This document shows positions 1-64,000 of a DNA stretch of 64,000 nt, piece by piece (position 1 is the stretch's first letter; the number at the start of each line of letters is the position of its first letter). The notes under the pieces were generated by a model that was not told the origin of the DNA, ran no database searches, and was given only the letters and a program-made list of their open reading frames with translations. A program made the translations under genes and the position numbers. Origin of the DNA: a virus (lineage: Duplodnaviria; Caudoviricetes); the IMG/VR virus record IMGVR_UViG_3300049009_000874, positions 96,001 through 160,000 of that record. One strand, 5' to 3'.

Positions 1-95
1 GCGAGGAGGTGGAGTCACAAAATAGGCGGCAAATTATCGTAATGTACGTATTGTTTTTTTTCTTGGTTTGTGTTAACTTCCGCGCTTAACTCGAC

Positions 96-1418
96 ATGGA
101 CCAAGGAGTGCAAATGTCAAAAGTAAAAAACGTGTTTCACTGTGATTTCTGCGAGAAGAAAAGCGACGCCAACAACGAAAAGATCGTAATAGAGAGCGCG
201 CCGACGTTAAGGGTGAGAAACGGCAAGCCGATAGGCTCGAAATCGTACATCTGCAACGACTGCATAGCGATGATCCACGAGACCGTGAGTCAGGAGGACT
301 TCGGGAAGCCAGGAAAGAAACCACGTGTCGACACGGCGGATCGACCCATCTTGTCCGTTGATCCAAGGGACATAGTAAAGCATCTCGACCTCCACATAGT
401 CGGGCAGGACAACGCGAAGAAGAAGTTGGCTATATCCGTCGCGAACCATTACAAGAGGATAAACCCTCGGATCATCACGAAGAAGCTTCCGAAGGGTATG
501 GAGGATGTCAGAATTGAGAAATCTAACATACTAATGATCGGTCCGACAGGTTGCGGCAAGACCCTTTTGGCTAAGACGTTGGCGTCACATCTCGATGTCC
601 CTTTTGCGATAGGAGACGCGACAGTCCTGACTCAAGCTGGCTATGTAGGCGAGGATGTCGAAAACCTCATAGTCAAGCTCCTCCACCAGACGAATTTCGA
701 TGTCGCCAAGGCTGAGCGGGGAATAGTCTACATAGATGAGGTCGACAAGATAGCGAAGACCTCGAAAAACATGTCGATAACCAGAGACGTGAGCGGAGAA
801 GGGGTGCAGCAGTCGCTCCTGAAGATTCTCGAGGGCACGGTTTGCAACGTGCCGCCACAGGGCGGTCGAAAGCACCCGGAGCAGAAGTTCATACAGGTCG
901 ACACCTCAAATATATTGTTCATATGCGGAGGCACCTTTACCGGGATACAGAACATAGTTTCTCGGAGGATTGGAGGCGGAAGCATCGGCTTTAACGGCAA
1001 TGACCACAAGAATTATTCAGAAACTGACATACTTAACTCGATTATTGACGAGGATATAATCGAGTTCGGAATGATACCCGAGTTTGTCGGAAGGCTTCCG
1101 GTACATGTTGCCGTGAGCCCGATGGACGAGAAGGCTCTTGTTTCCGTGCTTATGTGCCCTAAGAACGCGATACTCAAGCAGTACCAGAAAATATTGCTCT
1201 GCGACAACGTAGACTTGAATTTCTCGGATGGGGCTGTAAGGGAAATGGCCAGAGTCGCAATCAAGAAGGGAACTGGGGCAAGGGCTCTTAGGTCGGTGGT
1301 CGAATCGGTGATGACGGACATAATGTTCACGGCGTCAGACCACGCTGGGAAAAAGATAACAGTAGACGAAAAAACAGTCAAGAAGGTTTTCGATGACACA
1401 AACTACACAGCAGCCTGA
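96..1418 (+). CDS. clpX: ATP-dependent Clp protease ATP-binding subunit ClpX (start may be 114)
   Basis: C4 zinc finger CDFC...CNDC, Walker A GPTGCGKT, Walker [28 protein letters not shown] loop, GARALR. Confidence 0.97.
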
Positions 1419-1959
1419 AAAACAAGTGGTGTTCATTCCTCTGGATCACGGGAAGGTTGACGAGACAGTTTCATTTGCCGACAAACTCGAGGATCTAGGA
1501 TTGACTTGCTTTGTCGTGTCAGCCGACCCAAGCGAAGACGAAAAGGAAATGTTCAAAGGCAAAAAGTTCATTGAAGGCGACATAATAGCCGTAATACATC
1601 AATTCAATTTTCCCTTCTCGACGTTCGCCAGGTTGTCGACCAACCCTGATTCAGTCGATCCCAAGCCAAATTCGGCAGTTTTTCTTTCGGTTCTGGAAGA
1701 AACCTATCAAGTCGTAACGCCGATAAGCAGCATACCAATGAGAGTCAAGTTTTCCTCTCTATTCGACAAGGGAAGGATTTATGGGGTCGACCTAGTATGC
1801 GCCAGTAGCGAATTCTGGCAAAAGGCGCTCAGCGTACATGTCAGATGGAGATCGGAGGGGTTCGCGAGTCAGAACGCGACCTATTTCGAGTTGCTGTTCA
1901 ATTTCTGCGTTTCAATTTACGATATAGATGTTTCAATCGCGGGGTCAACCAATGCATAG
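1393..1959 (+). CDS. hypothetical protein
   Basis: 188-aa ORF overlapping clpX end, co-oriented. Confidence 0.7.
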
Positions 1960-2368
1960 ACTTTTGTTCGTGTACGGGACGTTAAAGCAGGGGCATCCAA
2001 GGTGCAAGCACCTTTCCGGGCAAAGATACCTTGGAACAGCCAGGACATCCCAGTCCTACTCGATGTACAAGGTTTCGAACTCCTTTCCGGGATTGGTCGA
2101 AGCCTTCACGAGCCATCCAGCCCAGAGGATATATGGCGAGATATACGAGGTCGACGAGAATTGTCTGGGAATCCTGGACGAGATCGAGGGCGTCAGCGAA
2201 GGGATCTACAAGCGAATGGACATAATGGTCGAAGATATAAATATGTCGAATTTGCCTATATTCTCGGACACTTTTCTTCAAGTCCACAGAAATACGGCAG
2301 AATGCTACATATATCAGGGCGACGTGTCCAATTTCAAGAATTGTGGCTTTATATGGCTTATGGATTAA
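1952..2368 (+). CDS. gamma-glutamylcyclotransferase (AIG2-like) family protein
   Basis: LFVYGTLKQG, IYGEIYEVD, LDEIEG...Y.R motifs. Confidence 0.9.
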   Translation: MHRLLFVYGTLKQGHPRCKHLSGQRYLGTARTSQSYSMYKVSNSFPGLVEAFTSHPAQRIYGEIYEVDENCLGILDEIEGVSEGIYKRMDIMVEDINMSNLPIFSDTFLQVHRNTAECYIYQGDVSNFKNCGFIWLMD

Positions 2369-2370
2369 AC

Positions 2371-2715
2371 ATGGAAATCATCATATTCGCAATTGTTTGT
2401 TTCTCCTTGCTGGTTTTTTCCATCATGTATCTGGCTATATCATCATTGGTTCTCGAAAACCAGAAGATGAGATCGCTCCAAAGCAGCACATTGTCCGAAT
2501 ATCTTGATCTGGCGACTATGGACCAGCTTTTCGAGGAGATAAAGAAGAGGGACCAGTCCCCCATCATATTGGTAAAGAAAACCTCAAGCGGCATACTCGT
2601 AGATTGCTTCAACATCACGCCAGTCATATCCGTGCAGATACTTGAATCTTCTGCCATCCTGGTCCGTGAAAAGATAAAGAGATCTATGGAGACGGGTTTG
2701 GACGGCATAGATTAG
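2371..2715 (+). CDS. hypothetical membrane-anchored protein
   Basis: ATG 2 nt after upstream stop; N-terminal hydrophobic helix MEIIIFAIVCFSLLVFSIMYLAI. Confidence 0.7.
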   Translation: MEIIIFAIVCFSLLVFSIMYLAISSLVLENQKMRSLQSSTLSEYLDLATMDQLFEEIKKRDQSPIILVKKTSSGILVDCFNITPVISVQILESSAILVREKIKRSMETGLDGID

Positions 2716-2729
2716 ATTTCACATTTGTG

Positions 2730-2758
2730 TTGCAAATGTTTATTTTATAAATTAAAAT
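2730..2758 (+). promoter_or_regulatory. sigma-70-type promoter upstream of sigma factor gene
   Basis: TTGCAA-N17-TAAAAT in AT-rich intergenic gap. Confidence 0.55.
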
Positions 2759-2792
2759 GACTTTCGGATATAAATTATAAGAGGAACCATTA

Positions 2793-3710
2793 ATGGTTAA
2801 TTTCTCCGAAAGGTTGGAGTTCGTTCATAGTTTCAATCATAGATTCTTCTACCATGTAGATTTCGAGAAAAGAAGAAAAGTAAAGACGATAGTGTCCGAC
2901 ATACCAGACAAGGGCAAGTTGGACGACGAAAGGGTCAAGGTCGCCAGCCTAAGGGTTGGCAACAAAAGCCCTGAGATGCGACCATGCTACGAAGAACCGC
3001 TCCTCACGAAAGACCAGGAATACCATTTGTTCCGAAAGATGAACTATTTCAAGTTCAAGCTCAAGAAGATGAAGGCTAGGATGCCAATAAAGCCATCGTT
3101 GAAGCATGTCGAGAAGATGGAGCTTTTGATAAAGGAAATATCTTTTTTGAGAAACCAAATAGCCAGCAGCAATTTCCGACTGGCTACGCACATATTGAAG
3201 ACCGAGTACCGTGGTTATGTGGACTCGATAGAGGCATGCATTTCGAACGCCTATATGGATGTAATAAAGAGCGTCGATTACTTCAACTACACGAAGGGGT
3301 TCAAGTTCTCAACCTATTGCGTCTGGGTACTCAAGAAAAACTTTTTCAGGTCGGCTAAGCTCAGAAGCATGAAGAAGCACGACGTTTTTTGCCTGGACGA
3401 GCTGCCGGAAGATGGCGTGGACGGCTTGAACAAACTCGACAACAACACTGAACTGCATCAAAGGGAGAACGAGTTGCTCGTGAAAAAGATAATAGACCAG
3501 ACAAAGAAAAGCATCAGGACCGTCGACGTGGAAAGGCAAATAATGATAATCGAACATTATTATGGAATAAACGGCAAACAAAGGAAGAACCTCCATGAGA
3601 TAAGCTGTATCCTCAACATAACGAAGGAAAGGGTGCGGCAACTCAAGGAGAAGTTCCTCAAGGAAATGCGCAACATAGTCGAACTAATGGGGTGTAGGGA
3701 TGTCATATAA
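2793..3710 (+). CDS. RNA polymerase sigma-70 family factor, planctomycete-like
   Basis: PLLTKDQEYHLFRKMNY (region 1.2-like), NFRLA, KGFKFSTYCVW (2.3/2.4), LNITKERVRQL (4.2). Confidence 0.92.
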   Translation: MVNFSERLEFVHSFNHRFFYHVDFEKRRKVKTIVSDIPDKGKLDDERVKVASLRVGNKSPEMRPCYEEPLLTKDQEYHLFRKMNYFKFKLKKMKARMPIKPSLKHVEKMELLIKEISFLRNQIASSNFRLATHILKTEYRGYVDSIEACISNAYMDVIKSVDYFNYTKGFKFSTYCVWVLKKNFFRSAKLRSMKKHDVFCLDELPEDGVDGLNKLDNNTELHQRENELLVKKIIDQTKKSIRTVDVERQIMIIEHYYGINGKQRKNLHEISCILNITKERVRQLKEKFLKEMRNIVELMGCRDVI

Positions 3711-4557
3711 GGTTCTGTTTGACGGGACATATTACGAGTGCCAGATGGCTTGGAGCGAAGGCTGCACTTTCCAGATCAAGGATTCGGAGATAAATTACCG
3801 AAAAGACCGTTCTATGCTGCAAAAGATCGATACGGAAAACAGGTTCATGTTCGCCTCCCTGTGTCCCGCGCCGGAAAACATCGACGTCACAGATGTTTTC
3901 GTTCTCGGAAAATGGCAAAGACCAAAGGTCTGGATGGTCGGCAGAGGTAAATCCGTAGGGGAAGCCGAGTCTGCCGCCTTCGAGCAATATGCCAAGGCTG
4001 CAAGGTGCGACCATAAATTCGCCAACAAGGACGACTCCGATTTGTCCGGCGACGGGGTATGCAAGATGTGCGGTACTTTCGTCACGGAACTTTTCCTCCA
4101 TCCCAACATCAGGAGCGCGAAATACAAAGCCTTGGCTCGCCATGACAACCAAATCCTGTTCGGCGACGTGATGCTGAAAAACCATTTGATGTCGATGACT
4201 CAGGAGATGGTTTTCGACCCGCACCTGTCACCGGCTAAGAAAGTCGACTTCATTTGCGCCGGGTGGCTTCACCACACGAACGGAGACATAAACTCCACGG
4301 ACAACGTCGACCAGATACTGAAGTTCTTTCATCTCGACCCAAGCACAAAACAAGAGTCGATGATACTACAGTATTACGATATAGTTGACACCATCAAGTA
4401 TTTATTGGTCGATCAAAATCAATCCTTGCTGGAAAAAACATTACAGGAATCAAAGGACCTATTGATTAGTTTCGATCGATACTCCATGCCGCACGCGCAC
4501 TTCCTTACCAGCTACATCTTGATGTGCGAACAAGCGATTCTAGTCGCAAGTTCTTGA
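3700..4557 (+). CDS. hypothetical protein
   Basis: 285-aa ORF overlapping sigma gene end; C-x-H...CKMC cluster. Confidence 0.7.
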   Translation: MSYKVLFDGTYYECQMAWSEGCTFQIKDSEINYRKDRSMLQKIDTENRFMFASLCPAPENIDVTDVFVLGKWQRPKVWMVGRGKSVGEAESAAFEQYAKAARCDHKFANKDDSDLSGDGVCKMCGTFVTELFLHPNIRSAKYKALARHDNQILFGDVMLKNHLMSMTQEMVFDPHLSPAKKVDFICAGWLHHTNGDINSTDNVDQILKFFHLDPSTKQESMILQYYDIVDTIKYLLVDQNQSLLEKTLQESKDLLISFDRYSMPHAHFLTSYILMCEQAILVASS

Positions 4558-4590
4558 TAGCCATAGGCTTAAAAAATATAATTTTTGGTT

Positions 4591-4619
4591 GTTTACTTCT
4601 GTATTTTTTCCTATATCCT
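4591..4619 (+). promoter_or_regulatory. early-type promoter (GTTTAC -35)
   Basis: GTTTAC-N17-TATCCT upstream of the 4687 gene; same -35 as at 16928. Confidence 0.4.
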
Positions 4620-4686
4620 TATCATAGCAAACGACATAGGGTCGTTTCGAAAAAATGGATTAGATACAGAAAGGTTTGGAATAGTT

Positions 4687-5559
4687 ATGGCAAAAAAGTC
4701 AAAATCGGAAGGCACGCAAGTGACCCAGAGCGTGACGGATGTCTTGGGAGGTCTCATGGCTTCTCTGCCCTTTGTAGCGCAGAAGGACAACAAGGACAAG
4801 AAGTGGCAGATCAGCCTGAACGCCGAAGACCAAACGGCTTTCACGAGATGGATCGAAGCCAAAGTCGTAAGCGAACCCGTCATGCAGCGACTGGAGAACG
4901 CGAAAGACCAGCTCAACGAGATATGCCTGCGGGAATTCGTTGGGGTGTTTTTCGAAAACAGGAGTCGTCCAAGCAACCCTCAGATAGTCGTGGCGAAGGG
5001 CGTCGTCGTAGACCACCAGGCGACATGGATGATGACCGACAAATTCAAAATACGTCTCCCGGATGTGCCGGATCATCAGGACGCCAAGACTGTATATGTC
5101 GCCGCGTTTGTCGCCGCTGGCATCCATCCTAACGACGCGGAAAACTTGGTAAGCAACGAGTTGCTGATAAATCCAGTCATTGGAGTCCGACCGATCAACG
5201 ACCTTCTCACCGGTCATTACGGTTCCGGAAGGGAATTCGTCCCGGCTACCGACACGGAGAAATCCGCGGGAAGAAAGCTTGCCGCGTTTCTCTCGGCATC
5301 ATCGCAGGTTACCCTTGACGCTCTGACCAACGAAGAGAAGTTGGTTCTGATCAGCAGGGACAGCGGTGTGAGCGTGAGATACGGATTTCTGGAAAGGGTG
5401 ACGAACTACGCGAAGTCAGCCGATGATCTTCTGTCCATTTTTCGCCTGATATCACCCGTCGTTTACCCGGCGTATCCAAAGTATGCCGTGAGCGACACGC
5501 CGGTTGACCAGAGCAAACGCAAGGTTTTGGCTGCAGCCGACATAATCGGAGCAAATTAG
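4687..5559 (+). CDS. hypothetical protein
   Basis: Likely start MAKKSKS; followed by hairpin. Confidence 0.75.
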   Translation: MAKKSKSEGTQVTQSVTDVLGGLMASLPFVAQKDNKDKKWQISLNAEDQTAFTRWIEAKVVSEPVMQRLENAKDQLNEICLREFVGVFFENRSRPSNPQIVVAKGVVVDHQATWMMTDKFKIRLPDVPDHQDAKTVYVAAFVAAGIHPNDAENLVSNELLINPVIGVRPINDLLTGHYGSGREFVPATDTEKSAGRKLAAFLSASSQVTLDALTNEEKLVLISRDSGVSVRYGFLERVTNYAKSADDLLSIFRLISPVVYPAYPKYAVSDTPVDQSKRKVLAAADIIGAN

Positions 5560-5571
5560 TTGAGAAATCGG

Positions 5572-5593
5572 ACTCGGGAGTGAACTCCCGAGT
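5572..5593 (+). terminator. stem-loop after 4687-5559 gene
   Basis: ACTCGGGAG-TGAA-CTCCCGAGT perfect inverted repeat; no clear U-tract. Confidence 0.5.
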
Positions 5594-5634
5594 TCAATTG
5601 ATAGGAAATCATTTTATTTTAGGAGTCTTTTTTC

Positions 5635-6537
5635 ATGAGTCACAGTATAGATCGTAATGAAATATTTATATCCTCGATCAGTGAAGCGCTGAAGTCGCTG
5701 CCAGAAACGCTACAGGAGGCGTTCCGAGCCGCGAGAAAGAAGGTCATGGACCAAACGCTCCTGAACCTGATCGAAATATCGGATGTCGACCAGCAGCTTG
5801 TGTACAACCACAAAGTCATGAGGCTGATGGAAATTTTGCGAATTAAGTCCAAGGACATAATCGAAGACCTCGATTCCAACTTTCAGTCATGGATCACGTC
5901 GCCAGATTGTTTTGGTGACAGCTATAGCCCTAGTGCGGACATGATCGTTCCGACCGCAAATCCAAATGACAACCAGGTGTTCGCGGCTATCAAGAAGAAT
6001 AAGCTCTACGTCACCAAGTTTTTCACGGATGACACAAATACATTCGAATATCTTCTGTCGTTCCTTATACATGATGGGAAATACGTGGCGAACAAGAGCT
6101 ACATCCAGATGGATCTTGTTCGTGAGTTCTGGAGATTCCTGTGCGACTATGTCGCCAGAAACAACTATCACGGAAGGTTTTGTTTCTCGCGAATCGAGAA
6201 GGCGATCAAGATTAGCTGGAAGAAAAACGAAGACAGGTACATCGGTGCCGACGGCGGTCACAAGGTGCCGAAGATGAGCACGACAAAGGCGAGGAACATC
6301 TTCAATTTCTTTAAGCGCTACAAATTGATCGAGAAGGTTTTGTGGACCGTTCTTGAGGAAAATCCAGAAAAACTTGGCAAAAAGAGACCTGGCTACAACT
6401 ATAGGCTTCTGGAGACAACCCCGGACGCGATTGAAAACACAATCTCCAGCCTTATCTGCCCTTCGGATCAATTGCTGTTTGGAGGCGAAACCATCACGCA
6501 CCCCAATATTGGTTCGAAAAATTCTGAAGTGATATAA
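5635..6537 (+). CDS. hypothetical protein
   Basis: 300-aa ORF with AGGAG RBS. Confidence 0.75.
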   Translation: MSHSIDRNEIFISSISEALKSLPETLQEAFRAARKKVMDQTLLNLIEISDVDQQLVYNHKVMRLMEILRIKSKDIIEDLDSNFQSWITSPDCFGDSYSPSADMIVPTANPNDNQVFAAIKKNKLYVTKFFTDDTNTFEYLLSFLIHDGKYVANKSYIQMDLVREFWRFLCDYVARNNYHGRFCFSRIEKAIKISWKKNEDRYIGADGGHKVPKMSTTKARNIFNFFKRYKLIEKVLWTVLEENPEKLGKKRPGYNYRLLETTPDAIENTISSLICPSDQLLFGGETITHPNIGSKNSEVI

Positions 6538-6568
6538 TTCGGATGGTTTTCGTAAATTAACTTGTTCT

Positions 6569-6601
6569 AAAAAACCGCAACATTTTTTGTTGCGGTTTTT
6601 T
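6569..6601. terminator. bidirectional intrinsic terminator
   Basis: AAAAAACCGCAACA-TTTTT-TGTTGCGGTTTTTT between convergent genes. Confidence 0.85.
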
Positions 6602-6611
6602 ATTTGTCTTT

Positions 6612-6962
6612 TCACTGATTGTGTTTGTAGCCCTGATTGAAATGTTCTATCCTATGGCAGTTGGCGCAGAGGATCCTGCACTTTTCTATTTCGTTCATTA
6701 TGGACTCGAGGCTGTATCCGTCCGAGGACATCGTGCTTATGTTTAATCTCTTTTTTCCCACATGATGGAAATCCAAGGCTCTTGGATGGCTTTCCTCGCA
6801 CAGCTCGCATTTTTTCGTCGACTTGTATTCCAGAAACTGATCCTTGATGACGCGTTCCCTTTTTTTTATTTCTGCGAACCTTTCGACTTTGTTGTTGGCG
6901 TACCATTTTTTGTGGTATTTTTTTTGGTATTTTTTTCTTTCCGATTTGTCTTTATAGGGCAT
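6612..6962 (-). CDS. HNH endonuclease-like protein
   Basis: CELC...LDFHH...EIEKCRILCANCHRIEH. Confidence 0.85.
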   Translation of the reverse strand: MPYKDKSERKKYQKKYHKKWYANNKVERFAEIKKRERVIKDQFLEYKSTKKCELCEESHPRALDFHHVGKKRLNISTMSSDGYSLESIMNEIEKCRILCANCHRIEHFNQGYKHNQ

Positions 6963-7189
6963 AGGACCTCGCCGTAATGTAGTTTACGATGGCAGTTGGC
7001 GCAGATTGGATCGCATTTCTTTATTTCTTCCATGATTTTTGCTTTCCCTGGAATGCTAGATATATCCTTATACTTTTCGCTTGGGTCTCTATGGTGAAAG
7101 TCTATGATTGCAGGATGGCTTTTCTCGCAATAGATGCAAGACAGCGATGATTTGATTTCGAAAAGCCATTCTCGCCTGCTTTTTCTCAT
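6866..7189 (-). CDS. HNH endonuclease-like protein (paralog of 6612-6962)
   Basis: CIYC...IDFHHRDP...EIKKCDPICANCHRKLH. Confidence 0.8.
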   Translation of the reverse strand: MRKSRREWLFEIKSSLSCIYCEKSHPAIIDFHHRDPSEKYKDISSIPGKAKIMEEIKKCDPICANCHRKLHYGEVLCPIKTNRKEKNTKKNTTKNGTPTTKSKGSQK

Positions 7190-7285
7190 ACATAATCATA
7201 AGATTCATTTAAAAATAAAACAAATGCAAATAATGTTTTTTCGAATTCTCTTATATTTTGTGTTTGAATAAATGAGGACGAATAA

Positions 7286-7996
7286 ATGATGAAGGTTTCC
7301 CAGAGAGTCAATTTCGCTGTCAGAATAGTGACATATCCAAGACCGGATGGCAAAACTCCCCTATTGTTGAGGGAAACCATAAAGTCGCTGAATAGGCAGA
7401 CATATGACAGGTGGACAGCCTATGTCGTCGGCGACATGTATACGCCGAACGAAGAGTTCGATTCTTTTGCCGAACTTTTCCCCAAAGGCAAGGCTAAACT
7501 CAAGAATGTCTGTATAGATCCAGAAAGGATGAAGTTCAATGACGACAGGAGAAGTTTCTTCGGAGGCATAAATGCCATAAATTTCTGCCTGGACTGGATA
7601 GCGGAAGACAACATGAAGCATGTCGCAATATTGGATCACGACGACATATGGCGAGACAACCATCTCGAGTCTCTTGCCGAAGCTTACCACAGATACGAGG
7701 ATCTGGCTTTCGCCTACACATCCGGAATACATGAAACCATCGGGGTCTTGCCAAGGCAGAGGTGCCCGACGATGGAATACGACAACCTGAAGCCGACGGA
7801 GGAGAACATGATCCACTCTTCCGCGTCTTGGAGGGTCGACCTTCTCCCCCTGCGTTATAGATACAACTACAGAGCTGACGGAAAACCGGTTTACGGAGAC
7901 ATGACGATGTGGGGAGACATGCGTTCAGCCATGAAGGAAAATGGGCTCAAGTGTATGTATATTGACAGAAATACCGTTTACCATGATGGGGTGTGA
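7286..7996 (+). CDS. glycosyltransferase, GT2/GT-A fold
   Basis: TYPR...LRETIKSLNRQTY..W..YVVGD, LDHDDIW. Confidence 0.85.
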   Translation: MMKVSQRVNFAVRIVTYPRPDGKTPLLLRETIKSLNRQTYDRWTAYVVGDMYTPNEEFDSFAELFPKGKAKLKNVCIDPERMKFNDDRRSFFGGINAINFCLDWIAEDNMKHVAILDHDDIWRDNHLESLAEAYHRYEDLAFAYTSGIHETIGVLPRQRCPTMEYDNLKPTEENMIHSSASWRVDLLPLRYRYNYRADGKPVYGDMTMWGDMRSAMKENGLKCMYIDRNTVYHDGV

Positions 7997-8541
7997 TGCT
8001 CAAGTCTATTTCGTATCAGATATCAGTTATCGTAGTTTGCCGCAACGGATTCGATTCGTTTCTCGGCTCCATAAATTCGGTCAGGAGAAACATCGGATTC
8101 GCCAAAAGCGAGATCATTGCGGTGAATGTCAACGACTGGAATGGGGAAAGGCAAAAGTTCGAGGGATTGCTAGGAAGCGGATGCTATTCCGGCATAAGGG
8201 TGTTTGAGTTCAATGAGGAAATTGAAAAAGTTACTCCATATTCCAAAGGCGTCAGCATTTCAAAATACAAGAATGTATTGCTGATGGATGACGATATGAT
8301 CGTCGTCACGCCAAATTTTGGGGAAAAAGTCATACACTCGATTCTCCAAAACAAGATCGTTAATTTGAGCCTCAAAGGAGGAGACTTCGATCCCGAGCGC
8401 TCGTTTGTCGATTGTCCATCGGGGGCATATGCAATGAGCAGGATGTTCTGGAACTATGACTACAAAACTACTCTCGAGTATTCCAAGCAAGGAATCAAGA
8501 CGTTTGTCGATCCCCACGTCAGTTTCTCCAGAATGGCTTGA
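7993..8541 (+). CDS. GT2-like glycosyltransferase (short)
   Basis: ISVIVVCRN, SEIIAVN, LLMDDDM. Confidence 0.65.
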   Translation: MMLKSISYQISVIVVCRNGFDSFLGSINSVRRNIGFAKSEIIAVNVNDWNGERQKFEGLLGSGCYSGIRVFEFNEEIEKVTPYSKGVSISKYKNVLLMDDDMIVVTPNFGEKVIHSILQNKIVNLSLKGGDFDPERSFVDCPSGAYAMSRMFWNYDYKTTLEYSKQGIKTFVDPHVSFSRMA

Positions 8542-9795
8542 TCAAACGAAAACAATGGATCCAAACTCAAAGATGTCCGGGGATAAAACCAGGCATTTGC
8601 CGTTTGACCCGATTCTCTCGTTGAAGCTGTCGTCCACAAGTATGCTGTCACTGTCGACGATTATCGATTTGCTTTCTTCCTTGCCAATGTGCATTATCTC
8701 GTCGAATATCCCTAGGACGCCAAGTTTCCTCATCTTGTCCTTCAAGTCTCCCGAATGCTTGCTCAGAACGTTGACCCGCATGCCTCTGTTCCTGCATTCG
8801 AACACGAACTTGATCAGGTTCGCGTTCACATTGCCGTTAACGCACAGGCAGTCATCGAAATCGACATAAAGTATTTTGTACCTGGATTCCAAAACCCAAA
8901 CATTAGAAAGAAACTTTGACTGCGTCTGACTCTTGCGCTTGTTTTCGTAAATCGAGCAATCTTCTCCCATGTGGTCAAACAGAGCCAGCAGGGACAGGTT
9001 GACCCCTCTCATCCTGGTGAGCGACGAGCATGACGCGATCCTCGTGTTCACCTCCAAAAGAACATGATTCCCAGACTCGTTCTTCTTGGTCTGGAAAAAC
9101 CACGGTCCGCGAAAGTCCAGTTTCCCGTTTATGATAGAAGCCATGTCTTGTAGCCGTATGTCTCCCGATTCGGAGGTTTCCACCGCCATTCCAGAACTTG
9201 TCTCGATTCTGGATCTCCCGAAAGAAACCAGAAGCTTCCCGTTCCTGTCGGTGAAACAGTCGACCGTGAATTCCTCCCCAGGAAGGTATTCGCAAGCCAC
9301 ATGTTCCGGGAATCGGTCTGACAAAACCTTAAGTTCGGAATCCGACCAGACCAGATGGCAGTTTTTTGAGCCGCTGCCCCTGTCAGGCTTGAAGAACAAC
9401 GGGAATTTCGGTTTTTCCTTGAATGAACTCGGAACTGGGATGTGGTCTCCGAGAACGGAGTAGGTCATGGATTTCGACCTCAACATCTCGTTCGTTTTGT
9501 GGTTTGATCCGATTGTCTTCCCGCGCAGCTTGCTCTTGCTCAGCGCAAGCTGCGCGTCATCGTTGGCTGCGTATATCACATCGATGGACTTCGTTTCCAC
9601 TATGTCCGCAATGGATTTGACGAAACCTCGTTCGAAAACATTCTTGCCGCCAACAACAAAATCGTCGAACAGGCAGCCCGACTTGTCGGGCTTCGATGAG
9701 CAGCCGATAAGGCTTATGTTCTTCTGCCTTATGAGGCTGTTCCGAATTTCCAGAGCGACTTGGCTTCCGCACGGAAACACCATCACTTTAGGCAT
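8542..9795 (-). CDS. ATP-grasp protein with C-terminal HAD-like domain
   Basis: FPLFFKPDRGSGS, CEYLPGEEFTVD, LLEVNTRI; C-terminal YVDFDDCL and LVDDSFNER. Confidence 0.88.
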   Translation of the reverse strand: MPKVMVFPCGSQVALEIRNSLIRQKNISLIGCSSKPDKSGCLFDDFVVGGKNVFERGFVKSIADIVETKSIDVIYAANDDAQLALSKSKLRGKTIGSNHKTNEMLRSKSMTYSVLGDHIPVPSSFKEKPKFPLFFKPDRGSGSKNCHLVWSDSELKVLSDRFPEHVACEYLPGEEFTVDCFTDRNGKLLVSFGRSRIETSSGMAVETSESGDIRLQDMASIINGKLDFRGPWFFQTKKNESGNHVLLEVNTRIASCSSLTRMRGVNLSLLALFDHMGEDCSIYENKRKSQTQSKFLSNVWVLESRYKILYVDFDDCLCVNGNVNANLIKFVFECRNRGMRVNVLSKHSGDLKDKMRKLGVLGIFDEIMHIGKEESKSIIVDSDSILVDDSFNERIGSNGKCLVLSPDIFEFGSIVFV

Positions 9796-10882
9796 TGAAG
9801 AACCTCTGTACAAGCATCACGATCTTCTTGACCTCGCCATGGCTCAGTCTCGGGTGGATCGGAAGGTTAAGACCCCGCGACTCTAGCTTGTCGCAGCCGG
9901 AGTAGCGACCAGACCTGTATTTGCTGAAAATCTTGTAGCGATGGAGGGGATGAAACCTTAATGTCGTGTAAACAAGCTCCGAGAGCAGTTCTTTGGCGAG
10001 CTGATCCCTCTTGTCGGTCTGTATGAGATACGTGAAATAAGAATGCCTGTATGCATCGCTTGTCTTGGGCGTATCTATCGGGAGACCCTTGAACGATTCC
10101 GTGTAGAAATCCCATATTTCCCGGCGCTTTGTTTGGTTTTCCCGAAGCTTGATCAGGCTTGTAATCGCGAAACAGGCTGCTATGTCGTTGGGCGTGTATT
10201 TCGGGAAAGTAGCCGTTATCTGCCCGACCCACCACCTGCCCCCGTGAGAAGACGCGTTCAGACCAGTCGAAGAGATACCGAGGTCTCGGAGGCATCTCGC
10301 CTCCTCCACCAGGTTCTCGCTCACGCACACGCCGCCGGCGTCTGGGGTCGGAAGGTTCTTGATTGGATCAAAGCTGAAAGCCCCAAAATCACCAATCGAC
10401 CCACAATGCTCATCTCCGATCATGGTGTCGACGGCATGGGCTGCATCCTCTACCAGTGGCACCCCGAACTCCTTGAGGCTTTCCATGTCGCACGGCTTCC
10501 CGGCGTAATGAACCGGCATTATGGCTTTCACTCCGCGAACCCATTTTTTCCTGACAGTATCCGCCGTGATATTTCCATCCTCGGGGTCTACGTCTATCAA
10601 AACAGGTTCAAGACCTTCGAGGAGGATGGCGTTTATGCAGGCTGCGTACGTGAATGATGGTAGCATCACCTTGCTTCCCTTCTTCAGGTGAAGAAGCCTT
10701 ATTGCAAGATGCAGGGCGTTGGACCCACTGTTCACCATCACGAATGGCTTTTTCACCTTTTTCTCGAATTCCTTCTCGAAAAGCCTTACTTTAGGTCCTA
10801 TTCCGAGCCATCCAGACGCGATCGATTCCCTAAGAGATTCCAGTTCCATTTCATCGAATGACGACCCGAATACGTTTATCAT
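9788..10882 (-). CDS. DegT/DnrJ/EryC1/StrS PLP-dependent sugar aminotransferase
   Basis: VNSGSNALHLA, PVHYAGKPCD, EDAAHA, FSFDPIKNL, LNLPIHP. Confidence 0.95.
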   Translation of the reverse strand: MINVFGSSFDEMELESLRESIASGWLGIGPKVRLFEKEFEKKVKKPFVMVNSGSNALHLAIRLLHLKKGSKVMLPSFTYAACINAILLEGLEPVLIDVDPEDGNITADTVRKKWVRGVKAIMPVHYAGKPCDMESLKEFGVPLVEDAAHAVDTMIGDEHCGSIGDFGAFSFDPIKNLPTPDAGGVCVSENLVEEARCLRDLGISSTGLNASSHGGRWWVGQITATFPKYTPNDIAACFAITSLIKLRENQTKRREIWDFYTESFKGLPIDTPKTSDAYRHSYFTYLIQTDKRDQLAKELLSELVYTTLRFHPLHRYKIFSKYRSGRYSGCDKLESRGLNLPIHPRLSHGEVKKIVMLVQRFFNA

Positions 10883-11035
10883 GATTGTCCGATCGCAATG
10901 TTGAATTCTGCTTGAAAACCTGATTTTCAATCATACCAGTTGTCGAGAAAACAAGCAATAACGGTTGCGCTGCCACAAATAATTTCAGGTCTTTATCTAT
11001 TATATAGATGGAACATTTTCAACCCGGAGACAGTT

Positions 11036-11923
11036 ATGAATTTGGAAAACATCATCAAGAGCCTTGAGAACATCGTCGATTTGCTTAAGAAGGAGAACGT
11101 CAAGCCCCCAGTCCAAGAAACCAAGACCCCAGAGGCGGTCCCAGAAAAGCCTTCCGACTTTGCCGAGCTGAAAGCCCTCCTCGAATCTCCGGAATGGCCA
11201 CAGGCAGCCCCTGACTTCCTCATTTGCGAGGAAACGGAAAAGGACAAGATGGAACGCGCCGAAGGCATAGTCTCCTACCTCGGTCAGGAATTCAAGGAAC
11301 AGAAGTTCCTGGATTTCGGCTGCGGGGAAGGTCATGTCGTCAAGCACGTGTCCGGATTGGGAGCCGCAAAATCGACGGGATACGACATCAAGACGTCTGG
11401 ACCTTTTGCTTGGAACCAAGAAGAAGGTAATTCTATGCTGACCACCGACTTCGAGTACCTGAAGTCCAACGCCCCCTATGACTACGTTCTGATCTACGAC
11501 GTCCTTGATCATGCCGAGAACCCAGTCGCCCTTCTCAAGATGGTTTCTGGTCTGATCAACGAAAAATCAAAGATATTCGTTCGTTGCCATCCTTGGTCTG
11601 CGCGACATTCGACGCACCAGTACAGGAAACTCAACAAGGCTTACATCCAGCTCGTGTTCACCGAAGACGAGATCAAGAGCCTCGGCTTGCAAAACGACAT
11701 AGTCCAAAAGACCCACTTCCCGGTGAACGAAAACAACAAGTGGTTCGCGGAAGCCGGGCTCGATGTCGTCACGCACGACCAGGTGAAGACCGAGATCGAG
11801 GAGTTCTTCAAGAAGACCAAAGTAGTCGCCGACAGGATAAGGAAAGAACCTTACGACAAGAACTTCCCCGACCACCAGATGCAGCAGGTTTTCAACGATT
11901 ATGTTTTGAAAAACAAGAAATAG
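11036..11923 (+). CDS. class I SAM-dependent methyltransferase
   Basis: FLDFGCGEG, GYDI, YDVLDHAENP. Confidence 0.88.
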   Translation: MNLENIIKSLENIVDLLKKENVKPPVQETKTPEAVPEKPSDFAELKALLESPEWPQAAPDFLICEETEKDKMERAEGIVSYLGQEFKEQKFLDFGCGEGHVVKHVSGLGAAKSTGYDIKTSGPFAWNQEEGNSMLTTDFEYLKSNAPYDYVLIYDVLDHAENPVALLKMVSGLINEKSKIFVRCHPWSARHSTHQYRKLNKAYIQLVFTEDEIKSLGLQNDIVQKTHFPVNENNKWFAEAGLDVVTHDQVKTEIEEFFKKTKVVADRIRKEPYDKNFPDHQMQQVFNDYVLKNKK

Positions 11924-11931
11924 GAAAAATC

Positions 11932-12189
11932 ATGAACAATTATCTTCCGGTGGTCAAAAAAGAAACCACGTATTCACTCATGGGCAATCTCGAGAACGCC
12001 GACGACTACGAATACATCGAGAACAGGCTCAGGGAAATCGAGGAAGTCAACCCGGTCATAAGCAGTTGGATCAAGAGCTTTTCCAAAGTCGGCAAAAGCA
12101 AGCTGGTGACCGCCTACTGCGGTCTGATGGTCTACGAGCTTCTCCATAGCCAGGCAGAAGCCGATTACATGAACAAAGAGTACACATGA
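11932..12189 (+). CDS. hypothetical protein
   Basis: MNNYLPVVKK, AGGA RBS, ATGA overlap with next gene. Confidence 0.65.
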   Translation: MNNYLPVVKKETTYSLMGNLENADDYEYIENRLREIEEVNPVISSWIKSFSKVGKSKLVTAYCGLMVYELLHSQAEADYMNKEYT

Positions 12190-13091
12190 AGTTCGAAGTG
12201 AGAGCCAGGGTAAGGTGGAAGGTCAATTCCAACACCACCGAGCAAGAGTTGAGGGACAAGTCCTTCCGCGACATAGTGAAAGTGTTCCAGGACTGCAATC
12301 TTCCAAAGCTCGACGTCTCGGTCAGCGTCATCAGGATCAAAGACCCCAACGAAACAATCAAGATCAAATCGTTCCATTGGGATCATATAGTCGAAGAGAT
12401 ACGCAGGACCAAGAACAACTTCAGGTGTTCCCACAATGGTGTCGATTATGTCGCCAAAATGAACTCACAGAGGTATTTCCTGTTCCGGGAGAACAATCGC
12501 TGCGTCTGTTGCGGCATAGTCGGGAACAAGGTCTACCTGGAGAAGTCGCCAAATGACGTCTCCCCCCACTTCAACCTGTACGGAGAGAGGGACAATCAGT
12601 TGATCCTCCTGACGAAAGACCACATCAAGCCAAAAAGCCTCGGAGGCAAGGACAAGCATTCGAACTACCAAACCATGTGCTCCATATGCAACAGCCTCAA
12701 GGGGCACGCCAACATCAGCGTCCACAACCTTTCGAAGCTCCGTTCGATATACGACAAGAACCGCGGGGCGGACAAGAGGCATCTGCATGATATCATAGAG
12801 AATAACAAGGCGAGGATGTCCAGCAAGAAAAGGCAGCCAACCAGAAAGAGATCCGTAAAATTTAACAGAAATGACAAGAAAACAGTATGCGACATCTCCG
12901 TATATAGATTGAATGACGGATCTCTCGTCGGAATGTCGATTTATGAAGACCAAGGCAAGGACATGAAATACATAGGCAACGTTCGCAGGGGAACCAGCGT
13001 CAGGCTGTTGTCCTCGCGGCGAAGGATGTCCGAATGCCAGTCAAGTGGAGGTCCGCCAGTTTGGTACAACAAGTCGTTGCTGAGAAAATGA
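12186..13091 (+). CDS. HNH endonuclease
   Basis: CVCCG...LTKDHIKPKSLGGKD..SNYQTMCSICNSLKG. Confidence 0.88.
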   Translation: MKFEVRARVRWKVNSNTTEQELRDKSFRDIVKVFQDCNLPKLDVSVSVIRIKDPNETIKIKSFHWDHIVEEIRRTKNNFRCSHNGVDYVAKMNSQRYFLFRENNRCVCCGIVGNKVYLEKSPNDVSPHFNLYGERDNQLILLTKDHIKPKSLGGKDKHSNYQTMCSICNSLKGHANISVHNLSKLRSIYDKNRGADKRHLHDIIENNKARMSSKKRQPTRKRSVKFNRNDKKTVCDISVYRLNDGSLVGMSIYEDQGKDMKYIGNVRRGTSVRLLSSRRRMSECQSSGGPPVWYNKSLLRK

Positions 13092-13106
13092 AACCATGGG
13101 GGACAT

Positions 13107-13565
13107 ATGGAATCTTGGGAAACGGATCTGGAAAATCAAATTTCGAATCATGGAGCCAAAGTTAAATCCAAGCCGGGAGGGAGAAAAAAACTCTTGTTGT
13201 CCGTGGCTGTTTTGTCTCTTTTGTTGTCTTTCGTTTTCTCGTACAAGACAAGATCCGATTTCAGGTCTTGGGTCCAAAGCCATTTCAGGATGCAAGAGGC
13301 TTTGGGGTCAAAAAAACCGGGAGCGGTCGAGCCAGAACCCAAAAAGAAAGACGAGCCTGACCGGGATGAGACATTGAGCAAGCTGATCAAGAAGATGAAC
13401 ATCATCGGGATAGTCATGAATGAAAATTTTTCCATCCTGCAAAAAAGGGATCCGGGGTCGAATTTCATCTTCATCAACCATGACTGGACGTTAAGCAGGA
13501 TGCCGGAAAATATCGAGATAAAAAAGGAAGACCTCGGATTCGTCGAAGACAACGTCCGTCAATAG
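13107..13565 (+). CDS. hypothetical membrane protein
   Basis: Single hydrophobic helix LLLSVAVLSLLLSFVFSY. Confidence 0.65.
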   Translation: MESWETDLENQISNHGAKVKSKPGGRKKLLLSVAVLSLLLSFVFSYKTRSDFRSWVQSHFRMQEALGSKKPGAVEPEPKKKDEPDRDETLSKLIKKMNIIGIVMNENFSILQKRDPGSNFIFINHDWTLSRMPENIEIKKEDLGFVEDNVRQ

Positions 13566-14248
13566 CTCTTGAAGCTCTCGGTCGCCGTGAAGCTTGAGGC
13601 GTTCATCGTTTCGAGGGCGCAAGTGGCGATATAGTCGCTTATGAGTATGCTCATGTCGAAGTCCGACCTTAATTCGTGCACGATCTCTATCTGAAGGCTC
13701 TGGACGCTTTGGTCGGGATACCACTTCCTGTACAGCTGGTTCATGTTCGACTTGCTCCAGCCGCTCATGTTGCCGCCACTCTTCCCCTCGAACACGTTCA
13801 CGCCGAGGTCTCTCATCTTCTGCATGAAAAAATTCTTCCGCCATATGTCCATCGAATGGCTTTCTGGATCCCCGGCTCCGTATCCGACGACCATGTCTAT
13901 CTTTTCGCCTGAAATTATTCGGTGCCTGTCGCTCATGCCGTGTATCGTGTACAGGAACACGGTTTCTCCCCATTTCTTAGCCTTTTTGACGGTCCTCATC
14001 AGCGGATCAAGTATTTCTTCCCTGACGACGTCCTCGTGGCAATGGTACACGTTGTTGCAGTCAGCCTTGTCGTTGTTCGCGTCGACGTTCGCGGATCTTT
14101 CCCATCCCTTGTTTACGACGCTGTAGGACTTTATCTGGTTGGCTACGGTGTCGGCTATCAACGAGGTGTTCTCGTCGTTGCCCTGAAAACCGTGCGGTGC
14201 GAACATCACGATCGGCGTTCTGCCGTCTCTTACGCTTACTCTTTCCAT
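13559..14248 (-). CDS. Zn-dependent amidohydrolase-like protein (N-formylglutamate amidohydrolase/carboxypeptidase-type fold)
   Basis: FAPHG, DCN, TIHGM, SLQIEI motifs. Confidence 0.6.
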   Translation of the reverse strand: MERVSVRDGRTPIVMFAPHGFQGNDENTSLIADTVANQIKSYSVVNKGWERSANVDANNDKADCNNVYHCHEDVVREEILDPLMRTVKKAKKWGETVFLYTIHGMSDRHRIISGEKIDMVVGYGAGDPESHSMDIWRKNFFMQKMRDLGVNVFEGKSGGNMSGWSKSNMNQLYRKWYPDQSVQSLQIEIVHELRSDFDMSILISDYIATCALETMNASSFTATESFKSY

Positions 14249-14249
14249 T

Positions 14250-14648
14250 TCACCTCGAAGTTACTTTGATTCCAACCACCCCGTGCATGTTAGCCGATTT
14301 CAACTCTTCCTCCTTGTCGTCATAGTGCTTGACGACCTGAAGTCTGGCTAGGACTGGTCCTTTCGGCGCGTGGTCGGTAAAATAGACCTTCTTCACGGGA
14401 AGACCATGAGCCTGGATGAAATGCTGCACCGGAATCCTCTGCGGCTCGTTTTCCTTGATCCAGCTCTCTTCCTCGTGCGACAGGTTTCTCGCCGTGACTA
14501 TGATGCATTCGTAGCCGTTGTCATGGTGGCTCTTCAGAATACTCATCATTTTCGTGTTCGGGGTTCCGTCCTGCCAGCACAACGTGTCGTCAAAGTCGAA
14601 GCTTACGACATCTGAATCGGTCCATTCTATGAGGTGAATGATGTTCAT
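14250..14648 (-). CDS. HAD-superfamily hydrolase
   Basis: SFDFDDTL, IVTAR, HYDD. Confidence 0.85.
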   Translation of the reverse strand: MNIIHLIEWTDSDVVSFDFDDTLCWQDGTPNTKMMSILKSHHDNGYECIIVTARNLSHEEESWIKENEPQRIPVQHFIQAHGLPVKKVYFTDHAPKGPVLARLQVVKHYDDKEEELKSANMHGVVGIKVTSR

Positions 14649-14725
14649 CGGTTAATCCTAGACTATATTGCCCAATTAAACAACCTTATCTATCGTTCTC
14701 GTGACTTTTTTTGTGGTTTTCGGCT

Positions 14726-14839
14726 AGCCGTTCGCCGGACACCTGGCACCCTATGGTCGCGAATCGAGAAAAACTTGGAAATTTCCATGGTCGCCAGGCG
14801 AATAAAGGTTGTGAGCCGTTCGCCAGACACCTGGCACCC
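14726..14839. repeat. 26-bp direct repeat, two copies 88 bp apart
   Basis: AGCCGTTCGCC[G/A]GACACCTGGCACCC at 14726-14751 and 14814-14839, one mismatch. Confidence 0.9.
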
Positions 14840-14881
14840 CAAGTGAGGATGGTTGGTCACTCAAACGAAAGAGAGAATGTG

Positions 14882-15790
14882 ATGCTTATCAATGTCGATT
14901 ACAGACCGATGACAAAAGAACAGAAGTTTTTTTTGGCAAACATACTTACGACCAGCAGCAGGCTTCTAGGGAAGTGGGTCGCTTTGTCTGGGGTAAAGAA
15001 GCGCGGCGCGTTCCGCCACGGCATCTTGACCGGCAATCCAGACCTGTCAGTCATCCCGGAAGACATGCGGAAGGAGTTCCTGGGCGACGTGGAGACGATT
15101 CTCGTTCCCAAAAGAACGGTTTTTTCCGAACTTGGAGGAAGAAGCGTGGAGACCGCCGTCGTCGAGGGCTACATCCCTCTTCTGGTCAAATGGTCCAGGG
15201 GCGACGACGAATACCTATCCGAGTTGATATGCAAGGTATTGCAGAACATATACTACTTTGACGTTTCCAAAGCCAACCTGTCGACCTATATCGGGATGAT
15301 CAACAAAACCCTCAAGAAGACTTTTGCCGCCAACAACAGCATCGTCAGAACCCCGCTTGAATGGGGCGTCATAAACTACAACTTCGACCGGGCTGCCGAG
15401 CATGACGACGGAACCAGCTATGACGATTTGATCAAAAAGCTTGGGATCACGAAGAGGCAGAAGGAAAGCATGGACAGCTTCAAGAGGTTTTCCGGCATGA
15501 AGCGAATAAGCGAGATGTTAGGGGAAATCGAGGAGAAATCCGCCGACATGCCACAAGGATCACTCGCGATGCCGCCAGAATTCAACCTGGATGACGTGAA
15601 AGGACTCTCCGCGATACAGACGGAATGCGTGAAGGCTTTCATGAACGGGAAAAAAGGATGGCAGAGCGAGCTTTCAAGGCGACTTATAAACCCGAAGACG
15701 AAAAAACCGTACAGCAAGATGTTTATCGGCGTTTCGTTCAGGAAGGCTATAGAGAACATAAAGAAATCAATAGGAGATTCAAATGAATAG
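14882..15790 (+). CDS. divergent sigma-70-like protein
   Basis: YFDVSKANLSTYIG...SIVRTP resembles sigma 2.3-3.0; KKLGIT and LSAIQTEC...A resemble regions 3/4. Confidence 0.55.
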   Translation: MLINVDYRPMTKEQKFFLANILTTSSRLLGKWVALSGVKKRGAFRHGILTGNPDLSVIPEDMRKEFLGDVETILVPKRTVFSELGGRSVETAVVEGYIPLLVKWSRGDDEYLSELICKVLQNIYYFDVSKANLSTYIGMINKTLKKTFAANNSIVRTPLEWGVINYNFDRAAEHDDGTSYDDLIKKLGITKRQKESMDSFKRFSGMKRISEMLGEIEEKSADMPQGSLAMPPEFNLDDVKGLSAIQTECVKAFMNGKKGWQSELSRRLINPKTKKPYSKMFIGVSFRKAIENIKKSIGDSNE

Positions 15791-16118
15791 TCTTGCAGTC
15801 ATACCGATAGGCAAGTCAGGCGACCGAAATTTCTTCGCCGAATGGGATTTGCCGGCGGACGATATTGTGGGCAATCTTGTTGATTTTTTGGGTTCGCCGT
15901 GCGATAATGGTTTTGTTATCGTGGTCTCGGCTTTGCCATTGCCGATAACGGACTTAGTCTGCACTCACGCGGGAAGCGATTCCGAGAGCCATGTGTACAA
16001 AAGCGGCGGCAGAACGTTAAGGTTCCCGCCACAGTTCTCCGGCAAAGTAGGCGTTCCGGGAAGCCTGTACGTAGCGGTGAAAGTTCCAGGGAAGATACAT
16101 GTTCAAACTGACATATGA
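15783..16118 (+). CDS. hypothetical protein
   Basis: AGGAG RBS, operon context. Confidence 0.6.
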   Translation: MNSLAVIPIGKSGDRNFFAEWDLPADDIVGNLVDFLGSPCDNGFVIVVSALPLPITDLVCTHAGSDSESHVYKSGGRTLRFPPQFSGKVGVPGSLYVAVKVPGKIHVQTDI

Positions 16119-16926
16119 GTCCGAAGCCAACGTTTTTGCTTTCGCAAAGAAAGTCAAGGAGTTCTGGAGCGAGAAGAGCGAATCCGCCTCAATGCCTGCT
16201 TATGTCGTCCTCCGACGCCTCGACGCAGTGGTGTCGGTGCTCATCTGCAAGAGGGAGGAGATTCTTCTTGATGTCGTCAAGGCTTGCAGGATAGGGGCTG
16301 GGATCGACGGCGTTTCCATATGCATCGACAGGAACATTGAACCCGAAGGGCTATCGCTACTGGTGTCCGGCGTAAGCCAGACCGGCATAGCTGCAAGGAA
16401 AATCCGTTACAGCATCGACGATAGACGTGAGATACATTGGGGAGAAGAGCTTGACTCAAGCCCGGGAGTCTGGCGTCCGTTCGAGGCAGCCATGTCGCGG
16501 GAACTGTCGTTCGACGAGATCAGGAGAATAGGAGCCGGCTTGGGTTTCTCGTTGGATCGGCAATTTTTCCACTCCATACGCCAGGTTTTTTCCTACCTTT
16601 CCCACAACGAGGACATATACGTGATCGATCTTGTGTCCCCGCGACACCCGGAATGGGTGGAGGCGGAAAGCAAGCTCTCGAAACTGTGCGAAAGCCTTGT
16701 TTCGAAAGGGATCATAACCATGGCGTGCCGTGACGAACTTATCTCCGCCGGGGAATACCTCGGTAAAATGGCTTTTTTGGACGAGGTCGAGCAAATCGTC
16801 GCCAGGAATATCGGCGGTCTCGACGCCTCGGTCGTGTCGAACCCCAAGGATTTCGCGGAGAGGCTACACCAGAAGATTTTCGACTTCAGGTTCGACCTGC
16901 ATAATTCCGAAATGATTCACTGGTGA
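16099..16926 (+). CDS. hypothetical protein
   Basis: 275-aa ORF in operon. Confidence 0.7.
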   Translation: MFKLTYESEANVFAFAKKVKEFWSEKSESASMPAYVVLRRLDAVVSVLICKREEILLDVVKACRIGAGIDGVSICIDRNIEPEGLSLLVSGVSQTGIAARKIRYSIDDRREIHWGEELDSSPGVWRPFEAAMSRELSFDEIRRIGAGLGFSLDRQFFHSIRQVFSYLSHNEDIYVIDLVSPRHPEWVEAESKLSKLCESLVSKGIITMACRDELISAGEYLGKMAFLDEVEQIVARNIGGLDASVVSNPKDFAERLHQKIFDFRFDLHNSEMIHW

Positions 16927-16927
16927 T

Positions 16928-16956
16928 GTTTACTTGGTTTTCTACATCTGTATAAT
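16928..16956 (+). promoter_or_regulatory. early-type promoter
   Basis: GTTTAC-N17-TATAAT in intergenic gap. Confidence 0.55.
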
Positions 16957-17004
16957 GTATCTAGAGCGTTTATCTCATCCAACTCGGCAACTGGGGCTCG
17001 CAAG

Positions 17005-17232
17005 ATGCGCAGGCAATTTGAGCACAAACGGAAGATAATAGACTATCTTCATTCCATAATGAAGTCGGCGTCTTCGTCCAAAGACGATGAGGTCAACACT
17101 CTGATGGATCTGGCGATGCTGACTTTCGAGTTCATGGACGAAGGCGAAAGGCAGAAGATACTGGATGCCATAGGCAAGGAATACAAGATGATGCCGCCAA
17201 CCATTTACCACATAGAAGAACTACCCTTTTAA
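17005..17232 (+). CDS. hypothetical protein
   Basis: 75-aa ORF downstream of promoter. Confidence 0.6.
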   Translation: MRRQFEHKRKIIDYLHSIMKSASSSKDDEVNTLMDLAMLTFEFMDEGERQKILDAIGKEYKMMPPTIYHIEELPF

Positions 17233-17243
17233 AGGAGCGACAA

Positions 17244-17672
17244 GTGAAACCGAAATTAGCGCACAAAAGCATTTTGTCTCTTATCAAGAAATGCTGGAAG
17301 ATAGACAAGAAAGTCAAGAACTTCAACGACTCCGAGGAGCAGATAGGCTATTCCCTCAGCAAGTCGGACGGACACACCTACATGAGCGTCTGCCCTACCA
17401 AGATGGAAGTCATCGGAGGCTCGGACGACGGCAAGCTCGTGTGGAACAAGTACGTGTTCGACATTGGAGGGTTCATAAGCAATCTCGTCGAGATGAAGGT
17501 GAGTGTCGACAATGTCGCCCTGGCGACCAAGACCAAGCCGTCGATCGAATGCGACCAGCTTCTGTTCTTGCTGAGCCACAAAAAAGAGAAGATATGCCTG
17601 AGCGTCTTCACCAGACCAGCCAACGATCTTGAGCCAAGCAAGAAATCCACCCATATCCAGGAGAGCGAATGA
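17244..17672 (+). CDS. hypothetical protein
   Basis: AAGGAG RBS, GTG start. Confidence 0.7.
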   Translation: MKPKLAHKSILSLIKKCWKIDKKVKNFNDSEEQIGYSLSKSDGHTYMSVCPTKMEVIGGSDDGKLVWNKYVFDIGGFISNLVEMKVSVDNVALATKTKPSIECDQLLFLLSHKKEKICLSVFTRPANDLEPSKKSTHIQESE

Positions 17673-18136
17673 GCATTTTCGAAAGCTCTGAACCAACGGG
17701 GAAAAGCGAACTCGAACGCATGGATATAAACACCTTCGTCGTCAAGAAAAGCAACGGCAACTGGGTGTTCGAGAAGGACGGGTCTTTCTACAGCTTCGCG
17801 CCCCCGATGTTCGCCGAGATGACTCTTTCCCCGGTTATATTCGGCGCAGACAAGTTGATAAACTACGGATGCAAATTCAAGGGCATGGTGGGATACGAGG
17901 ACGGGTTCAACCTTTTGGTCTCGTCTTCCTACTTCCCGGCGTGCGACATCAGGCTGACGTATGCCGAGCCATTCTATGACGGCTGGATATATGAAGTCGA
18001 CGGCGAGAACCTTAAGGGCTTCATGGAACAGCAGAAGACATGGATGTGTCCCTACCTCAAAATGTACTACGACAAGCCGCCGTTGAAGCTGTACCTCAAG
18101 ATGGAGTCAATCCCCGAAAACGGCGCACCAGTATAG
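17669..18136 (+). CDS. DUF6717-like protein
   Basis: WVF...GADKLI...GFNLLVSSSYFP...GWIY...WMCPYLKMYYDKPP. Confidence 0.65.
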   Translation: MSIFESSEPTGKSELERMDINTFVVKKSNGNWVFEKDGSFYSFAPPMFAEMTLSPVIFGADKLINYGCKFKGMVGYEDGFNLLVSSSYFPACDIRLTYAEPFYDGWIYEVDGENLKGFMEQQKTWMCPYLKMYYDKPPLKLYLKMESIPENGAPV

Positions 18137-18610
18137 GCTTCCGTCGGAGGCTTTGGAGACCCCGAAGCCAACCCTTCCGAAACTCCGGTTCATTATGTTT
18201 TCCCTGTGACCCTTTGAGTTCATCCAGGATTCCGTAACCTCATTTTCGTCTTCCTGGTTCCACGCTATGTTCTCGCCTACGGTGTGGAACTTCCCCAGAA
18301 GAACCCCTATATCCGAATGCTTCAGGTTTTTCTTCCGAGCCATCCAGTCCGAGTGATCCTGCGCGTAGCCCACAAGCGTCTTGTCCAGCTTTAGACCTGT
18401 CCTTCCCTTGTATTCCCTTTCCCTGTTGTGCGTCGCTAGTAGGTTGGTGTTTGTCGCCGAGAACTCGCTATCCGGGGCAGGAGGCGCCGGTATCGCTTCG
18501 TGATTCTTCGGAACTATGTCGGTCCACACGTCGACGTCTCTGGATGGGCATCCGGAGAGAAGAAGAATCACCAGTAAAAACCTAAACGTGCTTTTTAGCC
18601 GAATCGACAT
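18107..18610 (-). CDS. CAP/SCP domain lipoprotein
   Basis: Lipobox LLSGC; HNRER, AQDHSDWMA, GENIA, WMNSKGHRENIM. Confidence 0.92.
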   Translation of the reverse strand: MSIRLKSTFRFLLVILLLSGCPSRDVDVWTDIVPKNHEAIPAPPAPDSEFSATNTNLLATHNREREYKGRTGLKLDKTLVGYAQDHSDWMARKKNLKHSDIGVLLGKFHTVGENIAWNQEDENEVTESWMNSKGHRENIMNRSFGRVGFGVSKASDGSLYWCAVFGD

Positions 18611-18688
18611 GGACTTCCCGTTCCTTTTTCGACTCGAACGCAATATTCGTCGAATCTCATGTATGTCGCCCTTATTTGTTTCCGACAA

Positions 18689-18696
18689 CATATATA
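18689..18696 (+). promoter_or_regulatory. putative late promoter box (TANATA)
   Basis: CATATATA ~30 nt upstream of 18729; recurrent motif. Confidence 0.5.
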
Positions 18697-18728
18697 CATT
18701 TGCGTAAATCTTTTAGCACGGTGACAAA

Positions 18729-19124
18729 ATGGAATTCAAGAGTTTTTTAGAGTACGACATATCGAACGCCATCAAGAACATAGCCAAAACGTTCCGCTAC
18801 GGAACCTACTGCGGTCCGAACAAGACCGGGGATATAGTGTCCAAGCCCTGCAACGTGCACGACAGCGGCGATCCCCTGAAACCGCCAAAGGACAAGCTTG
18901 ATTCGCTTTGCATGAGCCATGACGTCGACTACTGCAAGTGCGGCGACGAATGGACCGCCGGACTATTGGGAAACAAGGGATCGGAATGCAGCCGGGAGGC
19001 GGACAAGAAGTTTATCGGCGACATACGCCAGAACATTGATTCCATGAGCCCCAAGGAGAAATTCGTAGCGAACCTCATATTGGCTTATTTCAGGATGCAC
19101 GGAAACCTGCAGAAAATCATCTAA
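18729..19124 (+). CDS. phospholipase A2-like protein with putative head-targeting leader
   Basis: YGTYCGP Ca-loop, DKLDSLCMSHDVDY (HD dyad), EADKKF; leader MEFKSFLE. Confidence 0.8.
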   Translation: MEFKSFLEYDISNAIKNIAKTFRYGTYCGPNKTGDIVSKPCNVHDSGDPLKPPKDKLDSLCMSHDVDYCKCGDEWTAGLLGNKGSECSREADKKFIGDIRQNIDSMSPKEKFVANLILAYFRMHGNLQKII

Positions 19125-19152
19125 ACGCGGCGAATGGCTGCTATGTTAATTC

Positions 19153-19917
19153 ATGTCGATTCAAAACGATACATATGGCAGCCACCAGAAAGCCTACATA
19201 AAAATGGATCGGCACCTGGGCGATTCCCTGGTGTGCCTCAACCTCATCTACAGTTACCACGTCAAGAACAATGTCGGCGTGCGTGTCTTCGGCTCCGGCA
19301 CCGTCAAGGATCTTTTCGACCTGTTCGATTTCGGGGGGATGACCTTCGGGGGAGGCTGGTCCGATTCCGTTGAGCCAGAGATTTGCATCAACGAGTTCCT
19401 CTCGAGGGGGGCGAACCCGGAATCGACTTTTCTGAGGAATCGTCATATGCGGTTCGATAAAAAATTGGGGTTCGACCCGAAATGGATAGTTCTCCCCAAG
19501 TGCAGGATAAAACGATTCGGGTGCAACCACAACGTCTATTTCCAGTTCGACTCCAGGTCGCCGAGAAACCACGGGAAGAAACCGTTGACGCCGACCGAAT
19601 GTCGCATGATCCTGAGCCAGAGGTCCACGAGGAATCCGATAGCCATAGGCGGCAAGGACACAAGGATATACCTAGGAGGCTATATGTACCACCTCGGCGA
19701 CCTTTTCGGAATCTCGAAAAAACTCCTCGGCTGCAGGAAGTTCATAGGGGTTGACAGCGGCATGTCGCATTTGGCTGGCACTCTCGGGGTGAAGTCGGAA
19801 ATAATAAACATGCACAACATCAGATCTGTCGAGCGCGAACTCATGGATTTCTACCGGGAAATGTACCCTTCGACGGTCTCCTTCAGAAGGCAGGATCTGC
19901 TCTCCAAATTGATTTGA
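19153..19917 (+). CDS. GT9 (heptosyltransferase)-like glycosyltransferase
   Basis: HLGDSL and FIGVDSGMSHLAGTLG. Confidence 0.75.
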   Translation: MSIQNDTYGSHQKAYIKMDRHLGDSLVCLNLIYSYHVKNNVGVRVFGSGTVKDLFDLFDFGGMTFGGGWSDSVEPEICINEFLSRGANPESTFLRNRHMRFDKKLGFDPKWIVLPKCRIKRFGCNHNVYFQFDSRSPRNHGKKPLTPTECRMILSQRSTRNPIAIGGKDTRIYLGGYMYHLGDLFGISKKLLGCRKFIGVDSGMSHLAGTLGVKSEIINMHNIRSVERELMDFYREMYPSTVSFRRQDLLSKLI

Positions 19918-19942
19918 CACGTAATCGACCTTTTGCTACCAT
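19914..19942 (+). promoter_or_regulatory. sigma-70-type promoter
   Basis: TTGACA-N17-TACCAT. Confidence 0.5.
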
Positions 19943-19974
19943 TATTCGGAATTCAAACCCGAACGGAGCTGTTT

Positions 19975-20424
19975 ATGCATTGCATCGCTTTGATACTTTT
20001 TCTCGCCTCAAACCAAACTGCCGACGAGGTAGCCACGAAAAACTTCTGGATAAATTTCAACGACATAATACACAAGTTCAACAAGACGGTTAACTCCAAT
20101 CCCTCGAAAGCCTCGGTCGAGATAAAGGAGACAATCGCGAAGATACGCTGCCTCCCGACCAAAAACGTCGACATGCTTGTCTTGAAGTACTCAGAGAAAA
20201 GAATAACGCTAGCCGTGGAATACGCCGATTTCATCGACTCCCTGAAGATCCCGGAAGACATACAGTTCTACAAGACCGAGTTCCCGATCAAGAGCCAGAG
20301 GGACAAATTCAGGGACAAGCAGAAGTACTACGACAGACTCCAGGAAAGGTACAAGGACATGGATTCCGAACAGAAGGTGCTGATAGCCTACCTTGATGAA
20401 AAGTACAAGATGAAGAGCAACTGA
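19975..20424 (+). CDS. hypothetical exported protein
   Basis: GGAG RBS; short hydrophobic N-terminus MHCIALILFLAS. Confidence 0.65.
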   Translation: MHCIALILFLASNQTADEVATKNFWINFNDIIHKFNKTVNSNPSKASVEIKETIAKIRCLPTKNVDMLVLKYSEKRITLAVEYADFIDSLKIPEDIQFYKTEFPIKSQRDKFRDKQKYYDRLQERYKDMDSEQKVLIAYLDEKYKMKSN

Positions 20425-20430
20425 TCACGG

Positions 20431-21252
20431 TCACTGGTCAAGGAAGACGGGACTCCTTATAATGTTCTCCCCGGTTCCTCCGCTTGTTTTATCTCCGATG
20501 TGTTGCACCAGAGACTCGACCGGCGAGAATATCATGCAATCGTTCATCATCGACCATTCCTTGACTATCATGTCGTAGGCGTTCAGAAAGTCGGGGCAAC
20601 TTGGCTCGACCTGCGTGGAACTCACCGAGTTGGTCACCTCCTCCATGAAATTCCTTATGTCTCTCAGAACCGACTTGGGATAGAATACCGCCTGGGTGCC
20701 AGCCCACGTCATCTTGGGAACCTGGAAGTAGTTCTTCGAAGACCTGCATTTGTTGTGCGACAGCAGGCTGAATATGTATTTTTCGTAACCGTCGTTCTCG
20801 ATCTCGTTCAGGCACACCAGCATCTTGCGGAACCAGTCGTTCTGGAAAACCACGTCATCCTCGAACACCAGGCTGTTCTCGTAATCCGAAACGCTCAGGC
20901 ATTTGATGTAATTGTAGCTAGCCATGAACTTCCTCGGGAATAACTTGAGGTTCGACCAGTTCTCCCTGTCCCAGCAGATTATACGGAGGTTCTTGTGGTG
21001 CTTGTATTTTTCGAGGTATCCCGACTGGTCGGAGGACACTATCAGGTTGATAAGGTAGTTGTTTGGCATGCCGCCGAGAAGCATGCTCGCTAGCGTGCTG
21101 TGGACATATCCTTCCGGTCTGTCTACTGTCGAGACCACCACGTTCATCCTCAATTGGGACGACAAGGACTTTGGCGTGAAGTCGGCGTCAGCCAATCCTT
21201 CCGGAAGGCTGACCCTGACCTTGCAATCCATCCTCTTAGGTTTGATCAACAT
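20431..21252 (-). CDS. GT-A fold glycosyltransferase (GT25/GT54-like)
   Basis: TVDRP..Y..STL, LVFEDDV, YD, SLVQHIG. Confidence 0.75.
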   Translation of the reverse strand: MLIKPKRMDCKVRVSLPEGLADADFTPKSLSSQLRMNVVVSTVDRPEGYVHSTLASMLLGGMPNNYLINLIVSSDQSGYLEKYKHHKNLRIICWDRENWSNLKLFPRKFMASYNYIKCLSVSDYENSLVFEDDVVFQNDWFRKMLVCLNEIENDGYEKYIFSLLSHNKCRSSKNYFQVPKMTWAGTQAVFYPKSVLRDIRNFMEEVTNSVSSTQVEPSCPDFLNAYDMIVKEWSMMNDCMIFSPVESLVQHIGDKTSGGTGENIIRSPVFLDQ

Positions 21253-21269
21253 GCATATAATCTAGTCAG

Positions 21270-21656
21270 TTACTTGAGGTTTTTGAGCTTGTAAATGGTT
21301 TGGTAGGTCAAAGCCATAATCTCGTCGAGTATGTTGTGGAGGTGGGTGTCGTCTTGGTCGAGTCTTTTCCTTCCATCCTTGACGCTGTCGGCGAAACCTT
21401 CCATGTATTCCAGTATGTCCTTGGACTCGAGGATGCAAGAGTTATAGCCGGAAATGATGCCGTACTGACCCTGGTACGTCTCCACGAAGGTGTCCGCGAG
21501 ACCAAGGATCCCATCGTAGAAAGAGCCAAGAGCATTGTGCTCCGCGTAGCTCTTGGTCTGAAGGTGAGCCACGTGAGCCACGTTTCTGGCTTCGAAAAAC
21601 TTTGCCACAAGGTCTTTGACCTTGCTTCCCGACCTGAACTCGTTGATGCTTTTCAT
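21270..21656 (-). CDS. DUF5856 / ferritin(Dps)-like four-helix protein
   Basis: HLQTKSYAEHNALGSFYD...ADTFVETYQG...NILDEI...TIYKL. Confidence 0.8.
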   Translation of the reverse strand: MKSINEFRSGSKVKDLVAKFFEARNVAHVAHLQTKSYAEHNALGSFYDGILGLADTFVETYQGQYGIISGYNSCILESKDILEYMEGFADSVKDGRKRLDQDDTHLHNILDEIMALTYQTIYKLKNLK

Positions 21657-21721
21657 GTTGATTTTTCCTCGGTTTGGATTTAATGTATGTATTCGTCCAC
21701 GAATTTTTTTTAGGGGCAAAC

Positions 21722-22825
21722 ATGAACTGGATAGCGCCAATATTGACCGTTGTTGGCTTGGGCGTCGGATTTTGGGCTGTGGTGAGGTACATAGTCCTTT
21801 TCGACCTAAGGGTCGACAACAACACTTTCAGGACGATATACGAGTTGATCGAGAAGGAGGGGCAGTTCGTCATCGAGGAGGAGTTCTTCTCGGAGAAAAG
21901 GCATCCCGTGGTCTACAAGTCCATATGCTTCATGGAAGGAGTGCCGTGGTTCTACATCGCTCACTCCGAGAGGCTCTTGCAAGCCGGCTTCCAGGGCAAA
22001 GACCTTGTCACATCCATAACCTGCTTCAGGTGGAACCACTCGAAAATCAAGCGTTTCCTGTCCGAAAAACTGAAGTCCATGCAGCTCTCCACGTTCGGAG
22101 TCCCGGTCAGGGTCGCTTCGCCATGGCAGACAGACAAGATCGGCTCGATAAAGACCGCCGACAATCCAGTCGTCGACGAGTCTCTGTGGCTTGATTTCTG
22201 CGAGGAGGTCGGGGAGGTGGCAAGGGGAGTATTGCCGAAGACCGGGGCGATACTCTACGGCGACCCCGGCAACGGAAAGACTTCTCTGGTCAAGTATCTC
22301 GCGGTGAAATACCAGATGCCCATAACGATAATAACGTTCGTGCCGGAATTCACGAACATGGACATCATGTTCATGTTCTCGCAGATAGGAAACAACTGCA
22401 TCGTGCTTCTGGAGGATTTCGACAACTACTTCGACAAGAGAAGGTGCATAATAGGCGAGAGCGGGCAGGGCGGCAACAACATGGGCATAAAATTCACATT
22501 CGATTCTATACTCAATTGCCTGGACGGGGTCTACAACAACTATGAGGGCGTCGTCTTCATCATGACCGCCAACGACATAGGCAAGATAGACGACTCGCTC
22601 AAGAACAGACCCAGCAGATTCAAGTACGTGAGGAACTTCTCCAACCCGTCGCCAGTCGTGAGGGAGAATCTCATAGGGGAATGGTCTCGGCATTTCGGCG
22701 GGTTGAACCTGGACCAGATCATGAGGGTGAGGGAATGCAAGACCAACGGCATGACGGTCAACGAAGCCAAGTCGAAGATCAATTTCGAGGCGGTCCAAGA
22801 CCGTGAGGTCACGAGTGAGACCTAG
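21722..22825 (+). CDS. membrane-anchored AAA+ ATPase (BCS1-like)
   Basis: N-terminal TM helix, YGDPGNGKTS, VLLEDFD, LNCLDG, MTAN, RPSRF. Confidence 0.88.
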   Translation: MNWIAPILTVVGLGVGFWAVVRYIVLFDLRVDNNTFRTIYELIEKEGQFVIEEEFFSEKRHPVVYKSICFMEGVPWFYIAHSERLLQAGFQGKDLVTSITCFRWNHSKIKRFLSEKLKSMQLSTFGVPVRVASPWQTDKIGSIKTADNPVVDESLWLDFCEEVGEVARGVLPKTGAILYGDPGNGKTSLVKYLAVKYQMPITIITFVPEFTNMDIMFMFSQIGNNCIVLLEDFDNYFDKRRCIIGESGQGGNNMGIKFTFDSILNCLDGVYNNYEGVVFIMTANDIGKIDDSLKNRPSRFKYVRNFSNPSPVVRENLIGEWSRHFGGLNLDQIMRVRECKTNGMTVNEAKSKINFEAVQDREVTSET

Positions 22826-24621
22826 CGGATCGTCCTTTCCTTTCGGCGGACGAAACTCTCGTACGTGTACATGTTCTCGTCAGGGCTAGCGCTCTTGCTT
22901 GTTTTAGCCGGCGCTTGACGCTTCTGTTCTTTCCCGGACTTGTCGCCGGAAGCTGCACCAGCGACCGCCCCTCCTATAGCCCCGCCGGTGGCGGCTGAGT
23001 GAACGATGATTTTGGTGTCCAATTCGATGGGCTTGTCAGGATAGTATCCGATGTCTTTGAAATATTTTATTTGATCGAATTTCTCGATTTCTGCCGTTAG
23101 TCCTTGGTTTTTGAGTTCGGCGGATAGATCCGCGTATGCCTTGTCCATCATTTCCTTGACCGACAGTTGGGTGCCGTCGACATCGACAGGACTCATCGTC
23201 GCGTGAAACTTTATAAAGAGCGTGTCTGGTCCGAGCGTCTTGTCCACCAGCTTGTTGAGAGAGACGCTGGTGAATGTGTCCTTGAACACCAATTGGTCGC
23301 TTATCTTGTCGAGCGTTGCCTGCGATACGTCAGAATGAGAGAAAACCGCAGCCGGATCGGTTTTTCCGACCCAATCATCAGGAACTCCCTCTTGGTCGTG
23401 AGTGTGAGTTTTAGAATAAGCGAACGTCGAGGCTGGAACCTCGTCTCCTACTTCGCCACGCCAAGGTTTGTCTCCGGTGTTGCTGTAGTGGTTGTCTCCA
23501 TGAAAATGGTAATTTCCGTCCTCGTCCTTGACGTAATCCATCTTGAAGTTCTTGTGAATCCAATCCATGTCCTCCTGGGGGGCGACTTCTTTAACGGTGT
23601 TCGCAGCCATCGCGTCGACGCCCTTCCCTATGCCATATCCTATCAGAGAGCCCACGCCCATGAGGAACAGGACTTTTCCTATCTTTAATTTGTTCTCGTT
23701 TGCGAACTTGGACATGGACCCGAATGATTTGCTGATCAGGTTCTTGGTGTTCACCGTGTAATTGGTCGCCTTCCCGGCTACCGAACCGAGAGCCTTTCCG
23801 AATCTCTCCCCGGACCTTTTCAGTCCTCCCTCTTGAGCCCATTTCTTCGCCTGGCTCGCCTTTTTGCCTATGTACTCTTCACCCGATGACACCTTGTTCC
23901 CTAGCCAGTTCCCAGCCTGCTTCACCTTGTCTCCGAAATAACCCTCTTGGATGTCTCGCATGTCACTGTATGAAGAGAAGTCCGTCCAAGCGAGCTGCGG
24001 CGTTGGCGTCGCTGCGTTCTGGGTCGCCCCAGTCTGGTTCGCGCCCTTCATCGCGTTCTGGACCATCCCGGCGCCCTTCTGAGCCATTTCGACGCCCTTG
24101 TCGTAAACGTTGCCGGCGATCTTGTTGACTGGCTTCCTCACGAAGTACATGAGCGCAGCCATCGGCACGGCTGCGGGTCCGCCAACCATGCCAGCCAGAA
24201 GGATGGATGTAGCCAGGGGAATCGATATCCCGAGCTTTGTTGCGTAATCAGCGGCAGCCTTCCTAGCCTTTTCCATGTGCGGCGTGACTTTGCCGCTGTA
24301 TTTCTCCAGAGTGTCTTTCAAGAGGTTGTCGTTGTTTTTGTTTCTGGTATCGGAGTAACCTTGTTGCGCCCCGGAAACAGCGGACTTCCCGAAGTCCATG
24401 ATGCCCTTGCCGATCCCAGAAGCGACGGAGCCGATCCCAGAAGCGACGGACTTGGCTTTTTTCCACCAGTCGCCTATGGCTTCGTTGACCACCTCGTCGT
24501 TTCCGAATTTCGAGTATACCTCGAACAACAGCTCATCGCTCAATCCCACGCCTCTGCGCTCAAGATATGAAATGACATTGTTCCTTTTGATTCCGTTGAT
24601 ATGTTCCATGAATGTATTCAT
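22822..24621 (-). CDS. large putative virion/internal protein (paralog of 33092-34795)
   Basis: N-terminus FGNDEVVNEAIGDW shared with 33092; two Gly/Ala hydrophobic segments. Confidence 0.8.
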   Translation of the reverse strand: MNTFMEHINGIKRNNVISYLERRGVGLSDELLFEVYSKFGNDEVVNEAIGDWWKKAKSVASGIGSVASGIGKGIMDFGKSAVSGAQQGYSDTRNKNNDNLLKDTLEKYSGKVTPHMEKARKAAADYATKLGISIPLATSILLAGMVGGPAAVPMAALMYFVRKPVNKIAGNVYDKGVEMAQKGAGMVQNAMKGANQTGATQNAATPTPQLAWTDFSSYSDMRDIQEGYFGDKVKQAGNWLGNKVSSGEEYIGKKASQAKKWAQEGGLKRSGERFGKALGSVAGKATNYTVNTKNLISKSFGSMSKFANENKLKIGKVLFLMGVGSLIGYGIGKGVDAMAANTVKEVAPQEDMDWIHKNFKMDYVKDEDGNYHFHGDNHYSNTGDKPWRGEVGDEVPASTFAYSKTHTHDQEGVPDDWVGKTDPAAVFSHSDVSQATLDKISDQLVFKDTFTSVSLNKLVDKTLGPDTLFIKFHATMSPVDVDGTQLSVKEMMDKAYADLSAELKNQGLTAEIEKFDQIKYFKDIGYYPDKPIELDTKIIVHSAATGGAIGGAVAGAASGDKSGKEQKRQAPAKTSKSASPDENMYTYESFVRRKERTIR

Positions 24622-24648
24622 TTTTTTTCCCAGTTAAACTGTTTTCGA

Positions 24649-24656
24649 TATCTATG
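24649..24656 (-). promoter_or_regulatory. putative late promoter box
   Basis: CATAGATA ~28 nt upstream of 24621 start. Confidence 0.5.
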
Positions 24657-24671
24657 TTTCAATTATTGCAT

Positions 24672-25535
24672 TTATATGCCATTTCCGCCGTTATTGAAGC
24701 CGCTGCCCCCACCGAACTGACCGCCAAAGCCACCTTGCACTCCAGTTCTGCCGCCCATGCCATATCCGACCAGACCGCCAAAGCCACCACCTTGTCCATA
24801 ACCGCCGAACTGACTGAAGCCACCGCCCTGACCGTAGCCGCCACTTTGAAACGCTGAACCGCCCACACCAGATATGATGCCTTGCATTGCCATTTGATAA
24901 AATGGATTGTCCATGCCGATAGCTTGTCCGCCAGTTCCGCTGCCCTGACCAAATCCACCGCCACCAAAGGTTATATTTACACCGCCACCGCCTTGTCCGA
25001 AACCACCGCCTTGTCCGAAACCACCGCCTTGTCCGAAACCACCGCCTTGTCCGAAACCACCGCCTTGTCCGAAGCCACCGCCTTGTCCGAAGCCACCGCC
25101 TTGTCCGAAGCCACCGCCTTGTCCGAAGCCACCACCCTGACCGAAGCCGCCGCCTTGTCCGAAGCCACCGCCTTGTCCGAAGCCGCCGCCACCTGTAGAA
25201 AGTGGAATTTGATAAAGTTGCGAGATTTGCATTCCGGGAGCGTTGTTTTGGGTGTATTGTGCGGTACCTTGAATTCCCCCGGTACTTTGTTGGAAACCGC
25301 CACCGTACTGACCGCCGCCACTAGAACTGCTTCCTGTGTTGAAATTTACATTTTGGTTGGCGATCTGAGGTTGAACTGTATTGTTCAGCGCCGGAGGCTG
25401 TTGCGGTCTTGCCGGCAAAATGACTCTGTATTTTTGCGCCGAAGATTCAGAGGTCGCAAAAAAGATTACAAAAATGGCTAGGAACGAATTTTTCCTTGTA
25501 ATTAGTCTCATGTGTTTTCCTTTGTAATTACTCAT
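24672..25535 (-). CDS. secreted Gly/Phe/Gln-rich low-complexity protein
   Basis: Signal-peptide-like N-terminus; 11 tandem GGGFGQ. Confidence 0.8.
   Translation of the reverse strand: MSNYKGKHMRLITRKNSFLAIFVIFFATSESSAQKYRVILPARPQQPPALNNTVQPQIANQNVNFNTGSSSSGGGQYGGGFQQSTGGIQGTAQYTQNNAPGMQISQLYQIPLSTGGGGFGQGGGFGQGGGFGQGGGFGQGGGFGQGGGFGQGGGFGQGGGFGQGGGFGQGGGFGQGGGFGQGGGGVNITFGGGGFGQGSGTGGQAIGMDNPFYQMAMQGIISGVGGSAFQSGGYGQGGGFSQFGGYGQGGGFGGLVGYGMGGRTGVQGGFGGQFGGGSGFNNGGNGI
24987..25188. repeat. 18-bp tandem repeat, ~11 copies (GGGFGQ)
   Basis: ACCGCCTTGTCCGAA[A/G]CC units. Confidence 0.95.
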
Positions 25536-25619
25536 TTGTATATATGTTCAAAAACAATAAATCCGTCACAATGAGAGATGTCTTTTGCTCGTCTTCTATT
25601 GTGATGTGGGGATAATGTC

Positions 25620-26324
25620 ATGTCAGAAGAAACAAAAGACGATTTTCTGGTCTACGGACTTCCCAGGAGCGGAACAAACTATCTTGAGTTCATGCTGACA
25701 AGAAACTTGAATGTTTCTTGTCCGACAAACATGTACGAATGGAAGCACGGACCCATAGAGCAGAATAGATGCAAGTTCTTCATCATATACAAAGACCCGT
25801 TCTCTTGGATTAACTCCATGTATGTATACAACCAGAAATATGACCTTTGTCTCAATAAACATCGAAGCATTTCCAGCTTCATACGCGGCGAGATGGTATT
25901 GGACGAGAGGGCGTTCAATTCGAGATGGTACATCAAAGGGAATCCAGTAAGAATATACAACGACATGATCGGTCATTATGCCAGCAACTCGAGCGGCTTG
26001 AACTGCGGCGTATTGAACTACGAGAGTTTCATGGTCGATTCTTTCGATTCCATGCGCAAAGTATGCTCGGCAGCCAACGCCGAGATGCCAAGCAGCCTGG
26101 TTTACCCGAAAGATCCTATATTCAATGAACTTGTTGGAATCGACGCCGTAAACCATGAGTTTTACGAGAATAAAAATTTCTACACCAACAGGTCCTACAT
26201 GATGCATTTCGGCAAGGATGACGTCAAGTTCGTTTCAAGAAGGATAAACAGAGAGAATCTGAGGAAGATAAGGTCGCTCGCGGTAAACCTGAAGCTCGAG
26301 TCCAAGAATTTGCTCAAAAGTTAA
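25620..26324 (+). CDS. sulfotransferase-like protein
   Basis: PAPS loop VYGLPRSGTNYL, WKHG, KDPFSWINS, NYESF. Confidence 0.8.
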   Translation: MSEETKDDFLVYGLPRSGTNYLEFMLTRNLNVSCPTNMYEWKHGPIEQNRCKFFIIYKDPFSWINSMYVYNQKYDLCLNKHRSISSFIRGEMVLDERAFNSRWYIKGNPVRIYNDMIGHYASNSSGLNCGVLNYESFMVDSFDSMRKVCSAANAEMPSSLVYPKDPIFNELVGIDAVNHEFYENKNFYTNRSYMMHFGKDDVKFVSRRINRENLRKIRSLAVNLKLESKNLLKS

Positions 26325-26327
26325 GGT

Positions 26328-26642
26328 TCATGTCCAGATGATGTAGTAGAGAAGAAAGAGCTGGAACATCAGAAGGGCGCTGCCGACGACGAACCCCTTG
26401 GTTGCGTTCGACAGGAATATCTTCTTCCATATCATCAGCGACAAGCAGGTCCCGAACATCTTCGCCGCCGAGAACAACGCTATCGATCCGTTGTCCATCT
26501 CTATCAGCCAAACCCCTATCGGATTCTTTTCCTCATTTATTATGACTTGCTGGAATCTTATTATCAGATATAGGTCTACCGCACCGATCGAAAGTATTGC
26601 GATGAAGACGAACCAGAAAAATGAGTTTTGTATCTTTGACAT
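26328..26642 (-). CDS. small membrane protein (DUF5658-like)
   Basis: Three hydrophobic helices, D.YL...EKNPIG...K motif. Confidence 0.6.
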   Translation of the reverse strand: MSKIQNSFFWFVFIAILSIGAVDLYLIIRFQQVIINEEKNPIGVWLIEMDNGSIALFSAAKMFGTCLSLMIWKKIFLSNATKGFVVGSALLMFQLFLLYYIIWT

Positions 26643-26671
26643 TCTTTTATCTACTTTGAAAAACTAAATAT

Positions 26672-27469
26672 TTGAGGTTAAAGTTTGATTTATATTTCGC
26701 AAGGCTGAAAATGAAGTATGGAAGCAGAATAAAAGCTTGGGTAGACGACACGCATCATCTTGGCGACGTGATCATGGCTCTCAACGTGCTGTACAACATA
26801 GCGAGGGAGAGGGGCGAGACGATCAACGTCAGGGTCGCAAACAAGCATCTTGCGAGCCAGTTGTGCTCGATATTCGACTACGAGAAGAATCTCGAGTTCA
26901 CCAGCAGCAACGGCGGCAAATTCGTTCATTTCTGCGTGGCGAGACACATAGGCATCAAAGACGTCAGCGCGAGGTTTTGCCACATGTCTCTGGGGGGTAT
27001 ATCCGACATCGACTACGGTATGGTAAATGGCTTCGAACTCCCGAAATGCATCATAAAGCCAGAGCGCAACTTGGACGAGCGCTGTTTCCAGATGGACGGA
27101 CGGTCTCCCTGGAGCGGGAAGCCAAGGATGAGACGCTTCGAGATGATGCAGATCATCCAGATGTTCGGCAAGGGCAAAGCCACCTGCATAGGCGGACCAG
27201 GGACAAGCAGATACGTGGACCATCCCGATTTATACGTGTCCGACCTGATCGGTCTGTCCAGAAGGATCTTGGGGAGCAACGGGTTTTTCGGGGCAGACAG
27301 CGGAATGTCGCACCTGGCTGGAACGCTGCAGGTTCCGGGAGATATCGTGGTCCAGTCGACCGACGAAGATCTGAGATACAGCGAATGCGTCCATCGAGTG
27401 TACAACAGTATATATCCGACGCTGAGGACTCATAAAAGAACGATAATCAAGCATTTTCCTTTACTTTGA
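26672..27469 (+). CDS. GT9-like glycosyltransferase (paralog of 19153-19917)
   Basis: HLGDVI, FQMDGRS, FFGADSGMSHLAGTL. Confidence 0.75.
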   Translation: MRLKFDLYFARLKMKYGSRIKAWVDDTHHLGDVIMALNVLYNIARERGETINVRVANKHLASQLCSIFDYEKNLEFTSSNGGKFVHFCVARHIGIKDVSARFCHMSLGGISDIDYGMVNGFELPKCIIKPERNLDERCFQMDGRSPWSGKPRMRRFEMMQIIQMFGKGKATCIGGPGTSRYVDHPDLYVSDLIGLSRRILGSNGFFGADSGMSHLAGTLQVPGDIVVQSTDEDLRYSECVHRVYNSIYPTLRTHKRTIIKHFPLL

Positions 27470-27596
27470 CCTGAAAGTTTGTATCATTTAATTTTTAAAT
27501 GAAATGCGAAGGTGTTCGTATCGTCCGTTTTCGTTAACTGTGAAATTTTTGACAACCAAGCATCAAGGACGATGGCAACACACACCGAGGGATCGA

Positions 27597-28652
27597 ATGC
27601 GAAAACTGGTAGCTCTTGACCTCTTCTCCGGCGCCGGAGGACTGTCTTTCGGTCTAAAGTCAGCCGGCATAGACGTGGCTATGGCAAACGAGTTCAATTC
27701 CGTTTTCTGCGACACGTACGCAGCCAACCACCCAAGTACGAAACTATTGAGGTCGGACATACGTGAACTGAACTTCAGGGAAGAGATCCGAAACATCGGA
27801 CTGGAATCGGTCGACCTCGTGTGCGGGGGACCCCCATGCCAAGGGTTCAGCACGGTGGGCAAGAAGGACTTCCACGACGACAGGAATTCCCTGTTCCGTG
27901 AGTTCCTGCGAGCAGTAAGAGAGACAAGCCCGAGTTTCGTCGTGTTCGAGAACGTCTCCGGCTTCATGACGATGTACGGCGGCTTCGCCTACAGCGCCCT
28001 GACCTCCGAACTGGGGGCGATGGGATACAATCTGTCGTCGTCGGTCTTGGACATAGCCGACTACGGTCTCCCCCAAAGGAGGAAAAGGACCATCGTGCTA
28101 GGTTGCAGGGATTCCGTTTGCGGCATCCCGACTCCGACCCACGGCAAGCACCTCACCATCATGGACGCCATAGGAGACATGCCGCCGCTAGCCCCGGGGG
28201 AATCGAGCGACAAATACCTCTGCGCCCCGCAGAACGAATACCAATCCGAGATGAGGATCGGGACGCCCGGTCTGACCGAGCACAACGCCTCCGAGTATGG
28301 CGCGAAGATGGTCGAGATACTGGCGAGCATACCAGCCGGAGGGTCCTTGTCCGACCTCCCCGCCCATCTCAGACCGAATTCCGCTTTCGCCAACACCTAC
28401 GCGAGGCTCTTTCCTGACAAGCCGTCGCCGACCATAACGAGGAACTTCGGAACGCCGTCCTCATCCAGGTGTGTCCACCCTTACGGGAACAGGGCTCTTT
28501 CCACCAGGGAGGGAGCCAGGCTGCAGGGATTCCCCGACCGCTACATTTTCTGCGGCGGCAAGACGAGCAAGAACCTCCAGATAGGAAACTCCGTCCCCCC
28601 GATCCTCGGAAGGGTCATTGGGGAGGCTATAACATCTCATTGTTCGGTTTGA
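27597..28652 (+). CDS. DNA (cytosine-5) methyltransferase
   Basis: DLFSGAGG, GGPPCQGFS, ENV, Q.RKR, QIGNSVPP. Confidence 0.96.
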   Translation: MRKLVALDLFSGAGGLSFGLKSAGIDVAMANEFNSVFCDTYAANHPSTKLLRSDIRELNFREEIRNIGLESVDLVCGGPPCQGFSTVGKKDFHDDRNSLFREFLRAVRETSPSFVVFENVSGFMTMYGGFAYSALTSELGAMGYNLSSSVLDIADYGLPQRRKRTIVLGCRDSVCGIPTPTHGKHLTIMDAIGDMPPLAPGESSDKYLCAPQNEYQSEMRIGTPGLTEHNASEYGAKMVEILASIPAGGSLSDLPAHLRPNSAFANTYARLFPDKPSPTITRNFGTPSSSRCVHPYGNRALSTREGARLQGFPDRYIFCGGKTSKNLQIGNSVPPILGRVIGEAITSHCSV

Positions 28653-28713
28653 CATAGACGTACAATCTTTTTTAAATTAAAATGCCACGACCTTAATTCA
28701 AAGAGAGATTATC

Positions 28714-29841
28714 ATGGATCAAATCAGGGTCGTCAGTCTTTTCAGCGGGATCGGGGCTTTCGAGAAGGCTCTGACGAGGATAGGCAAGAAATACGAAGTC
28801 GTCAACTTCTGCGAGATCGACAAGAACGCCTCGAAGTCGTACTGCGCGATACATGGGGAGCCGGAGTCCAAGAACCTCGGCGACATCAGCAAGGTCGACG
28901 AGACGAAACTCCCGGACTTCGACCTCATGACTTGGGGATTCCCATGCCAAGACATATCCATAGCGGGAAAGCTGAAGGGCATCGAGGTAGGAACGAGGTC
29001 GGGTCTATACTACGAGGGTCTTCGCATACTGAACCACAAGAAGCCGACCTACAGCATCATAGAGAACGTCAAGAACCTGGTCGGATCGAAGTTCAAGGCT
29101 CAGTTCCAGCAGATACTGGACGACCTTGACGCCGCCGGCTACAATTCGTACTGGAAGGTGATGAACGCCAAGAACTACGGGATTCCGCAGAGCAGGGAGA
29201 GGGTCTTCATCGTGAGTGTCAGAAAGGACGCCGACAAGGGGTTCGAGTTCCCGAAGGAGTTCGACAGCGGAGTGAGGCTCAAGGATTTCATCGAGAAGGA
29301 CGTCCCAGCGAAGTACACCATCAATCCAGTCAAGACAGCCAAGTTCCTCGAGAGCATCGACGGGAAAAAGATAGAGGTCGGAGGCATCATGGTTTCGAGG
29401 AAGGGCGAGAAGTTCGACCGCGTCACGGAATGCGCCAACACCCTCATGGCTAGGGACTACAAGGGTTTCGGCAACCAGTCCATGAACGCCGTTCTGGAGT
29501 CCATACCGAACGAAATATCCGACAACTCGCTGATACAGCTCGGATGCCTCTCAGGAAGCAACTCGCAGGCGAACAGGGTGTACAGCACGGACGGCGTGTC
29601 TGCGACCCTGTGCGGCATCAGCGGGGGATGGGGAGCGAAGACGGGTCTCTACGTCGAGCAGACCAGGGTCAGGAGGCTTTGCCCCAAGGAATGCTTCAGG
29701 CTGATGGGTTTCGACGACGCCGACTACGAGAAGGTCGTAGCCGCCGGCATCGTAAGCGACACCCAGCTGTACAAGCAGGCTGGGAACAGCATCGTCGTCA
29801 ATGTTCTGGAATGCATATTCAAGAGCATTTTCGGAAATTGA
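28714..29841 (+). CDS. DNA (cytosine-5) methyltransferase, phage-type
   Basis: SLFSGIG, GFPCQDIS, ENVKNL, QSRERVF, TLMARDYKG, KQAGNSI. Confidence 0.96.
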   Translation: MDQIRVVSLFSGIGAFEKALTRIGKKYEVVNFCEIDKNASKSYCAIHGEPESKNLGDISKVDETKLPDFDLMTWGFPCQDISIAGKLKGIEVGTRSGLYYEGLRILNHKKPTYSIIENVKNLVGSKFKAQFQQILDDLDAAGYNSYWKVMNAKNYGIPQSRERVFIVSVRKDADKGFEFPKEFDSGVRLKDFIEKDVPAKYTINPVKTAKFLESIDGKKIEVGGIMVSRKGEKFDRVTECANTLMARDYKGFGNQSMNAVLESIPNEISDNSLIQLGCLSGSNSQANRVYSTDGVSATLCGISGGWGAKTGLYVEQTRVRRLCPKECFRLMGFDDADYEKVVAAGIVSDTQLYKQAGNSIVVNVLECIFKSIFGN

Positions 29842-29871
29842 CAAGAGGTTCCAGATCCAAAAAACATACAT

Positions 29872-30591
29872 ATGTTCATGGATTTCAAGCAATTCCTGTA
29901 TACCGAGTCCTCGAAGCCAGCCATGTTGGGCAAATACCGCATCACGTACATAGACTCCAATAAATTCAGGAAGAAATCACTTCTGAACGTCGAGTTCTGC
30001 ACCGCCGCGGTCCACGACGATTTCCCCAGACACATAAAGAAGGACGAGATATGGATTGACGACAGCATCAAGCCGAAGGAGATACCAACCATCCTCAAGG
30101 GTTTGTCTGTCAGGCTGTCGGAAATCGAGAATGGCGGGAAGAACCCGTACGAGAAGGGAATCGCCGCGGAGAAAAAAGAAAGGAACGAACACAGGGAAAA
30201 GCTGAAGAAGAAGAAGCACATGACCATAAAGGACTACAGCGGCGAAATCGAAGTGTATCTGGTCAGCGGCAAGGCTGTCAGGGACAACTACAAGACGGAT
30301 TTCTCGCAGGGGGGTCACGGCTACGTCTACGACTGGATACCGAAGAACGAGATATGGATAGAGGACGAGGAGAAGGACGAGATTGCTCCGATCCTTGCCC
30401 ACGAGTACATCGAGATGGTCCTCATGAAGGAGAGCGGCTGGAAGTATCCCAAAGCCCACGAGATGGCTTCCGACATAGAGCAGCAACTCAGGAAGAAAAA
30501 CCTGACGATGAAGGGGATCGACAAGGTTGTCAAGAACATATCGATACTTGTGCCGGAAGTAAACAAGCCAAGATCCAAGAGAAAAAGCTAA
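29872..30591 (+). CDS. hypothetical protein with putative head-targeting leader
   Basis: MDFKQFLYTE leader; duplicated I.K.EIWI; AHEYIE...AHE metal-site-like motif. Confidence 0.75.
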   Translation: MFMDFKQFLYTESSKPAMLGKYRITYIDSNKFRKKSLLNVEFCTAAVHDDFPRHIKKDEIWIDDSIKPKEIPTILKGLSVRLSEIENGGKNPYEKGIAAEKKERNEHREKLKKKKHMTIKDYSGEIEVYLVSGKAVRDNYKTDFSQGGHGYVYDWIPKNEIWIEDEEKDEIAPILAHEYIEMVLMKESGWKYPKAHEMASDIEQQLRKKNLTMKGIDKVVKNISILVPEVNKPRSKRKS

Positions 30592-30593
30592 GC

Positions 30594-31229
30594 CTATCTC
30601 GCCACGGACCTCTCCACAGCCTTGTCGAAAAGGCTGAGGAACTTCGACATCGGCTTCAGTTCTGGGTACGGTATCTCGTAGTTCCTGTGGTTTCCCCTCC
30701 TGGCGCAGACTATAGGTCGGGAGACTATCTTCTCCCTGGTCTGGTATCCGATATACGATATGACCGCTTCCCCCGCAGCCTTGTCCTCGCTCTCGACGTA
30801 GGCGAACGCGTATATGTCGGACCCCAACTCCTGCCTTTTCCCGTATTCGTCTATGCACCTTATCAAAGCGAGACCGTAGTTCCTAGCCGCCGTCTTCACG
30901 TCGAGACCATAGGAGAAGACGTCGAAGTCGGTGACGTTCCCGAACTCCTTGTACCCGAGGTTCACCGGCATCCCAGTCATCATGCCGAAAGCCATCTCCC
31001 CCAGTATCCCGACCCTCTCGGTCTTCCTCGGGTCGGAGGAGCTGTTGAGCATGCCCGGATTCCAGCCGCCTCCCACCTTGTTCTTCGTCCACCACGCGCT
31101 CGAAGCCGTCTCGCAAGCCTCGTAGTCCGAGCCTCTGACGACTATCTTGTGGACGTCCAGCTCCACTCCGTTGAACCATTCCCTGTGCACGTTCGGACCG
31201 ACCCTCGTCGGGAAATAAAGATCATCCAT
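30594..31229 (-). CDS. PD-(D/E)xK nuclease-like protein
   Basis: GILGEMAF...TDFD...LDVKT; starts 2 nt after methylase stop. Confidence 0.55.
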   Translation of the reverse strand: MDDLYFPTRVGPNVHREWFNGVELDVHKIVVRGSDYEACETASSAWWTKNKVGGGWNPGMLNSSSDPRKTERVGILGEMAFGMMTGMPVNLGYKEFGNVTDFDVFSYGLDVKTAARNYGLALIRCIDEYGKRQELGSDIYAFAYVESEDKAAGEAVISYIGYQTREKIVSRPIVCARRGNHRNYEIPYPELKPMSKFLSLFDKAVERSVAR

Positions 31230-31231
31230 TT

Positions 31232-32101
31232 TCACGCCTCGCAGTTGGATATTATGAGTTCGCCCTTTCTGTTGGAAAGCCTTTTCCCGCTGTCCTTGTC
31301 CTTGTTCGCGTTGATGCTGTAGTTGACGTCGATCTCCTTCACGCAAGCCCAGGAGTATATGTCCCTTATCTCCCTGCAGTCGTCGTAGGACAGGACCCAC
31401 CTGTGGCTCGTCTTCCTGAGCATCTTCGACAGGCGGAGGTGGTCGAACGAAGTCATCCCGCACTGGTACAGTTCGTTGCCCTTGATGTAGTACGGAGGGT
31501 CTATGTACAAGAGGACGTCCGACCCGCCCTCGAGCACCAGGGTCTCGAAATCGTGGACCGAGCATGATTCCTTGCGAACCTTGACGCCCGACAAGACATG
31601 GTGTATCTTGTCTATCTTCGAGCATATGTTCTTCGGGTTCCACCTGCACCCGATCTTGTATTCCGAAGCCTGGCTCATTCCGCCTAGCGGACCGCCTGAC
31701 ATGGTCCCGAGACCAGAGTACGAAGTCTGGTGTATCGCCATCTTCTTGAAGCCGACCGCAACGATCCCGTCGATGACCTCCGGAACGCGGTCGATGGCGG
31801 AAAGTTCAGCCTTCATGTCGCAGAACGATACTACGGATGGCGTGAACGAACGAACCATGTCCTTCAGTTGCTCGTGGTGCGATATGACGGAAGTCCACAG
31901 GCATGATATGCCGACGTCGCGGTCGTTCACCCACAAGTCCCTGACTCCAAGGCTGACCATGTGGAGACCTATGCTGCCTCCTCCGAAGAAAGGCTCTCGG
32001 TATTGGACGGATCCCAAGCCGGCGGTTGCGGATTTCTCCAGTTGTTCCGCGATCACGTCCTTGATTTTCGTCTTCCCGCCCGGATACCTGAAAAAAGACA
32101 T
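31232..32101 (-). CDS. DNA adenine methyltransferase (Dam/D12 class)
   Basis: FRYPGGKT, EPFFGGGS, YIDPPY, WVLSYDD. Confidence 0.95.
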   Translation of the reverse strand: MSFFRYPGGKTKIKDVIAEQLEKSATAGLGSVQYREPFFGGGSIGLHMVSLGVRDLWVNDRDVGISCLWTSVISHHEQLKDMVRSFTPSVVSFCDMKAELSAIDRVPEVIDGIVAVGFKKMAIHQTSYSGLGTMSGGPLGGMSQASEYKIGCRWNPKNICSKIDKIHHVLSGVKVRKESCSVHDFETLVLEGGSDVLLYIDPPYYIKGNELYQCGMTSFDHLRLSKMLRKTSHRWVLSYDDCREIRDIYSWACVKEIDVNYSINANKDKDSGKRLSNRKGELIISNCEA

Positions 32102-32206
32102 ATATGAAAAATCCTCGAAATATATCAGAATCCATTCTTCGTTAAATATCTTTTACCACCAACAAGGTATTTTTTCAAGTTGATTGTGCGTGAGCCTACA
32201 TATATT

Positions 32207-32440
32207 ATGAACGAAAAAGACTACTATCTGGACGATAAAGGCAATTTTGTTTTCACCGAGGCTTACCATCTCCGCAGGGGGTCGTGCTGCGGCAACGGGT
32301 GCCGCCATTGCCCGTGGTCCAATCTTTCCGGAAAAAAAGATTCGGTAACTCAATTAAACGAAACAGGGGGAAACGAACATGATGTCTTTTTTGAGAAACC
32401 TGATGGGTCTGGGAGCGAACCAAAGGACGGCGAGCCTTGA
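32207..32440 (+). CDS. DUF5522-like Cys-rich protein
   Basis: DYY...VFTEAYHLRRGSCCGNGCRHCPW. Confidence 0.8.
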   Translation: MNEKDYYLDDKGNFVFTEAYHLRRGSCCGNGCRHCPWSNLSGKKDSVTQLNETGGNEHDVFFEKPDGSGSEPKDGEP

Positions 32441-32714
32441 GATGGAGGTCGAAAGCCTCAACGACCAGATTATCGCGTTGACCGGGGAATTGTCCTTGTG
32501 CGAGAAGGAGCGAGACCACCTAGCCGCCGACTTAATACATTTCTCGCAAGAAACAAAGAAACTGGCAGCCGACATATCCTCGACGCGAGAGGAGATTGGC
32601 AAACTGGAGTCGAGATTCCAGCAATGCATGTCTAAAAACTTACTTCTGAAGTCCAAGAACGACAGGCTGAGAGACCTATTCAATTCGGCCATCGCCATAA
32701 ATGACGAAAATTGA
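32379..32714 (+). CDS. coiled-coil hypothetical protein
   Basis: Heptad pattern, GGGGG RBS. Confidence 0.65.
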   Translation: MMSFLRNLMGLGANQRTASLEMEVESLNDQIIALTGELSLCEKERDHLAADLIHFSQETKKLAADISSTREEIGKLESRFQQCMSKNLLLKSKNDRLRDLFNSAIAINDEN

Positions 32715-32779
32715 CTTCTTTCAATTTATGATTTCGATTATCATTGTGTCGTTGAAACCACGGACCCGGACGCGTTGCG

Positions 32780-32986
32780 ATGAATGTAGACTTGATACTC
32801 CACGAGATATTGGCAGACCACTCAGCCAGAAACGGCTCGTGGATCATCTACGACGGAAACAGCTACCATATAGACCAGTCCAGGGTCGACCATGTCGTTT
32901 ACGACAACACCTCAAGCCTCACTTTGAGGGAAGCGATAGAATCCCTGAAATTGCACGTCAGAAAAAGATTGAACTCAAATATATAG
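32780..32986 (+). CDS. hypothetical protein
   Basis: 68-aa ORF with genome-typical codon usage. Confidence 0.55.
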   Translation: MNVDLILHEILADHSARNGSWIIYDGNSYHIDQSRVDHVVYDNTSSLTLREAIESLKLHVRKRLNSNI

Positions 32987-33091
32987 TTTGTGTTTGATTT
33001 GCTTTGTTTTTACTTCTTTTTTCATTCATTGAAGAGAATATTTGAAATAAAACATCGTAAATAGATTTGTAATATTTTACGAGGATTTATC

Positions 33092-34795
33092 ATGCGCGCT
33101 TATTCTTTTCATGAATTTTTTAATCACAAAAAACGATCTGACGTTTTTGCATTTCTGGATTCTCGCCACGGGACGATCGACGAATCTGTTCTCCAAGAGC
33201 TTTATTTCAATTTCGGCAACGATGATGTCGTGAATGAAGCTTGGGGAGATTGGCTGAGCAAAGCCAAAGGGATGGCGCAAAACGTGGCGGCTGGAGCGGC
33301 GAACGTGGCGGCTGGAGCGGTCAAAGGCGCGAAAGAGTTCGGAAAAGGGTTCGTGCAAGGGTCGCAGCAAGGCTACAAAGACACAAGGACCGATGCCGGC
33401 GTGAAGAAAATCGAAAATATCGCAGCCAGCATCGGCGAGCTCAGCAAGAAATTCACCCAGAAATACAAGATCGACCCAGTAACGGCAGCCATCATGATTG
33501 GCTCCGGCGCGACTGGCGGCTTGGGAACAATACCTATGCTCGCGATGGCTGTAGGATTGAGAAAAGGCAGCGCTTGGCTTGCCGGGAAAGGAATGGACGC
33601 GGCTTGGAAAAAAGCGACCGGTAAAACGCCGGCAGAACTGGACCAGATGTGGCAGTCGAAAATCAGCGACACCAAGGCGCCAGCAACAGCAGCCCCAGCG
33701 GCGATGGCGAGACCGGCAGCACCGCAACCAGCCCCAGCGGCGATGGCGAGACCGGCAGCACCGCAACCAGCCCCAGCGGCGATGGCGAGACCGGCAGCCC
33801 CCGACTCCGACCAGTTCCATTACGAGACGTTCAATAGATCGAAAACCTCGTTTGTCGCTTTCTTGGAAAACAAGGACGCCGGTTTGTACCAGAACATAAT
33901 CGACGAGGGGATGTGGGACAGCGCGAAAGGATTTTTCACCGGCGCCCTGAACAAAGGCGCAGACGTAGCCAGAGGATACGCAAAAGACATCGAGGATCAA
34001 GGATTCGCGAGGGCGACCGGGTCGCTGGTAGGCAAAGGCGCGGGCAAAGCCGCGGGAACTTTTTCGAACTCGGTTATTGTCTTCGCGAAAAGCCTGCAAA
34101 ACGCTGGATCGTTCATGGTCAACAACCCAGTCAAGACGGGAACAATGCTGATGGCTATCGCAGCCGGATCCATGATCGGGAGCTACGGTACTCAAGCAAT
34201 CAACAGTTTCATCGACAAGCCGTCCGCAGACCAAATCCAGGACTTGACCGCCGCCGCAAAACAAGCTGGCGTCCCAGACGGCGAAATACAATCAATGCAT
34301 CGAGATTCCGGATATTCCGGTAGCGGCGGCGATTTCGACACGAAAGACACCTCATATTCCGGTGCTGGCGGCGATTTCGGCGATGCTCCGGGTGCAGAAA
34401 AATTCTTACCATCAAAAGACATAAAAGGTTGGAATAGTGATCTTGGTGATTTCACAATAAAAGAACTCCCGAACGGACAACAAGTAGTGCAAACAACTGA
34501 TGGAAATCTCTATACACACACAAGGGGTAATGTTTCTGGTCAAGAAATTTATCAAAAAGTAGATGATGTAACTGGGAAAGCAATTGGAAAACCCACTTAT
34601 CACCCGATACAGGACAATGGTCCAACTGGTGCAGATTTCGTTCCGAAAGACCCGAACTACAAAGGTTTGTATTCTGCGACTCCTAAGTTAAACGATCTGG
34701 ACGGAACAACCATGCCACGGCTTGATGGGCAAACCTTTGATGGAAAAACTTGGAGTGGCGGAAAGATGTCTATACCAACCCATAGAGGTGGATAG
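33092..34795 (+). CDS. large putative virion/internal protein (paralog of 22822-24621)
   Basis: Leader MRAYSFHEFF, FGNDDVVNEAWGDW, hydrophobic segments, Ala/Pro repeat. Confidence 0.8.
   Translation: MRAYSFHEFFNHKKRSDVFAFLDSRHGTIDESVLQELYFNFGNDDVVNEAWGDWLSKAKGMAQNVAAGAANVAAGAVKGAKEFGKGFVQGSQQGYKDTRTDAGVKKIENIAASIGELSKKFTQKYKIDPVTAAIMIGSGATGGLGTIPMLAMAVGLRKGSAWLAGKGMDAAWKKATGKTPAELDQMWQSKISDTKAPATAAPAAMARPAAPQPAPAAMARPAAPQPAPAAMARPAAPDSDQFHYETFNRSKTSFVAFLENKDAGLYQNIIDEGMWDSAKGFFTGALNKGADVARGYAKDIEDQGFARATGSLVGKGAGKAAGTFSNSVIVFAKSLQNAGSFMVNNPVKTGTMLMAIAAGSMIGSYGTQAINSFIDKPSADQIQDLTAAAKQAGVPDGEIQSMHRDSGYSGSGGDFDTKDTSYSGAGGDFGDAPGAEKFLPSKDIKGWNSDLGDFTIKELPNGQQVVQTTDGNLYTHTRGNVSGQEIYQKVDDVTGKAIGKPTYHPIQDNGPTGADFVPKDPNYKGLYSATPKLNDLDGTTMPRLDGQTFDGKTWSGGKMSIPTHRGG
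33690..33798. repeat. 39-bp tandem repeat, ~2.8 copies (APAAMARPAAPQP)
   Basis: CAGCCCCAGCGGCGATGGCGAGACCGGCAGCACCGCAAC units. Confidence 0.95.
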
Positions 34796-34988
34796 TAACA
34801 GCAAAATTCAAAGAATGCTTTAAAAAACAAATTGCATTCCTTGTGGTTTCTGATGATTTACGACTGATAGTTCCAATTGTCGATAATTGGTGGAAAAAAG
34901 CCATGGTAATTGGATCTGATATGCGACCATTAAATGTCTAAATTCACAATCATAGCATATATATGAAAGAATCAATCAAGGAGCTTAT

Positions 34989-35570
34989 ATGGCAGACTCT
35001 ATGTATCATCAAAGAATAGGACTTACCTTCAAAAACAGGTATCCAGAGATATTTGATTATTGTTCTAAAATGAAGAACGGCGACGTGAAAATAATGTCTT
35101 TCGGCTGTTCGATTGGAACCGAATGCTCAGATCTAAGGACTTATTTTCCAGATGCCACCATAGTTGGCGTGGACATCAACGAAAGACTCTTGGAGATAGC
35201 AAAAAAAAGAAACCCAAACGAAAAAACAATCTATGACACGAGTACTGAAGCCCATAGCGGTTTCGACTTCATATTCTGCATGACCGTTCTTTGCAGCTAC
35301 CCAAAAACACGAAACCTGAAAAACTGCGGAGAAGTATATCCATTCTCGAAATTCGAGGAAACAGTTCTTTCTCTGGTTGGGAAATTGAATGATGGTGGAA
35401 GCATCGTAATATGCAATTCGAACTTCAGATTCGCAGATGTCAGTTGTGCTTCTTCATTCGAAGCGATATCTGTTGAAAACAAGAAACCAATCATAAATGT
35501 TCCTAAATTCGACAATCAAAACAACATATGTGAAGAAGACTATCCGTTCTGTATTTTCAAAAAAAATTAA
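34989..35570 (+). CDS. class I SAM-dependent methyltransferase
   Basis: MSFGCSIGTE, VGVDIN, FDFIFCMTVL. Confidence 0.8.
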   Translation: MADSMYHQRIGLTFKNRYPEIFDYCSKMKNGDVKIMSFGCSIGTECSDLRTYFPDATIVGVDINERLLEIAKKRNPNEKTIYDTSTEAHSGFDFIFCMTVLCSYPKTRNLKNCGEVYPFSKFEETVLSLVGKLNDGGSIVICNSNFRFADVSCASSFEAISVENKKPIINVPKFDNQNNICEEDYPFCIFKKN

Positions 35571-35582
35571 GTAGGAGTTAAA

Positions 35583-37073
35583 ATGGCAGACAATCAACTT
35601 TGGGCATGGGGAGAGGGAAATGGAGGACAATTAGGAGATGGAACGACAGTAAGCAAATCATCTCCAGTTCAAGTCTTGGGTTCCAACTACAACTGGAGAA
35701 GCGTTTATAGTGGTACTTTTCATTCCACTGGCATCAAGAAAAACAACACCCTATGGACTTGGGGTCTCAATTATGCAGGACAATTAGGAAACGGAACGAT
35801 AATCAACGAATCAGTTCCAATACAAATTGGAGAGTCCGATTGGAGCCAGTCTTCATGTGGTGGTTTCCATACAATAGCAATAAAGACTGACGGAACGCTA
35901 TGGTCTTGGGGCGAAGGTTCATTTGGCGAACTCGGAGACGAAACAACAACAGATAGATCTTCACCAGTACAAGTCGGCAACCAAACGACTTGGAAAGAAG
36001 TTTCGAGTGGTGTTTTCACCGTTTCGGCAATAAAGACCAATGGTACGCTATGGGCTTGGGGCGAAGGTCTTTCTGGACAAATTGGAAATGGGGAAACTGG
36101 AGTTTGGAGTTCCCCTGTTCAGATCGGAAACGAAACGAATTGGAAACAGGTTTCCAATGGCTATTCTCACACCGCAGCAGTAAAGACCGATGGTACGCTA
36201 TGGGCTTGGGGAGATAATTCTTATGGTCGATTGGGAGATGGAACCCAAACAGACACATCGTCTCCGATACAGATTGGAAACGAAACAAACTGGAAGCAAG
36301 TGGATTGCGGAGCCTCACATACCGCTGCGATAAAAACGAACGGAACTCTTTGGGCTTGGGGCGAAGGTTCGAATGGACAATTGGGCGATGGAAACCAAAC
36401 ACAAACATCATCCCCGATACAAGTCGGAAACGGGAGCAATTGGTTAAAGGTTTCCTGCGGATCAGACTTCACCTGTGCTGTCAAGACAGACAAAACCATG
36501 TGGACTTGGGGAGATAATTATAAGGGAAAATTGGGCGATGGAACCACAGAAGACAAATCATCACCAGTCCAGATAAGTGGCGACAAATATTGGAGCGATG
36601 TGGCTTGCGGATTTTTAAACACCCTAGCTATAACTGGTAATGCCCCAGTAAGGTTCAATTTCGTACATCCGACCTACACGTTCGAGGTCGTCACATACAC
36701 GCCAGAAAGCCTGATAGCCCTGGCTCCCTACCCGGACTCGTTGGAGCATCTGGTTCTTAACCTGCAGGCTCAGGAAGTCGTCGTCAACAACAGAAATTAC
36801 AAGCATGGAGACAGGTTCACGGAATTCGGTTCAAGAGCCATACGACTCAAACAGTTGTATGTTGATTCAAGCGATCCCGTGCTGAAGATAGTCTGTGACG
36901 ACGGTTACAGATTCGAGAACAACAGATGCGTTCTTGACTGTTCCGAAGGCGAAACGGCATGCGGTGGCGTTTGTTCCAACCTGCTTACCGACAATGACAA
37001 TTGCGGGTCGTGCGCCAATGTTTGTCCAGATGGATTTTCATGCACAAATGGAGTTTGCGCAACACCAACATAA
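35583..37073 (+). CDS. RCC1/BLIP-II repeat protein with C-terminal Cys-rich module
   Basis: Seven GTLWAWG...GQLGDG...SSPVQ repeats; CGGVC.NLLTD.DNCGSCANVC tail. Confidence 0.92.
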   Translation: MADNQLWAWGEGNGGQLGDGTTVSKSSPVQVLGSNYNWRSVYSGTFHSTGIKKNNTLWTWGLNYAGQLGNGTIINESVPIQIGESDWSQSSCGGFHTIAIKTDGTLWSWGEGSFGELGDETTTDRSSPVQVGNQTTWKEVSSGVFTVSAIKTNGTLWAWGEGLSGQIGNGETGVWSSPVQIGNETNWKQVSNGYSHTAAVKTDGTLWAWGDNSYGRLGDGTQTDTSSPIQIGNETNWKQVDCGASHTAAIKTNGTLWAWGEGSNGQLGDGNQTQTSSPIQVGNGSNWLKVSCGSDFTCAVKTDKTMWTWGDNYKGKLGDGTTEDKSSPVQISGDKYWSDVACGFLNTLAITGNAPVRFNFVHPTYTFEVVTYTPESLIALAPYPDSLEHLVLNLQAQEVVVNNRNYKHGDRFTEFGSRAIRLKQLYVDSSDPVLKIVCDDGYRFENNRCVLDCSEGETACGGVCSNLLTDNDNCGSCANVCPDGFSCTNGVCATPT

Positions 37074-37110
37074 GCTCGGTTGTGGCAAAATATCGAAACC
37101 ACTAGAGGCT

Positions 37111-38142
37111 TCAGGGATTTAACTTGACGAGAGATACGAACTCCTCGAACTTGTAGTCCTTGAAGCCATCCACGTACGTAAGCCTCACGCTTACATTCTC
37201 CTTCAGGCACTCCACGACAAAATTCTTCAGCTTGTCCTCCCTGTCCCCGAGCGGATCTGACACGATCTGGAGTTCGATGTCGTCCAGAGTGTGCTGTATG
37301 ACCTTGTACCTTTTGATCCCGAAAGAATCGTGGTAATCCCGGCTCCCGACCAACGGCCATTTCCTGTCGCCGTTCGGGAGAACGAACATGTTCCTGATCC
37401 TTCCCTTGATGTTCTTTATGGTTTGCAGGCTCCTGCCGCATCCGCATTCCCCCAGTTCTATGTGGTCGCCGTTCTTGTACCTCCTGATGTACGGGTTCGT
37501 GAGGGTGCTTATGATCATCCCGCCATCGTGGTCGACCTCGACAATCTGGTTCTCCATGACATGGTGCACGCTAGGGTTGTCGGGGCACTGGATGGATATC
37601 GTGCCGCACTCCTCCGAAGAGAACATGGATCCCCCCATCTCCCCGGTGCCCTTGTGGTCGATGAAGTTGCTGACCTTGCCCATGTCGAGTTGTTTCCTTA
37701 TGGACGGCAGGCATTGCAGGTAATGGGGGTTCTTCTCCTCGACCCATGACTGTATCCTCGATATCGGCTCGAATCCCATGAAGAAGGTGTTACCCTGGAC
37801 CTTGGCTATCGTCCTCGGGACCCCCCATGATTCCTTGTCGTTCATTTTGGCGTCGCCTCTTATCACTGCTATGTTTTTCGACAGGTCCCATTTCCTCCAG
37901 AAGAACTCCCTTATGTTCGTGGCGAAGTACCATATCTGGTCTCCGTAAGATTTCTCCACGGACACCGGTTCCCCGGTGGAGCCGGACGTCCTGCAGGTGT
38001 ACAATCCCTTTTCCATTGGCGTGGAGCGAAGAGCATCCTTGCTCATTATCGGCAAGCCTCTGACCCGGTCGAAGTCGGTCTCGTGAAGCCTCTCGCTGTA
38101 CCGGAACCCGTCGAAAACCGATTTTATGTCTGTTTCTCTCAT
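37111..38142 (-). CDS. phenylacetate-CoA ligase/CapK-like adenylate-forming enzyme
   Basis: TSGSTGEP, SSEECG, RYKNGD, CGCGR, IKGR. Confidence 0.85.
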   Translation of the reverse strand: MRETDIKSVFDGFRYSERLHETDFDRVRGLPIMSKDALRSTPMEKGLYTCRTSGSTGEPVSVEKSYGDQIWYFATNIREFFWRKWDLSKNIAVIRGDAKMNDKESWGVPRTIAKVQGNTFFMGFEPISRIQSWVEEKNPHYLQCLPSIRKQLDMGKVSNFIDHKGTGEMGGSMFSSEECGTISIQCPDNPSVHHVMENQIVEVDHDGGMIISTLTNPYIRRYKNGDHIELGECGCGRSLQTIKNIKGRIRNMFVLPNGDRKWPLVGSRDYHDSFGIKRYKVIQHTLDDIELQIVSDPLGDREDKLKNFVVECLKENVSVRLTYVDGFKDYKFEEFVSLVKLNP

Positions 38143-38585
38143 TTCTTGAATTTCCAAATGTAGAATGTGTAGTCCTCTTTCCTGCGGATCTCCTGTGGCT
38201 TGATCGAGAACCCGTCCTCGTCCGGGAAAAACTCGGCGACCATCATCGTCGGAAGCTTCCTGTTGAAGTGCCTGACCACCAGGTTGCTGCAGCACCTGCT
38301 GCACATCTCCAGCACCGATTCCGAAAGGGATTCGGACAGGTTTAGCACCCCGTCGCCGATGATGTTGGTGTAGAAGTCCTTGTTGTCCGCCCAGTTCCGT
38401 ATTATGACCGTGTCCCCGTCGTACCAGGGGTCTATGTCCATCTGCCTGTCGCTCAGCGGGATGATGTTCCTGGTGCATCCCAGCAGAAGCGTCGTCCCAG
38501 CCTCCATGCCGCTCTTGTATTCCAGCACGTCTTCCTCGGAAGGCGATAGAGGGTAGGGTCGGTCTTTCCAGTAGTTCTTGTCCAT
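38139..38585 (-). CDS. hypothetical protein (possible minimal Rossmann/methyltransferase fold)
   Basis: LLLGCT, IIGDGVLN; ATGA coupling with ligase gene. Confidence 0.65.
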   Translation of the reverse strand: MDKNYWKDRPYPLSPSEEDVLEYKSGMEAGTTLLLGCTRNIIPLSDRQMDIDPWYDGDTVIIRNWADNKDFYTNIIGDGVLNLSESLSESVLEMCSRCCSNLVVRHFNRKLPTMMVAEFFPDEDGFSIKPQEIRRKEDYTFYIWKFKK

Positions 38586-38688
38586 GATTTATCTACTTCG
38601 GTCGCAAGTTAATTGGAAACATTTATTCGTCATACTTTAACACCAAAACATAGATAAAGTAAAGGAAAACCATCAGGAGACGCAACCG

Positions 38689-39060
38689 ATGACTAGAATT
38701 CTCACATGGATGTGGAACATGTTATTCCCTCAGAGAATGACAGTTTTTTCGCTTGACCAGGCGATTTCCATATTGTCCATCAGAGACAGTCGCTGGCGCA
38801 AGATAAGGGTCAAGCACGTCAAGGAGAACCCGAGGTGCGCGGTTTGCGGAAGCGAAAGAAACCTTTCCGTGCACCATATAGTGCCGGTGCATGTCGACAG
38901 GTCCAAGGAACTTTGCGAGGAGAACCTTATAACCCTGTGCCAGAACAGGACCATGAACTGCCATTTCATATTCGGGCATCTCCTCAACTGGACCAAGAGC
39001 AACCCAAGCGTAGTCGAGGACGCGAAGCTGTGGAGCAAGAAGCTGAGCGAAGCCGCCTAG
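38689..39060 (+). CDS. HNH endonuclease
   Basis: CAVCG...VHHIVP...NLITLC...CH. Confidence 0.9.
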   Translation: MTRILTWMWNMLFPQRMTVFSLDQAISILSIRDSRWRKIRVKHVKENPRCAVCGSERNLSVHHIVPVHVDRSKELCEENLITLCQNRTMNCHFIFGHLLNWTKSNPSVVEDAKLWSKKLSEAA

Positions 39061-39227
39061 CCCTTTTCCATCATGAGCCAGAGGATGATGTAAGCCAGGA
39101 CGCCGACCCCCAAATGCAGGAACATGACGACGAATATCAGCCGTATCCAGAACGGCGAAATGTCGAAATATCTGCCCATGCCGGCGCACACGCCCGCTAG
39201 ATTAGCCCTTTCCATGTCTCTTTTCAT
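39057..39227 (-). CDS. pspC: PspC domain protein (56 aa, not in ORF track)
   Basis: Hand translation MKRDMERANLAGVCAGMGRYFDISPFWIRLIFVVMFLHLGVGVLAYIILWLMMEKG; GAGGTG RBS. Confidence 0.85.
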   Translation of the reverse strand: MKRDMERANLAGVCAGMGRYFDISPFWIRLIFVVMFLHLGVGVLAYIILWLMMEKG

Positions 39228-39317
39228 TTTTCACCTCAAAAATTCAACATATATATGTTTAATCGCCGGAGATATAACTCGCTTATTGACAATTTCACTT
39301 TTTGGGGGGAAACACCA

Positions 39318-39890
39318 ATGATCGCGGAATTCCACGAGATGCTTACGCCAGATGATTGCCAGCTGATAATCGATTACGCGGTCAAGGACCTGAAAGCCCT
39401 TACGGTCGTAGGGTCGGACAACAAGGATAAATTCAGGGTTGGTGACGGAACATGGGTTTACAACCCCATAATGAACTCCGAAGGGATCGACCTGAACCGC
39501 AAGATCCAGCTGATGATATCCGAGAAAACTGGAATACCGGCGGAAAACCAAGAAAAGATACATATAGTCCATTACGGGGTTGGGGGCGAATACAAGCAGC
39601 ACCACGATTTCTTCCACGCCAACGTCGAAGATTACGAGAAACACATATCCAGGGGAGGTCAGAGGTCGTACAGCGCCATTTTCTACCTCAACGATGGCTT
39701 CGAGGGTGGCGAAACCAGGTTCGTCAAGAAGAACATAGACGTGAAGCCTCGCGTCGGGAAGCTGCTTCTCTGGACGAACATGAAGGAAGACAAAACGCCG
39801 GACTACGACTCGCTTCACGCCGGTATGCCAGTTACTTCCGGGGAGAAGTGGATAGCGATCGTGTGGGTAAGGGAGAAAAAGTTCCAGTAG
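39318..39890 (+). CDS. prolyl 4-hydroxylase-like 2OG-Fe(II) oxygenase
   Basis: HHDFF, GGQR..S.IFYLND..EGGET.F, LHAGMPV..GEKW. Confidence 0.92.
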   Translation: MIAEFHEMLTPDDCQLIIDYAVKDLKALTVVGSDNKDKFRVGDGTWVYNPIMNSEGIDLNRKIQLMISEKTGIPAENQEKIHIVHYGVGGEYKQHHDFFHANVEDYEKHISRGGQRSYSAIFYLNDGFEGGETRFVKKNIDVKPRVGKLLLWTNMKEDKTPDYDSLHAGMPVTSGEKWIAIVWVREKKFQ

Positions 39891-39998
39891 ACCGATTTTG
39901 TCAAAAAAAGAAATTTTATTTCCAAAAAAACACAGACCTTTTTCCCGGCACGATACATAAATTGCAGTCCAATTTTCACTTTTCACAAGGAGATTATC

Positions 39999-40952
39999 AT
40001 GGGAGCAACATCAAACGAAGGTGTCGGAATAGGATCGGTAGAGAAATCTTTACCGAAAATCGTAAACGGTGTCGTGAAAAAAGAAAACATACAACAGGGT
40101 AAGATTTTCGAAAACTTTACATCGGATGTAACAATTTCCACAGCAGACGGAACAGTTAATTCTATTGATGCTTCAGACATTACTATCAAAGCTGGTGATG
40201 GATATCCATTAGCGGTTGATCCTCCTGAAGCTGATGCTGATGGTGATGATGCTGATGGTGGTAGTGTTTTCATCTATGCTGGTCACGCTAATGGTGAAGG
40301 AGAAGGTGGAGACATTATTATTTCCGCTGGCAATACTGGCAATGGTCCAGATGCAAATGCTGGAAGTGTAACGATCAGAGGTGGCAATGCAGATGTTGCC
40401 GAAAATTCAGATGCAGGAGGTGTAAACATCTATGGTGGCGATGGATCAAGTGGTACTACTGACAGCGAGGGTGGCGATATTAATATTGAAGCTGGCAATG
40501 CTGGTGGCGATGGGGAGGCTGGTGATGTCCGTATTTATGCTGGCAATAGTGGTAATGGAGATGGCAGCAATGATGATCCAAAAGCAGGTGACATAGAAAT
40601 CATTGCTGGTGATTCACTAGCCACTACAGATTTAAATGGCGGAGATATTACTATCACTTCAGGCAATGGCACTGTTGATGGTCGTGGTGGCGACTTGAGT
40701 TTGACTACCGGCAGTAGTGTTGGCACAGATCGTGCTGGCGATATGTTTCTTACTTGTGGCATTAATAGTGGTGCTGGTAGAAATGGTCATATTTACATTC
40801 AAAGTATGACAAGAATGCCAGTATATGATAATGCTACTGCAAGAGACAATGCTGCTGGTACTCCAACCAACGGTATGTTTTGTTACAACATAGCGACAAC
40901 CAACATAGAAGTCTATGTTGGCGGTATTTGGAGAGCAGTTAATGTGACTTAA
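39999..40952 (+). CDS. Gly-rich beta-repeat protein, probable tail fibre/virion appendage
   Basis: About ten GG[DS][IV].I.AG repeats; C-terminal P.NGMFCYN..T...EVY.GG.W module. Confidence 0.7.
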   Translation: MGATSNEGVGIGSVEKSLPKIVNGVVKKENIQQGKIFENFTSDVTISTADGTVNSIDASDITIKAGDGYPLAVDPPEADADGDDADGGSVFIYAGHANGEGEGGDIIISAGNTGNGPDANAGSVTIRGGNADVAENSDAGGVNIYGGDGSSGTTDSEGGDINIEAGNAGGDGEAGDVRIYAGNSGNGDGSNDDPKAGDIEIIAGDSLATTDLNGGDITITSGNGTVDGRGGDLSLTTGSSVGTDRAGDMFLTCGINSGAGRNGHIYIQSMTRMPVYDNATARDNAAGTPTNGMFCYNIATTNIEVYVGGIWRAVNVT

Positions 40953-40984
40953 GTTGTTTAGTTTCGAATAAATGATTAAATCAG

Positions 40985-41020
40985 AAACTCTTTTCCATTA
41001 ATTTGGAGAAGAGTTTTTTT
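40985..41020. terminator. intrinsic terminator
   Basis: AAACTCTTTTCCA...TGGAGAAGAGTTT plus T-tract. Confidence 0.75.
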
Positions 41021-41079
41021 ATTTTAAAAAAAACATAAATTTTCCCAGAACCATAAATACAGACAAGTCACGGAAGACG

Positions 41080-41322
41080 TCACACGGCGTGCCTTCCCCG
41101 CTTGAGTTTTATTCCCGCCTGCTTCGCTATCTTGACGAGGGTCGGCATGCTTATCGGAAACCTTGACGGTGGCTTGCCCGGATTAATTTTTATGCCAGTT
41201 ATGAGGATCTCGTCGCGTGTCGCCGTCAAACCGCCAGTCGAACGGATCACGTTGATTATCAGCCTGTTTAGCTCGCCCTCCAAGTAAACCGACTTGTTTT
41301 TCGGTCTTCCAATCTTGCTCAT
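41080..41322 (-). CDS. small basic, probably DNA-binding protein
   Basis: KIGRPKNK and KLKRGR AT-hook-like ends; helix PTLVKIAKQAGI. Confidence 0.6.
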   Translation of the reverse strand: MSKIGRPKNKSVYLEGELNRLIINVIRSTGGLTATRDEILITGIKINPGKPPSRFPISMPTLVKIAKQAGIKLKRGRHAV

Positions 41323-41431
41323 GTTTTTTCTCCAACCTAAGGAAAATAAAAAGCTTACAACAATATTCTATACATTTTTTTAAAAAAGTAAAGTAGTTCG
41401 GTGAAAAAACTACAGAAATCCATAAATACAA

Positions 41432-41689
41432 TTGGTTTTAAAAAAAATAAGGTTGCCGATGAAAAAGAAAAGAAACAACAATCTGTTCGACAAAAAGCAA
41501 AAGTACATAGTCGACCAGCAGAAGCGCAAGCTATCGTGCAAGGTCGTTCCCGCGGTCCGCGACACACATGACGATTTCTGGGAGTACGAGGAACAGCTTG
41601 GCGATCAGCGTGCCGAGGAAATGTCGATTTCCTCGGCAAGGACGCTCGGCTTCATGGATTGGCTGAAGAGCCTCATCTTCCGGAAGTGA
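41432..41689 (+). CDS. hypothetical protein
   Basis: CATAAATA upstream; 85 aa. Confidence 0.55.
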   Translation: MVLKKIRLPMKKKRNNNLFDKKQKYIVDQQKRKLSCKVVPAVRDTHDDFWEYEEQLGDQRAEEMSISSARTLGFMDWLKSLIFRK

Positions 41690-41962
41690 TCATTTCCTCT
41701 GCAGCCCCTTGATCGAGAATATTATCGTCGGCAATGACACGAACCTGATCACGCTTATCGGCAGGGTTATCCAAAAGACGCCAACTATGAGCGCCAACAG
41801 ACAAAGCGGCGCGCTCACGTACTTCGGCGCGAAAAACGTGGACGCGTACGCGAACGGACCTGAAAAAACTGCAAGCAAAAACAAAAAGAACACCATCAGC
41901 GCCAAGCTCTCCATGTGACTATGTAGTATTTTTTCGATTAAAGAACCGAGGAATCCATTCAT
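41690..41962 (-). CDS. small membrane protein
   Basis: Hydrophobic helices; ATGA coupling. Confidence 0.55.
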   Translation of the reverse strand: MNGFLGSLIEKILHSHMESLALMVFFLFLLAVFSGPFAYASTFFAPKYVSAPLCLLALIVGVFWITLPISVIRFVSLPTIIFSIKGLQRK

Positions 41963-42555
41963 GAAAGCATGAGAAGATTTCCTTGCTTGATTATTCGAGC
42001 CTGCCCATCTTTGACGTACCTTGGTTTTTCTGTTTTGTCTGAGAAGAATTCATCAACTGCCTTCGTGACGCCTTCGCAATGGTGATCTAAGTAATCATCT
42101 AAAACTATGATTCCACCAATAGTCATCCTTGTATAGAAGAAAGAAATGCAGTCCATGGTGCATTTGTACATGTCTACGTCCAGATGAACGAGGGAGAATG
42201 TTTCTTCGTTGATTTCCTCATGGTTTTGTTCTGGGAAAATGCCTTTGAAAACATGGATGTTCTTGAAGCTTTCGAATTGTTTTTTGATTTCATCAAAGGA
42301 AGAACCCCTGAAGTCGCCCTTGTTGAAAAAATTGTCATGTTGTGATTTTTCGTAGGGAAGTCCTTCGAAGGTGTCGAACAAGAAGAGGCTTTTCCCGCTT
42401 CTCATCGAATTGTTTATTATCTCGGCGCTTCCGCCCTTGTAAACCCCAACCTCCGCTAAATTCCCCGGCAGTCTGTTGGACATCTCCACGCAATCGCGAA
42501 GAGATGATTTTTTTGAATTCGAAAGTAAGCTTGACATAGATTTCCTCCTTGACAT
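41959..42555 (-). CDS. TylF/MycF (macrocin-type) O-methyltransferase
   Basis: AEVGVYKGGS, FDTFEGLP, VHLDVDMY, GGIIVLDDY. Confidence 0.92.
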   Translation of the reverse strand: MSRRKSMSSLLSNSKKSSLRDCVEMSNRLPGNLAEVGVYKGGSAEIINNSMRSGKSLFLFDTFEGLPYEKSQHDNFFNKGDFRGSSFDEIKKQFESFKNIHVFKGIFPEQNHEEINEETFSLVHLDVDMYKCTMDCISFFYTRMTIGGIIVLDDYLDHHCEGVTKAVDEFFSDKTEKPRYVKDGQARIIKQGNLLMLS

Positions 42556-42639
42556 CTACTGGTTATATAGCCAAACATGCGCGCTAATTGAAGAATAAAA
42601 AACCGCCACGGCGACTAAATAACACAAAGGGAGAATGTC

Positions 42640-44907
42640 ATGAATTTCAGGGATTACATAGATTGCGCGTGTTTCAGCAGCATGATGCTGAACCTGACCG
42701 AGGCTGTAGCGAACATAGACGCCCATCAGCCGCTGGACGGCTATTGGGACAGCATCACGAAGAGCGGCGGCGTCTACAGGTTCAACGTCCACGGCGACGG
42801 ATGCGAAGATTCCTCGAGCAACGCGCATGGACCGCCGGACCCGCGGAGGATGCGGCACCCGTTGAAGCCATGCTCCTGCTATTCCCCCAGAGACGACAGG
42901 AACCCTACGTGCTACAAGGTGACCATCTACGGAGAGGTAGAAAAAGGCATAGCGTTCTCCAGGGGGGAAGGATCTGGGGTGTACAACGACACGCACATGA
43001 ACGTGGGAGACGAAGTGTTCAAGGGGGTCCTCAAGGCGCTGAAGGAATACATCGAAAAACACGAGCCGTACTCCATCTCATGGAGTCCCGTAAGCAAAAC
43101 ATCCTACAGCCCAGCATCGATGTCGGTCACAAGGTACGCCGGGAAAGAGACTGATACCCAGAGCGATATAGACCGGGAGAACGAGAGGCTCAAAGACCTC
43201 TACATGCAAAAGACACGAAGAGCCAGAGAGGGCGTTTACGACTCATGGTGCGTCAACAACCTTTTCCCCGAGAGATATGTCGGCATCTCCGAAACCCAAT
43301 GGGTGAGGAGAGACATATACGACGACAAGCTCGTGCCGATCGGTTACCCGAAAATACCAAAGAGGGTAGAGACGATGAGGCACTATGTCGACGACCATGG
43401 AAATCCGATATCCGACGACAGGCTGCGGCAACTCAAGGATTCCCACCCGAGCTACAGACCAAAGAGGAAAACCATAGTCTCCCAGTGGGGAGACGAAAGG
43501 CGAGACGTCGACCACCTCAGGAACAGCGACTACATGCTTGACCTCAAGGGAAATCCGATAGAGCCACACGACTTGAAAATAGACTCCAATTCAGCCGCGA
43601 AAACAGCCGTCATCGACGAGATCAGGAAAAATGGTGACAGCAAAGAAATGAGAGACAAGCTTCGCGCGGTAAAAAACGATCTGCAAGATCAATATGCACG
43701 AGAGTCCAGGGCTCAGGCGGACAGGGAAAGGGAGGAAGCCGCGCAGAGTCTCGTATCCAGCCCTGAACACAACCCGAACGGGCTTCGGGTCGGCGACCAT
43801 GTCCTCATGTTGAGCAGGTTCGCCAGTTCAAGCGACCCGACGATGGTCTACAAGATAAAGTCGTTCAGGGCAGACAGGGGCGGCGACCTTCTGATCGTCA
43901 TGCTGCGCAAGCAGAAAGACCTTGATTCGGAAGAGTTCGATGAAGACGAGGACAACTTGACGACATCCTACGCGACGAGGCTGGAGAAGGTCGACTCTTT
44001 GAGCCGCCACATAGAAAGGCACAAGGAAAGGCTGAACGGCATGATCGCAGACCGAAACCTCAATCCGAAAGGACTCAATGTCGGCGATGACGTCATCATA
44101 ACTGGATCGTCGTGGGAGTCGGCGCCGGATGTGATATTCGGCAAGATAACAAAGATCGCGATCAAGAGAAACCCTTATTCGAATCAAATGACCCTCGACG
44201 CGACCGTGAAGACCGGAGACGTGACTATGAATCGAACGCTTGACTCGGGAGACATCGAAAAGTCTACCCCGGAGAGAGCCGCGGAACTGAAGAAGAAGAA
44301 GCGCGCCGCCGAGGTCGAGAGTTCGATGAGGAGGAGAGTCAACAGGACACCGAACATCGAAGATCTAGGCGTGCACCTGACCAGTCACCCGACCAACGTA
44401 GGCAACCTAGCCCCGGGCGACCACGTCAAGGGAAGGACTTATGGGGCAAACTGGAGCGGCATTCTCGTCAGACTGATAGAGCCTGCTTACGAAGGAAGTG
44501 AAGTTATGGCTGAGGTCAAGATAACTCACCAACCCATCGGGACCAAGCTCGCGAGGAGCAGGAAGATCGTGATTCTATTGTCCAGAATGGAAAAGGACAC
44601 GTCTCCGGAGGCTCAGGAAAGGGCGCAGGTTTCACAGCGCGAGATAGAGAGGCTTCGGACCATATCCGCCGGGGCGGGAAGCCTTAGGGTAGGAGACCAC
44701 GTCACGGTGGATGGCGGTCCGCACAGGGGCAAGATAGGCAGGATCATCGGCTTCATGCAGAACAGGAGCAACGTCAACGCCATCGTGGCGAATCTGGATC
44801 CCGAATCGACGCCAAGCCAGTTCAGCACCAAAACCTCGTTCCTGAGGGTCTCGAGCGGTTTCGCCGAGTGGTTCTCCTTGCGTGTCGCAAGAAGGGTAAA
44901 GCGATGA
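42640..44907 (+). CDS. large protein with four KOW/SH3-like repeats and putative head-targeting leader
   Basis: LRVGDHV, LNVGDDV, LAPGDHV, LRVGDHVTVDGGPHRGKIGRI; leader MNFRDYI. Confidence 0.8.
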   Translation: MNFRDYIDCACFSSMMLNLTEAVANIDAHQPLDGYWDSITKSGGVYRFNVHGDGCEDSSSNAHGPPDPRRMRHPLKPCSCYSPRDDRNPTCYKVTIYGEVEKGIAFSRGEGSGVYNDTHMNVGDEVFKGVLKALKEYIEKHEPYSISWSPVSKTSYSPASMSVTRYAGKETDTQSDIDRENERLKDLYMQKTRRAREGVYDSWCVNNLFPERYVGISETQWVRRDIYDDKLVPIGYPKIPKRVETMRHYVDDHGNPISDDRLRQLKDSHPSYRPKRKTIVSQWGDERRDVDHLRNSDYMLDLKGNPIEPHDLKIDSNSAAKTAVIDEIRKNGDSKEMRDKLRAVKNDLQDQYARESRAQADREREEAAQSLVSSPEHNPNGLRVGDHVLMLSRFASSSDPTMVYKIKSFRADRGGDLLIVMLRKQKDLDSEEFDEDEDNLTTSYATRLEKVDSLSRHIERHKERLNGMIADRNLNPKGLNVGDDVIITGSSWESAPDVIFGKITKIAIKRNPYSNQMTLDATVKTGDVTMNRTLDSGDIEKSTPERAAELKKKKRAAEVESSMRRRVNRTPNIEDLGVHLTSHPTNVGNLAPGDHVKGRTYGANWSGILVRLIEPAYEGSEVMAEVKITHQPIGTKLARSRKIVILLSRMEKDTSPEAQERAQVSQREIERLRTISAGAGSLRVGDHVTVDGGPHRGKIGRIIGFMQNRSNVNAIVANLDPESTPSQFSTKTSFLRVSSGFAEWFSLRVARRVKR

Positions 44908-45815
44908 AATTCAAGGAATGGTTTGTAGTCAATGAACTCCTATCGGTCGACCAGACGCCGATCGATTTCGAGCCGCACGATTATGGCGGCGGCGTGCAGA
45001 TGGGAAAGGAGTTCGAGACCGAGGACGGCACGTTCGTGGTCATCATGAAGGGGAGCGACATTCCCGGAGAATACTCTCGTGTGTTCCCGGACAACAGGAA
45101 TCTCGGCGAGCACGAGGCTATGGTCGACATCATACTCCAGAAGAAAAAAGGACCGGGCATCAGTTACTCGCTCCAGAAGAAGAGCAAGGACCCGTTCAAG
45201 GTCTACTCCAAGGTCGCGTCCATAGTCAACTCCTACATCGAGCAGTTCAAGCCGATGATGCTGAAGTTCAACGCCTTCGAGCCTGAAATGGAACCGATAT
45301 ACAATATCCTGTACAGGAAGCTCCTTTCGAAAAAATACAAGCTCGTCCCAGCTTCTGGTGACGACAAGGAATTGAACTACAGGTATTTCATGGTGTCGGA
45401 CGCTGCGGACAAGGTCGACATTGGCTCAAGGGCTGAAGCCGAAAGGTCATGGGGGTCGGACATCGAAGGAATCAGGAAGGAAAAGATCAAACAGAATGAT
45501 TTCAGGAGAATCGTGAAGCCAAATCTGGGAGACAGATTCATCCTGAATAAAGACTCGAAGCCGACCGATCCAAGGATCGCGCGAAAAATGTTTGGAGCTG
45601 AAGCCATCTTCAGGTCAACCTTGGAAAGACCAAGCAGGCTTCCAGTAATGAGCATGAATCCAGGGGAAACTTGCGTCATTGAGTTCCTTTCTACTCCCGA
45701 ACTACCGTCTGTTTTCGTGGCTTTCAAGGATATAGTCCACCACAGGATTTCGTCGGAATCCAAGCCCATATACACAAACAAGCCAGACGACCCGGGCAGG
45801 GTCGTGGGTGATTAA
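44904..45815 (+). CDS. hypothetical protein with putative head-targeting leader
   Basis: MKFKEWFVVNE; shares a domain with 42640, 49645, 51363. Confidence 0.75.
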   Translation: MKFKEWFVVNELLSVDQTPIDFEPHDYGGGVQMGKEFETEDGTFVVIMKGSDIPGEYSRVFPDNRNLGEHEAMVDIILQKKKGPGISYSLQKKSKDPFKVYSKVASIVNSYIEQFKPMMLKFNAFEPEMEPIYNILYRKLLSKKYKLVPASGDDKELNYRYFMVSDAADKVDIGSRAEAERSWGSDIEGIRKEKIKQNDFRRIVKPNLGDRFILNKDSKPTDPRIARKMFGAEAIFRSTLERPSRLPVMSMNPGETCVIEFLSTPELPSVFVAFKDIVHHRISSESKPIYTNKPDDPGRVVGD

Positions 45816-45834
45816 GACACAAAAGGAAACTAAA

Positions 45835-46101
45835 ATGAGAAGATTCGCCCAATACCTAGAAGAGAGAGACCCGAGATTGCATGGTCGGATCGTCGACGAG
45901 GGAATAGCCAAATGGGTCGGGGACAAGGCTAAAGGGGTTTGGAAGGGTGCCAAGAAGAAATTGCAATCGGCGAAAAACGTCGTTCAATCAGCGAAAGCCC
46001 TAGCCGGTGAAGCCGGCGAAGCGCTCAGGGGAGTGACTGACCGGTGGGCTGCGAAAAAACAAGGCGGATACGAGTATGAGGCAAATCCAGAGAACTGGTG
46101 A
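45835..46101 (+). CDS. small basic protein with putative head-targeting leader
   Basis: MRRFAQYLEERD...IVDEG; AAGGA RBS. Confidence 0.7.
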   Translation: MRRFAQYLEERDPRLHGRIVDEGIAKWVGDKAKGVWKGAKKKLQSAKNVVQSAKALAGEAGEALRGVTDRWAAKKQGGYEYEANPENW

Positions 46102-46134
46102 GAACGAATTTGGACCCTGGGCACGCCCGAGGAG

Positions 46135-46587
46135 CTAGATGTCTTCCTCGAGGCGAACGAGTCCGGAAAGGAAAGCCAAGGTCGTTTCCTCCCTTGAACC
46201 GCCATAGTGCTTGCGGAGCACCTCGCCGAAGACGCCGTCGCCGAAATGGTCGAACAGGGTCATGGAAGCCATGAGCTTCCCGGCGTCTACCTTGCCAAGC
46301 ATTTCCGTCACGTCTGCGTCGGACTCCGCCACTACCAGGCTGCACTCCCTCAGCCTTGAGCCGAGGACTGGGTGCGAAAGGTAAGCCTCGGCTTCCTCGA
46401 GGCTCGATATGCCGTAGAACCTCGAGGTCCGGCTGACGCACAAAGGAAGCACCTGGGGGAAAACGTACCACATCCAGTGGCTTTCCTTCTTCCCTCGCCT
46501 TAACTCCAGCAGAGCCTCGCGGTAGTTGAATTCCTGGGCTTCCAGGAACCTCTCCAGATCGTATTTGTTCGAGACACTCAATGGCAC
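46135..46587 (-). CDS. DUF1810 family protein
   Basis: DLERFLEAQ, ELRRGKKESHWMWYVFPQ, HPVLGSRL, SMTLF. Confidence 0.92.
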   Translation of the reverse strand: MPLSVSNKYDLERFLEAQEFNYREALLELRRGKKESHWMWYVFPQVLPLCVSRTSRFYGISSLEEAEAYLSHPVLGSRLRECSLVVAESDADVTEMLGKVDAGKLMASMTLFDHFGDGVFGEVLRKHYGGSREETTLAFLSGLVRLEEDI

Positions 46588-46621
46588 ATCCTTTCTACAT
46601 GTTTCAGACTATCATATATTT

Positions 46622-47371
46622 GTGGAAAATCAAACGAACCAATCCGAAAACCAGAGACCCAGCTTGAGGCGCGCTCCTAGTTTCGTCATAATGACGCACC
46701 CGAGGACGGGAAGCGAGCTTCTCTCGCAGTCGCTCAACCTGCACCCGGACCTCAAGGTCCTAGGCGAGCCATTGAACCCCAATCGCCGAGAGTTGAGCCT
46801 GGCTTCGGAAAGCGTCCCGTACTTCGGACCGATGAGGGTCATGCGCTACGTCCAGAGCGAGGAACTGAAGGCGAGCTTCGAATCCATGATGTCGGCGAGC
46901 AACGGGATGAAGATAGTCTACGAGCAAATAACCGCCTCGTCGCCCGTGACTGGCTGGCTGGCTGGGAACAAGGGCGTGAAGGTGATATTCATGCGGAGAA
47001 ACCCAGCCCACAGCGCCATGTCCTACTGGTTCGCCAGGAAGAGCAACGTGTGGCAGAATCGGCACAGGGACGAGCCTGACTTCGTCGACCCTGACTTCGT
47101 CGAGGATTTCTGCGAGGCTTCCATGAGGGACCACGCCTCGTACTCCAGGGTTTTCCGTGACCACGAGACCTTCGACATGACCTATGATGGCATGGTTTCG
47201 GACTGGTCCGGCTCGGTCGGTCGAGTCCTCGGGTTCATAGGGGCGGAAACGGTCGACCTCCCGAAATACACCACCAAGAGGACAGACCGTCTCGAGAAAA
47301 TAGTCGTCAACTACGAGGAGTGCATGTGCAGAGCGAAAAAATACCTGGCAAGATCCATTTTGTTTGGCTAG
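46622..47371 (+). CDS. Stf0-like sulfotransferase (start uncertain)
   Basis: FVIMTHPRTGS.LL..SLNLHP...GE, RRN....AMS, TYD. Confidence 0.82.
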   Translation: MENQTNQSENQRPSLRRAPSFVIMTHPRTGSELLSQSLNLHPDLKVLGEPLNPNRRELSLASESVPYFGPMRVMRYVQSEELKASFESMMSASNGMKIVYEQITASSPVTGWLAGNKGVKVIFMRRNPAHSAMSYWFARKSNVWQNRHRDEPDFVDPDFVEDFCEASMRDHASYSRVFRDHETFDMTYDGMVSDWSGSVGRVLGFIGAETVDLPKYTTKRTDRLEKIVVNYEECMCRAKKYLARSILFG

Positions 47372-48747
47372 GAAGCAAGATCCCGGAGAAATATGTCGAC
47401 AACATAAACCATTGCGCCGACCACAACCGGGGGATGCAGGTCAACCTCTGGACCGACGACATCTCCAGCAACGCCAAGAACGCGACAACCAGGATCGTTA
47501 AGACCGAGAACCCAAGATTCCACGAAGAGACGAACATGGCTGCCAAGGCTGACGTCTTGAGGTACGAGATAATCAGTTCCGAGGGCGGCATATATTCCGA
47601 CGTCGACTCGATATACCTAAGGTCCTTTGACTCGGACATCATGAAGAAGCCGTTCGTCAGCCACACCTTCGATCCGTGGAACAACCTAACGAACGCGGTG
47701 TTCGGATTCCCAGCCGGTCACGAGTTCATGGGGTTCGTGGTCGAGTCGCTGCGGCACAGCAGGCTGGAAAGCGACATAACCCGCCGGACCGGACCTGACT
47801 TCTTCACGTCGTGCTACCGGAGATACAGGGGAGACGAATCTTCCGCGTGGAGGAATTTCTGCTCCAGAGACCCATGGTGCGTCCACCAGGACAAGCTCGT
47901 GTATCCGAAGCGTTCCGCCGAGGAGAACCGCAAGGTTTGGTATTCGTTCCACACCAACGACGCCTCTTGGTCAACCAAGAAGCCGATTCCGAGATCCAGA
48001 CCGAAGGTGTCCTACTGCACGTCCATAAGGAACAGGCTAGGTTTCCTCAAGGAGACCCTACCCCAGAACCTGATGGACGCCAGGGTTGATTCCGAATTCG
48101 TCGTCCTCGACTATGGCTCGTCAGACGGTCTCTCGGAATGGATAAGACCATACGTCAGCAACGGTCTCGTCCAGTATTTCCAAGCCCACGACCAGAAGTT
48201 CTGGCGCAACTCTCACGCCAAGAACGTGGCTGCCTGGTGCGCCACAGGGGGCATCGTGTGCAACGTGGACGCCGACAACTACATAACAAGGGGCTTCCAC
48301 GAGCATGTCGTGGGAAACGCCGAAAAAGGTAGGGCTCTCAGTTCGCCTCCGGGTCTGAGGGGGGTCACGGGAAGGATAGCCTGCCACAAGACCGACTTCC
48401 TGGCTTCCGGCGGCTACAACGAGAGATTCAGTTTCGGCTGGGGTTGCGAGGACATAGACCTCGTGACAAGGCTCAGGTTCATGGGCGTCGACTTCAAGTA
48501 CATACCGATGGCGTATCTCGAGCACATAGACCACGATGACTCGATCAGGTCTTCTGAGTCCGAGGACAGGTCGATCTCGTCGTCGAGGTCGAAGAGCCAC
48601 AGGATAATGGAGGAGTGTCTGAAAAGATGCGAGTACGTATCGAACTCCAACCAGCAGAAATGCGGTCATTCGAGGCTCACGAGGAACTATGTCGAGGAGA
48701 TCCGTTCTGGATGGAACCCTAGGACGGAACTCTTAAAACTTCCGTGA
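47320..48747 (+). CDS. bifunctional glycosyltransferase (GT32-like DxD domain fused to GT2/GT7-like domain)
   Basis: IPGKIHFVWLG, ADVLRYEI...GGIYSDVD, TGP; then LDYGSSD, NVDADN, GGYNERF..GWGCED.D. Confidence 0.88.
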   Translation: MHVQSEKIPGKIHFVWLGSKIPEKYVDNINHCADHNRGMQVNLWTDDISSNAKNATTRIVKTENPRFHEETNMAAKADVLRYEIISSEGGIYSDVDSIYLRSFDSDIMKKPFVSHTFDPWNNLTNAVFGFPAGHEFMGFVVESLRHSRLESDITRRTGPDFFTSCYRRYRGDESSAWRNFCSRDPWCVHQDKLVYPKRSAEENRKVWYSFHTNDASWSTKKPIPRSRPKVSYCTSIRNRLGFLKETLPQNLMDARVDSEFVVLDYGSSDGLSEWIRPYVSNGLVQYFQAHDQKFWRNSHAKNVAAWCATGGIVCNVDADNYITRGFHEHVVGNAEKGRALSSPPGLRGVTGRIACHKTDFLASGGYNERFSFGWGCEDIDLVTRLRFMGVDFKYIPMAYLEHIDHDDSIRSSESEDRSISSSRSKSHRIMEECLKRCEYVSNSNQQKCGHSRLTRNYVEEIRSGWNPRTELLKLP

Positions 48748-48789
48748 TATCCTGGGCGAAAACGATACATAGCTTAAAGGGGAAAAACT

Positions 48790-49254
48790 ATGATGATTGG
48801 AGCTCCATTCAAGAAACAGACCGCGACGAGGATAATGAGTTCCCGCCTCGCCGAGAACGACGTTTTCGGCATGGACCTTTTCGGGAAACTGGCAGAGAGG
48901 TTCGCCAGGTTCTTCGGGACGCCGACGTTCCTCATATCCCAGACGATGTTCGTGATCTTGTGGATATCGATAAACTCGTCCATGCTGTCGCCTTTCGACC
49001 CTTACCCGTTCATCCTACTAAACCTCCTTTTCTCCACGCAGTCGGCTTACGCCGCCCCCCTCATACTACTGGCTCAGACAAGGCAGGCTGAGAGGGACAA
49101 GGACTGGGAACAGTCGGACTCGCAGCACAGGGAGGAACTCCACTCGGCTTCGTTGGAACTCCTGAACTCGTCGCTGGACAACTCCAAGAAGATATTGGAA
49201 CTGACGCAACGTGTCGAGGCTCTGCTCAGCGAGATACACAGAAAACCGATCTGA
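48790..49254 (+). CDS. DUF1003 membrane protein
   Basis: FDPYPFILLNLLFSTQSAYAAPLIL.AQ.RQ. Confidence 0.92.
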   Translation: MMIGAPFKKQTATRIMSSRLAENDVFGMDLFGKLAERFARFFGTPTFLISQTMFVILWISINSSMLSPFDPYPFILLNLLFSTQSAYAAPLILLAQTRQAERDKDWEQSDSQHREELHSASLELLNSSLDNSKKILELTQRVEALLSEIHRKPI

Positions 49255-49302
49255 AACCAACTACATATATCATTGATCAAACGCTAACCTAGAGGATTTG
49301 AA

Positions 49303-49629
49303 ATGTCCAGAAAGATCAGAGAGAACGTGTGGGACCCGCTCAGCAAGCGATTCGTCCATGAAATTTCGCCGATTAAAACGGGGGGGGTCAGGGAAAAAAT
49401 AACCAGATTCCTAGATGAAATCCCATGCGATTCCACCGGGGAGGAAGATTGCAAGACAGTCATCGCGCAGGTAAAAGCGGCTGTTCCGCAAAAAAAACCT
49501 GAATTCAACCCTACGCAAGTGGTTAAAATAGGTTCGGGAGGAAGCATAAGAAGGGAACACAATGGGTTCATGGGATTCCTCGGCGCCAGGGACAGGGAAA
49601 TGTTCGACATGATTTCGGAAGGAAAGTAA
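49303..49629 (+). CDS. hypothetical protein
   Basis: GAGGA RBS; C-terminal FMGFLGARD...ISE leader-like motif. Confidence 0.65.
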   Translation: MSRKIRENVWDPLSKRFVHEISPIKTGGVREKITRFLDEIPCDSTGEEDCKTVIAQVKAAVPQKKPEFNPTQVVKIGSGGSIRREHNGFMGFLGARDREMFDMISEGK

Positions 49630-49644
49630 CTGGAGGAGACCAAA

Positions 49645-50601
49645 GTGTCATTCTACAAAAATCAGATACCCATATCGGAGCAGGATTGGATGGAGAGCTT
49701 GATGGAACAGATGTGTCTGTCTCGCAAGCCGCCAATGCAGGTCGAGATGACCGTGGACGCCAGCAAGGTGACGTCGACTTGGAATGGAAGGACGCTGGAG
49801 CACGACTTCAGCGTCGGCGGCAAAGAATTCAAGGCTTCCGTGACATTGTACGCTTACGACCTCTCGAACCTAAAGCTCGGCATAAACAAGAGTAAAATTG
49901 TCCCGCTGGCGGATGTTAGCCTCGAGAACGTTGATGGCTATGAGATAACCGGGGAATCTGGCTCCGAAGCCACCGAGGTGTACGGGAACATGATTTCGAC
50001 CGTCGCGAAGGCTTTCGAGACGAACAACAGCATAGTCGGCGTGAGATATGTCCCGTGGAGCATGCTCATGGCTCCGCTTTACGACAAGATGGTGTCGAGG
50101 TTCCTCGAGACAAAAGGCTATTCCAGGGTGCACGCCAAGCCAGACATATTTCTGAAGGACTCGCTCATATCGAGCCTCCAAGCCGAATTCCCGGAAATGG
50201 CATCGAAATCCGCGGCTCACGTCGAGAAAAACAACAGATACCTTAAAGCCGTCAAGTGGTGGAAGATACTGCTGAGAAACGTCAGGTCCAGCTGGATAGG
50301 AAAGATAGTTTCGTTCGACGGAGTCCCAGCCATGGTCGAGAAGGTCGGCATCGATCTCAACATCGTGGTCTTGGTGGAGGAAAGATCTTCTGCGATGCCG
50401 AAACTAACACGGAAATTCATCGGCATAGAAAACTACAGTTCCCTGACGGACGGATCCCACTTCGACAGGCGCGACCTGTACGGCATCGTTGACCTAGCCA
50501 AAGAGACATCGTCGCTGAAAACCCTTCCGAACCTAGGTCAGACCATGACACCTCCGCCCTTCCCCCCAGAACTCGGGAAACCCGAGGACCATGAAGAATG
50601 A
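49645..50601 (+). CDS. hypothetical protein (WMES-type leader)
   Basis: GGAGG RBS, GTG start; ISEQDWMESLMEQM. Confidence 0.75.
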   Translation: MSFYKNQIPISEQDWMESLMEQMCLSRKPPMQVEMTVDASKVTSTWNGRTLEHDFSVGGKEFKASVTLYAYDLSNLKLGINKSKIVPLADVSLENVDGYEITGESGSEATEVYGNMISTVAKAFETNNSIVGVRYVPWSMLMAPLYDKMVSRFLETKGYSRVHAKPDIFLKDSLISSLQAEFPEMASKSAAHVEKNNRYLKAVKWWKILLRNVRSSWIGKIVSFDGVPAMVEKVGIDLNIVVLVEERSSAMPKLTRKFIGIENYSSLTDGSHFDRRDLYGIVDLAKETSSLKTLPNLGQTMTPPPFPPELGKPEDHEE

Positions 50602-50607
50602 AACGAA

Positions 50608-51348
50608 TCAGCTGTTCCTCTCTATGTTCCCTAATCTGGTCAGGTGCTTGTCCCTCGACTTGTGCAGCGGGTCCATCATGTCCGTGAACTCCTTGTCGGC
50701 GTGAACCTTCGAAAGGTCTTGCTTCTGCCTGAAAGTCCTCACGTGTGGCATGAAGTCCTCTCCCCTTATCCTGCCCGTCCTGTCCATGATTATCAAGGTG
50801 ACCAGCAGCTTAGGCTTGATCTCGTCCCTTATCTTGCCTTCCCCGTCGAATATCGAGCCCCAGAGCTTCCTTGGGAATCCTCCGTCCTGCTGCAGCGACA
50901 TGTGGTTGTCTATGACGAAAAAAAGCACCTCCCTGTCCTCCCGGGGCAATGAGTCGTATATGTCTTTCAATCCGCCGCTGAGCTTCGATATCTGCGGCAT
51001 GTAGTGACCGGGGTTCTCGTGCCCGTGGGCGGTTATCCTTCCCCCGTCGACCTTCGTGGCGGTAGCCTTGCCGATGTCGTGGAACCAGGCAGCCAGCTTC
51101 AGTATCTTCATCTCCCTCTTGTCGTAACTCGTTCCTAAGTTCGAGAATATAGATCCAGGCTTGGAAGCCTCGCGCCTGATGAACTCTATCGCCATCGGAA
51201 GCCTGCTTCGAACCATCCTAGTGTGCGTGAACACGTCGCCCTCGGCGTGGTGCTTGTCGCTCTGGACCACGGGCTTCAGTATGTCGCCGAGCGACGACTC
51301 GGAACTCAAGACCACAGACAGATAATCCCTGAATGTTTTGTTTTCCAT
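50608..51348 (-). CDS. HD-domain phosphohydrolase with putative head-targeting leader
   Basis: HHAEGDVFTHT, AWFHDIGK, HGHE, NHM, MDRTGR; leader MENKTFRDYL. Confidence 0.85.
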   Translation of the reverse strand: MENKTFRDYLSVVLSSESSLGDILKPVVQSDKHHAEGDVFTHTRMVRSRLPMAIEFIRREASKPGSIFSNLGTSYDKREMKILKLAAWFHDIGKATATKVDGGRITAHGHENPGHYMPQISKLSGGLKDIYDSLPREDREVLFFVIDNHMSLQQDGGFPRKLWGSIFDGEGKIRDEIKPKLLVTLIIMDRTGRIRGEDFMPHVRTFRQKQDLSKVHADKEFTDMMDPLHKSRDKHLTRLGNIERNS

Positions 51349-51362
51349 GTATCTCCAAATGA

Positions 51363-52064
51363 TTAAGCCTTCTCGACTTCACCGTCGTCCCATTCTTCCT
51401 CGCCGCTTAGGTGCGGAGGCAGCGGCAACCCCCTCTTGGCGTACTTGATCCTCTCGACCGACCTGTCGTCCTTCTCGTTCCTTTTCTGGGCGAGACCGGC
51501 GAACTCTGGCATCAGCGAGGAGATCCTTTCCACAAGATCGGATTTCATGTACACGTTGTAGACCTTCGTGTAGCCGAGCGGCTTCATTATGTCCCTGTAG
51601 AAGACGTCGTACATCTTCTGGAGGCTGTCCGTGGACCCGAGGAACGTTATGCCTTGCGGGCTTTCCATGTCCACGAGCGACTTGAGGGCTCCGAACAGGC
51701 GGGTGTACACCGCGAACGGGTTGGTGCTGTCCTTCGGTCTCAGCGACCCGTTCACCGAAAGCGAAACCTCGTATATCTTTATGCCCATTGGGATATATGG
51801 TCTCTCTATCTTCTTCAGGACCATGTAGTCCACCTTCTGCCTCGTGAAGCCGCTCAGCATCTTTATCAGCTCGTCCACCGAGAGCATCCTCATCTTGACC
51901 TTGTATTCGTATTTCCGCGCTTCCTCGCTTGGCGCCGGCATGCTGAAATTGAGCATGTAAGTGCCTTCCTCGTCCTGCTCGAGATGCTCCGGCGGCGCAG
52001 CCGCGTACCTTTCAAGAGCGCCCTCTTCCAGCATCCTCAGGCACATGTCGTAAAATGAAATCAT
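51363..52064 (-). CDS. hypothetical protein with putative head-targeting leader
   Basis: MISFYDMCLRMLEEG; GGAGG RBS; CATAGATA upstream. Confidence 0.75.
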   Translation of the reverse strand: MISFYDMCLRMLEEGALERYAAAPPEHLEQDEEGTYMLNFSMPAPSEEARKYEYKVKMRMLSVDELIKMLSGFTRQKVDYMVLKKIERPYIPMGIKIYEVSLSVNGSLRPKDSTNPFAVYTRLFGALKSLVDMESPQGITFLGSTDSLQKMYDVFYRDIMKPLGYTKVYNVYMKSDLVERISSLMPEFAGLAQKRNEKDDRSVERIKYAKRGLPLPPHLSGEEEWDDGEVEKA

Positions 52065-52174
52065 ACTGTTCCTCCATATGTTATCTATGGGAAATCCAAA
52101 TGAAAAACAAAAAAACCCATTGAAGACGAAAGGGAAATCTGGTTAAATCGGAACATCTCGAAAGGAAATCGAAA

Positions 52175-52474
52175 ATGAACTACTTCATAGCCTGTTTCAG
52201 CATCATGCTCGGTATTTACTCTCTGCCGCTGACGCTCGGGGTTTTCAGGCACAAGCACGACCTCGCCGGCAGAAGCCAGACCGACATATTCCTGCACTTC
52301 TTCTCCTGCTTCATGTTCGTCACTTTCCCGCTGGTGAACTTCGCCAGCGCCGCCGAGATGCTCCTGTTCGGCTCCTACAAATGTTCCTACTTAGCCGGAG
52401 CGTACGGTCTCATGTTCGTCATATTTCACTTCTCCTTCCTCGACGAGGAGAAGAGTGAGGGCGACGCCGTTTAG
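52175..52474 (+). CDS. small membrane protein
   Basis: Three hydrophobic segments; AAAGGA RBS. Confidence 0.65.
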   Translation: MNYFIACFSIMLGIYSLPLTLGVFRHKHDLAGRSQTDIFLHFFSCFMFVTFPLVNFASAAEMLLFGSYKCSYLAGAYGLMFVIFHFSFLDEEKSEGDAV

Positions 52475-52486
52475 ATGGCATAAACC

Positions 52487-53425
52487 ATGAAGGAAAAATA
52501 CGATAAGTCATGTCGCATCGTAAGCACGTGTGGAATCGCCATGTCATGCGACCAGCCCCCGATATATGATGGCAACCATTACTCGAGGAACACATGGGAC
52601 ATCAACTCCAATTACGGAGACACCGTCCACGTCTCACACCGTGAATTGAAATCTTTCTCGAGAATCATAAGTTCATACAAGAGCCCGGTCTCCGTCGTCA
52701 TGAACGGCGACGACCACATCATGCCGGATGACCACGACGGCGAATGCCTGAGCCTGCTTCTCGAAAACGAAAACACGCTTGTGGTTTTCTCGACCAACGC
52801 CAGGAGATTCCACCCCAAGTGCGTTCCGATTCCGATAGGAGTCGACTATCACACCTTGCGCCTGTGCAGGGATAACCGCCATGATTGGGGCAATCCCGGA
52901 ACCTCCTCGAGAGACCAAGACAGAGAACTGGTGGCGACATCTGCAAGCCTCAAGCCTTTGGGCGAGTGCCTTCCGATCGCGATATCGAATTTCCACCTCG
53001 CTATGGATAGACCACCTCGCAGAAAAGCGATGAGGCTCCCGATTCACGAGGCGACAAAGGATTGCGACTTCATCCGCCGGACCGGAAAGATGCAGAGGAT
53101 TTCCTTCTGGAAATCGACAAACGACTTCGCGTTCGTGATGTGCCCCCCGGGTCAGGGTTACGACACGCACAGGGCTTGGGAGGTTTTGGCGTTGGGGAGA
53201 ATACCGATAATCCAAAAACTTGAAATCAACGAGGTGTATGACGGATTGCCGGTTTGGGAAATAGAAGACTGGGCGGAATTCGGCTCGTTGAAAACAGGAG
53301 ACTTGGAAAGAAAGCTGGCTTTCTTCGTCGAAAAATGGAAGTCGTTCGAATTCCAAAAGACAACCCTGTCTTATTGGGTCGGACTGTTGGGGTCGAAAAA
53401 GCCGCCGCATAGCCGTGTAATTTGA
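52487..53425 (+). CDS. exostosin (GT47)-like glycosyltransferase
   Basis: IPIG, FVMCPPGQGYDTHRAWEVLALGRIPII, LP...DW. Confidence 0.8.
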   Translation: MKEKYDKSCRIVSTCGIAMSCDQPPIYDGNHYSRNTWDINSNYGDTVHVSHRELKSFSRIISSYKSPVSVVMNGDDHIMPDDHDGECLSLLLENENTLVVFSTNARRFHPKCVPIPIGVDYHTLRLCRDNRHDWGNPGTSSRDQDRELVATSASLKPLGECLPIAISNFHLAMDRPPRRKAMRLPIHEATKDCDFIRRTGKMQRISFWKSTNDFAFVMCPPGQGYDTHRAWEVLALGRIPIIQKLEINEVYDGLPVWEIEDWAEFGSLKTGDLERKLAFFVEKWKSFEFQKTTLSYWVGLLGSKKPPHSRVI

Positions 53426-54289
53426 TCACTTCGACAATCCGGTCAGGACTTCAGCCCATCGCTCGTAGGCTTTCCCCCTGGTGAGGTGCTTCTTCGCGAA
53501 ATCCATCGCGTTAGCCCTTATGCTTTCCTCGAGACCCCTATCGCCCTTGACCCTCGCCAGGTTATCCCTGAGGTCCGACATGTCCCTCTTCACGGGCACG
53601 TAGTGGACCCAAGGCTTCAAAAGAGGGAAATACCATTCCCTGTACGGTCTGTCGTGCAGGAAGACGACCCTGTTCGAAAAGAACAGGAACTTCAGCCTTC
53701 CGCTCCAACCGTAAGCCTCGACATCCATGAGGAACCTCCACCTCCTCGGGTGGTCCGTCAGGCTGACGAAGTTCGGGCACACACGGTTGTCAGGTATGCC
53801 TTTGGCGTAATCCCAGTTTATGTAAAGCGTGTCGAAGTCAATCCCGTCGTGGAACTGCACCAGGAGCCGCCTGTTGATGTGGGTTAGGGCTCCACGCCAG
53901 CCAAGGGCGTCCGTCTCGTGGACCCCGTTGCCGTAAGCCTCTATTATGTTGCACGTCTCGCCGTAGTCGTTTATCCCGACCTCCGGCCACCCGCTGAACG
54001 TGTAGTCCGGCACAGCCTGGCTGTAGTCCTCGTCAGCAGTCGAGAAGCACAGCACCCTGTGTCCGAAAAACGTCTTGTAGAGGTCCATGTCGTCGGTGTT
54101 GACCAGAACCCAGTCGAAATCCGGCACCCCGTGTATCCCGACAGCCTCCGAGATGATCCTCTTCGTGTGCTCGTTCCTCGACTCGTAGTTCCTACCGTCC
54201 ACGAAGGACAAGGAATCGTCCTTCTTCCTGACGGCGAAGCCGCTGAACGGCGGGGTGGTTATAGACGGCACGTGTTGGCTCTCTCTCAT
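53426..54289 (-). CDS. GT90 (CAP10/KDELC/POGLUT-like) glycosyltransferase
   Basis: PDYTF.GWPE, WRGA, WSGRLKFL, LKPWVHYVPV. Confidence 0.88.
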   Translation of the reverse strand: MRESQHVPSITTPPFSGFAVRKKDDSLSFVDGRNYESRNEHTKRIISEAVGIHGVPDFDWVLVNTDDMDLYKTFFGHRVLCFSTADEDYSQAVPDYTFSGWPEVGINDYGETCNIIEAYGNGVHETDALGWRGALTHINRRLLVQFHDGIDFDTLYINWDYAKGIPDNRVCPNFVSLTDHPRRWRFLMDVEAYGWSGRLKFLFFSNRVVFLHDRPYREWYFPLLKPWVHYVPVKRDMSDLRDNLARVKGDRGLEESIRANAMDFAKKHLTRGKAYERWAEVLTGLSK

Positions 54290-54581
54290 ACGCCATTTTC
54301 CTCATGGAAGGTTGGTTCCCAGACAACATATTACCATCAATCTCGGGCAATTCACCGGTCGAACCGTCGATTTTCGCGGTTATCGCGACGAATAAACCGT
54401 GAATGATCGATGTGCTTTTTGTTAAGAAGTCATTTGACGCGTCGAAAAGGCTGTAAAACAAGCGGTTTTCACCTTAACTGTTTCTTCGCGGTTTGCACAT
54501 CATATCTTTGCCCCAATACCGCTATCCCGACAATTAAATACATTCATCATTTACGAGAAATATTTTTCCGGGAGACTTTTT

Positions 54582-55673
54582 ATGCTGAAACGTTTTAATT
54601 GCGCGGAAAAGGGGAAGAAAGCCTTCACCCTCATCGAACTCTTGGTCGTCATAGCTATCATCGCGATCCTCATCGGGCTACTGCTGCCCGCGGTGCAGAA
54701 GGTGCGAGAGGCAGCAGCCAGGATCAGCTGCGGCAACAACCTGAAACAACTTGGCATGGCCATGATGAATTTCGAATCCACCTACAACTGCCTTCCCACG
54801 TCGGGCGAAGGGATGTCCCCTGGCACGGCAACGGCGCCAGGAGGAACTGTCTTTGATGGCATTTCCTTCTTTACCGCCGTTCTTCCTTTTCTCGAACAAG
54901 AAGCCGCAGCCAAACAGGTGAATAACAATGTGCAGCATTATTCTGCCGACGCCAATCAGGCGGCTTATAAAACCGTGATCAAATCCTTGGTTTGCCCGGG
55001 CAACCCAACCGCTTTGGCGTCTGGTGTTGACGCTGGAGGTTACGGAACAACCGATTACATGCCAATTGCTTATTCGGATATCGACCCAACTACCGGAGCC
55101 CGTGCCAGCACAAGCCTTGTTTACAAGAAGGCTGGCATGCTCACCGTGACTGGAACGTTCCCGGCAGGACAAAAAGCTTCCACCATTTCTGATGCAGGGA
55201 ATGCAGTTCCCAAATTGAAGAACGGCAGAAGAATCACCGGGATCACCGATGGAGGCTCCAACACCATTGGGTTGTTTGAAGACGTGGGTCGCGGCAACGC
55301 CGGCTGGGGCACTGAAGTATCAACCAAATACGGGTCACGCAATATCGCTCGCTGGGCAGAGCCAGACGGCGGCAATGGCGTTTCCGGTCCCGCTTTCGAC
55401 GACGCGGGCGCGCCAAATAGCGGAGCTGCGACCTCTGTGGTCATTTCGAAGTGGATCAACCAGAATTCCTACCCGACTGGCGGAACCACCACTTGCCCTT
55501 GGTCGATCAACAACTGCGGTCCGAACGACGAGCCGTTCTCGTTCCACACCGGCGTGGTCGGCGCGGTGTTCGGCGACGGGCACGTGGCTTTCATCTCTGA
55601 CAAAGTCGGAGTCGTGACGCTCAAGGCGTTGGTCACGGCGGACGCCGGCGACCAGATCGGAACTGACTATTGA
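54582..55673 (+). CDS. DUF1559 prepilin-type N-terminal cleavage/methylation protein (planctomycete type)
   Basis: [40 protein letters not shown]; C-terminal H-x9-DG ([14 protein letters not shown]). Confidence 0.95.
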
Positions 55674-55701
55674 GAAATAGCGGTCGGATGAATTTTTCCA
55701 G

Positions 55702-55732
55702 AAAGGCGACTGGTAATCCCAGTCGCCTTTTT
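55702..55732. terminator. bidirectional intrinsic terminator
   Basis: AAAGGCGACTGG-TAATC-CCAGTCGCCTTT-TT between convergent genes. Confidence 0.85.
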
Positions 55733-55747
55733 CGTCAGACTATATCC

Positions 55748-56698
55748 CTAGGAGAACAAGCAATCAAGCGCCGACAACGATTTGTCCTTCAAAAGTTCGC
55801 TTTCCGTGGTTTTGCTCCTTTCTATCAACTCCATGAGCGACGCGTGATAGTCTTCGTTGTGATAGTCATTGCGGTTGTTTTTGTAGTTGTAGTATATCTT
55901 CGGAATATGCCTGCAAGGCTTGAAGCCGCCAACGTCATTCCTGTCGAATATTAATCCGGTCTTCAAATCCTTCATGTATTTCCTGACGCCCATCGAAACT
56001 CCAACCATATGAAAGTAAGAATTGGATGTTGACGGAATTTCCAGAAATGATGTTTTCTCTCTTCCGGTGAATAACTTGTATGTGAGGAACCCCATGGTCT
56101 CCAGCCACAACTCGTTTTTCTCCGTATTCGCCTTGTCATCTCTTGAATCGGGAGATATGACGAATTTTTTTCCATCGCAACTTGCGAAAACCGACTTGAA
56201 TGTCGGGAAACCCAAATCCTTCAACATGTTCATTCTCAAAAAAGAAAGCCAAGGGCATATCCTCCCTATTTTCCTCTTGATGTGGGTGTGAAAAACTTTC
56301 TTCAGGGATTCGCTGCCTTCCATCCTCCCTGCTGTCGAACCAATGACGTCATGCCTTAGCATATGTTTTTTGTACCCTTCGATCACGCCACTTTTCAGGA
56401 TGAAAAAGTCGCTGTCTATCGTCATCACGACATTATGCTTGGCTTTCGGGACCAACATGTCCAATAGTTTACCATGGTCCGGAGAACCGTACCCATGGTC
56501 GTTTTTCACTTTGACTATCGTTACGTTTTTCTCTTTTGACCATAATTCGGAAATGAATTCCAGCATGTCATCCCTCGACGACGATATGCCCAGGATCAAC
56601 TCGTCCACCTCGTTTTCCCAAAACTTCTTGTAGCTCTTGTAGAAGGTGAGAGCCAGATACGGATCGCCGACAAAAACGGTTATCGCTGAGATTTTCAT
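55748..56698 (-). CDS. GT-A fold glycosyltransferase-like protein
   Basis: DHG..LD, VMTIDSDFF DxD motif. Confidence 0.6.
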   Translation of the reverse strand: MKISAITVFVGDPYLALTFYKSYKKFWENEVDELILGISSSRDDMLEFISELWSKEKNVTIVKVKNDHGYGSPDHGKLLDMLVPKAKHNVVMTIDSDFFILKSGVIEGYKKHMLRHDVIGSTAGRMEGSESLKKVFHTHIKRKIGRICPWLSFLRMNMLKDLGFPTFKSVFASCDGKKFVISPDSRDDKANTEKNELWLETMGFLTYKLFTGREKTSFLEIPSTSNSYFHMVGVSMGVRKYMKDLKTGLIFDRNDVGGFKPCRHIPKIYYNYKNNRNDYHNEDYHASLMELIERSKTTESELLKDKSLSALDCLFS

Positions 56699-56778
56699 AA
56701 CAACTCCTTTTGCTGGTGAAAAAACATCAAAGACTTCATTTTCCGCGCTATTCCATAACGCTCAAAGATATATATGGC

Positions 56779-58641
56779 ATGAACTTCAAAGAATTTATAG
56801 TGCAGGATTGGGTCGAGGATTTGCTGGAATCCATGGGAGACCAGGATTACTACATGGACTTCAACTCCCACATCGGCGGACTTCTGGCGAGCGACACTCC
56901 GCTACGGCTGGTCGAGTTCGCCATCAGCGAAGCCAAGAAGGAACAGAAGGTTGCGAACTTCTCCAGCAGGCAGTGGGACCACCATAGGGAGAAGATAAAG
57001 AAACTGTTCAGACCGAAGGTCGACAAGCACGGCAGGATAGAGAACCCCCACAAGGGCATAAACCTCGTCTCTCCAGGCGACAACAACCCCAAGACGCAGA
57101 AGGGATACAACGGGAGCGTCCCGAACCCTCACACCGGCGAGATGAGACCCATGAAGAACGCGGTCATGCACCTTCTCCCGGCTGGATTCTCCGGATGCAA
57201 CACCTGCTCGGGGCATACAGCCCAATGCGCCGCGGCTTGCCTCGACGTCGCGGGGAACCCGGCGTTCATGGGGGTCAAGACCGCCGGCAGGGCGAAGCGA
57301 ACGTTCATGTTCGCCTACAGCAAGAACGACGCCATGAAGAAGCTAGCCAAGGAAATAGAGAAACACCAGTCGGAAGCCCACAAGTTCAACCTCAACTTCG
57401 GGATGCGTCTCAACGGCACTTCGGACATACCTTGGGAGAGCGAACGCTACAAGTTCGAGTTCGACAGGGAGAACCCGCCGCCGGAATCCGAGAGACCGAC
57501 CAACTGCCCCAAGGAAGAGAGGAAGAAAAGCATATTCTGCCACTTCCCCGAAACCCAATTCTACGACTACACAAAACTCCTGCCGAGGGCTATGGCGCAC
57601 GCCAATGGCAAGATGCCGCCCAACTACCACCTCACCTTCAGCTACTCGGAGAACACCAAGCAGGAGGACATGGAGAAGCTCCTGGACGCCGGCGGCAACG
57701 TGGCAATGGTCTTCGCCTTCGCCGAGAAGAACTACGACCCCGAGAAGGCTGAGAAAGCGGAGAAGAGCCGCGGGAAGAAGACTCCTTTCTCGCCGAACCC
57801 GAGGGGCAGGGAGGACGCCAGGGAGAGCGGTCCCTACAAGATACCCAAGGTTTGGCGGGGCGAGAACGGCAAGACATACAAGATCGTCAGCGGCGACACG
57901 CATGACCTCCGCTTCATCGACGACATGAACAAGGACGGGGGCGACGGGGTCATCGTCGGTCTGGCTGCGAAGGGCGACGCCAAGTTCGTGCGACCAATAC
58001 CGGGCAAGCAGGTCTTCGTGGTGCAGCCGGACGACCCTCACCTGAGGGACGAGCCCGAGAACCAGCCGTGGATGAGGTCGGCTACCAAGGCTATGGACCA
58101 GAGGCTGCGGAACCACAGGAAATCGATCGACAAAAACGAGGAAGCCGCCAACAAGATCATCGACAAGGCGAACTCGATGCCAGAAGGAGAGGAGAAGAGG
58201 GAACTGCTGGACAGAGCCCAGAGGATGAAAGACGGGGTCATCAGCTTCACCGGTCCAGACGCGCAGAGGAAGAGGTCCAACATGATCTACTCCCTGGCGA
58301 AGGAGCCGGACAGCCTTTCCCTGCCGCACCTGCCCCACAACCCGGAAGGTCTGTCCCCGCTAGAATTATCCAGGAAGGCGTTCAAGGACAAGGCTCTCAA
58401 GGACATGAACTCAAGGATAGAGAAGGAGATCAAGGGGGCGGAGAAGATGTCCGGCTCCAGGTGGTCCCAGCAGCAGAGGGACGATTACATAGCATCCAAG
58501 AGGCTCGAGTACGCGGACGACTACCACGGGCTCAGCACCTTCAAGCAGAAGGAGGGTCTGCCGCACTGGACAGCCTCCGACAAGCCGCCAGAAAACCAGA
58601 CATTCAAGATGAACCTTCCTACAAGAACCATAAGGAGTTAA
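56779..58641 (+). CDS. GP88-family protein (Cys-rich core) with N- and C-terminal extensions
   Basis: C..C......C...CL..AG, RLNGTSDI.WE, FYDYTK, NYHLTFSYSE, NVA.VF, GD.HDLRF.D, IVGL.AKG; leader MNFKEFI. Confidence 0.82.
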   Translation: MNFKEFIVQDWVEDLLESMGDQDYYMDFNSHIGGLLASDTPLRLVEFAISEAKKEQKVANFSSRQWDHHREKIKKLFRPKVDKHGRIENPHKGINLVSPGDNNPKTQKGYNGSVPNPHTGEMRPMKNAVMHLLPAGFSGCNTCSGHTAQCAAACLDVAGNPAFMGVKTAGRAKRTFMFAYSKNDAMKKLAKEIEKHQSEAHKFNLNFGMRLNGTSDIPWESERYKFEFDRENPPPESERPTNCPKEERKKSIFCHFPETQFYDYTKLLPRAMAHANGKMPPNYHLTFSYSENTKQEDMEKLLDAGGNVAMVFAFAEKNYDPEKAEKAEKSRGKKTPFSPNPRGREDARESGPYKIPKVWRGENGKTYKIVSGDTHDLRFIDDMNKDGGDGVIVGLAAKGDAKFVRPIPGKQVFVVQPDDPHLRDEPENQPWMRSATKAMDQRLRNHRKSIDKNEEAANKIIDKANSMPEGEEKRELLDRAQRMKDGVISFTGPDAQRKRSNMIYSLAKEPDSLSLPHLPHNPEGLSPLELSRKAFKDKALKDMNSRIEKEIKGAEKMSGSRWSQQQRDDYIASKRLEYADDYHGLSTFKQKEGLPHWTASDKPPENQTFKMNLPTRTIRS

Positions 58642-59196
58642 CGTGTACTACAGCAACCAGAAGAGAAAATTGTCCGACGAGGAGTGGATGGAGAGCGTCA
58701 TGAGCCAAATGATCGGCGACACGAAGCCAATTGTGGAGCAGGCTGCCGCCGTGCCCAGCAAAACGACAACGGAATTTCTCGGAGCCATCAACGCGATAAA
58801 CGCTATGTTTTTAAAGAACAAAAACGCGATGCCTGTTGATACCAATGAGGTTAAAGCTTTACAAGATAGCCTGGGAACTCTTGGGAAATCAATTCCAGCT
58901 TTGCAAGGTGAAATGCAAGCTGCTGCAAAAGCACAAGCTGCCGTCGCGAAACCACCCGCGCAAGCGCAAGCACAACCGCAAACTCCAGGGGCAGCACAAG
59001 CCAAAGCCCCAGTTCCGGGCGCGCCAGCACCAGCAGCGCCTGCGCAAGGACAACCGCAGGCTGCGCAAGCGCCAGCAGCGCCAGCACGGTAATAGAATTG
59101 CCAGATTAAACTTCCGACAACAACCATAAGGAATCAATATGTACTACAGCAACCAGAAGAGGAAATTGTCTGACGAGGAGTGGATGGAGAGCGTCA
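58626..59196. repeat. ~75-bp direct repeat covering RBS and first 19 codons of two adjacent genes
   Basis: AACCATAAGGA...TGTACTACAGCAACCAGAAGAG[A/G]AAATTGTC[C/T]GACGAGGAGTGGATGGAGAGCGTCA at ~58626-58700 and ~59122-59196. Confidence 0.92.
58643..59092 (+). CDS. Ala/Pro/Gln-rich hypothetical protein (WMES-type leader)
   Basis: AAGGAG RBS, GTG start, MYYSNQKRKLSDEEWMESV. Confidence 0.75.
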   Translation: MYYSNQKRKLSDEEWMESVMSQMIGDTKPIVEQAAAVPSKTTTEFLGAINAINAMFLKNKNAMPVDTNEVKALQDSLGTLGKSIPALQGEMQAAAKAQAAVAKPPAQAQAQPQTPGAAQAKAPVPGAPAPAAPAQGQPQAAQAPAAPAR

Positions 59197-59603
59197 CCGG
59201 TCAAATCGGTTTGAAAGTCAACGAGGGATACGGCGAAGACGCAATGGATGCAAAAATGTATTTCCACGACAAATTGAAAGAGGTACTCGCCCAAGCAGCG
59301 GGCGCGTTCGAATTACAAGGAAAACATGACGCCAACGAATTGAATCCCGTCAATGAGTTTCTGGGAAAACTCATCACAATTCTGCCAGCCAACGCAGGCT
59401 CTATTAAGGGTGGTATAGGAAAATTAAGGAAGGAAATTTTCGACAAATTAAAAGAACAGCAACAACCACAGCAACCACAGCAACCACAGCAACAACAGCA
59501 ACAACAGCAACAACAAGCCAATGGTCAAATGGATACGCCGCCTCCGCTGCCGGCAGGATACGGTCAAGCGGCGCCTGGAAAGTGGTCGCCAAATTATAGA
59601 TGA
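59139..59603 (+). CDS. hypothetical protein with polyQ tract (WMES-type leader)
   Basis: Same first 19 aa as 58643; Q-rich tract. Confidence 0.75.
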   Translation: MYYSNQKRKLSDEEWMESVTGQIGLKVNEGYGEDAMDAKMYFHDKLKEVLAQAAGAFELQGKHDANELNPVNEFLGKLITILPANAGSIKGGIGKLRKEIFDKLKEQQQPQQPQQPQQQQQQQQQQANGQMDTPPPLPAGYGQAAPGKWSPNYR

Positions 59604-59659
59604 CAGTGACAATGCAGATATGGACTAACTGATTGACATTAACATTTAGAAGGATGAAC

Positions 59660-60316
59660 ATGAGTTACTTGTTAGCCAATATTCCGCCGATAGAGGTTTT
59701 CGTGAGAAAAGAGTTCTTGTACGATTTCCAAAAAGACAAAAACAATGAACTTCTTGGCAAGGGAGAATATGAGTCTGCCCATTGGATAACCACAAAATCA
59801 ATTCCGAATCAGGCTTTGTATTTCGAATCATTCATGCACGACTATGGCGCTTTGTTCGACAAACTGCCAATTCACGCCTTTGTTTGGAAAACAGATATTC
59901 CCGAAAAGACATACCCTCTGGATTGGCTGCAGCTGTGGGACTGTTTTTCTTATAATATATCTGTCATCAAAAAACAACGATTGAGAAACGCCCGATGCGA
60001 GGTGTTGATGAAAGACAAGTCCAGAGCGCCGGGATACTACATGTTCACCATAGATTCGTGTTCCTCAAACCCGGATGAAGTTGACGTGTCTTGGTCAGAA
60101 ACGCCGAACGAACACAAGTCATTTAACATAATCAAATTGGACAACGGTCAATTCGCGGCTCAACCCAACAACAGGATATTGTGGAAACACCAGTCGCAAA
60201 CACCGTCGACCGATTTGAAAGTCCCATATTTTAAATTTTCAACCAAAACGTGGATATGTGAAAACCAAGACAGGTGGTCGGCATCCGAAGCCACAAAATT
60301 TAATTATGAATCGTAG
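59660..60316 (+). CDS. conserved phage hypothetical protein
   Basis: MSYLLANIPP..VFVRKEFL, LQLWDCFSY, EHKS, GQFAAQPNNR, a pattern I recall from aquatic phages. Confidence 0.75.
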   Translation: MSYLLANIPPIEVFVRKEFLYDFQKDKNNELLGKGEYESAHWITTKSIPNQALYFESFMHDYGALFDKLPIHAFVWKTDIPEKTYPLDWLQLWDCFSYNISVIKKQRLRNARCEVLMKDKSRAPGYYMFTIDSCSSNPDEVDVSWSETPNEHKSFNIIKLDNGQFAAQPNNRILWKHQSQTPSTDLKVPYFKFSTKTWICENQDRWSASEATKFNYES

Positions 60317-60367
60317 AAAATACCTAGTTTCAAACCTGGACATCCTTTGTTTGGAGATAGACGTGTT

Positions 60368-60748
60368 ATGTTTTGTATCGAAACCTACTTGAAAAAAACA
60401 GAAGATCGAGGGATTGGTGTTTTTTCGAAAAACCTTGTTGAAAAAGGAACTGTTATTTGGCAGTTCAAGGAAGGATTTGATTTGAAAGTCCATAAGGACA
60501 AACTGCTTGATTTAAATGGCGTACAAAAAGAATTTGTCGACAAACACTTTTACAGGCATGATGACTACTACTACTCGTCTTGTGATCATTCGATTTTTCA
60601 AAATCATAGCAACACACCCAATTCGGTCGATTTGGACACAGATAAAATGGTAGCAGCCAGAGATATATTGCCCGATGAAGAAATACTTGTGAACTACAGT
60701 GATTTCGATGAAGATTTCAAATCATATGAGAACACGCTTTTCAATTAG
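60368..60748 (+). CDS. SET domain protein (lysine methyltransferase-like)
   Basis: GIGVF, FQNHSNTPN, AARDI..DEEILVNY. Confidence 0.9.
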   Translation: MFCIETYLKKTEDRGIGVFSKNLVEKGTVIWQFKEGFDLKVHKDKLLDLNGVQKEFVDKHFYRHDDYYYSSCDHSIFQNHSNTPNSVDLDTDKMVAARDILPDEEILVNYSDFDEDFKSYENTLFN

Positions 60749-60794
60749 ATGTGGCTCATCGTTGAATGGTCAAAACCTGAAGACACGGGTCCGT

Positions 60795-61247
60795 TTAGGT
60801 CTTGACCATGTACACGGAATCCGAGCCGTGATGGTCTACGGTCTTCTGGCTTTGGAAACCGAATTTCTTCCAGAAACCCTCGGATACGAGACTGGACACC
60901 AGAACCTTCGGATTCGACTTTATTCTCAAGACCGCATCAGCCAAAGCAATCCCGTGACCCTTCCCGCGATGCATCTTCTCAACGCAAAGATCGTGGATGT
61001 AGTGGCAGTCTGGATCTTCGACCTTCCTGTAATTCTCGTTTATGGGGAAATATTCCCACAAGGTGTAGGGGAAAGAAATGACGTAACCCACCACTTCCTT
61101 GTCGATCTCGCACACGAAACACCCTTCCGGGTATCCCAGTATCTTGGATCGAAAGGATTCGCTTCCCTCGTAGTGGTCGGCGGGATAGCTGCTTGTTCCG
61201 ATCTGGTCGATGAAATCGAAATCTTCTGGTTTTGCGTGTCTTATCAT
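60795..61247 (-). CDS. GNAT family N-acetyltransferase
   Basis: IRHAKPED, VVGY, YIHDLCV...RGKGHG, FWKKFGF. Confidence 0.9.
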   Translation of the reverse strand: MIRHAKPEDFDFIDQIGTSSYPADHYEGSESFRSKILGYPEGCFVCEIDKEVVGYVISFPYTLWEYFPINENYRKVEDPDCHYIHDLCVEKMHRGKGHGIALADAVLRIKSNPKVLVSSLVSEGFWKKFGFQSQKTVDHHGSDSVYMVKT

Positions 61248-61360
61248 GAATTCATCATAGTAATGTGGTCAGAAAACCCTACTTTTGTCCACAAAAATTT
61301 TTAAAAATTAATATATATGAAGACGACAAAAAATTTATAAAAAAAAACTAAGGAGTTGTC

Positions 61361-62221
61361 ATGGCAGATTTTAATGTAGATTTAAGTCCAAATTTGGTGA
61401 ACTTAGGAACTGAAGGAAGCTTGGACACTAGCGTTCAAAACGGCAACTCTCTTCAGAGAAAGTTGACTGGTGTAATGGTTGAATTTTGTGGTAATAGAAA
61501 AATAGTTGGTCGCATTGACGATGGAGGACAGTTCAACGAAACTATTGAGAGAGTAAAAGACTATGCAGGAATTACCAAGACCATTGGTGATAACTACATA
61601 TTCGTCAATAACAACTTTGTTGACTACAATGAAGGGGGAACCAGTACTTCCGATGAAGCAAACAATTTGATTGCCATGTTTGATGAATCTGGAATTGTCT
61701 ACAAAAAATTCACAGACATTGATGGCAGAACATTTTCATCTCTTGACAACATGGATAAGCTCATTATTCCAGAACTAGATGAAGGCGATCTTCTTCCATC
61801 ATTGACCTCTGATGCTAGAAATGCAATCACCGATTTTGTCGATGGTGGCGGAACTCTCATCATGTTTGAACCAGATAGTGGCGATGTATTAAATGTCTTG
61901 AATGAGCTATTCGGGTGGGAGCTTGAAACAAATGGAGTGTCTGAGCCTATTGATATTACTGAGGCTGGAGCCATTCTTTTCCCAGATGAAAGTTCTGACC
62001 TTCCTGATTTGAGTGCTACTGATTCACTTGACACAACTACCCTTCCAGTTAATTCTGTAAGCATCTATACTGGCGATGGATCTAATCAAACAGTTGTAGC
62101 CAAGATGCCATATGGTGATGGCTTTGTTTATGTTCTTGGTTGGGATTGGTATAACGCACAGCCTGTTGGTGACGAAGATGGCGGCTGGAATCACCTTCTG
62201 AGATCTATTTTAAATTCTTAA
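61361..62221 (+). CDS. acidic hypothetical protein, possible GATase-like C-terminal domain
   Basis: LIIPE...FVDGGGTLIMF...YGDGFVYVLGWDW; AAGGAG RBS. Confidence 0.7.
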   Translation: MADFNVDLSPNLVNLGTEGSLDTSVQNGNSLQRKLTGVMVEFCGNRKIVGRIDDGGQFNETIERVKDYAGITKTIGDNYIFVNNNFVDYNEGGTSTSDEANNLIAMFDESGIVYKKFTDIDGRTFSSLDNMDKLIIPELDEGDLLPSLTSDARNAITDFVDGGGTLIMFEPDSGDVLNVLNELFGWELETNGVSEPIDITEAGAILFPDESSDLPDLSATDSLDTTTLPVNSVSIYTGDGSNQTVVAKMPYGDGFVYVLGWDWYNAQPVGDEDGGWNHLLRSILNS

Positions 62222-62236
62222 TTCAAGGAGAAAACA

Positions 62237-62413
62237 ATGTTTACACTAGATGTACCAACCAGCAAGGTTGATCAATTTGATGTTCTTTTAGACGATATCA
62301 ATGTCACTTACAGGGTATCTGGCAAAAATGAAGACGGATCTATCACAAAACTCAGCTTCAAGAAACAAGCCTTGCTTGAAAAGGCTACTGAAGAACTGAA
62401 AAAACTTTCTTAG
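62237..62413 (+). CDS. small hypothetical protein (58 aa, not in ORF track)
   Basis: AAGGAG RBS; MFTLDVPTSKVDQF...EELKKLS; followed by terminator. Confidence 0.65.
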   Translation: MFTLDVPTSKVDQFDVLLDDINVTYRVSGKNEDGSITKLSFKKQALLEKATEELKKLS

Positions 62414-62422
62414 TCAATTATC

Positions 62423-62459
62423 AAAAGTCTTGAATGTCTATTAGCATTCAAGACTTTTT
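62423..62459. terminator. intrinsic terminator
   Basis: AAAAGTCTTGAATG...CATTCAAGACTTTT. Confidence 0.8.
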
Positions 62460-62461
62460 CA

Positions 62462-62530
62462 TTATTTCACCATATAAACCGCATTCAAACCATGGTAATC
62501 AAAATCTTCTGGTTTTGCGTGTCTAATCAT
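62462..62530 (-). pseudogene. internally deleted remnant of a GNAT gene
   Basis: Encodes MIRHAKPEDFDYHGLNAVYMVK, matching the first 11 aa and the last ~11 aa of 60795-61247. Confidence 0.85.
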
Positions 62531-62562
62531 AAATTTATTATAGCTTGTTTATATATATTGAT

Positions 62563-62889
62563 ATGCAAAACTTTAAAGAATGGCTAAACAATCGTGATCC
62601 AGAAATGTTGAATGAAAGCAAAAAACCATTTAAAAACTTTGATAAAAAAAAGAACCATCCAGAAGGTGGGCTTAAACCATCTTATGCCAAAAAATTAGGC
62701 ATTCGTGCGGGTATTGAAACTAAGCGTGAAGCCGAAAAAAAAGGTGGCGTTCATAAAATGTCCGATAAAACAAAGGCAAGAAGAAAATCATTCTGTGCCA
62801 GAATGTGTAAAGCAGGAACAGCCAAAAGCAGAAATGATCCCAAAAGCAAACAAAGAGCAGCTTTAAGGGTTTGGAAATGTAGATGCTAA
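62563..62889 (+). CDS. DUF6321-like basic phage protein with putative head-targeting leader
   Basis: RRKSFCARM...DP.S....ALR.W.C; leader MQNFKEWLNNRDPEMLNES. Confidence 0.75.
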   Translation: MQNFKEWLNNRDPEMLNESKKPFKNFDKKKNHPEGGLKPSYAKKLGIRAGIETKREAEKKGGVHKMSDKTKARRKSFCARMCKAGTAKSRNDPKSKQRAALRVWKCRC

Positions 62890-63359
62890 CACAATTAAAA
62901 TGCAGTCATTGCAAAAATCTTAAAGATTCTAAATGCTTCCCTTTAAATTCTAAAAAAAATAATGGTTTCGATTCGTGGTGCAAAGAATGCAGAAAACAAA
63001 GCAAATATACAAGATGTTCTACTATTGATGGTTTTTTAAATGATATGGGAAGATGGAGAAAAAATTGCAGATATCAAAGAAAATTTGATATTCAATACGA
63101 ACTTACATTTGAACAAAAGAAAGAACTATGGGATAAACAAAAAGGTTTGTGTGCTTTGACTGGATTGCCTATGACGCACAGCAGAGGAAACGGAAGAATA
63201 CAAACAAATGCTTCTATAGATAGAATAGATTCTAGTATTGGATATGAAATTTTTAATGTGCAATTAGTTATGTGGTGTGTCAATAGAGCAAAAGGGGAAA
63301 TGCAACTTAATGAATTTGTCGCTATGTGTAAAGCAGTTGTAAAAAATCAAAAATGCTAA
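62883..63359 (+). CDS. HNH/His-Me homing endonuclease-like protein
   Basis: CSHC...CKEC zinc site; Q.GLCALTG, SIDRIDS..GY...NVQLV...VN.AK. Confidence 0.82.
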   Translation: MLTQLKCSHCKNLKDSKCFPLNSKKNNGFDSWCKECRKQSKYTRCSTIDGFLNDMGRWRKNCRYQRKFDIQYELTFEQKKELWDKQKGLCALTGLPMTHSRGNGRIQTNASIDRIDSSIGYEIFNVQLVMWCVNRAKGEMQLNEFVAMCKAVVKNQKC

Positions 63360-63934
63360 CTTTTGTAGGCGTAAACAGTTAAATCATTCGGCAAGTAATC
63401 GTCCCTTATCACATATTTCCCAGTTACCGATCGCATCAGAAGTGACACGTCGCCCGCCGTGCAGTGCCTCATGTCGACATCTTTGTTCTCGCAAGAATCG
63501 GAAAGCAAGTTGAACGCCATTCCCTTCTTGCAGAGCGAGAACATCCTCTCGACCGTCTTCCGCGTCGTCTCCTCCCAATTGTCCTTCAACGCGAAAGCCC
63601 CAGACGCGAAACACCAGTCGAATTCCCCCTCGGTTTCGAACACCGATTGATTCAGGAAATTACTTTGAAACAAGCCCTTCCATTTGTCTTCATATTTTTG
63701 TCTAGCGGTAATGATGGCGGAATTCCTCAAGTCGATTCCAAGGTAATCGTCGAAATGATGGCTCAAGTCGCCGTGACCGCAACCGACATCCAGGACGCTA
63801 TCCGTAATTTCCAACCCGGATATCTCCATCAATACCCTGAACCTTACTTTCTGGGTGTGTTCGCTGCCCCATCCCAGCGACCTTACGCCGGTCTCTTTGC
63901 CGAACTTTTCTTGGTATGTTTTTTCCAAATCCAC
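63356..63934 (-). CDS. class I SAM-dependent methyltransferase
   Basis: SLGWGS...Q..RF, VLDVGCGHG, YLGID, ASGAF, AFNLLS. Confidence 0.9.
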   Translation of the reverse strand: MDLEKTYQEKFGKETGVRSLGWGSEHTQKVRFRVLMEISGLEITDSVLDVGCGHGDLSHHFDDYLGIDLRNSAIITARQKYEDKWKGLFQSNFLNQSVFETEGEFDWCFASGAFALKDNWEETTRKTVERMFSLCKKGMAFNLLSDSCENKDVDMRHCTAGDVSLLMRSVTGKYVIRDDYLPNDLTVYAYKS

Positions 63935-63955
63935 TATGTTTCCCCATGAATCATG

Positions 63956-63990
63956 ACGAACTACTAATTTAAAAAAAATTAGTAGTTCGT
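63956..63990. other. AT-rich inverted repeat (terminator or operator)
   Basis: ACGAACTACTAATTT...AAATTAGTAGTTCGT. Confidence 0.6.
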
Positions 63991-64000
63991 TAGCAGTTCG

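Follow-up and report, generated by a model that had tools for sequence, protein, structure and literature searches.

The analysed window, a 64-kb stretch of DNA, belongs to a 189-kb contig, some 39% of a complete genome, from an uncultivated huge freshwater phage. In a six-frame scan, with 25 residues trimmed before grouping, about 33 genes opening with a common N-terminal tag were found on the contig, and these form 22 BLAST groups. The window holds 11 of them, in 9 BLAST groups after the same trimming. Genes are named below by the position of their start codon. The 12 N-termini quoted in the original prediction are all present in the sequence, with correct coordinates and strands, and 10 of the 12 share the motif M-x(1-4)-[FY]-x-[EDQ..]-[WFY]-[LIMF], usually followed by hydrophobic-x-Glu: those of genes 18729, 29878, 33092, 42640, 44904, 45835, 56779 and 62563 on the plus strand, and 51348 and 52064 on the minus strand. 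The remaining two are gene 24621, the tag of which is degenerate, and gene 21656, which is untagged.

Gene 18729 (18729..19124, plus strand; 131 aa) encodes a PLA2-like candidate cargo protein that starts with MEFKSFLEYD and contains the motifs YGTYCGP and C-M-x-HD-x-DYC. Its homologues (76–81% identity) retain M-[EK]-F-[KR]-[SE]-F-[LF]-E-Y-D. Pfam PLA2 families are matched at E-values of 0.045–0.07 only, below threshold, the nearest Atlas clusters bear PF08398 (score 0.91), and the AF2 model is poor (pLDDT 60). A sequence scan located a TATATA box at 18691–18696. The orphan gene 29878 (29878..30591, plus strand; 237 aa) encodes a basic protein (pI 9.1) starting with MDFKQFLYTE/S (the slash marks the predicted cut), for which no match was found in Pfam or PHROG; its TACATA box (29867–29872) has the ATG 5 nt downstream. 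Two further genes have long leaders. Gene 24621 (22822..24621, minus strand; 599 aa) begins with MNTFMEHI and has a 47-residue leader ending in VVNE/A, and gene 33092 (33092..34795, plus strand; 567 aa) begins with MRAYSFHEFF and has a 49-residue leader with the same end, followed by W-x-x-KAKG. The two are paralogues, and both match a single gene, starting with MNTFSEFF, of the closest relative, G001. In the G001 orthologue of 33092 (44% identity), F..FF is kept and IILE/A stands at the equivalent site. Sequence scans placed a TAGATA box at 24649–24654 and a TAAATA box at 33058–33063 for these two genes, respectively.

A three-gene tagged operon is opened by the orphan gene 42640 (42640..44907, plus strand; 755 aa), which starts with MNFRDYI, has its first hydrophobic-x-Glu at LTE-21, and is preceded by a TAAATA box (42616–42621) as well as a Shine-Dalgarno sequence. 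The second gene, 44904 (44904..45815, plus strand; 303 aa), has an ATGA overlap with the preceding gene and starts with MKFKEWFVVNE/L; its G001 homologue starts with MRFKNWIIINE/L, though overall identity is only 26%. The third, 45835 (45835..46101, plus strand; 88 aa, pI 9.7), starts with MRRFAQYLEE and has a second site, IVDE/G, with the W-x-x-KAKG motif of 24621 and 33092 after it. Gene 52064 (51363..52064, minus strand; 233 aa) starts with MISFYDMCLRMLEE, a MISFYDM[WC]L variant of the tag that is found in members of a nine-gene array. BLAST links it to all nine array paralogues (E-values, 1e-7 to 7e-11) and identifies 44904 as a distant member of the same family. These genes thus make up a fast-evolving family of 11 paralogues, which, as far as their N-termini indicate, are probably head cargo. 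A TAGATA box (52082–52087) and GGAGG precede 52064, which lies upstream of gene 51348 and is probably co-transcribed with it. Gene 56779 (56779..58641, plus strand; 620 aa) starts with MNFKEFIVQD, followed by LLE-17, has a TATATA box (56769–56774) with the ATG 4 nt downstream, and encodes a GP88 domain (PF17338; E-value, 5.5e-33; residues 116–337). Gene 62563 (62563..62889, plus strand; 108 aa, pI 10.4) starts with MQNFKEWLNNRDPEMLNE/S, has a TATATA box 5–7 nt upstream of the ATG, and shares 84% identity with its G001 orthologue. The pI is 7.6–10.4 in 10 of the 11 tagged window proteins, and two of them (45835 and 62563) are small and very basic, like the internal proteins of T4.

Gene 21656 (21270..21656, minus strand) encodes a Dps/ferritin-like DUF5856 protein (PF19174; E-value, 8e-22; positions 7–128 of the phrog_858 profile align with residues 5–127). 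It was rejected as a tag bearer, as it fails the motif and its MKSINEF start belongs to the conserved domain; its earlier citation as a tagged iron-binding protein was therefore wrong. The expectation that metabolic genes lack the tag was borne out: the glycosyltransferases, the ClpX-like ATPase and the methyltransferase-type genes start otherwise.

Gene 51348 (50608..51348, minus strand; 246 aa) encodes an HD-superfamily phosphohydrolase with the start MENKTFRDYL...SSE/SSLGD. An exhaustive HMMER search yielded 144 relatives, and a tagged start was present in 44 of the top 68 representatives, the tag ending in a Glu immediately before the conserved block SSLRD..VPQ.P.HHPEGDV. Nearly every member of the family is tagged, most of the seemingly tagless ones being truncated gene calls, and the comparison did not show the tag being grafted onto enzymes, as had been proposed. 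H34, H42, H90-D91, H110 and H149 are invariant in the family. The AF2 model has a pLDDT of 95.7, with lower values (78–81) for residues 1–20; its fold matches are weak, being limited to HD phosphodiesterases and the tRNA-processing enzyme 3wfr (E-values, 0.03–0.1). The Atlas HD score is 0.97, and the protein falls below Pfam thresholds. Some relatives of this phosphohydrolase are fusions with a CCA-adding enzyme or a P-loop kinase; no cultured relative with the HD cargo was found. Among the enzyme identities proposed earlier, only GP88 has a firm Pfam match, whereas PLA2 and HD are plausible yet below the Pfam thresholds.

The bearers had been described as unrelated. This agrees with the 9 BLAST groups in the window, except that 44904 and 52064 group with the array and that 24621 and 33092 form a pair. 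Paralogy is wider on the contig, where 11 of the 33 tagged proteins fall into one family and another two are paired, as would be expected if the tag were a product of chance or of simple N-terminal-domain paralogy. This explanation is effectively refuted by the 22 BLAST-distinct groups that have the tag in common and by its frequency. A pattern taken a priori from T4, [FY].[EDQ][FWY][ILMF] within residues 2–10, was found in 13 of 216 predicted proteins (6%) and in 0.2% of internal 9-residue windows, a 30-fold N-terminal enrichment that confirms the predicted excess. Furthermore, 116 IMG/VR stretches contain codons for MKTFxEWL, whereas a control with scrambled codons gave 7.

Hydrophobic-x-Glu, predicted usually to follow the tag, occurs within residues 5–22 of 20 of the 24 tagged N-termini, compared with 74 of 166 untagged ones (p = 4e-4). 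It is in register with the aromatic pair in 14 of 24 tags, against 17% after internal aromatic pairs; the other 10 tags lack an in-register site. In a curated set of 23 tags, Phe at the first position and Trp, Tyr or Phe at +3 are present in all 23 by construction; Leu, Ile, Met or Phe follows at +4 from the first aromatic residue in 22, and Glu is found at +5 to +8 in 16. Where Glu is at +8 (n = 9), the residue three positions earlier is Ile, Leu, Val or Met in eight cases and Tyr in the remaining one. In general, the residue three before Glu is mostly I/L/V/M/Y/F, and Asn often precedes Glu. The SSE site of the HD protein has no hydrophobic residue at that distance. The leaders thus defined are 8–21 residues long, or 47–49 in the paralogues 24621 and 33092. 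Sec/Tat and lipoprotein signal peptides consist of a positive n-region followed by an unbroken hydrophobic core of 7–15 residues; such signals were rejected, since charged or polar residues break the tag every 1–3 positions (sequences read by eye).

A TA.ATA box is present in the 45 nt preceding 17 of the 24 non-array tagged genes and 22 of 167 untagged genes (p = 9e-9), and units led by such a box (TANATA) contain all 11 tagged window genes. As judged from sequence, the tagged genes are probably co-regulated via this common box. The late promoter of T4 is TATAAATA, and by likeness to it the TANATA box would be a late promoter as well; the same kind of box precedes the capsid gene of a relative (LR756511.1). 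Eight tagged genes lack a Shine-Dalgarno sequence and have the box just 4–7 nt ahead of the ATG, which suggests that their mRNAs may be leaderless. The conserved first codons could accordingly be read as an expression signal of late, often leaderless, mRNAs instead of a protein signal, but this is very improbable: array genes that lack a box but have strong AAAGGAGA sites are still tagged, the 22 box-preceded genes mentioned above have no tag, and substitutions keep the chemistry and not the bases. The hydrophobic position is encoded by all six Leu codons, as well as by Met, Ile and Phe codons, and in G001 orthologues of 26–84% identity the residue classes of the tag are kept despite changes of W to F, M to L and V to I. 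This synonymous variation, together with the retained classes, indicates that selection acts on the tag peptide rather than on the nucleotides.

The peptide closely resembles the capsid-targeting sequence (CTS) of T4, MKTYQEFIAE (bioRxiv 10.1101/2021.01.19.427310), which is found twice in NC_000866, in ipII and ipIII. The CTS is carried by IPII and IPIII, and also by IPI and Alt, and is removed by the gp21 protease (Mullaney and Black 1996; PMC9026906, PMC3012670). Residues 4 (Tyr4) and 7 (Phe7) serve targeting and residues 8 and 10 processing, and Asp at position 10 stops cutting but not loading (PMC9026906). The conserved tag positions coincide with those mapped for targeting, 4 and 7, and for processing, 8 and the Glu, and the tags of 18729 and 56779 have Asp at the position matching Glu10. 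In both systems, otherwise unrelated, often basic proteins carry a leader of some 10 residues that begins right after Met; an aromatic residue at position 4 is followed three residues later by another and then by Ile or Leu, with an acidic residue between the aromatics; and a closing Glu has a hydrophobic residue three positions earlier. In contrast to the CTS, the closing Glu is usually 2 residues later (F-x-E-W-L-x-h-x-E, where h is hydrophobic), Trp dominates the second aromatic position, Asn often stands before Glu, and some leaders reach about 47–49 residues; the system of this phage is known from sequence alone. Cargo is also larger, at up to 755 aa here and 1076 aa in a 595-kb relative, and some of its enzyme families are not known from the T4 head. 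The bearers number about 33 on 189 kb, and about 30–40 in that relative, against two exact copies and a few looser ones in T4. This number, reached in 39% of a genome, is far above T4's handful and counts against a CTS reading, as do the 10 tags with no in-register site, the two tags with Asp at the Glu10 position and the SSE site of the HD protein.

No genes for protease, scaffold, capsid, portal or terminase were found on the 39%-complete contig or on G001. The proposed T4-type leader passed the sequence tests, but the prohead protease was found only in relatives, and the link to it rests on a relative with about 41% protein identity. This relative, LR756511.1 (595 kb), has 71 of 223 proteins in common with the contig (median identity, 41%) and is syntenic with it. 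An S77 protease (E-value, 7e-28), a scaffold-like gene and a gp23 capsid gene (E-value, 5e-87) follow one another in its genome, an order that matches T4 21-22-23. Two of its about 30–40 tagged ORFs lie directly downstream of the capsid gene, and the consensus of its tags, MKTF.EWL...E, is near to the T4 sequence. Tagged cargo of LR756511.1 includes NADAR, a CCA-adding enzyme and a C39 peptidase, and the NADAR gene adjoins the capsid gene.

The tag might instead dock another partner. It could act as a degron or adaptor signal for a phage ClpX-type unfoldase, or bind a chaperone or a factor of tail or baseplate assembly. N-terminal recognition signals for ClpX exist, and a ClpX-like AAA+ ATPase is encoded in the window at 114–1418. 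In addition, T4 gp61.1, which is encoded in an early/middle gene region and is not known to act in the head, starts with MKTFKEFIKE, so that the motif alone is not proof of head loading. We nevertheless consider docking of this kind unlikely, given that the conserved positions are those mapped for T4 capsid targeting (PMC9026906), that T4 internal proteins carry such a tag, that in HD-family proteins a Glu marks the domain boundary, and that an S77 protease is encoded by all five large tag-bearing IMG/VR contigs tested.

Taken together, the sequence comparisons make it likely that the tag is this lineage's version of the T4 CTS, in a greatly expanded prohead-protease cargo system. By analogy with T4, genes behind TANATA promoters would be expressed late in infection, alongside the head genes, and the amphipathic leader of 10–20 residues would bind the scaffolding core of the forming prohead through an aromatic residue at about position 4, a second one three residues on, and the hydrophobic residue that follows. 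A gp21-family (S77) prohead protease would then cleave after the next Glu, usually at hydrophobic-x-Glu and often at x-Asn-Glu. The mature protein would remain in the DNA-filled head and probably exit with the DNA at the next infection, a delivery step proposed purely by analogy.

Loading into the prohead would also be expected if most bearers were assembly or core components (scaffold-like, degraded or part of an inner body) and not injected effectors. T4 gp22, gp67, gp68, gp21 and gp24 carry N-terminal hydrophobic-x-x-hydrophobic...Glu leaders, the scaffold of LR756511.1 starts with MNKFVEVL, and the majority of tagged proteins are orphans that show no enzyme signature. A huge head may also require a large inner body, such as those of phiKZ and SPN3US (PMC5694885). 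Such a role for most bearers seems improbable, if slightly less so than docking to another partner, in view of the enzyme-like cargo both here (HD hydrolase, PLA2-like protein, GP88) and in LR756511.1, and of the tagged genes being dispersed and variable among relatives, as T-even ip loci are.

The packaged proteins of uncultivated huge phages are hard to learn because virion proteomics needs culture, and no published account of such a tag in huge phages was found in the literature. If the tag acts as that of T4 does, sequence alone would suffice to predict packaged cargo; for the present phage, it is very likely that the packaged, and probably injected, protein set can be read in this way. 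More tentatively, a clade of huge freshwater phages, along with many uncultured T4-related phages, could fill their heads in advance with dozens of CTS-addressed proteins. These may comprise RNA/tRNA-repair-type enzymes (the HD hydrolase and the relative's CCA-adding enzyme), NADAR ADP-ribose hydrolase, papain-like peptidase, PLA2-like and ankyrin-repeat proteins, and the 11-member family. In T4-like phages, NADAR-type enzymes are reported to counter the DarTG1 defence (PMC11257639), and the tagged HD phosphohydrolase and NADAR hint at pre-packaged counter-measures. Candidate anti-defence or takeover proteins, mostly orphans, would then be listed ready for testing, and an injected first-strike anti-defence repertoire could be listed from N-termini for any such metagenomic genome. 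As the determinants of the tag match those of T4, the idea is cheaply testable in T4 itself.

Other cargo systems share some of these features. In phiKZ, 201phi2-1 and SPN3US, head and ejection propeptides are cut by gp175/gp245 proteases (PMC5694885, PMC7411985). In these phages, the Glu-specific prohead protease is related to T4 gp21, internal head proteins number dozens, some of them injected, and the propeptides are thought to be targeting signals. In contrast to the present tag, however, these propeptides are mostly longer than 100 residues and the site is A/S/G-x-E, not hydrophobic-x-E; no short consensus tag has been described, except for 15 identical residues on SPN3US gp53 and gp54. 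A propeptide of this type was rejected on the basis of the leader lengths and the residues before the site given above. Phage P1 DarB has an N-terminal packaging signal of 30 residues (PMC9024508). This peptide is enough for a reporter or a large anti-defence protein to be packaged in the capsid and delivered, but the signal differs, by description only, in belonging to one protein and not being a consensus of many. Encapsulin cargo-loading peptides are likewise short and portable and bring diverse enzymes into an HK97-fold shell, as proposed here; they differ in being usually C-terminal, in binding the shell protein and in not being removed by a protease, and encapsulins contain no DNA and do not deliver their cargo into another cell.

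All of the twelve N-termini quoted in the original prediction are found in the DNA where they were placed. Ten of them follow the pattern M-x(1-4)-F-x-[EDQ]-[WFY]-[LIMF], usually with a hydrophobic-x-Glu site behind it (hereafter the tag; for example, MKFKEWFVVNE and MKTFNEWLELKE). Enrichment at protein starts was confirmed with an a priori pattern, derived from bacteriophage T4 alone and fixed before the genome was viewed ([FY].[EDQ][FWY][ILMF] within residues 2–10), which occurs in 13 out of 216 predicted proteins (6%) versus 0.2% of internal 9-residue windows. Because several starts had been mis-set by the gene caller, a six-frame scan followed by curation was added, and about 33 tagged genes were recognized on the contig, 11 of them within the window. 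One proposed bearer, gene 21656 (genes are named by their start positions in the window), is not tagged: it encodes a Dps-like protein (DUF5856/phrog_858), the first residues of which lie inside the conserved domain. The tag of gene 24621 is decayed, yet the gene is a paralogue of 33092 and shares with it the same match, starting with MNTFSEFF, in G001, the closest relative fragment.

In the profile anchored at the first aromatic residue, this residue is Phe in 23 out of 23 tags, position +1 is K/R-rich, and position +2 is Glu, Gln or Asp in 19 of the 23. Position +3 is occupied by Trp (12), Tyr (6) or Phe (5), and position +4 mostly by Leu (15; Ile in three, Met in two, Phe in two). Nine tags have the Glu at +8, four have it at +7 and three have it at +5; where it stands at +8, the residue three places before it is Ile, Leu, Val or Met in eight cases and Tyr in the ninth. 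Within residues 5–22, hydrophobic-x-Glu is present in 20 of 24 tagged versus 74 of 166 untagged N-termini (p = 4e-4). The bearers are largely unrelated, as had been claimed: with the first 25 residues removed, BLAST sorts the 33 proteins into 22 groups. The two exceptions are the pair 24621/33092 and an 11-member family, composed of a nine-gene array beyond the window and the window genes 44904 and 52064. At residues ~20–65, the products of 24621 (-), 33092 (+) and 45835 (+) have a second-site motif in common, [VI]-V-[ND]-E↓[AG]-x-x-[DK]-W-x-x-KAKG (the arrow marks the predicted cut); it may be the conserved start of the mature proteins or a further processing module.

The conserved hydrophobic position of the tag is encoded by all six Leu codons, plus Met, Ile and Phe codons, and both Phe, both Tyr and both Glu codons are in use within the tags. 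Residue classes are kept through substitutions in eight orthologue pairs of the contig and G001 that are 26–84% identical overall (e.g., MIRFSEWMKMRE versus MITFSNFLKVKE, MKFKEWFVVNE versus MRFKNWIIINE, and VVNE↓A versus IILE↓A). This synonymous variety, together with the class-conserving substitutions, indicates that selection acts on the tag peptide. The tag is also separable from the TA.ATA box (TAGATA, TATATA, TACATA or TAAATA) that precedes many tagged genes: the genes of the array lack the box and have strong ribosome-binding sites, and the tag is absent from 22 genes that the box leads. This speaks against a role of the tag as a signal for translation.

The box is found within 45 nt upstream of 17 of the 24 non-array tagged genes and of 22 of 167 untagged genes (Fisher p = 9e-9), while 2% is predicted from genome density. 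All eleven tagged window genes fall in eight box-led units, including the operon 42640-44904-45835 and the pair 52064-51348. Spacing between the box and the ATG is bimodal, either 4–7 nt without a Shine-Dalgarno sequence or 13–33 nt, usually with one, as a -10-type promoter element would give. The short arrangement lacking a Shine-Dalgarno sequence is seen at window positions 29867–29872, 56769–56774 and 62550–62557 and at genome positions 3742, 66004, 72352, 86867 and 173638, and suggests that leaderless late mRNAs may be produced. The box resembles the late promoter of T4, TATAAATA, and is a candidate late promoter in this phage.

The capsid targeting sequence (CTS) of T4, MKTYQEFIAE, is present unchanged at two places in NC_000866, where it opens ORFs of 100 aa and 193 aa that fit ipII and ipIII. 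Residues 4 and 7 of the CTS are the main targeting determinants (suppressor analysis of Mullaney and Black, summarised in PMC9026906), residues 8 and 10 govern processing, and an Asp at position 10 prevents cleavage while leaving loading intact (PMC9026906). These are exactly the positions conserved in the tags of this phage. In MEFKSFLEYD and MNFKEFIVQD, two of the window tags, position 10 is Asp; by analogy, these may direct loading and be cut at another site or not be cut. As in T4, where the internal proteins are small and very basic, two of the tagged window proteins are both; pI values of 7.6–10.4 were calculated for 10 out of 11.

The contig is a linear IMG/VR virus record of 189,229 bp (the window being its bases 96001–160000) with a completeness of ~39% (CheckV). 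It gave no hit to the Pfam families Peptidase_S77, Gp23 or Terminase_6C, nor did tblastn with the LR756511.1 head proteins find a match on it, and thus the head module lies off this piece of genome. G001, a 165-kb fragment with a DnaE 69% identical to that of the contig, is likewise without head genes. When 5 kb of the window was compared by megablast with the phages in GenBank, nothing matched. The prohead protease gene expected by the original prediction is therefore absent from the contig, but a Peptidase_S77 gene is present in LR756511.1, a 595-kb 'uncultured phage' chromosome. Its DnaE is 49% identical to the split DnaE of the contig, and 71 of the 223 crude gene calls of the contig match it by tblastn (median identity, 41%) in long syntenic runs.

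On one strand of LR756511.1, the gene for a gp20-like portal (28% identity with T4 gp20) is followed, in order, by those for a protein of 616 aa, a Peptidase_S77 protease of 222 aa (PF03420, E = 7e-28; 35% identity with T4 gp21), a scaffold-like coiled-coil protein of 310 aa and a capsid protein of the gp23 type (PF07068, E = 5e-87), the last three matching the T4 gene order 21-22-23. The N-termini of the protease (..MLLNE) and the capsid protein (..KFLNE↓A) are similar to the way in which the window tags end (VVNE, MLNE and LQNE). Downstream of the capsid gene are found a tagged 165-aa NADAR domain protein (MLTWTEFLEARQ; 521964–522461 (-)) and a tagged 1076-aa protein (MEFREWFRSAE), and in LR756511 a box similar to TA.ATA lies upstream of the capsid gene and of the tagged genes adjoining it. 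In T4-like phages, NADAR-type enzymes are reported to counter the DarTG1 defence (PMC11257639). In total, LR756511.1 has ~30–40 tagged ORFs with the consensus MKTF.EWL...E, among them a PolyA_pol-type (CCA-adding) nucleotidyltransferase (580680–582206 (+)) and a C39-like cysteine peptidase (429897–430484 (+)). A second, weaker Peptidase_S77 match (242621–242989 (-); E = 3.5e-9; 304-aa frame) is located far from the head module and may be a diverged protease paralogue; such a paralogue is reported for SPN3US (PMC5694885).

The most economical reading, and in our opinion a probable one, is that of an expanded T4-type capsid-targeting and prohead-protease system, with each of the steps from the motif to packaging, cleavage and injection being one that we infer. 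Reservations come from the head module missing from the contig, the tags without a canonical cut site, and the very large number of bearers. A further one is that T4 gp61.1 (hypothetical, 54 aa; NC_000866 18966–19130 (-)), encoded outside the known internal-protein genes, starts with the CTS-like MKTFKEFIKE and has no known head role; we know of no report of gp61.1 as a head protein.

Pfam and PHROGs searches left most of 29 tagged proteins as orphans, and a related-locus search with the 755-aa protein of gene 42640 found no relatives. GP88 (gene 56779) is a firm Pfam match (E = 5.5e-33), and a tagged ankyrin-repeat protein is also encoded on the contig. For the 131-aa product of gene 18729, proposed to be a PLA2, the likeness to PLA2 comes only from motifs, Pfam hits below threshold and neighbours in the Atlas; a word-index search yielded just three other homologue clusters (76–81% identity), and the AF2 model of the protein is poor (pLDDT 60). 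The 246-aa tagged protein (50608–51348) is an HD-superfamily enzyme: H34, H42, H90-D91, H110 and H149 do not vary among 42 relatives, and its AF2 model (pLDDT 95.7) has weak Foldseek matches (E 0.03–0.1) to HD phosphodiesterases and a tRNA-processing enzyme. Among 1.84 billion proteins, this family numbers only 144 representatives; 44 of the top 68 begin with the tag, the final Glu of which directly precedes a conserved SSLRD..VPQ.P.HHPEGDV block. Comparison with 'untagged' HD homologues gave no evidence that the tag was grafted onto enzymes as an add-on, since these homologues are mostly truncated gene calls, and longer members of the same clusters are tagged. The near-universal tag is thus ancestral to the family. 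The sole tblastn match of the HD protein among GenBank phages is another uncultured huge phage, LR756500.1, and no cultured phage was matched. In three metagenomic relatives (P0012, P0033 and P0149), the tagged HD domain is joined either to a CCA-adding enzyme or to an N-terminal region that resembles a P-loop kinase (GxxGxGKS), and these fusions suggest a putative role in RNA/tRNA end repair.

The MKTFxEWL codon pattern was matched by 116 IMG/VR stretches, versus 7 for a control in which the order of these codons was scrambled. Most of the matches are ORF starts, often directly after CTAGATAGGGC-type boxes, and in many tag genes CTAGATAGGGC stands immediately before the ATG. An S77 protease that scores above the Pfam cut-off was found in each of the five large tag-bearing contigs tested (298–572 kb). 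A loose DNA pattern (M-x-x-[FY]-x-[EDQH]-[FWY..]-hydrophobic) gave only 2–3 times the control counts in Syn9, S-PM2, RaK2, KVP40 and HTVC008M; it is not discriminating even for the genome studied here, and so says nothing about cultured relatives. In a literature search mostly outside subscription journals, no publication on CTS-type tags in huge or metagenomic phages was found.

The GC content falls to 39.7% at window positions 60001–64000, compared with 46–55% in the rest of the window; the tagged 108-aa gene 62563, 84% identical to its G001 orthologue, sits in this segment. A 363-aa protein (54582–55673 (+)) has a prepilin-type N-terminal methylation motif and a DUF1559 domain (PF07596, E = 9e-40). 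Planctomycetota and Verrucomicrobiota have a greatly expanded DUF1559 family, and the gene may hint at the host or be host-derived. At 35583–37073 (+), a 496-aa RCC1-repeat propeller protein with a STIG1-like cysteine module at its C-terminus is encoded.
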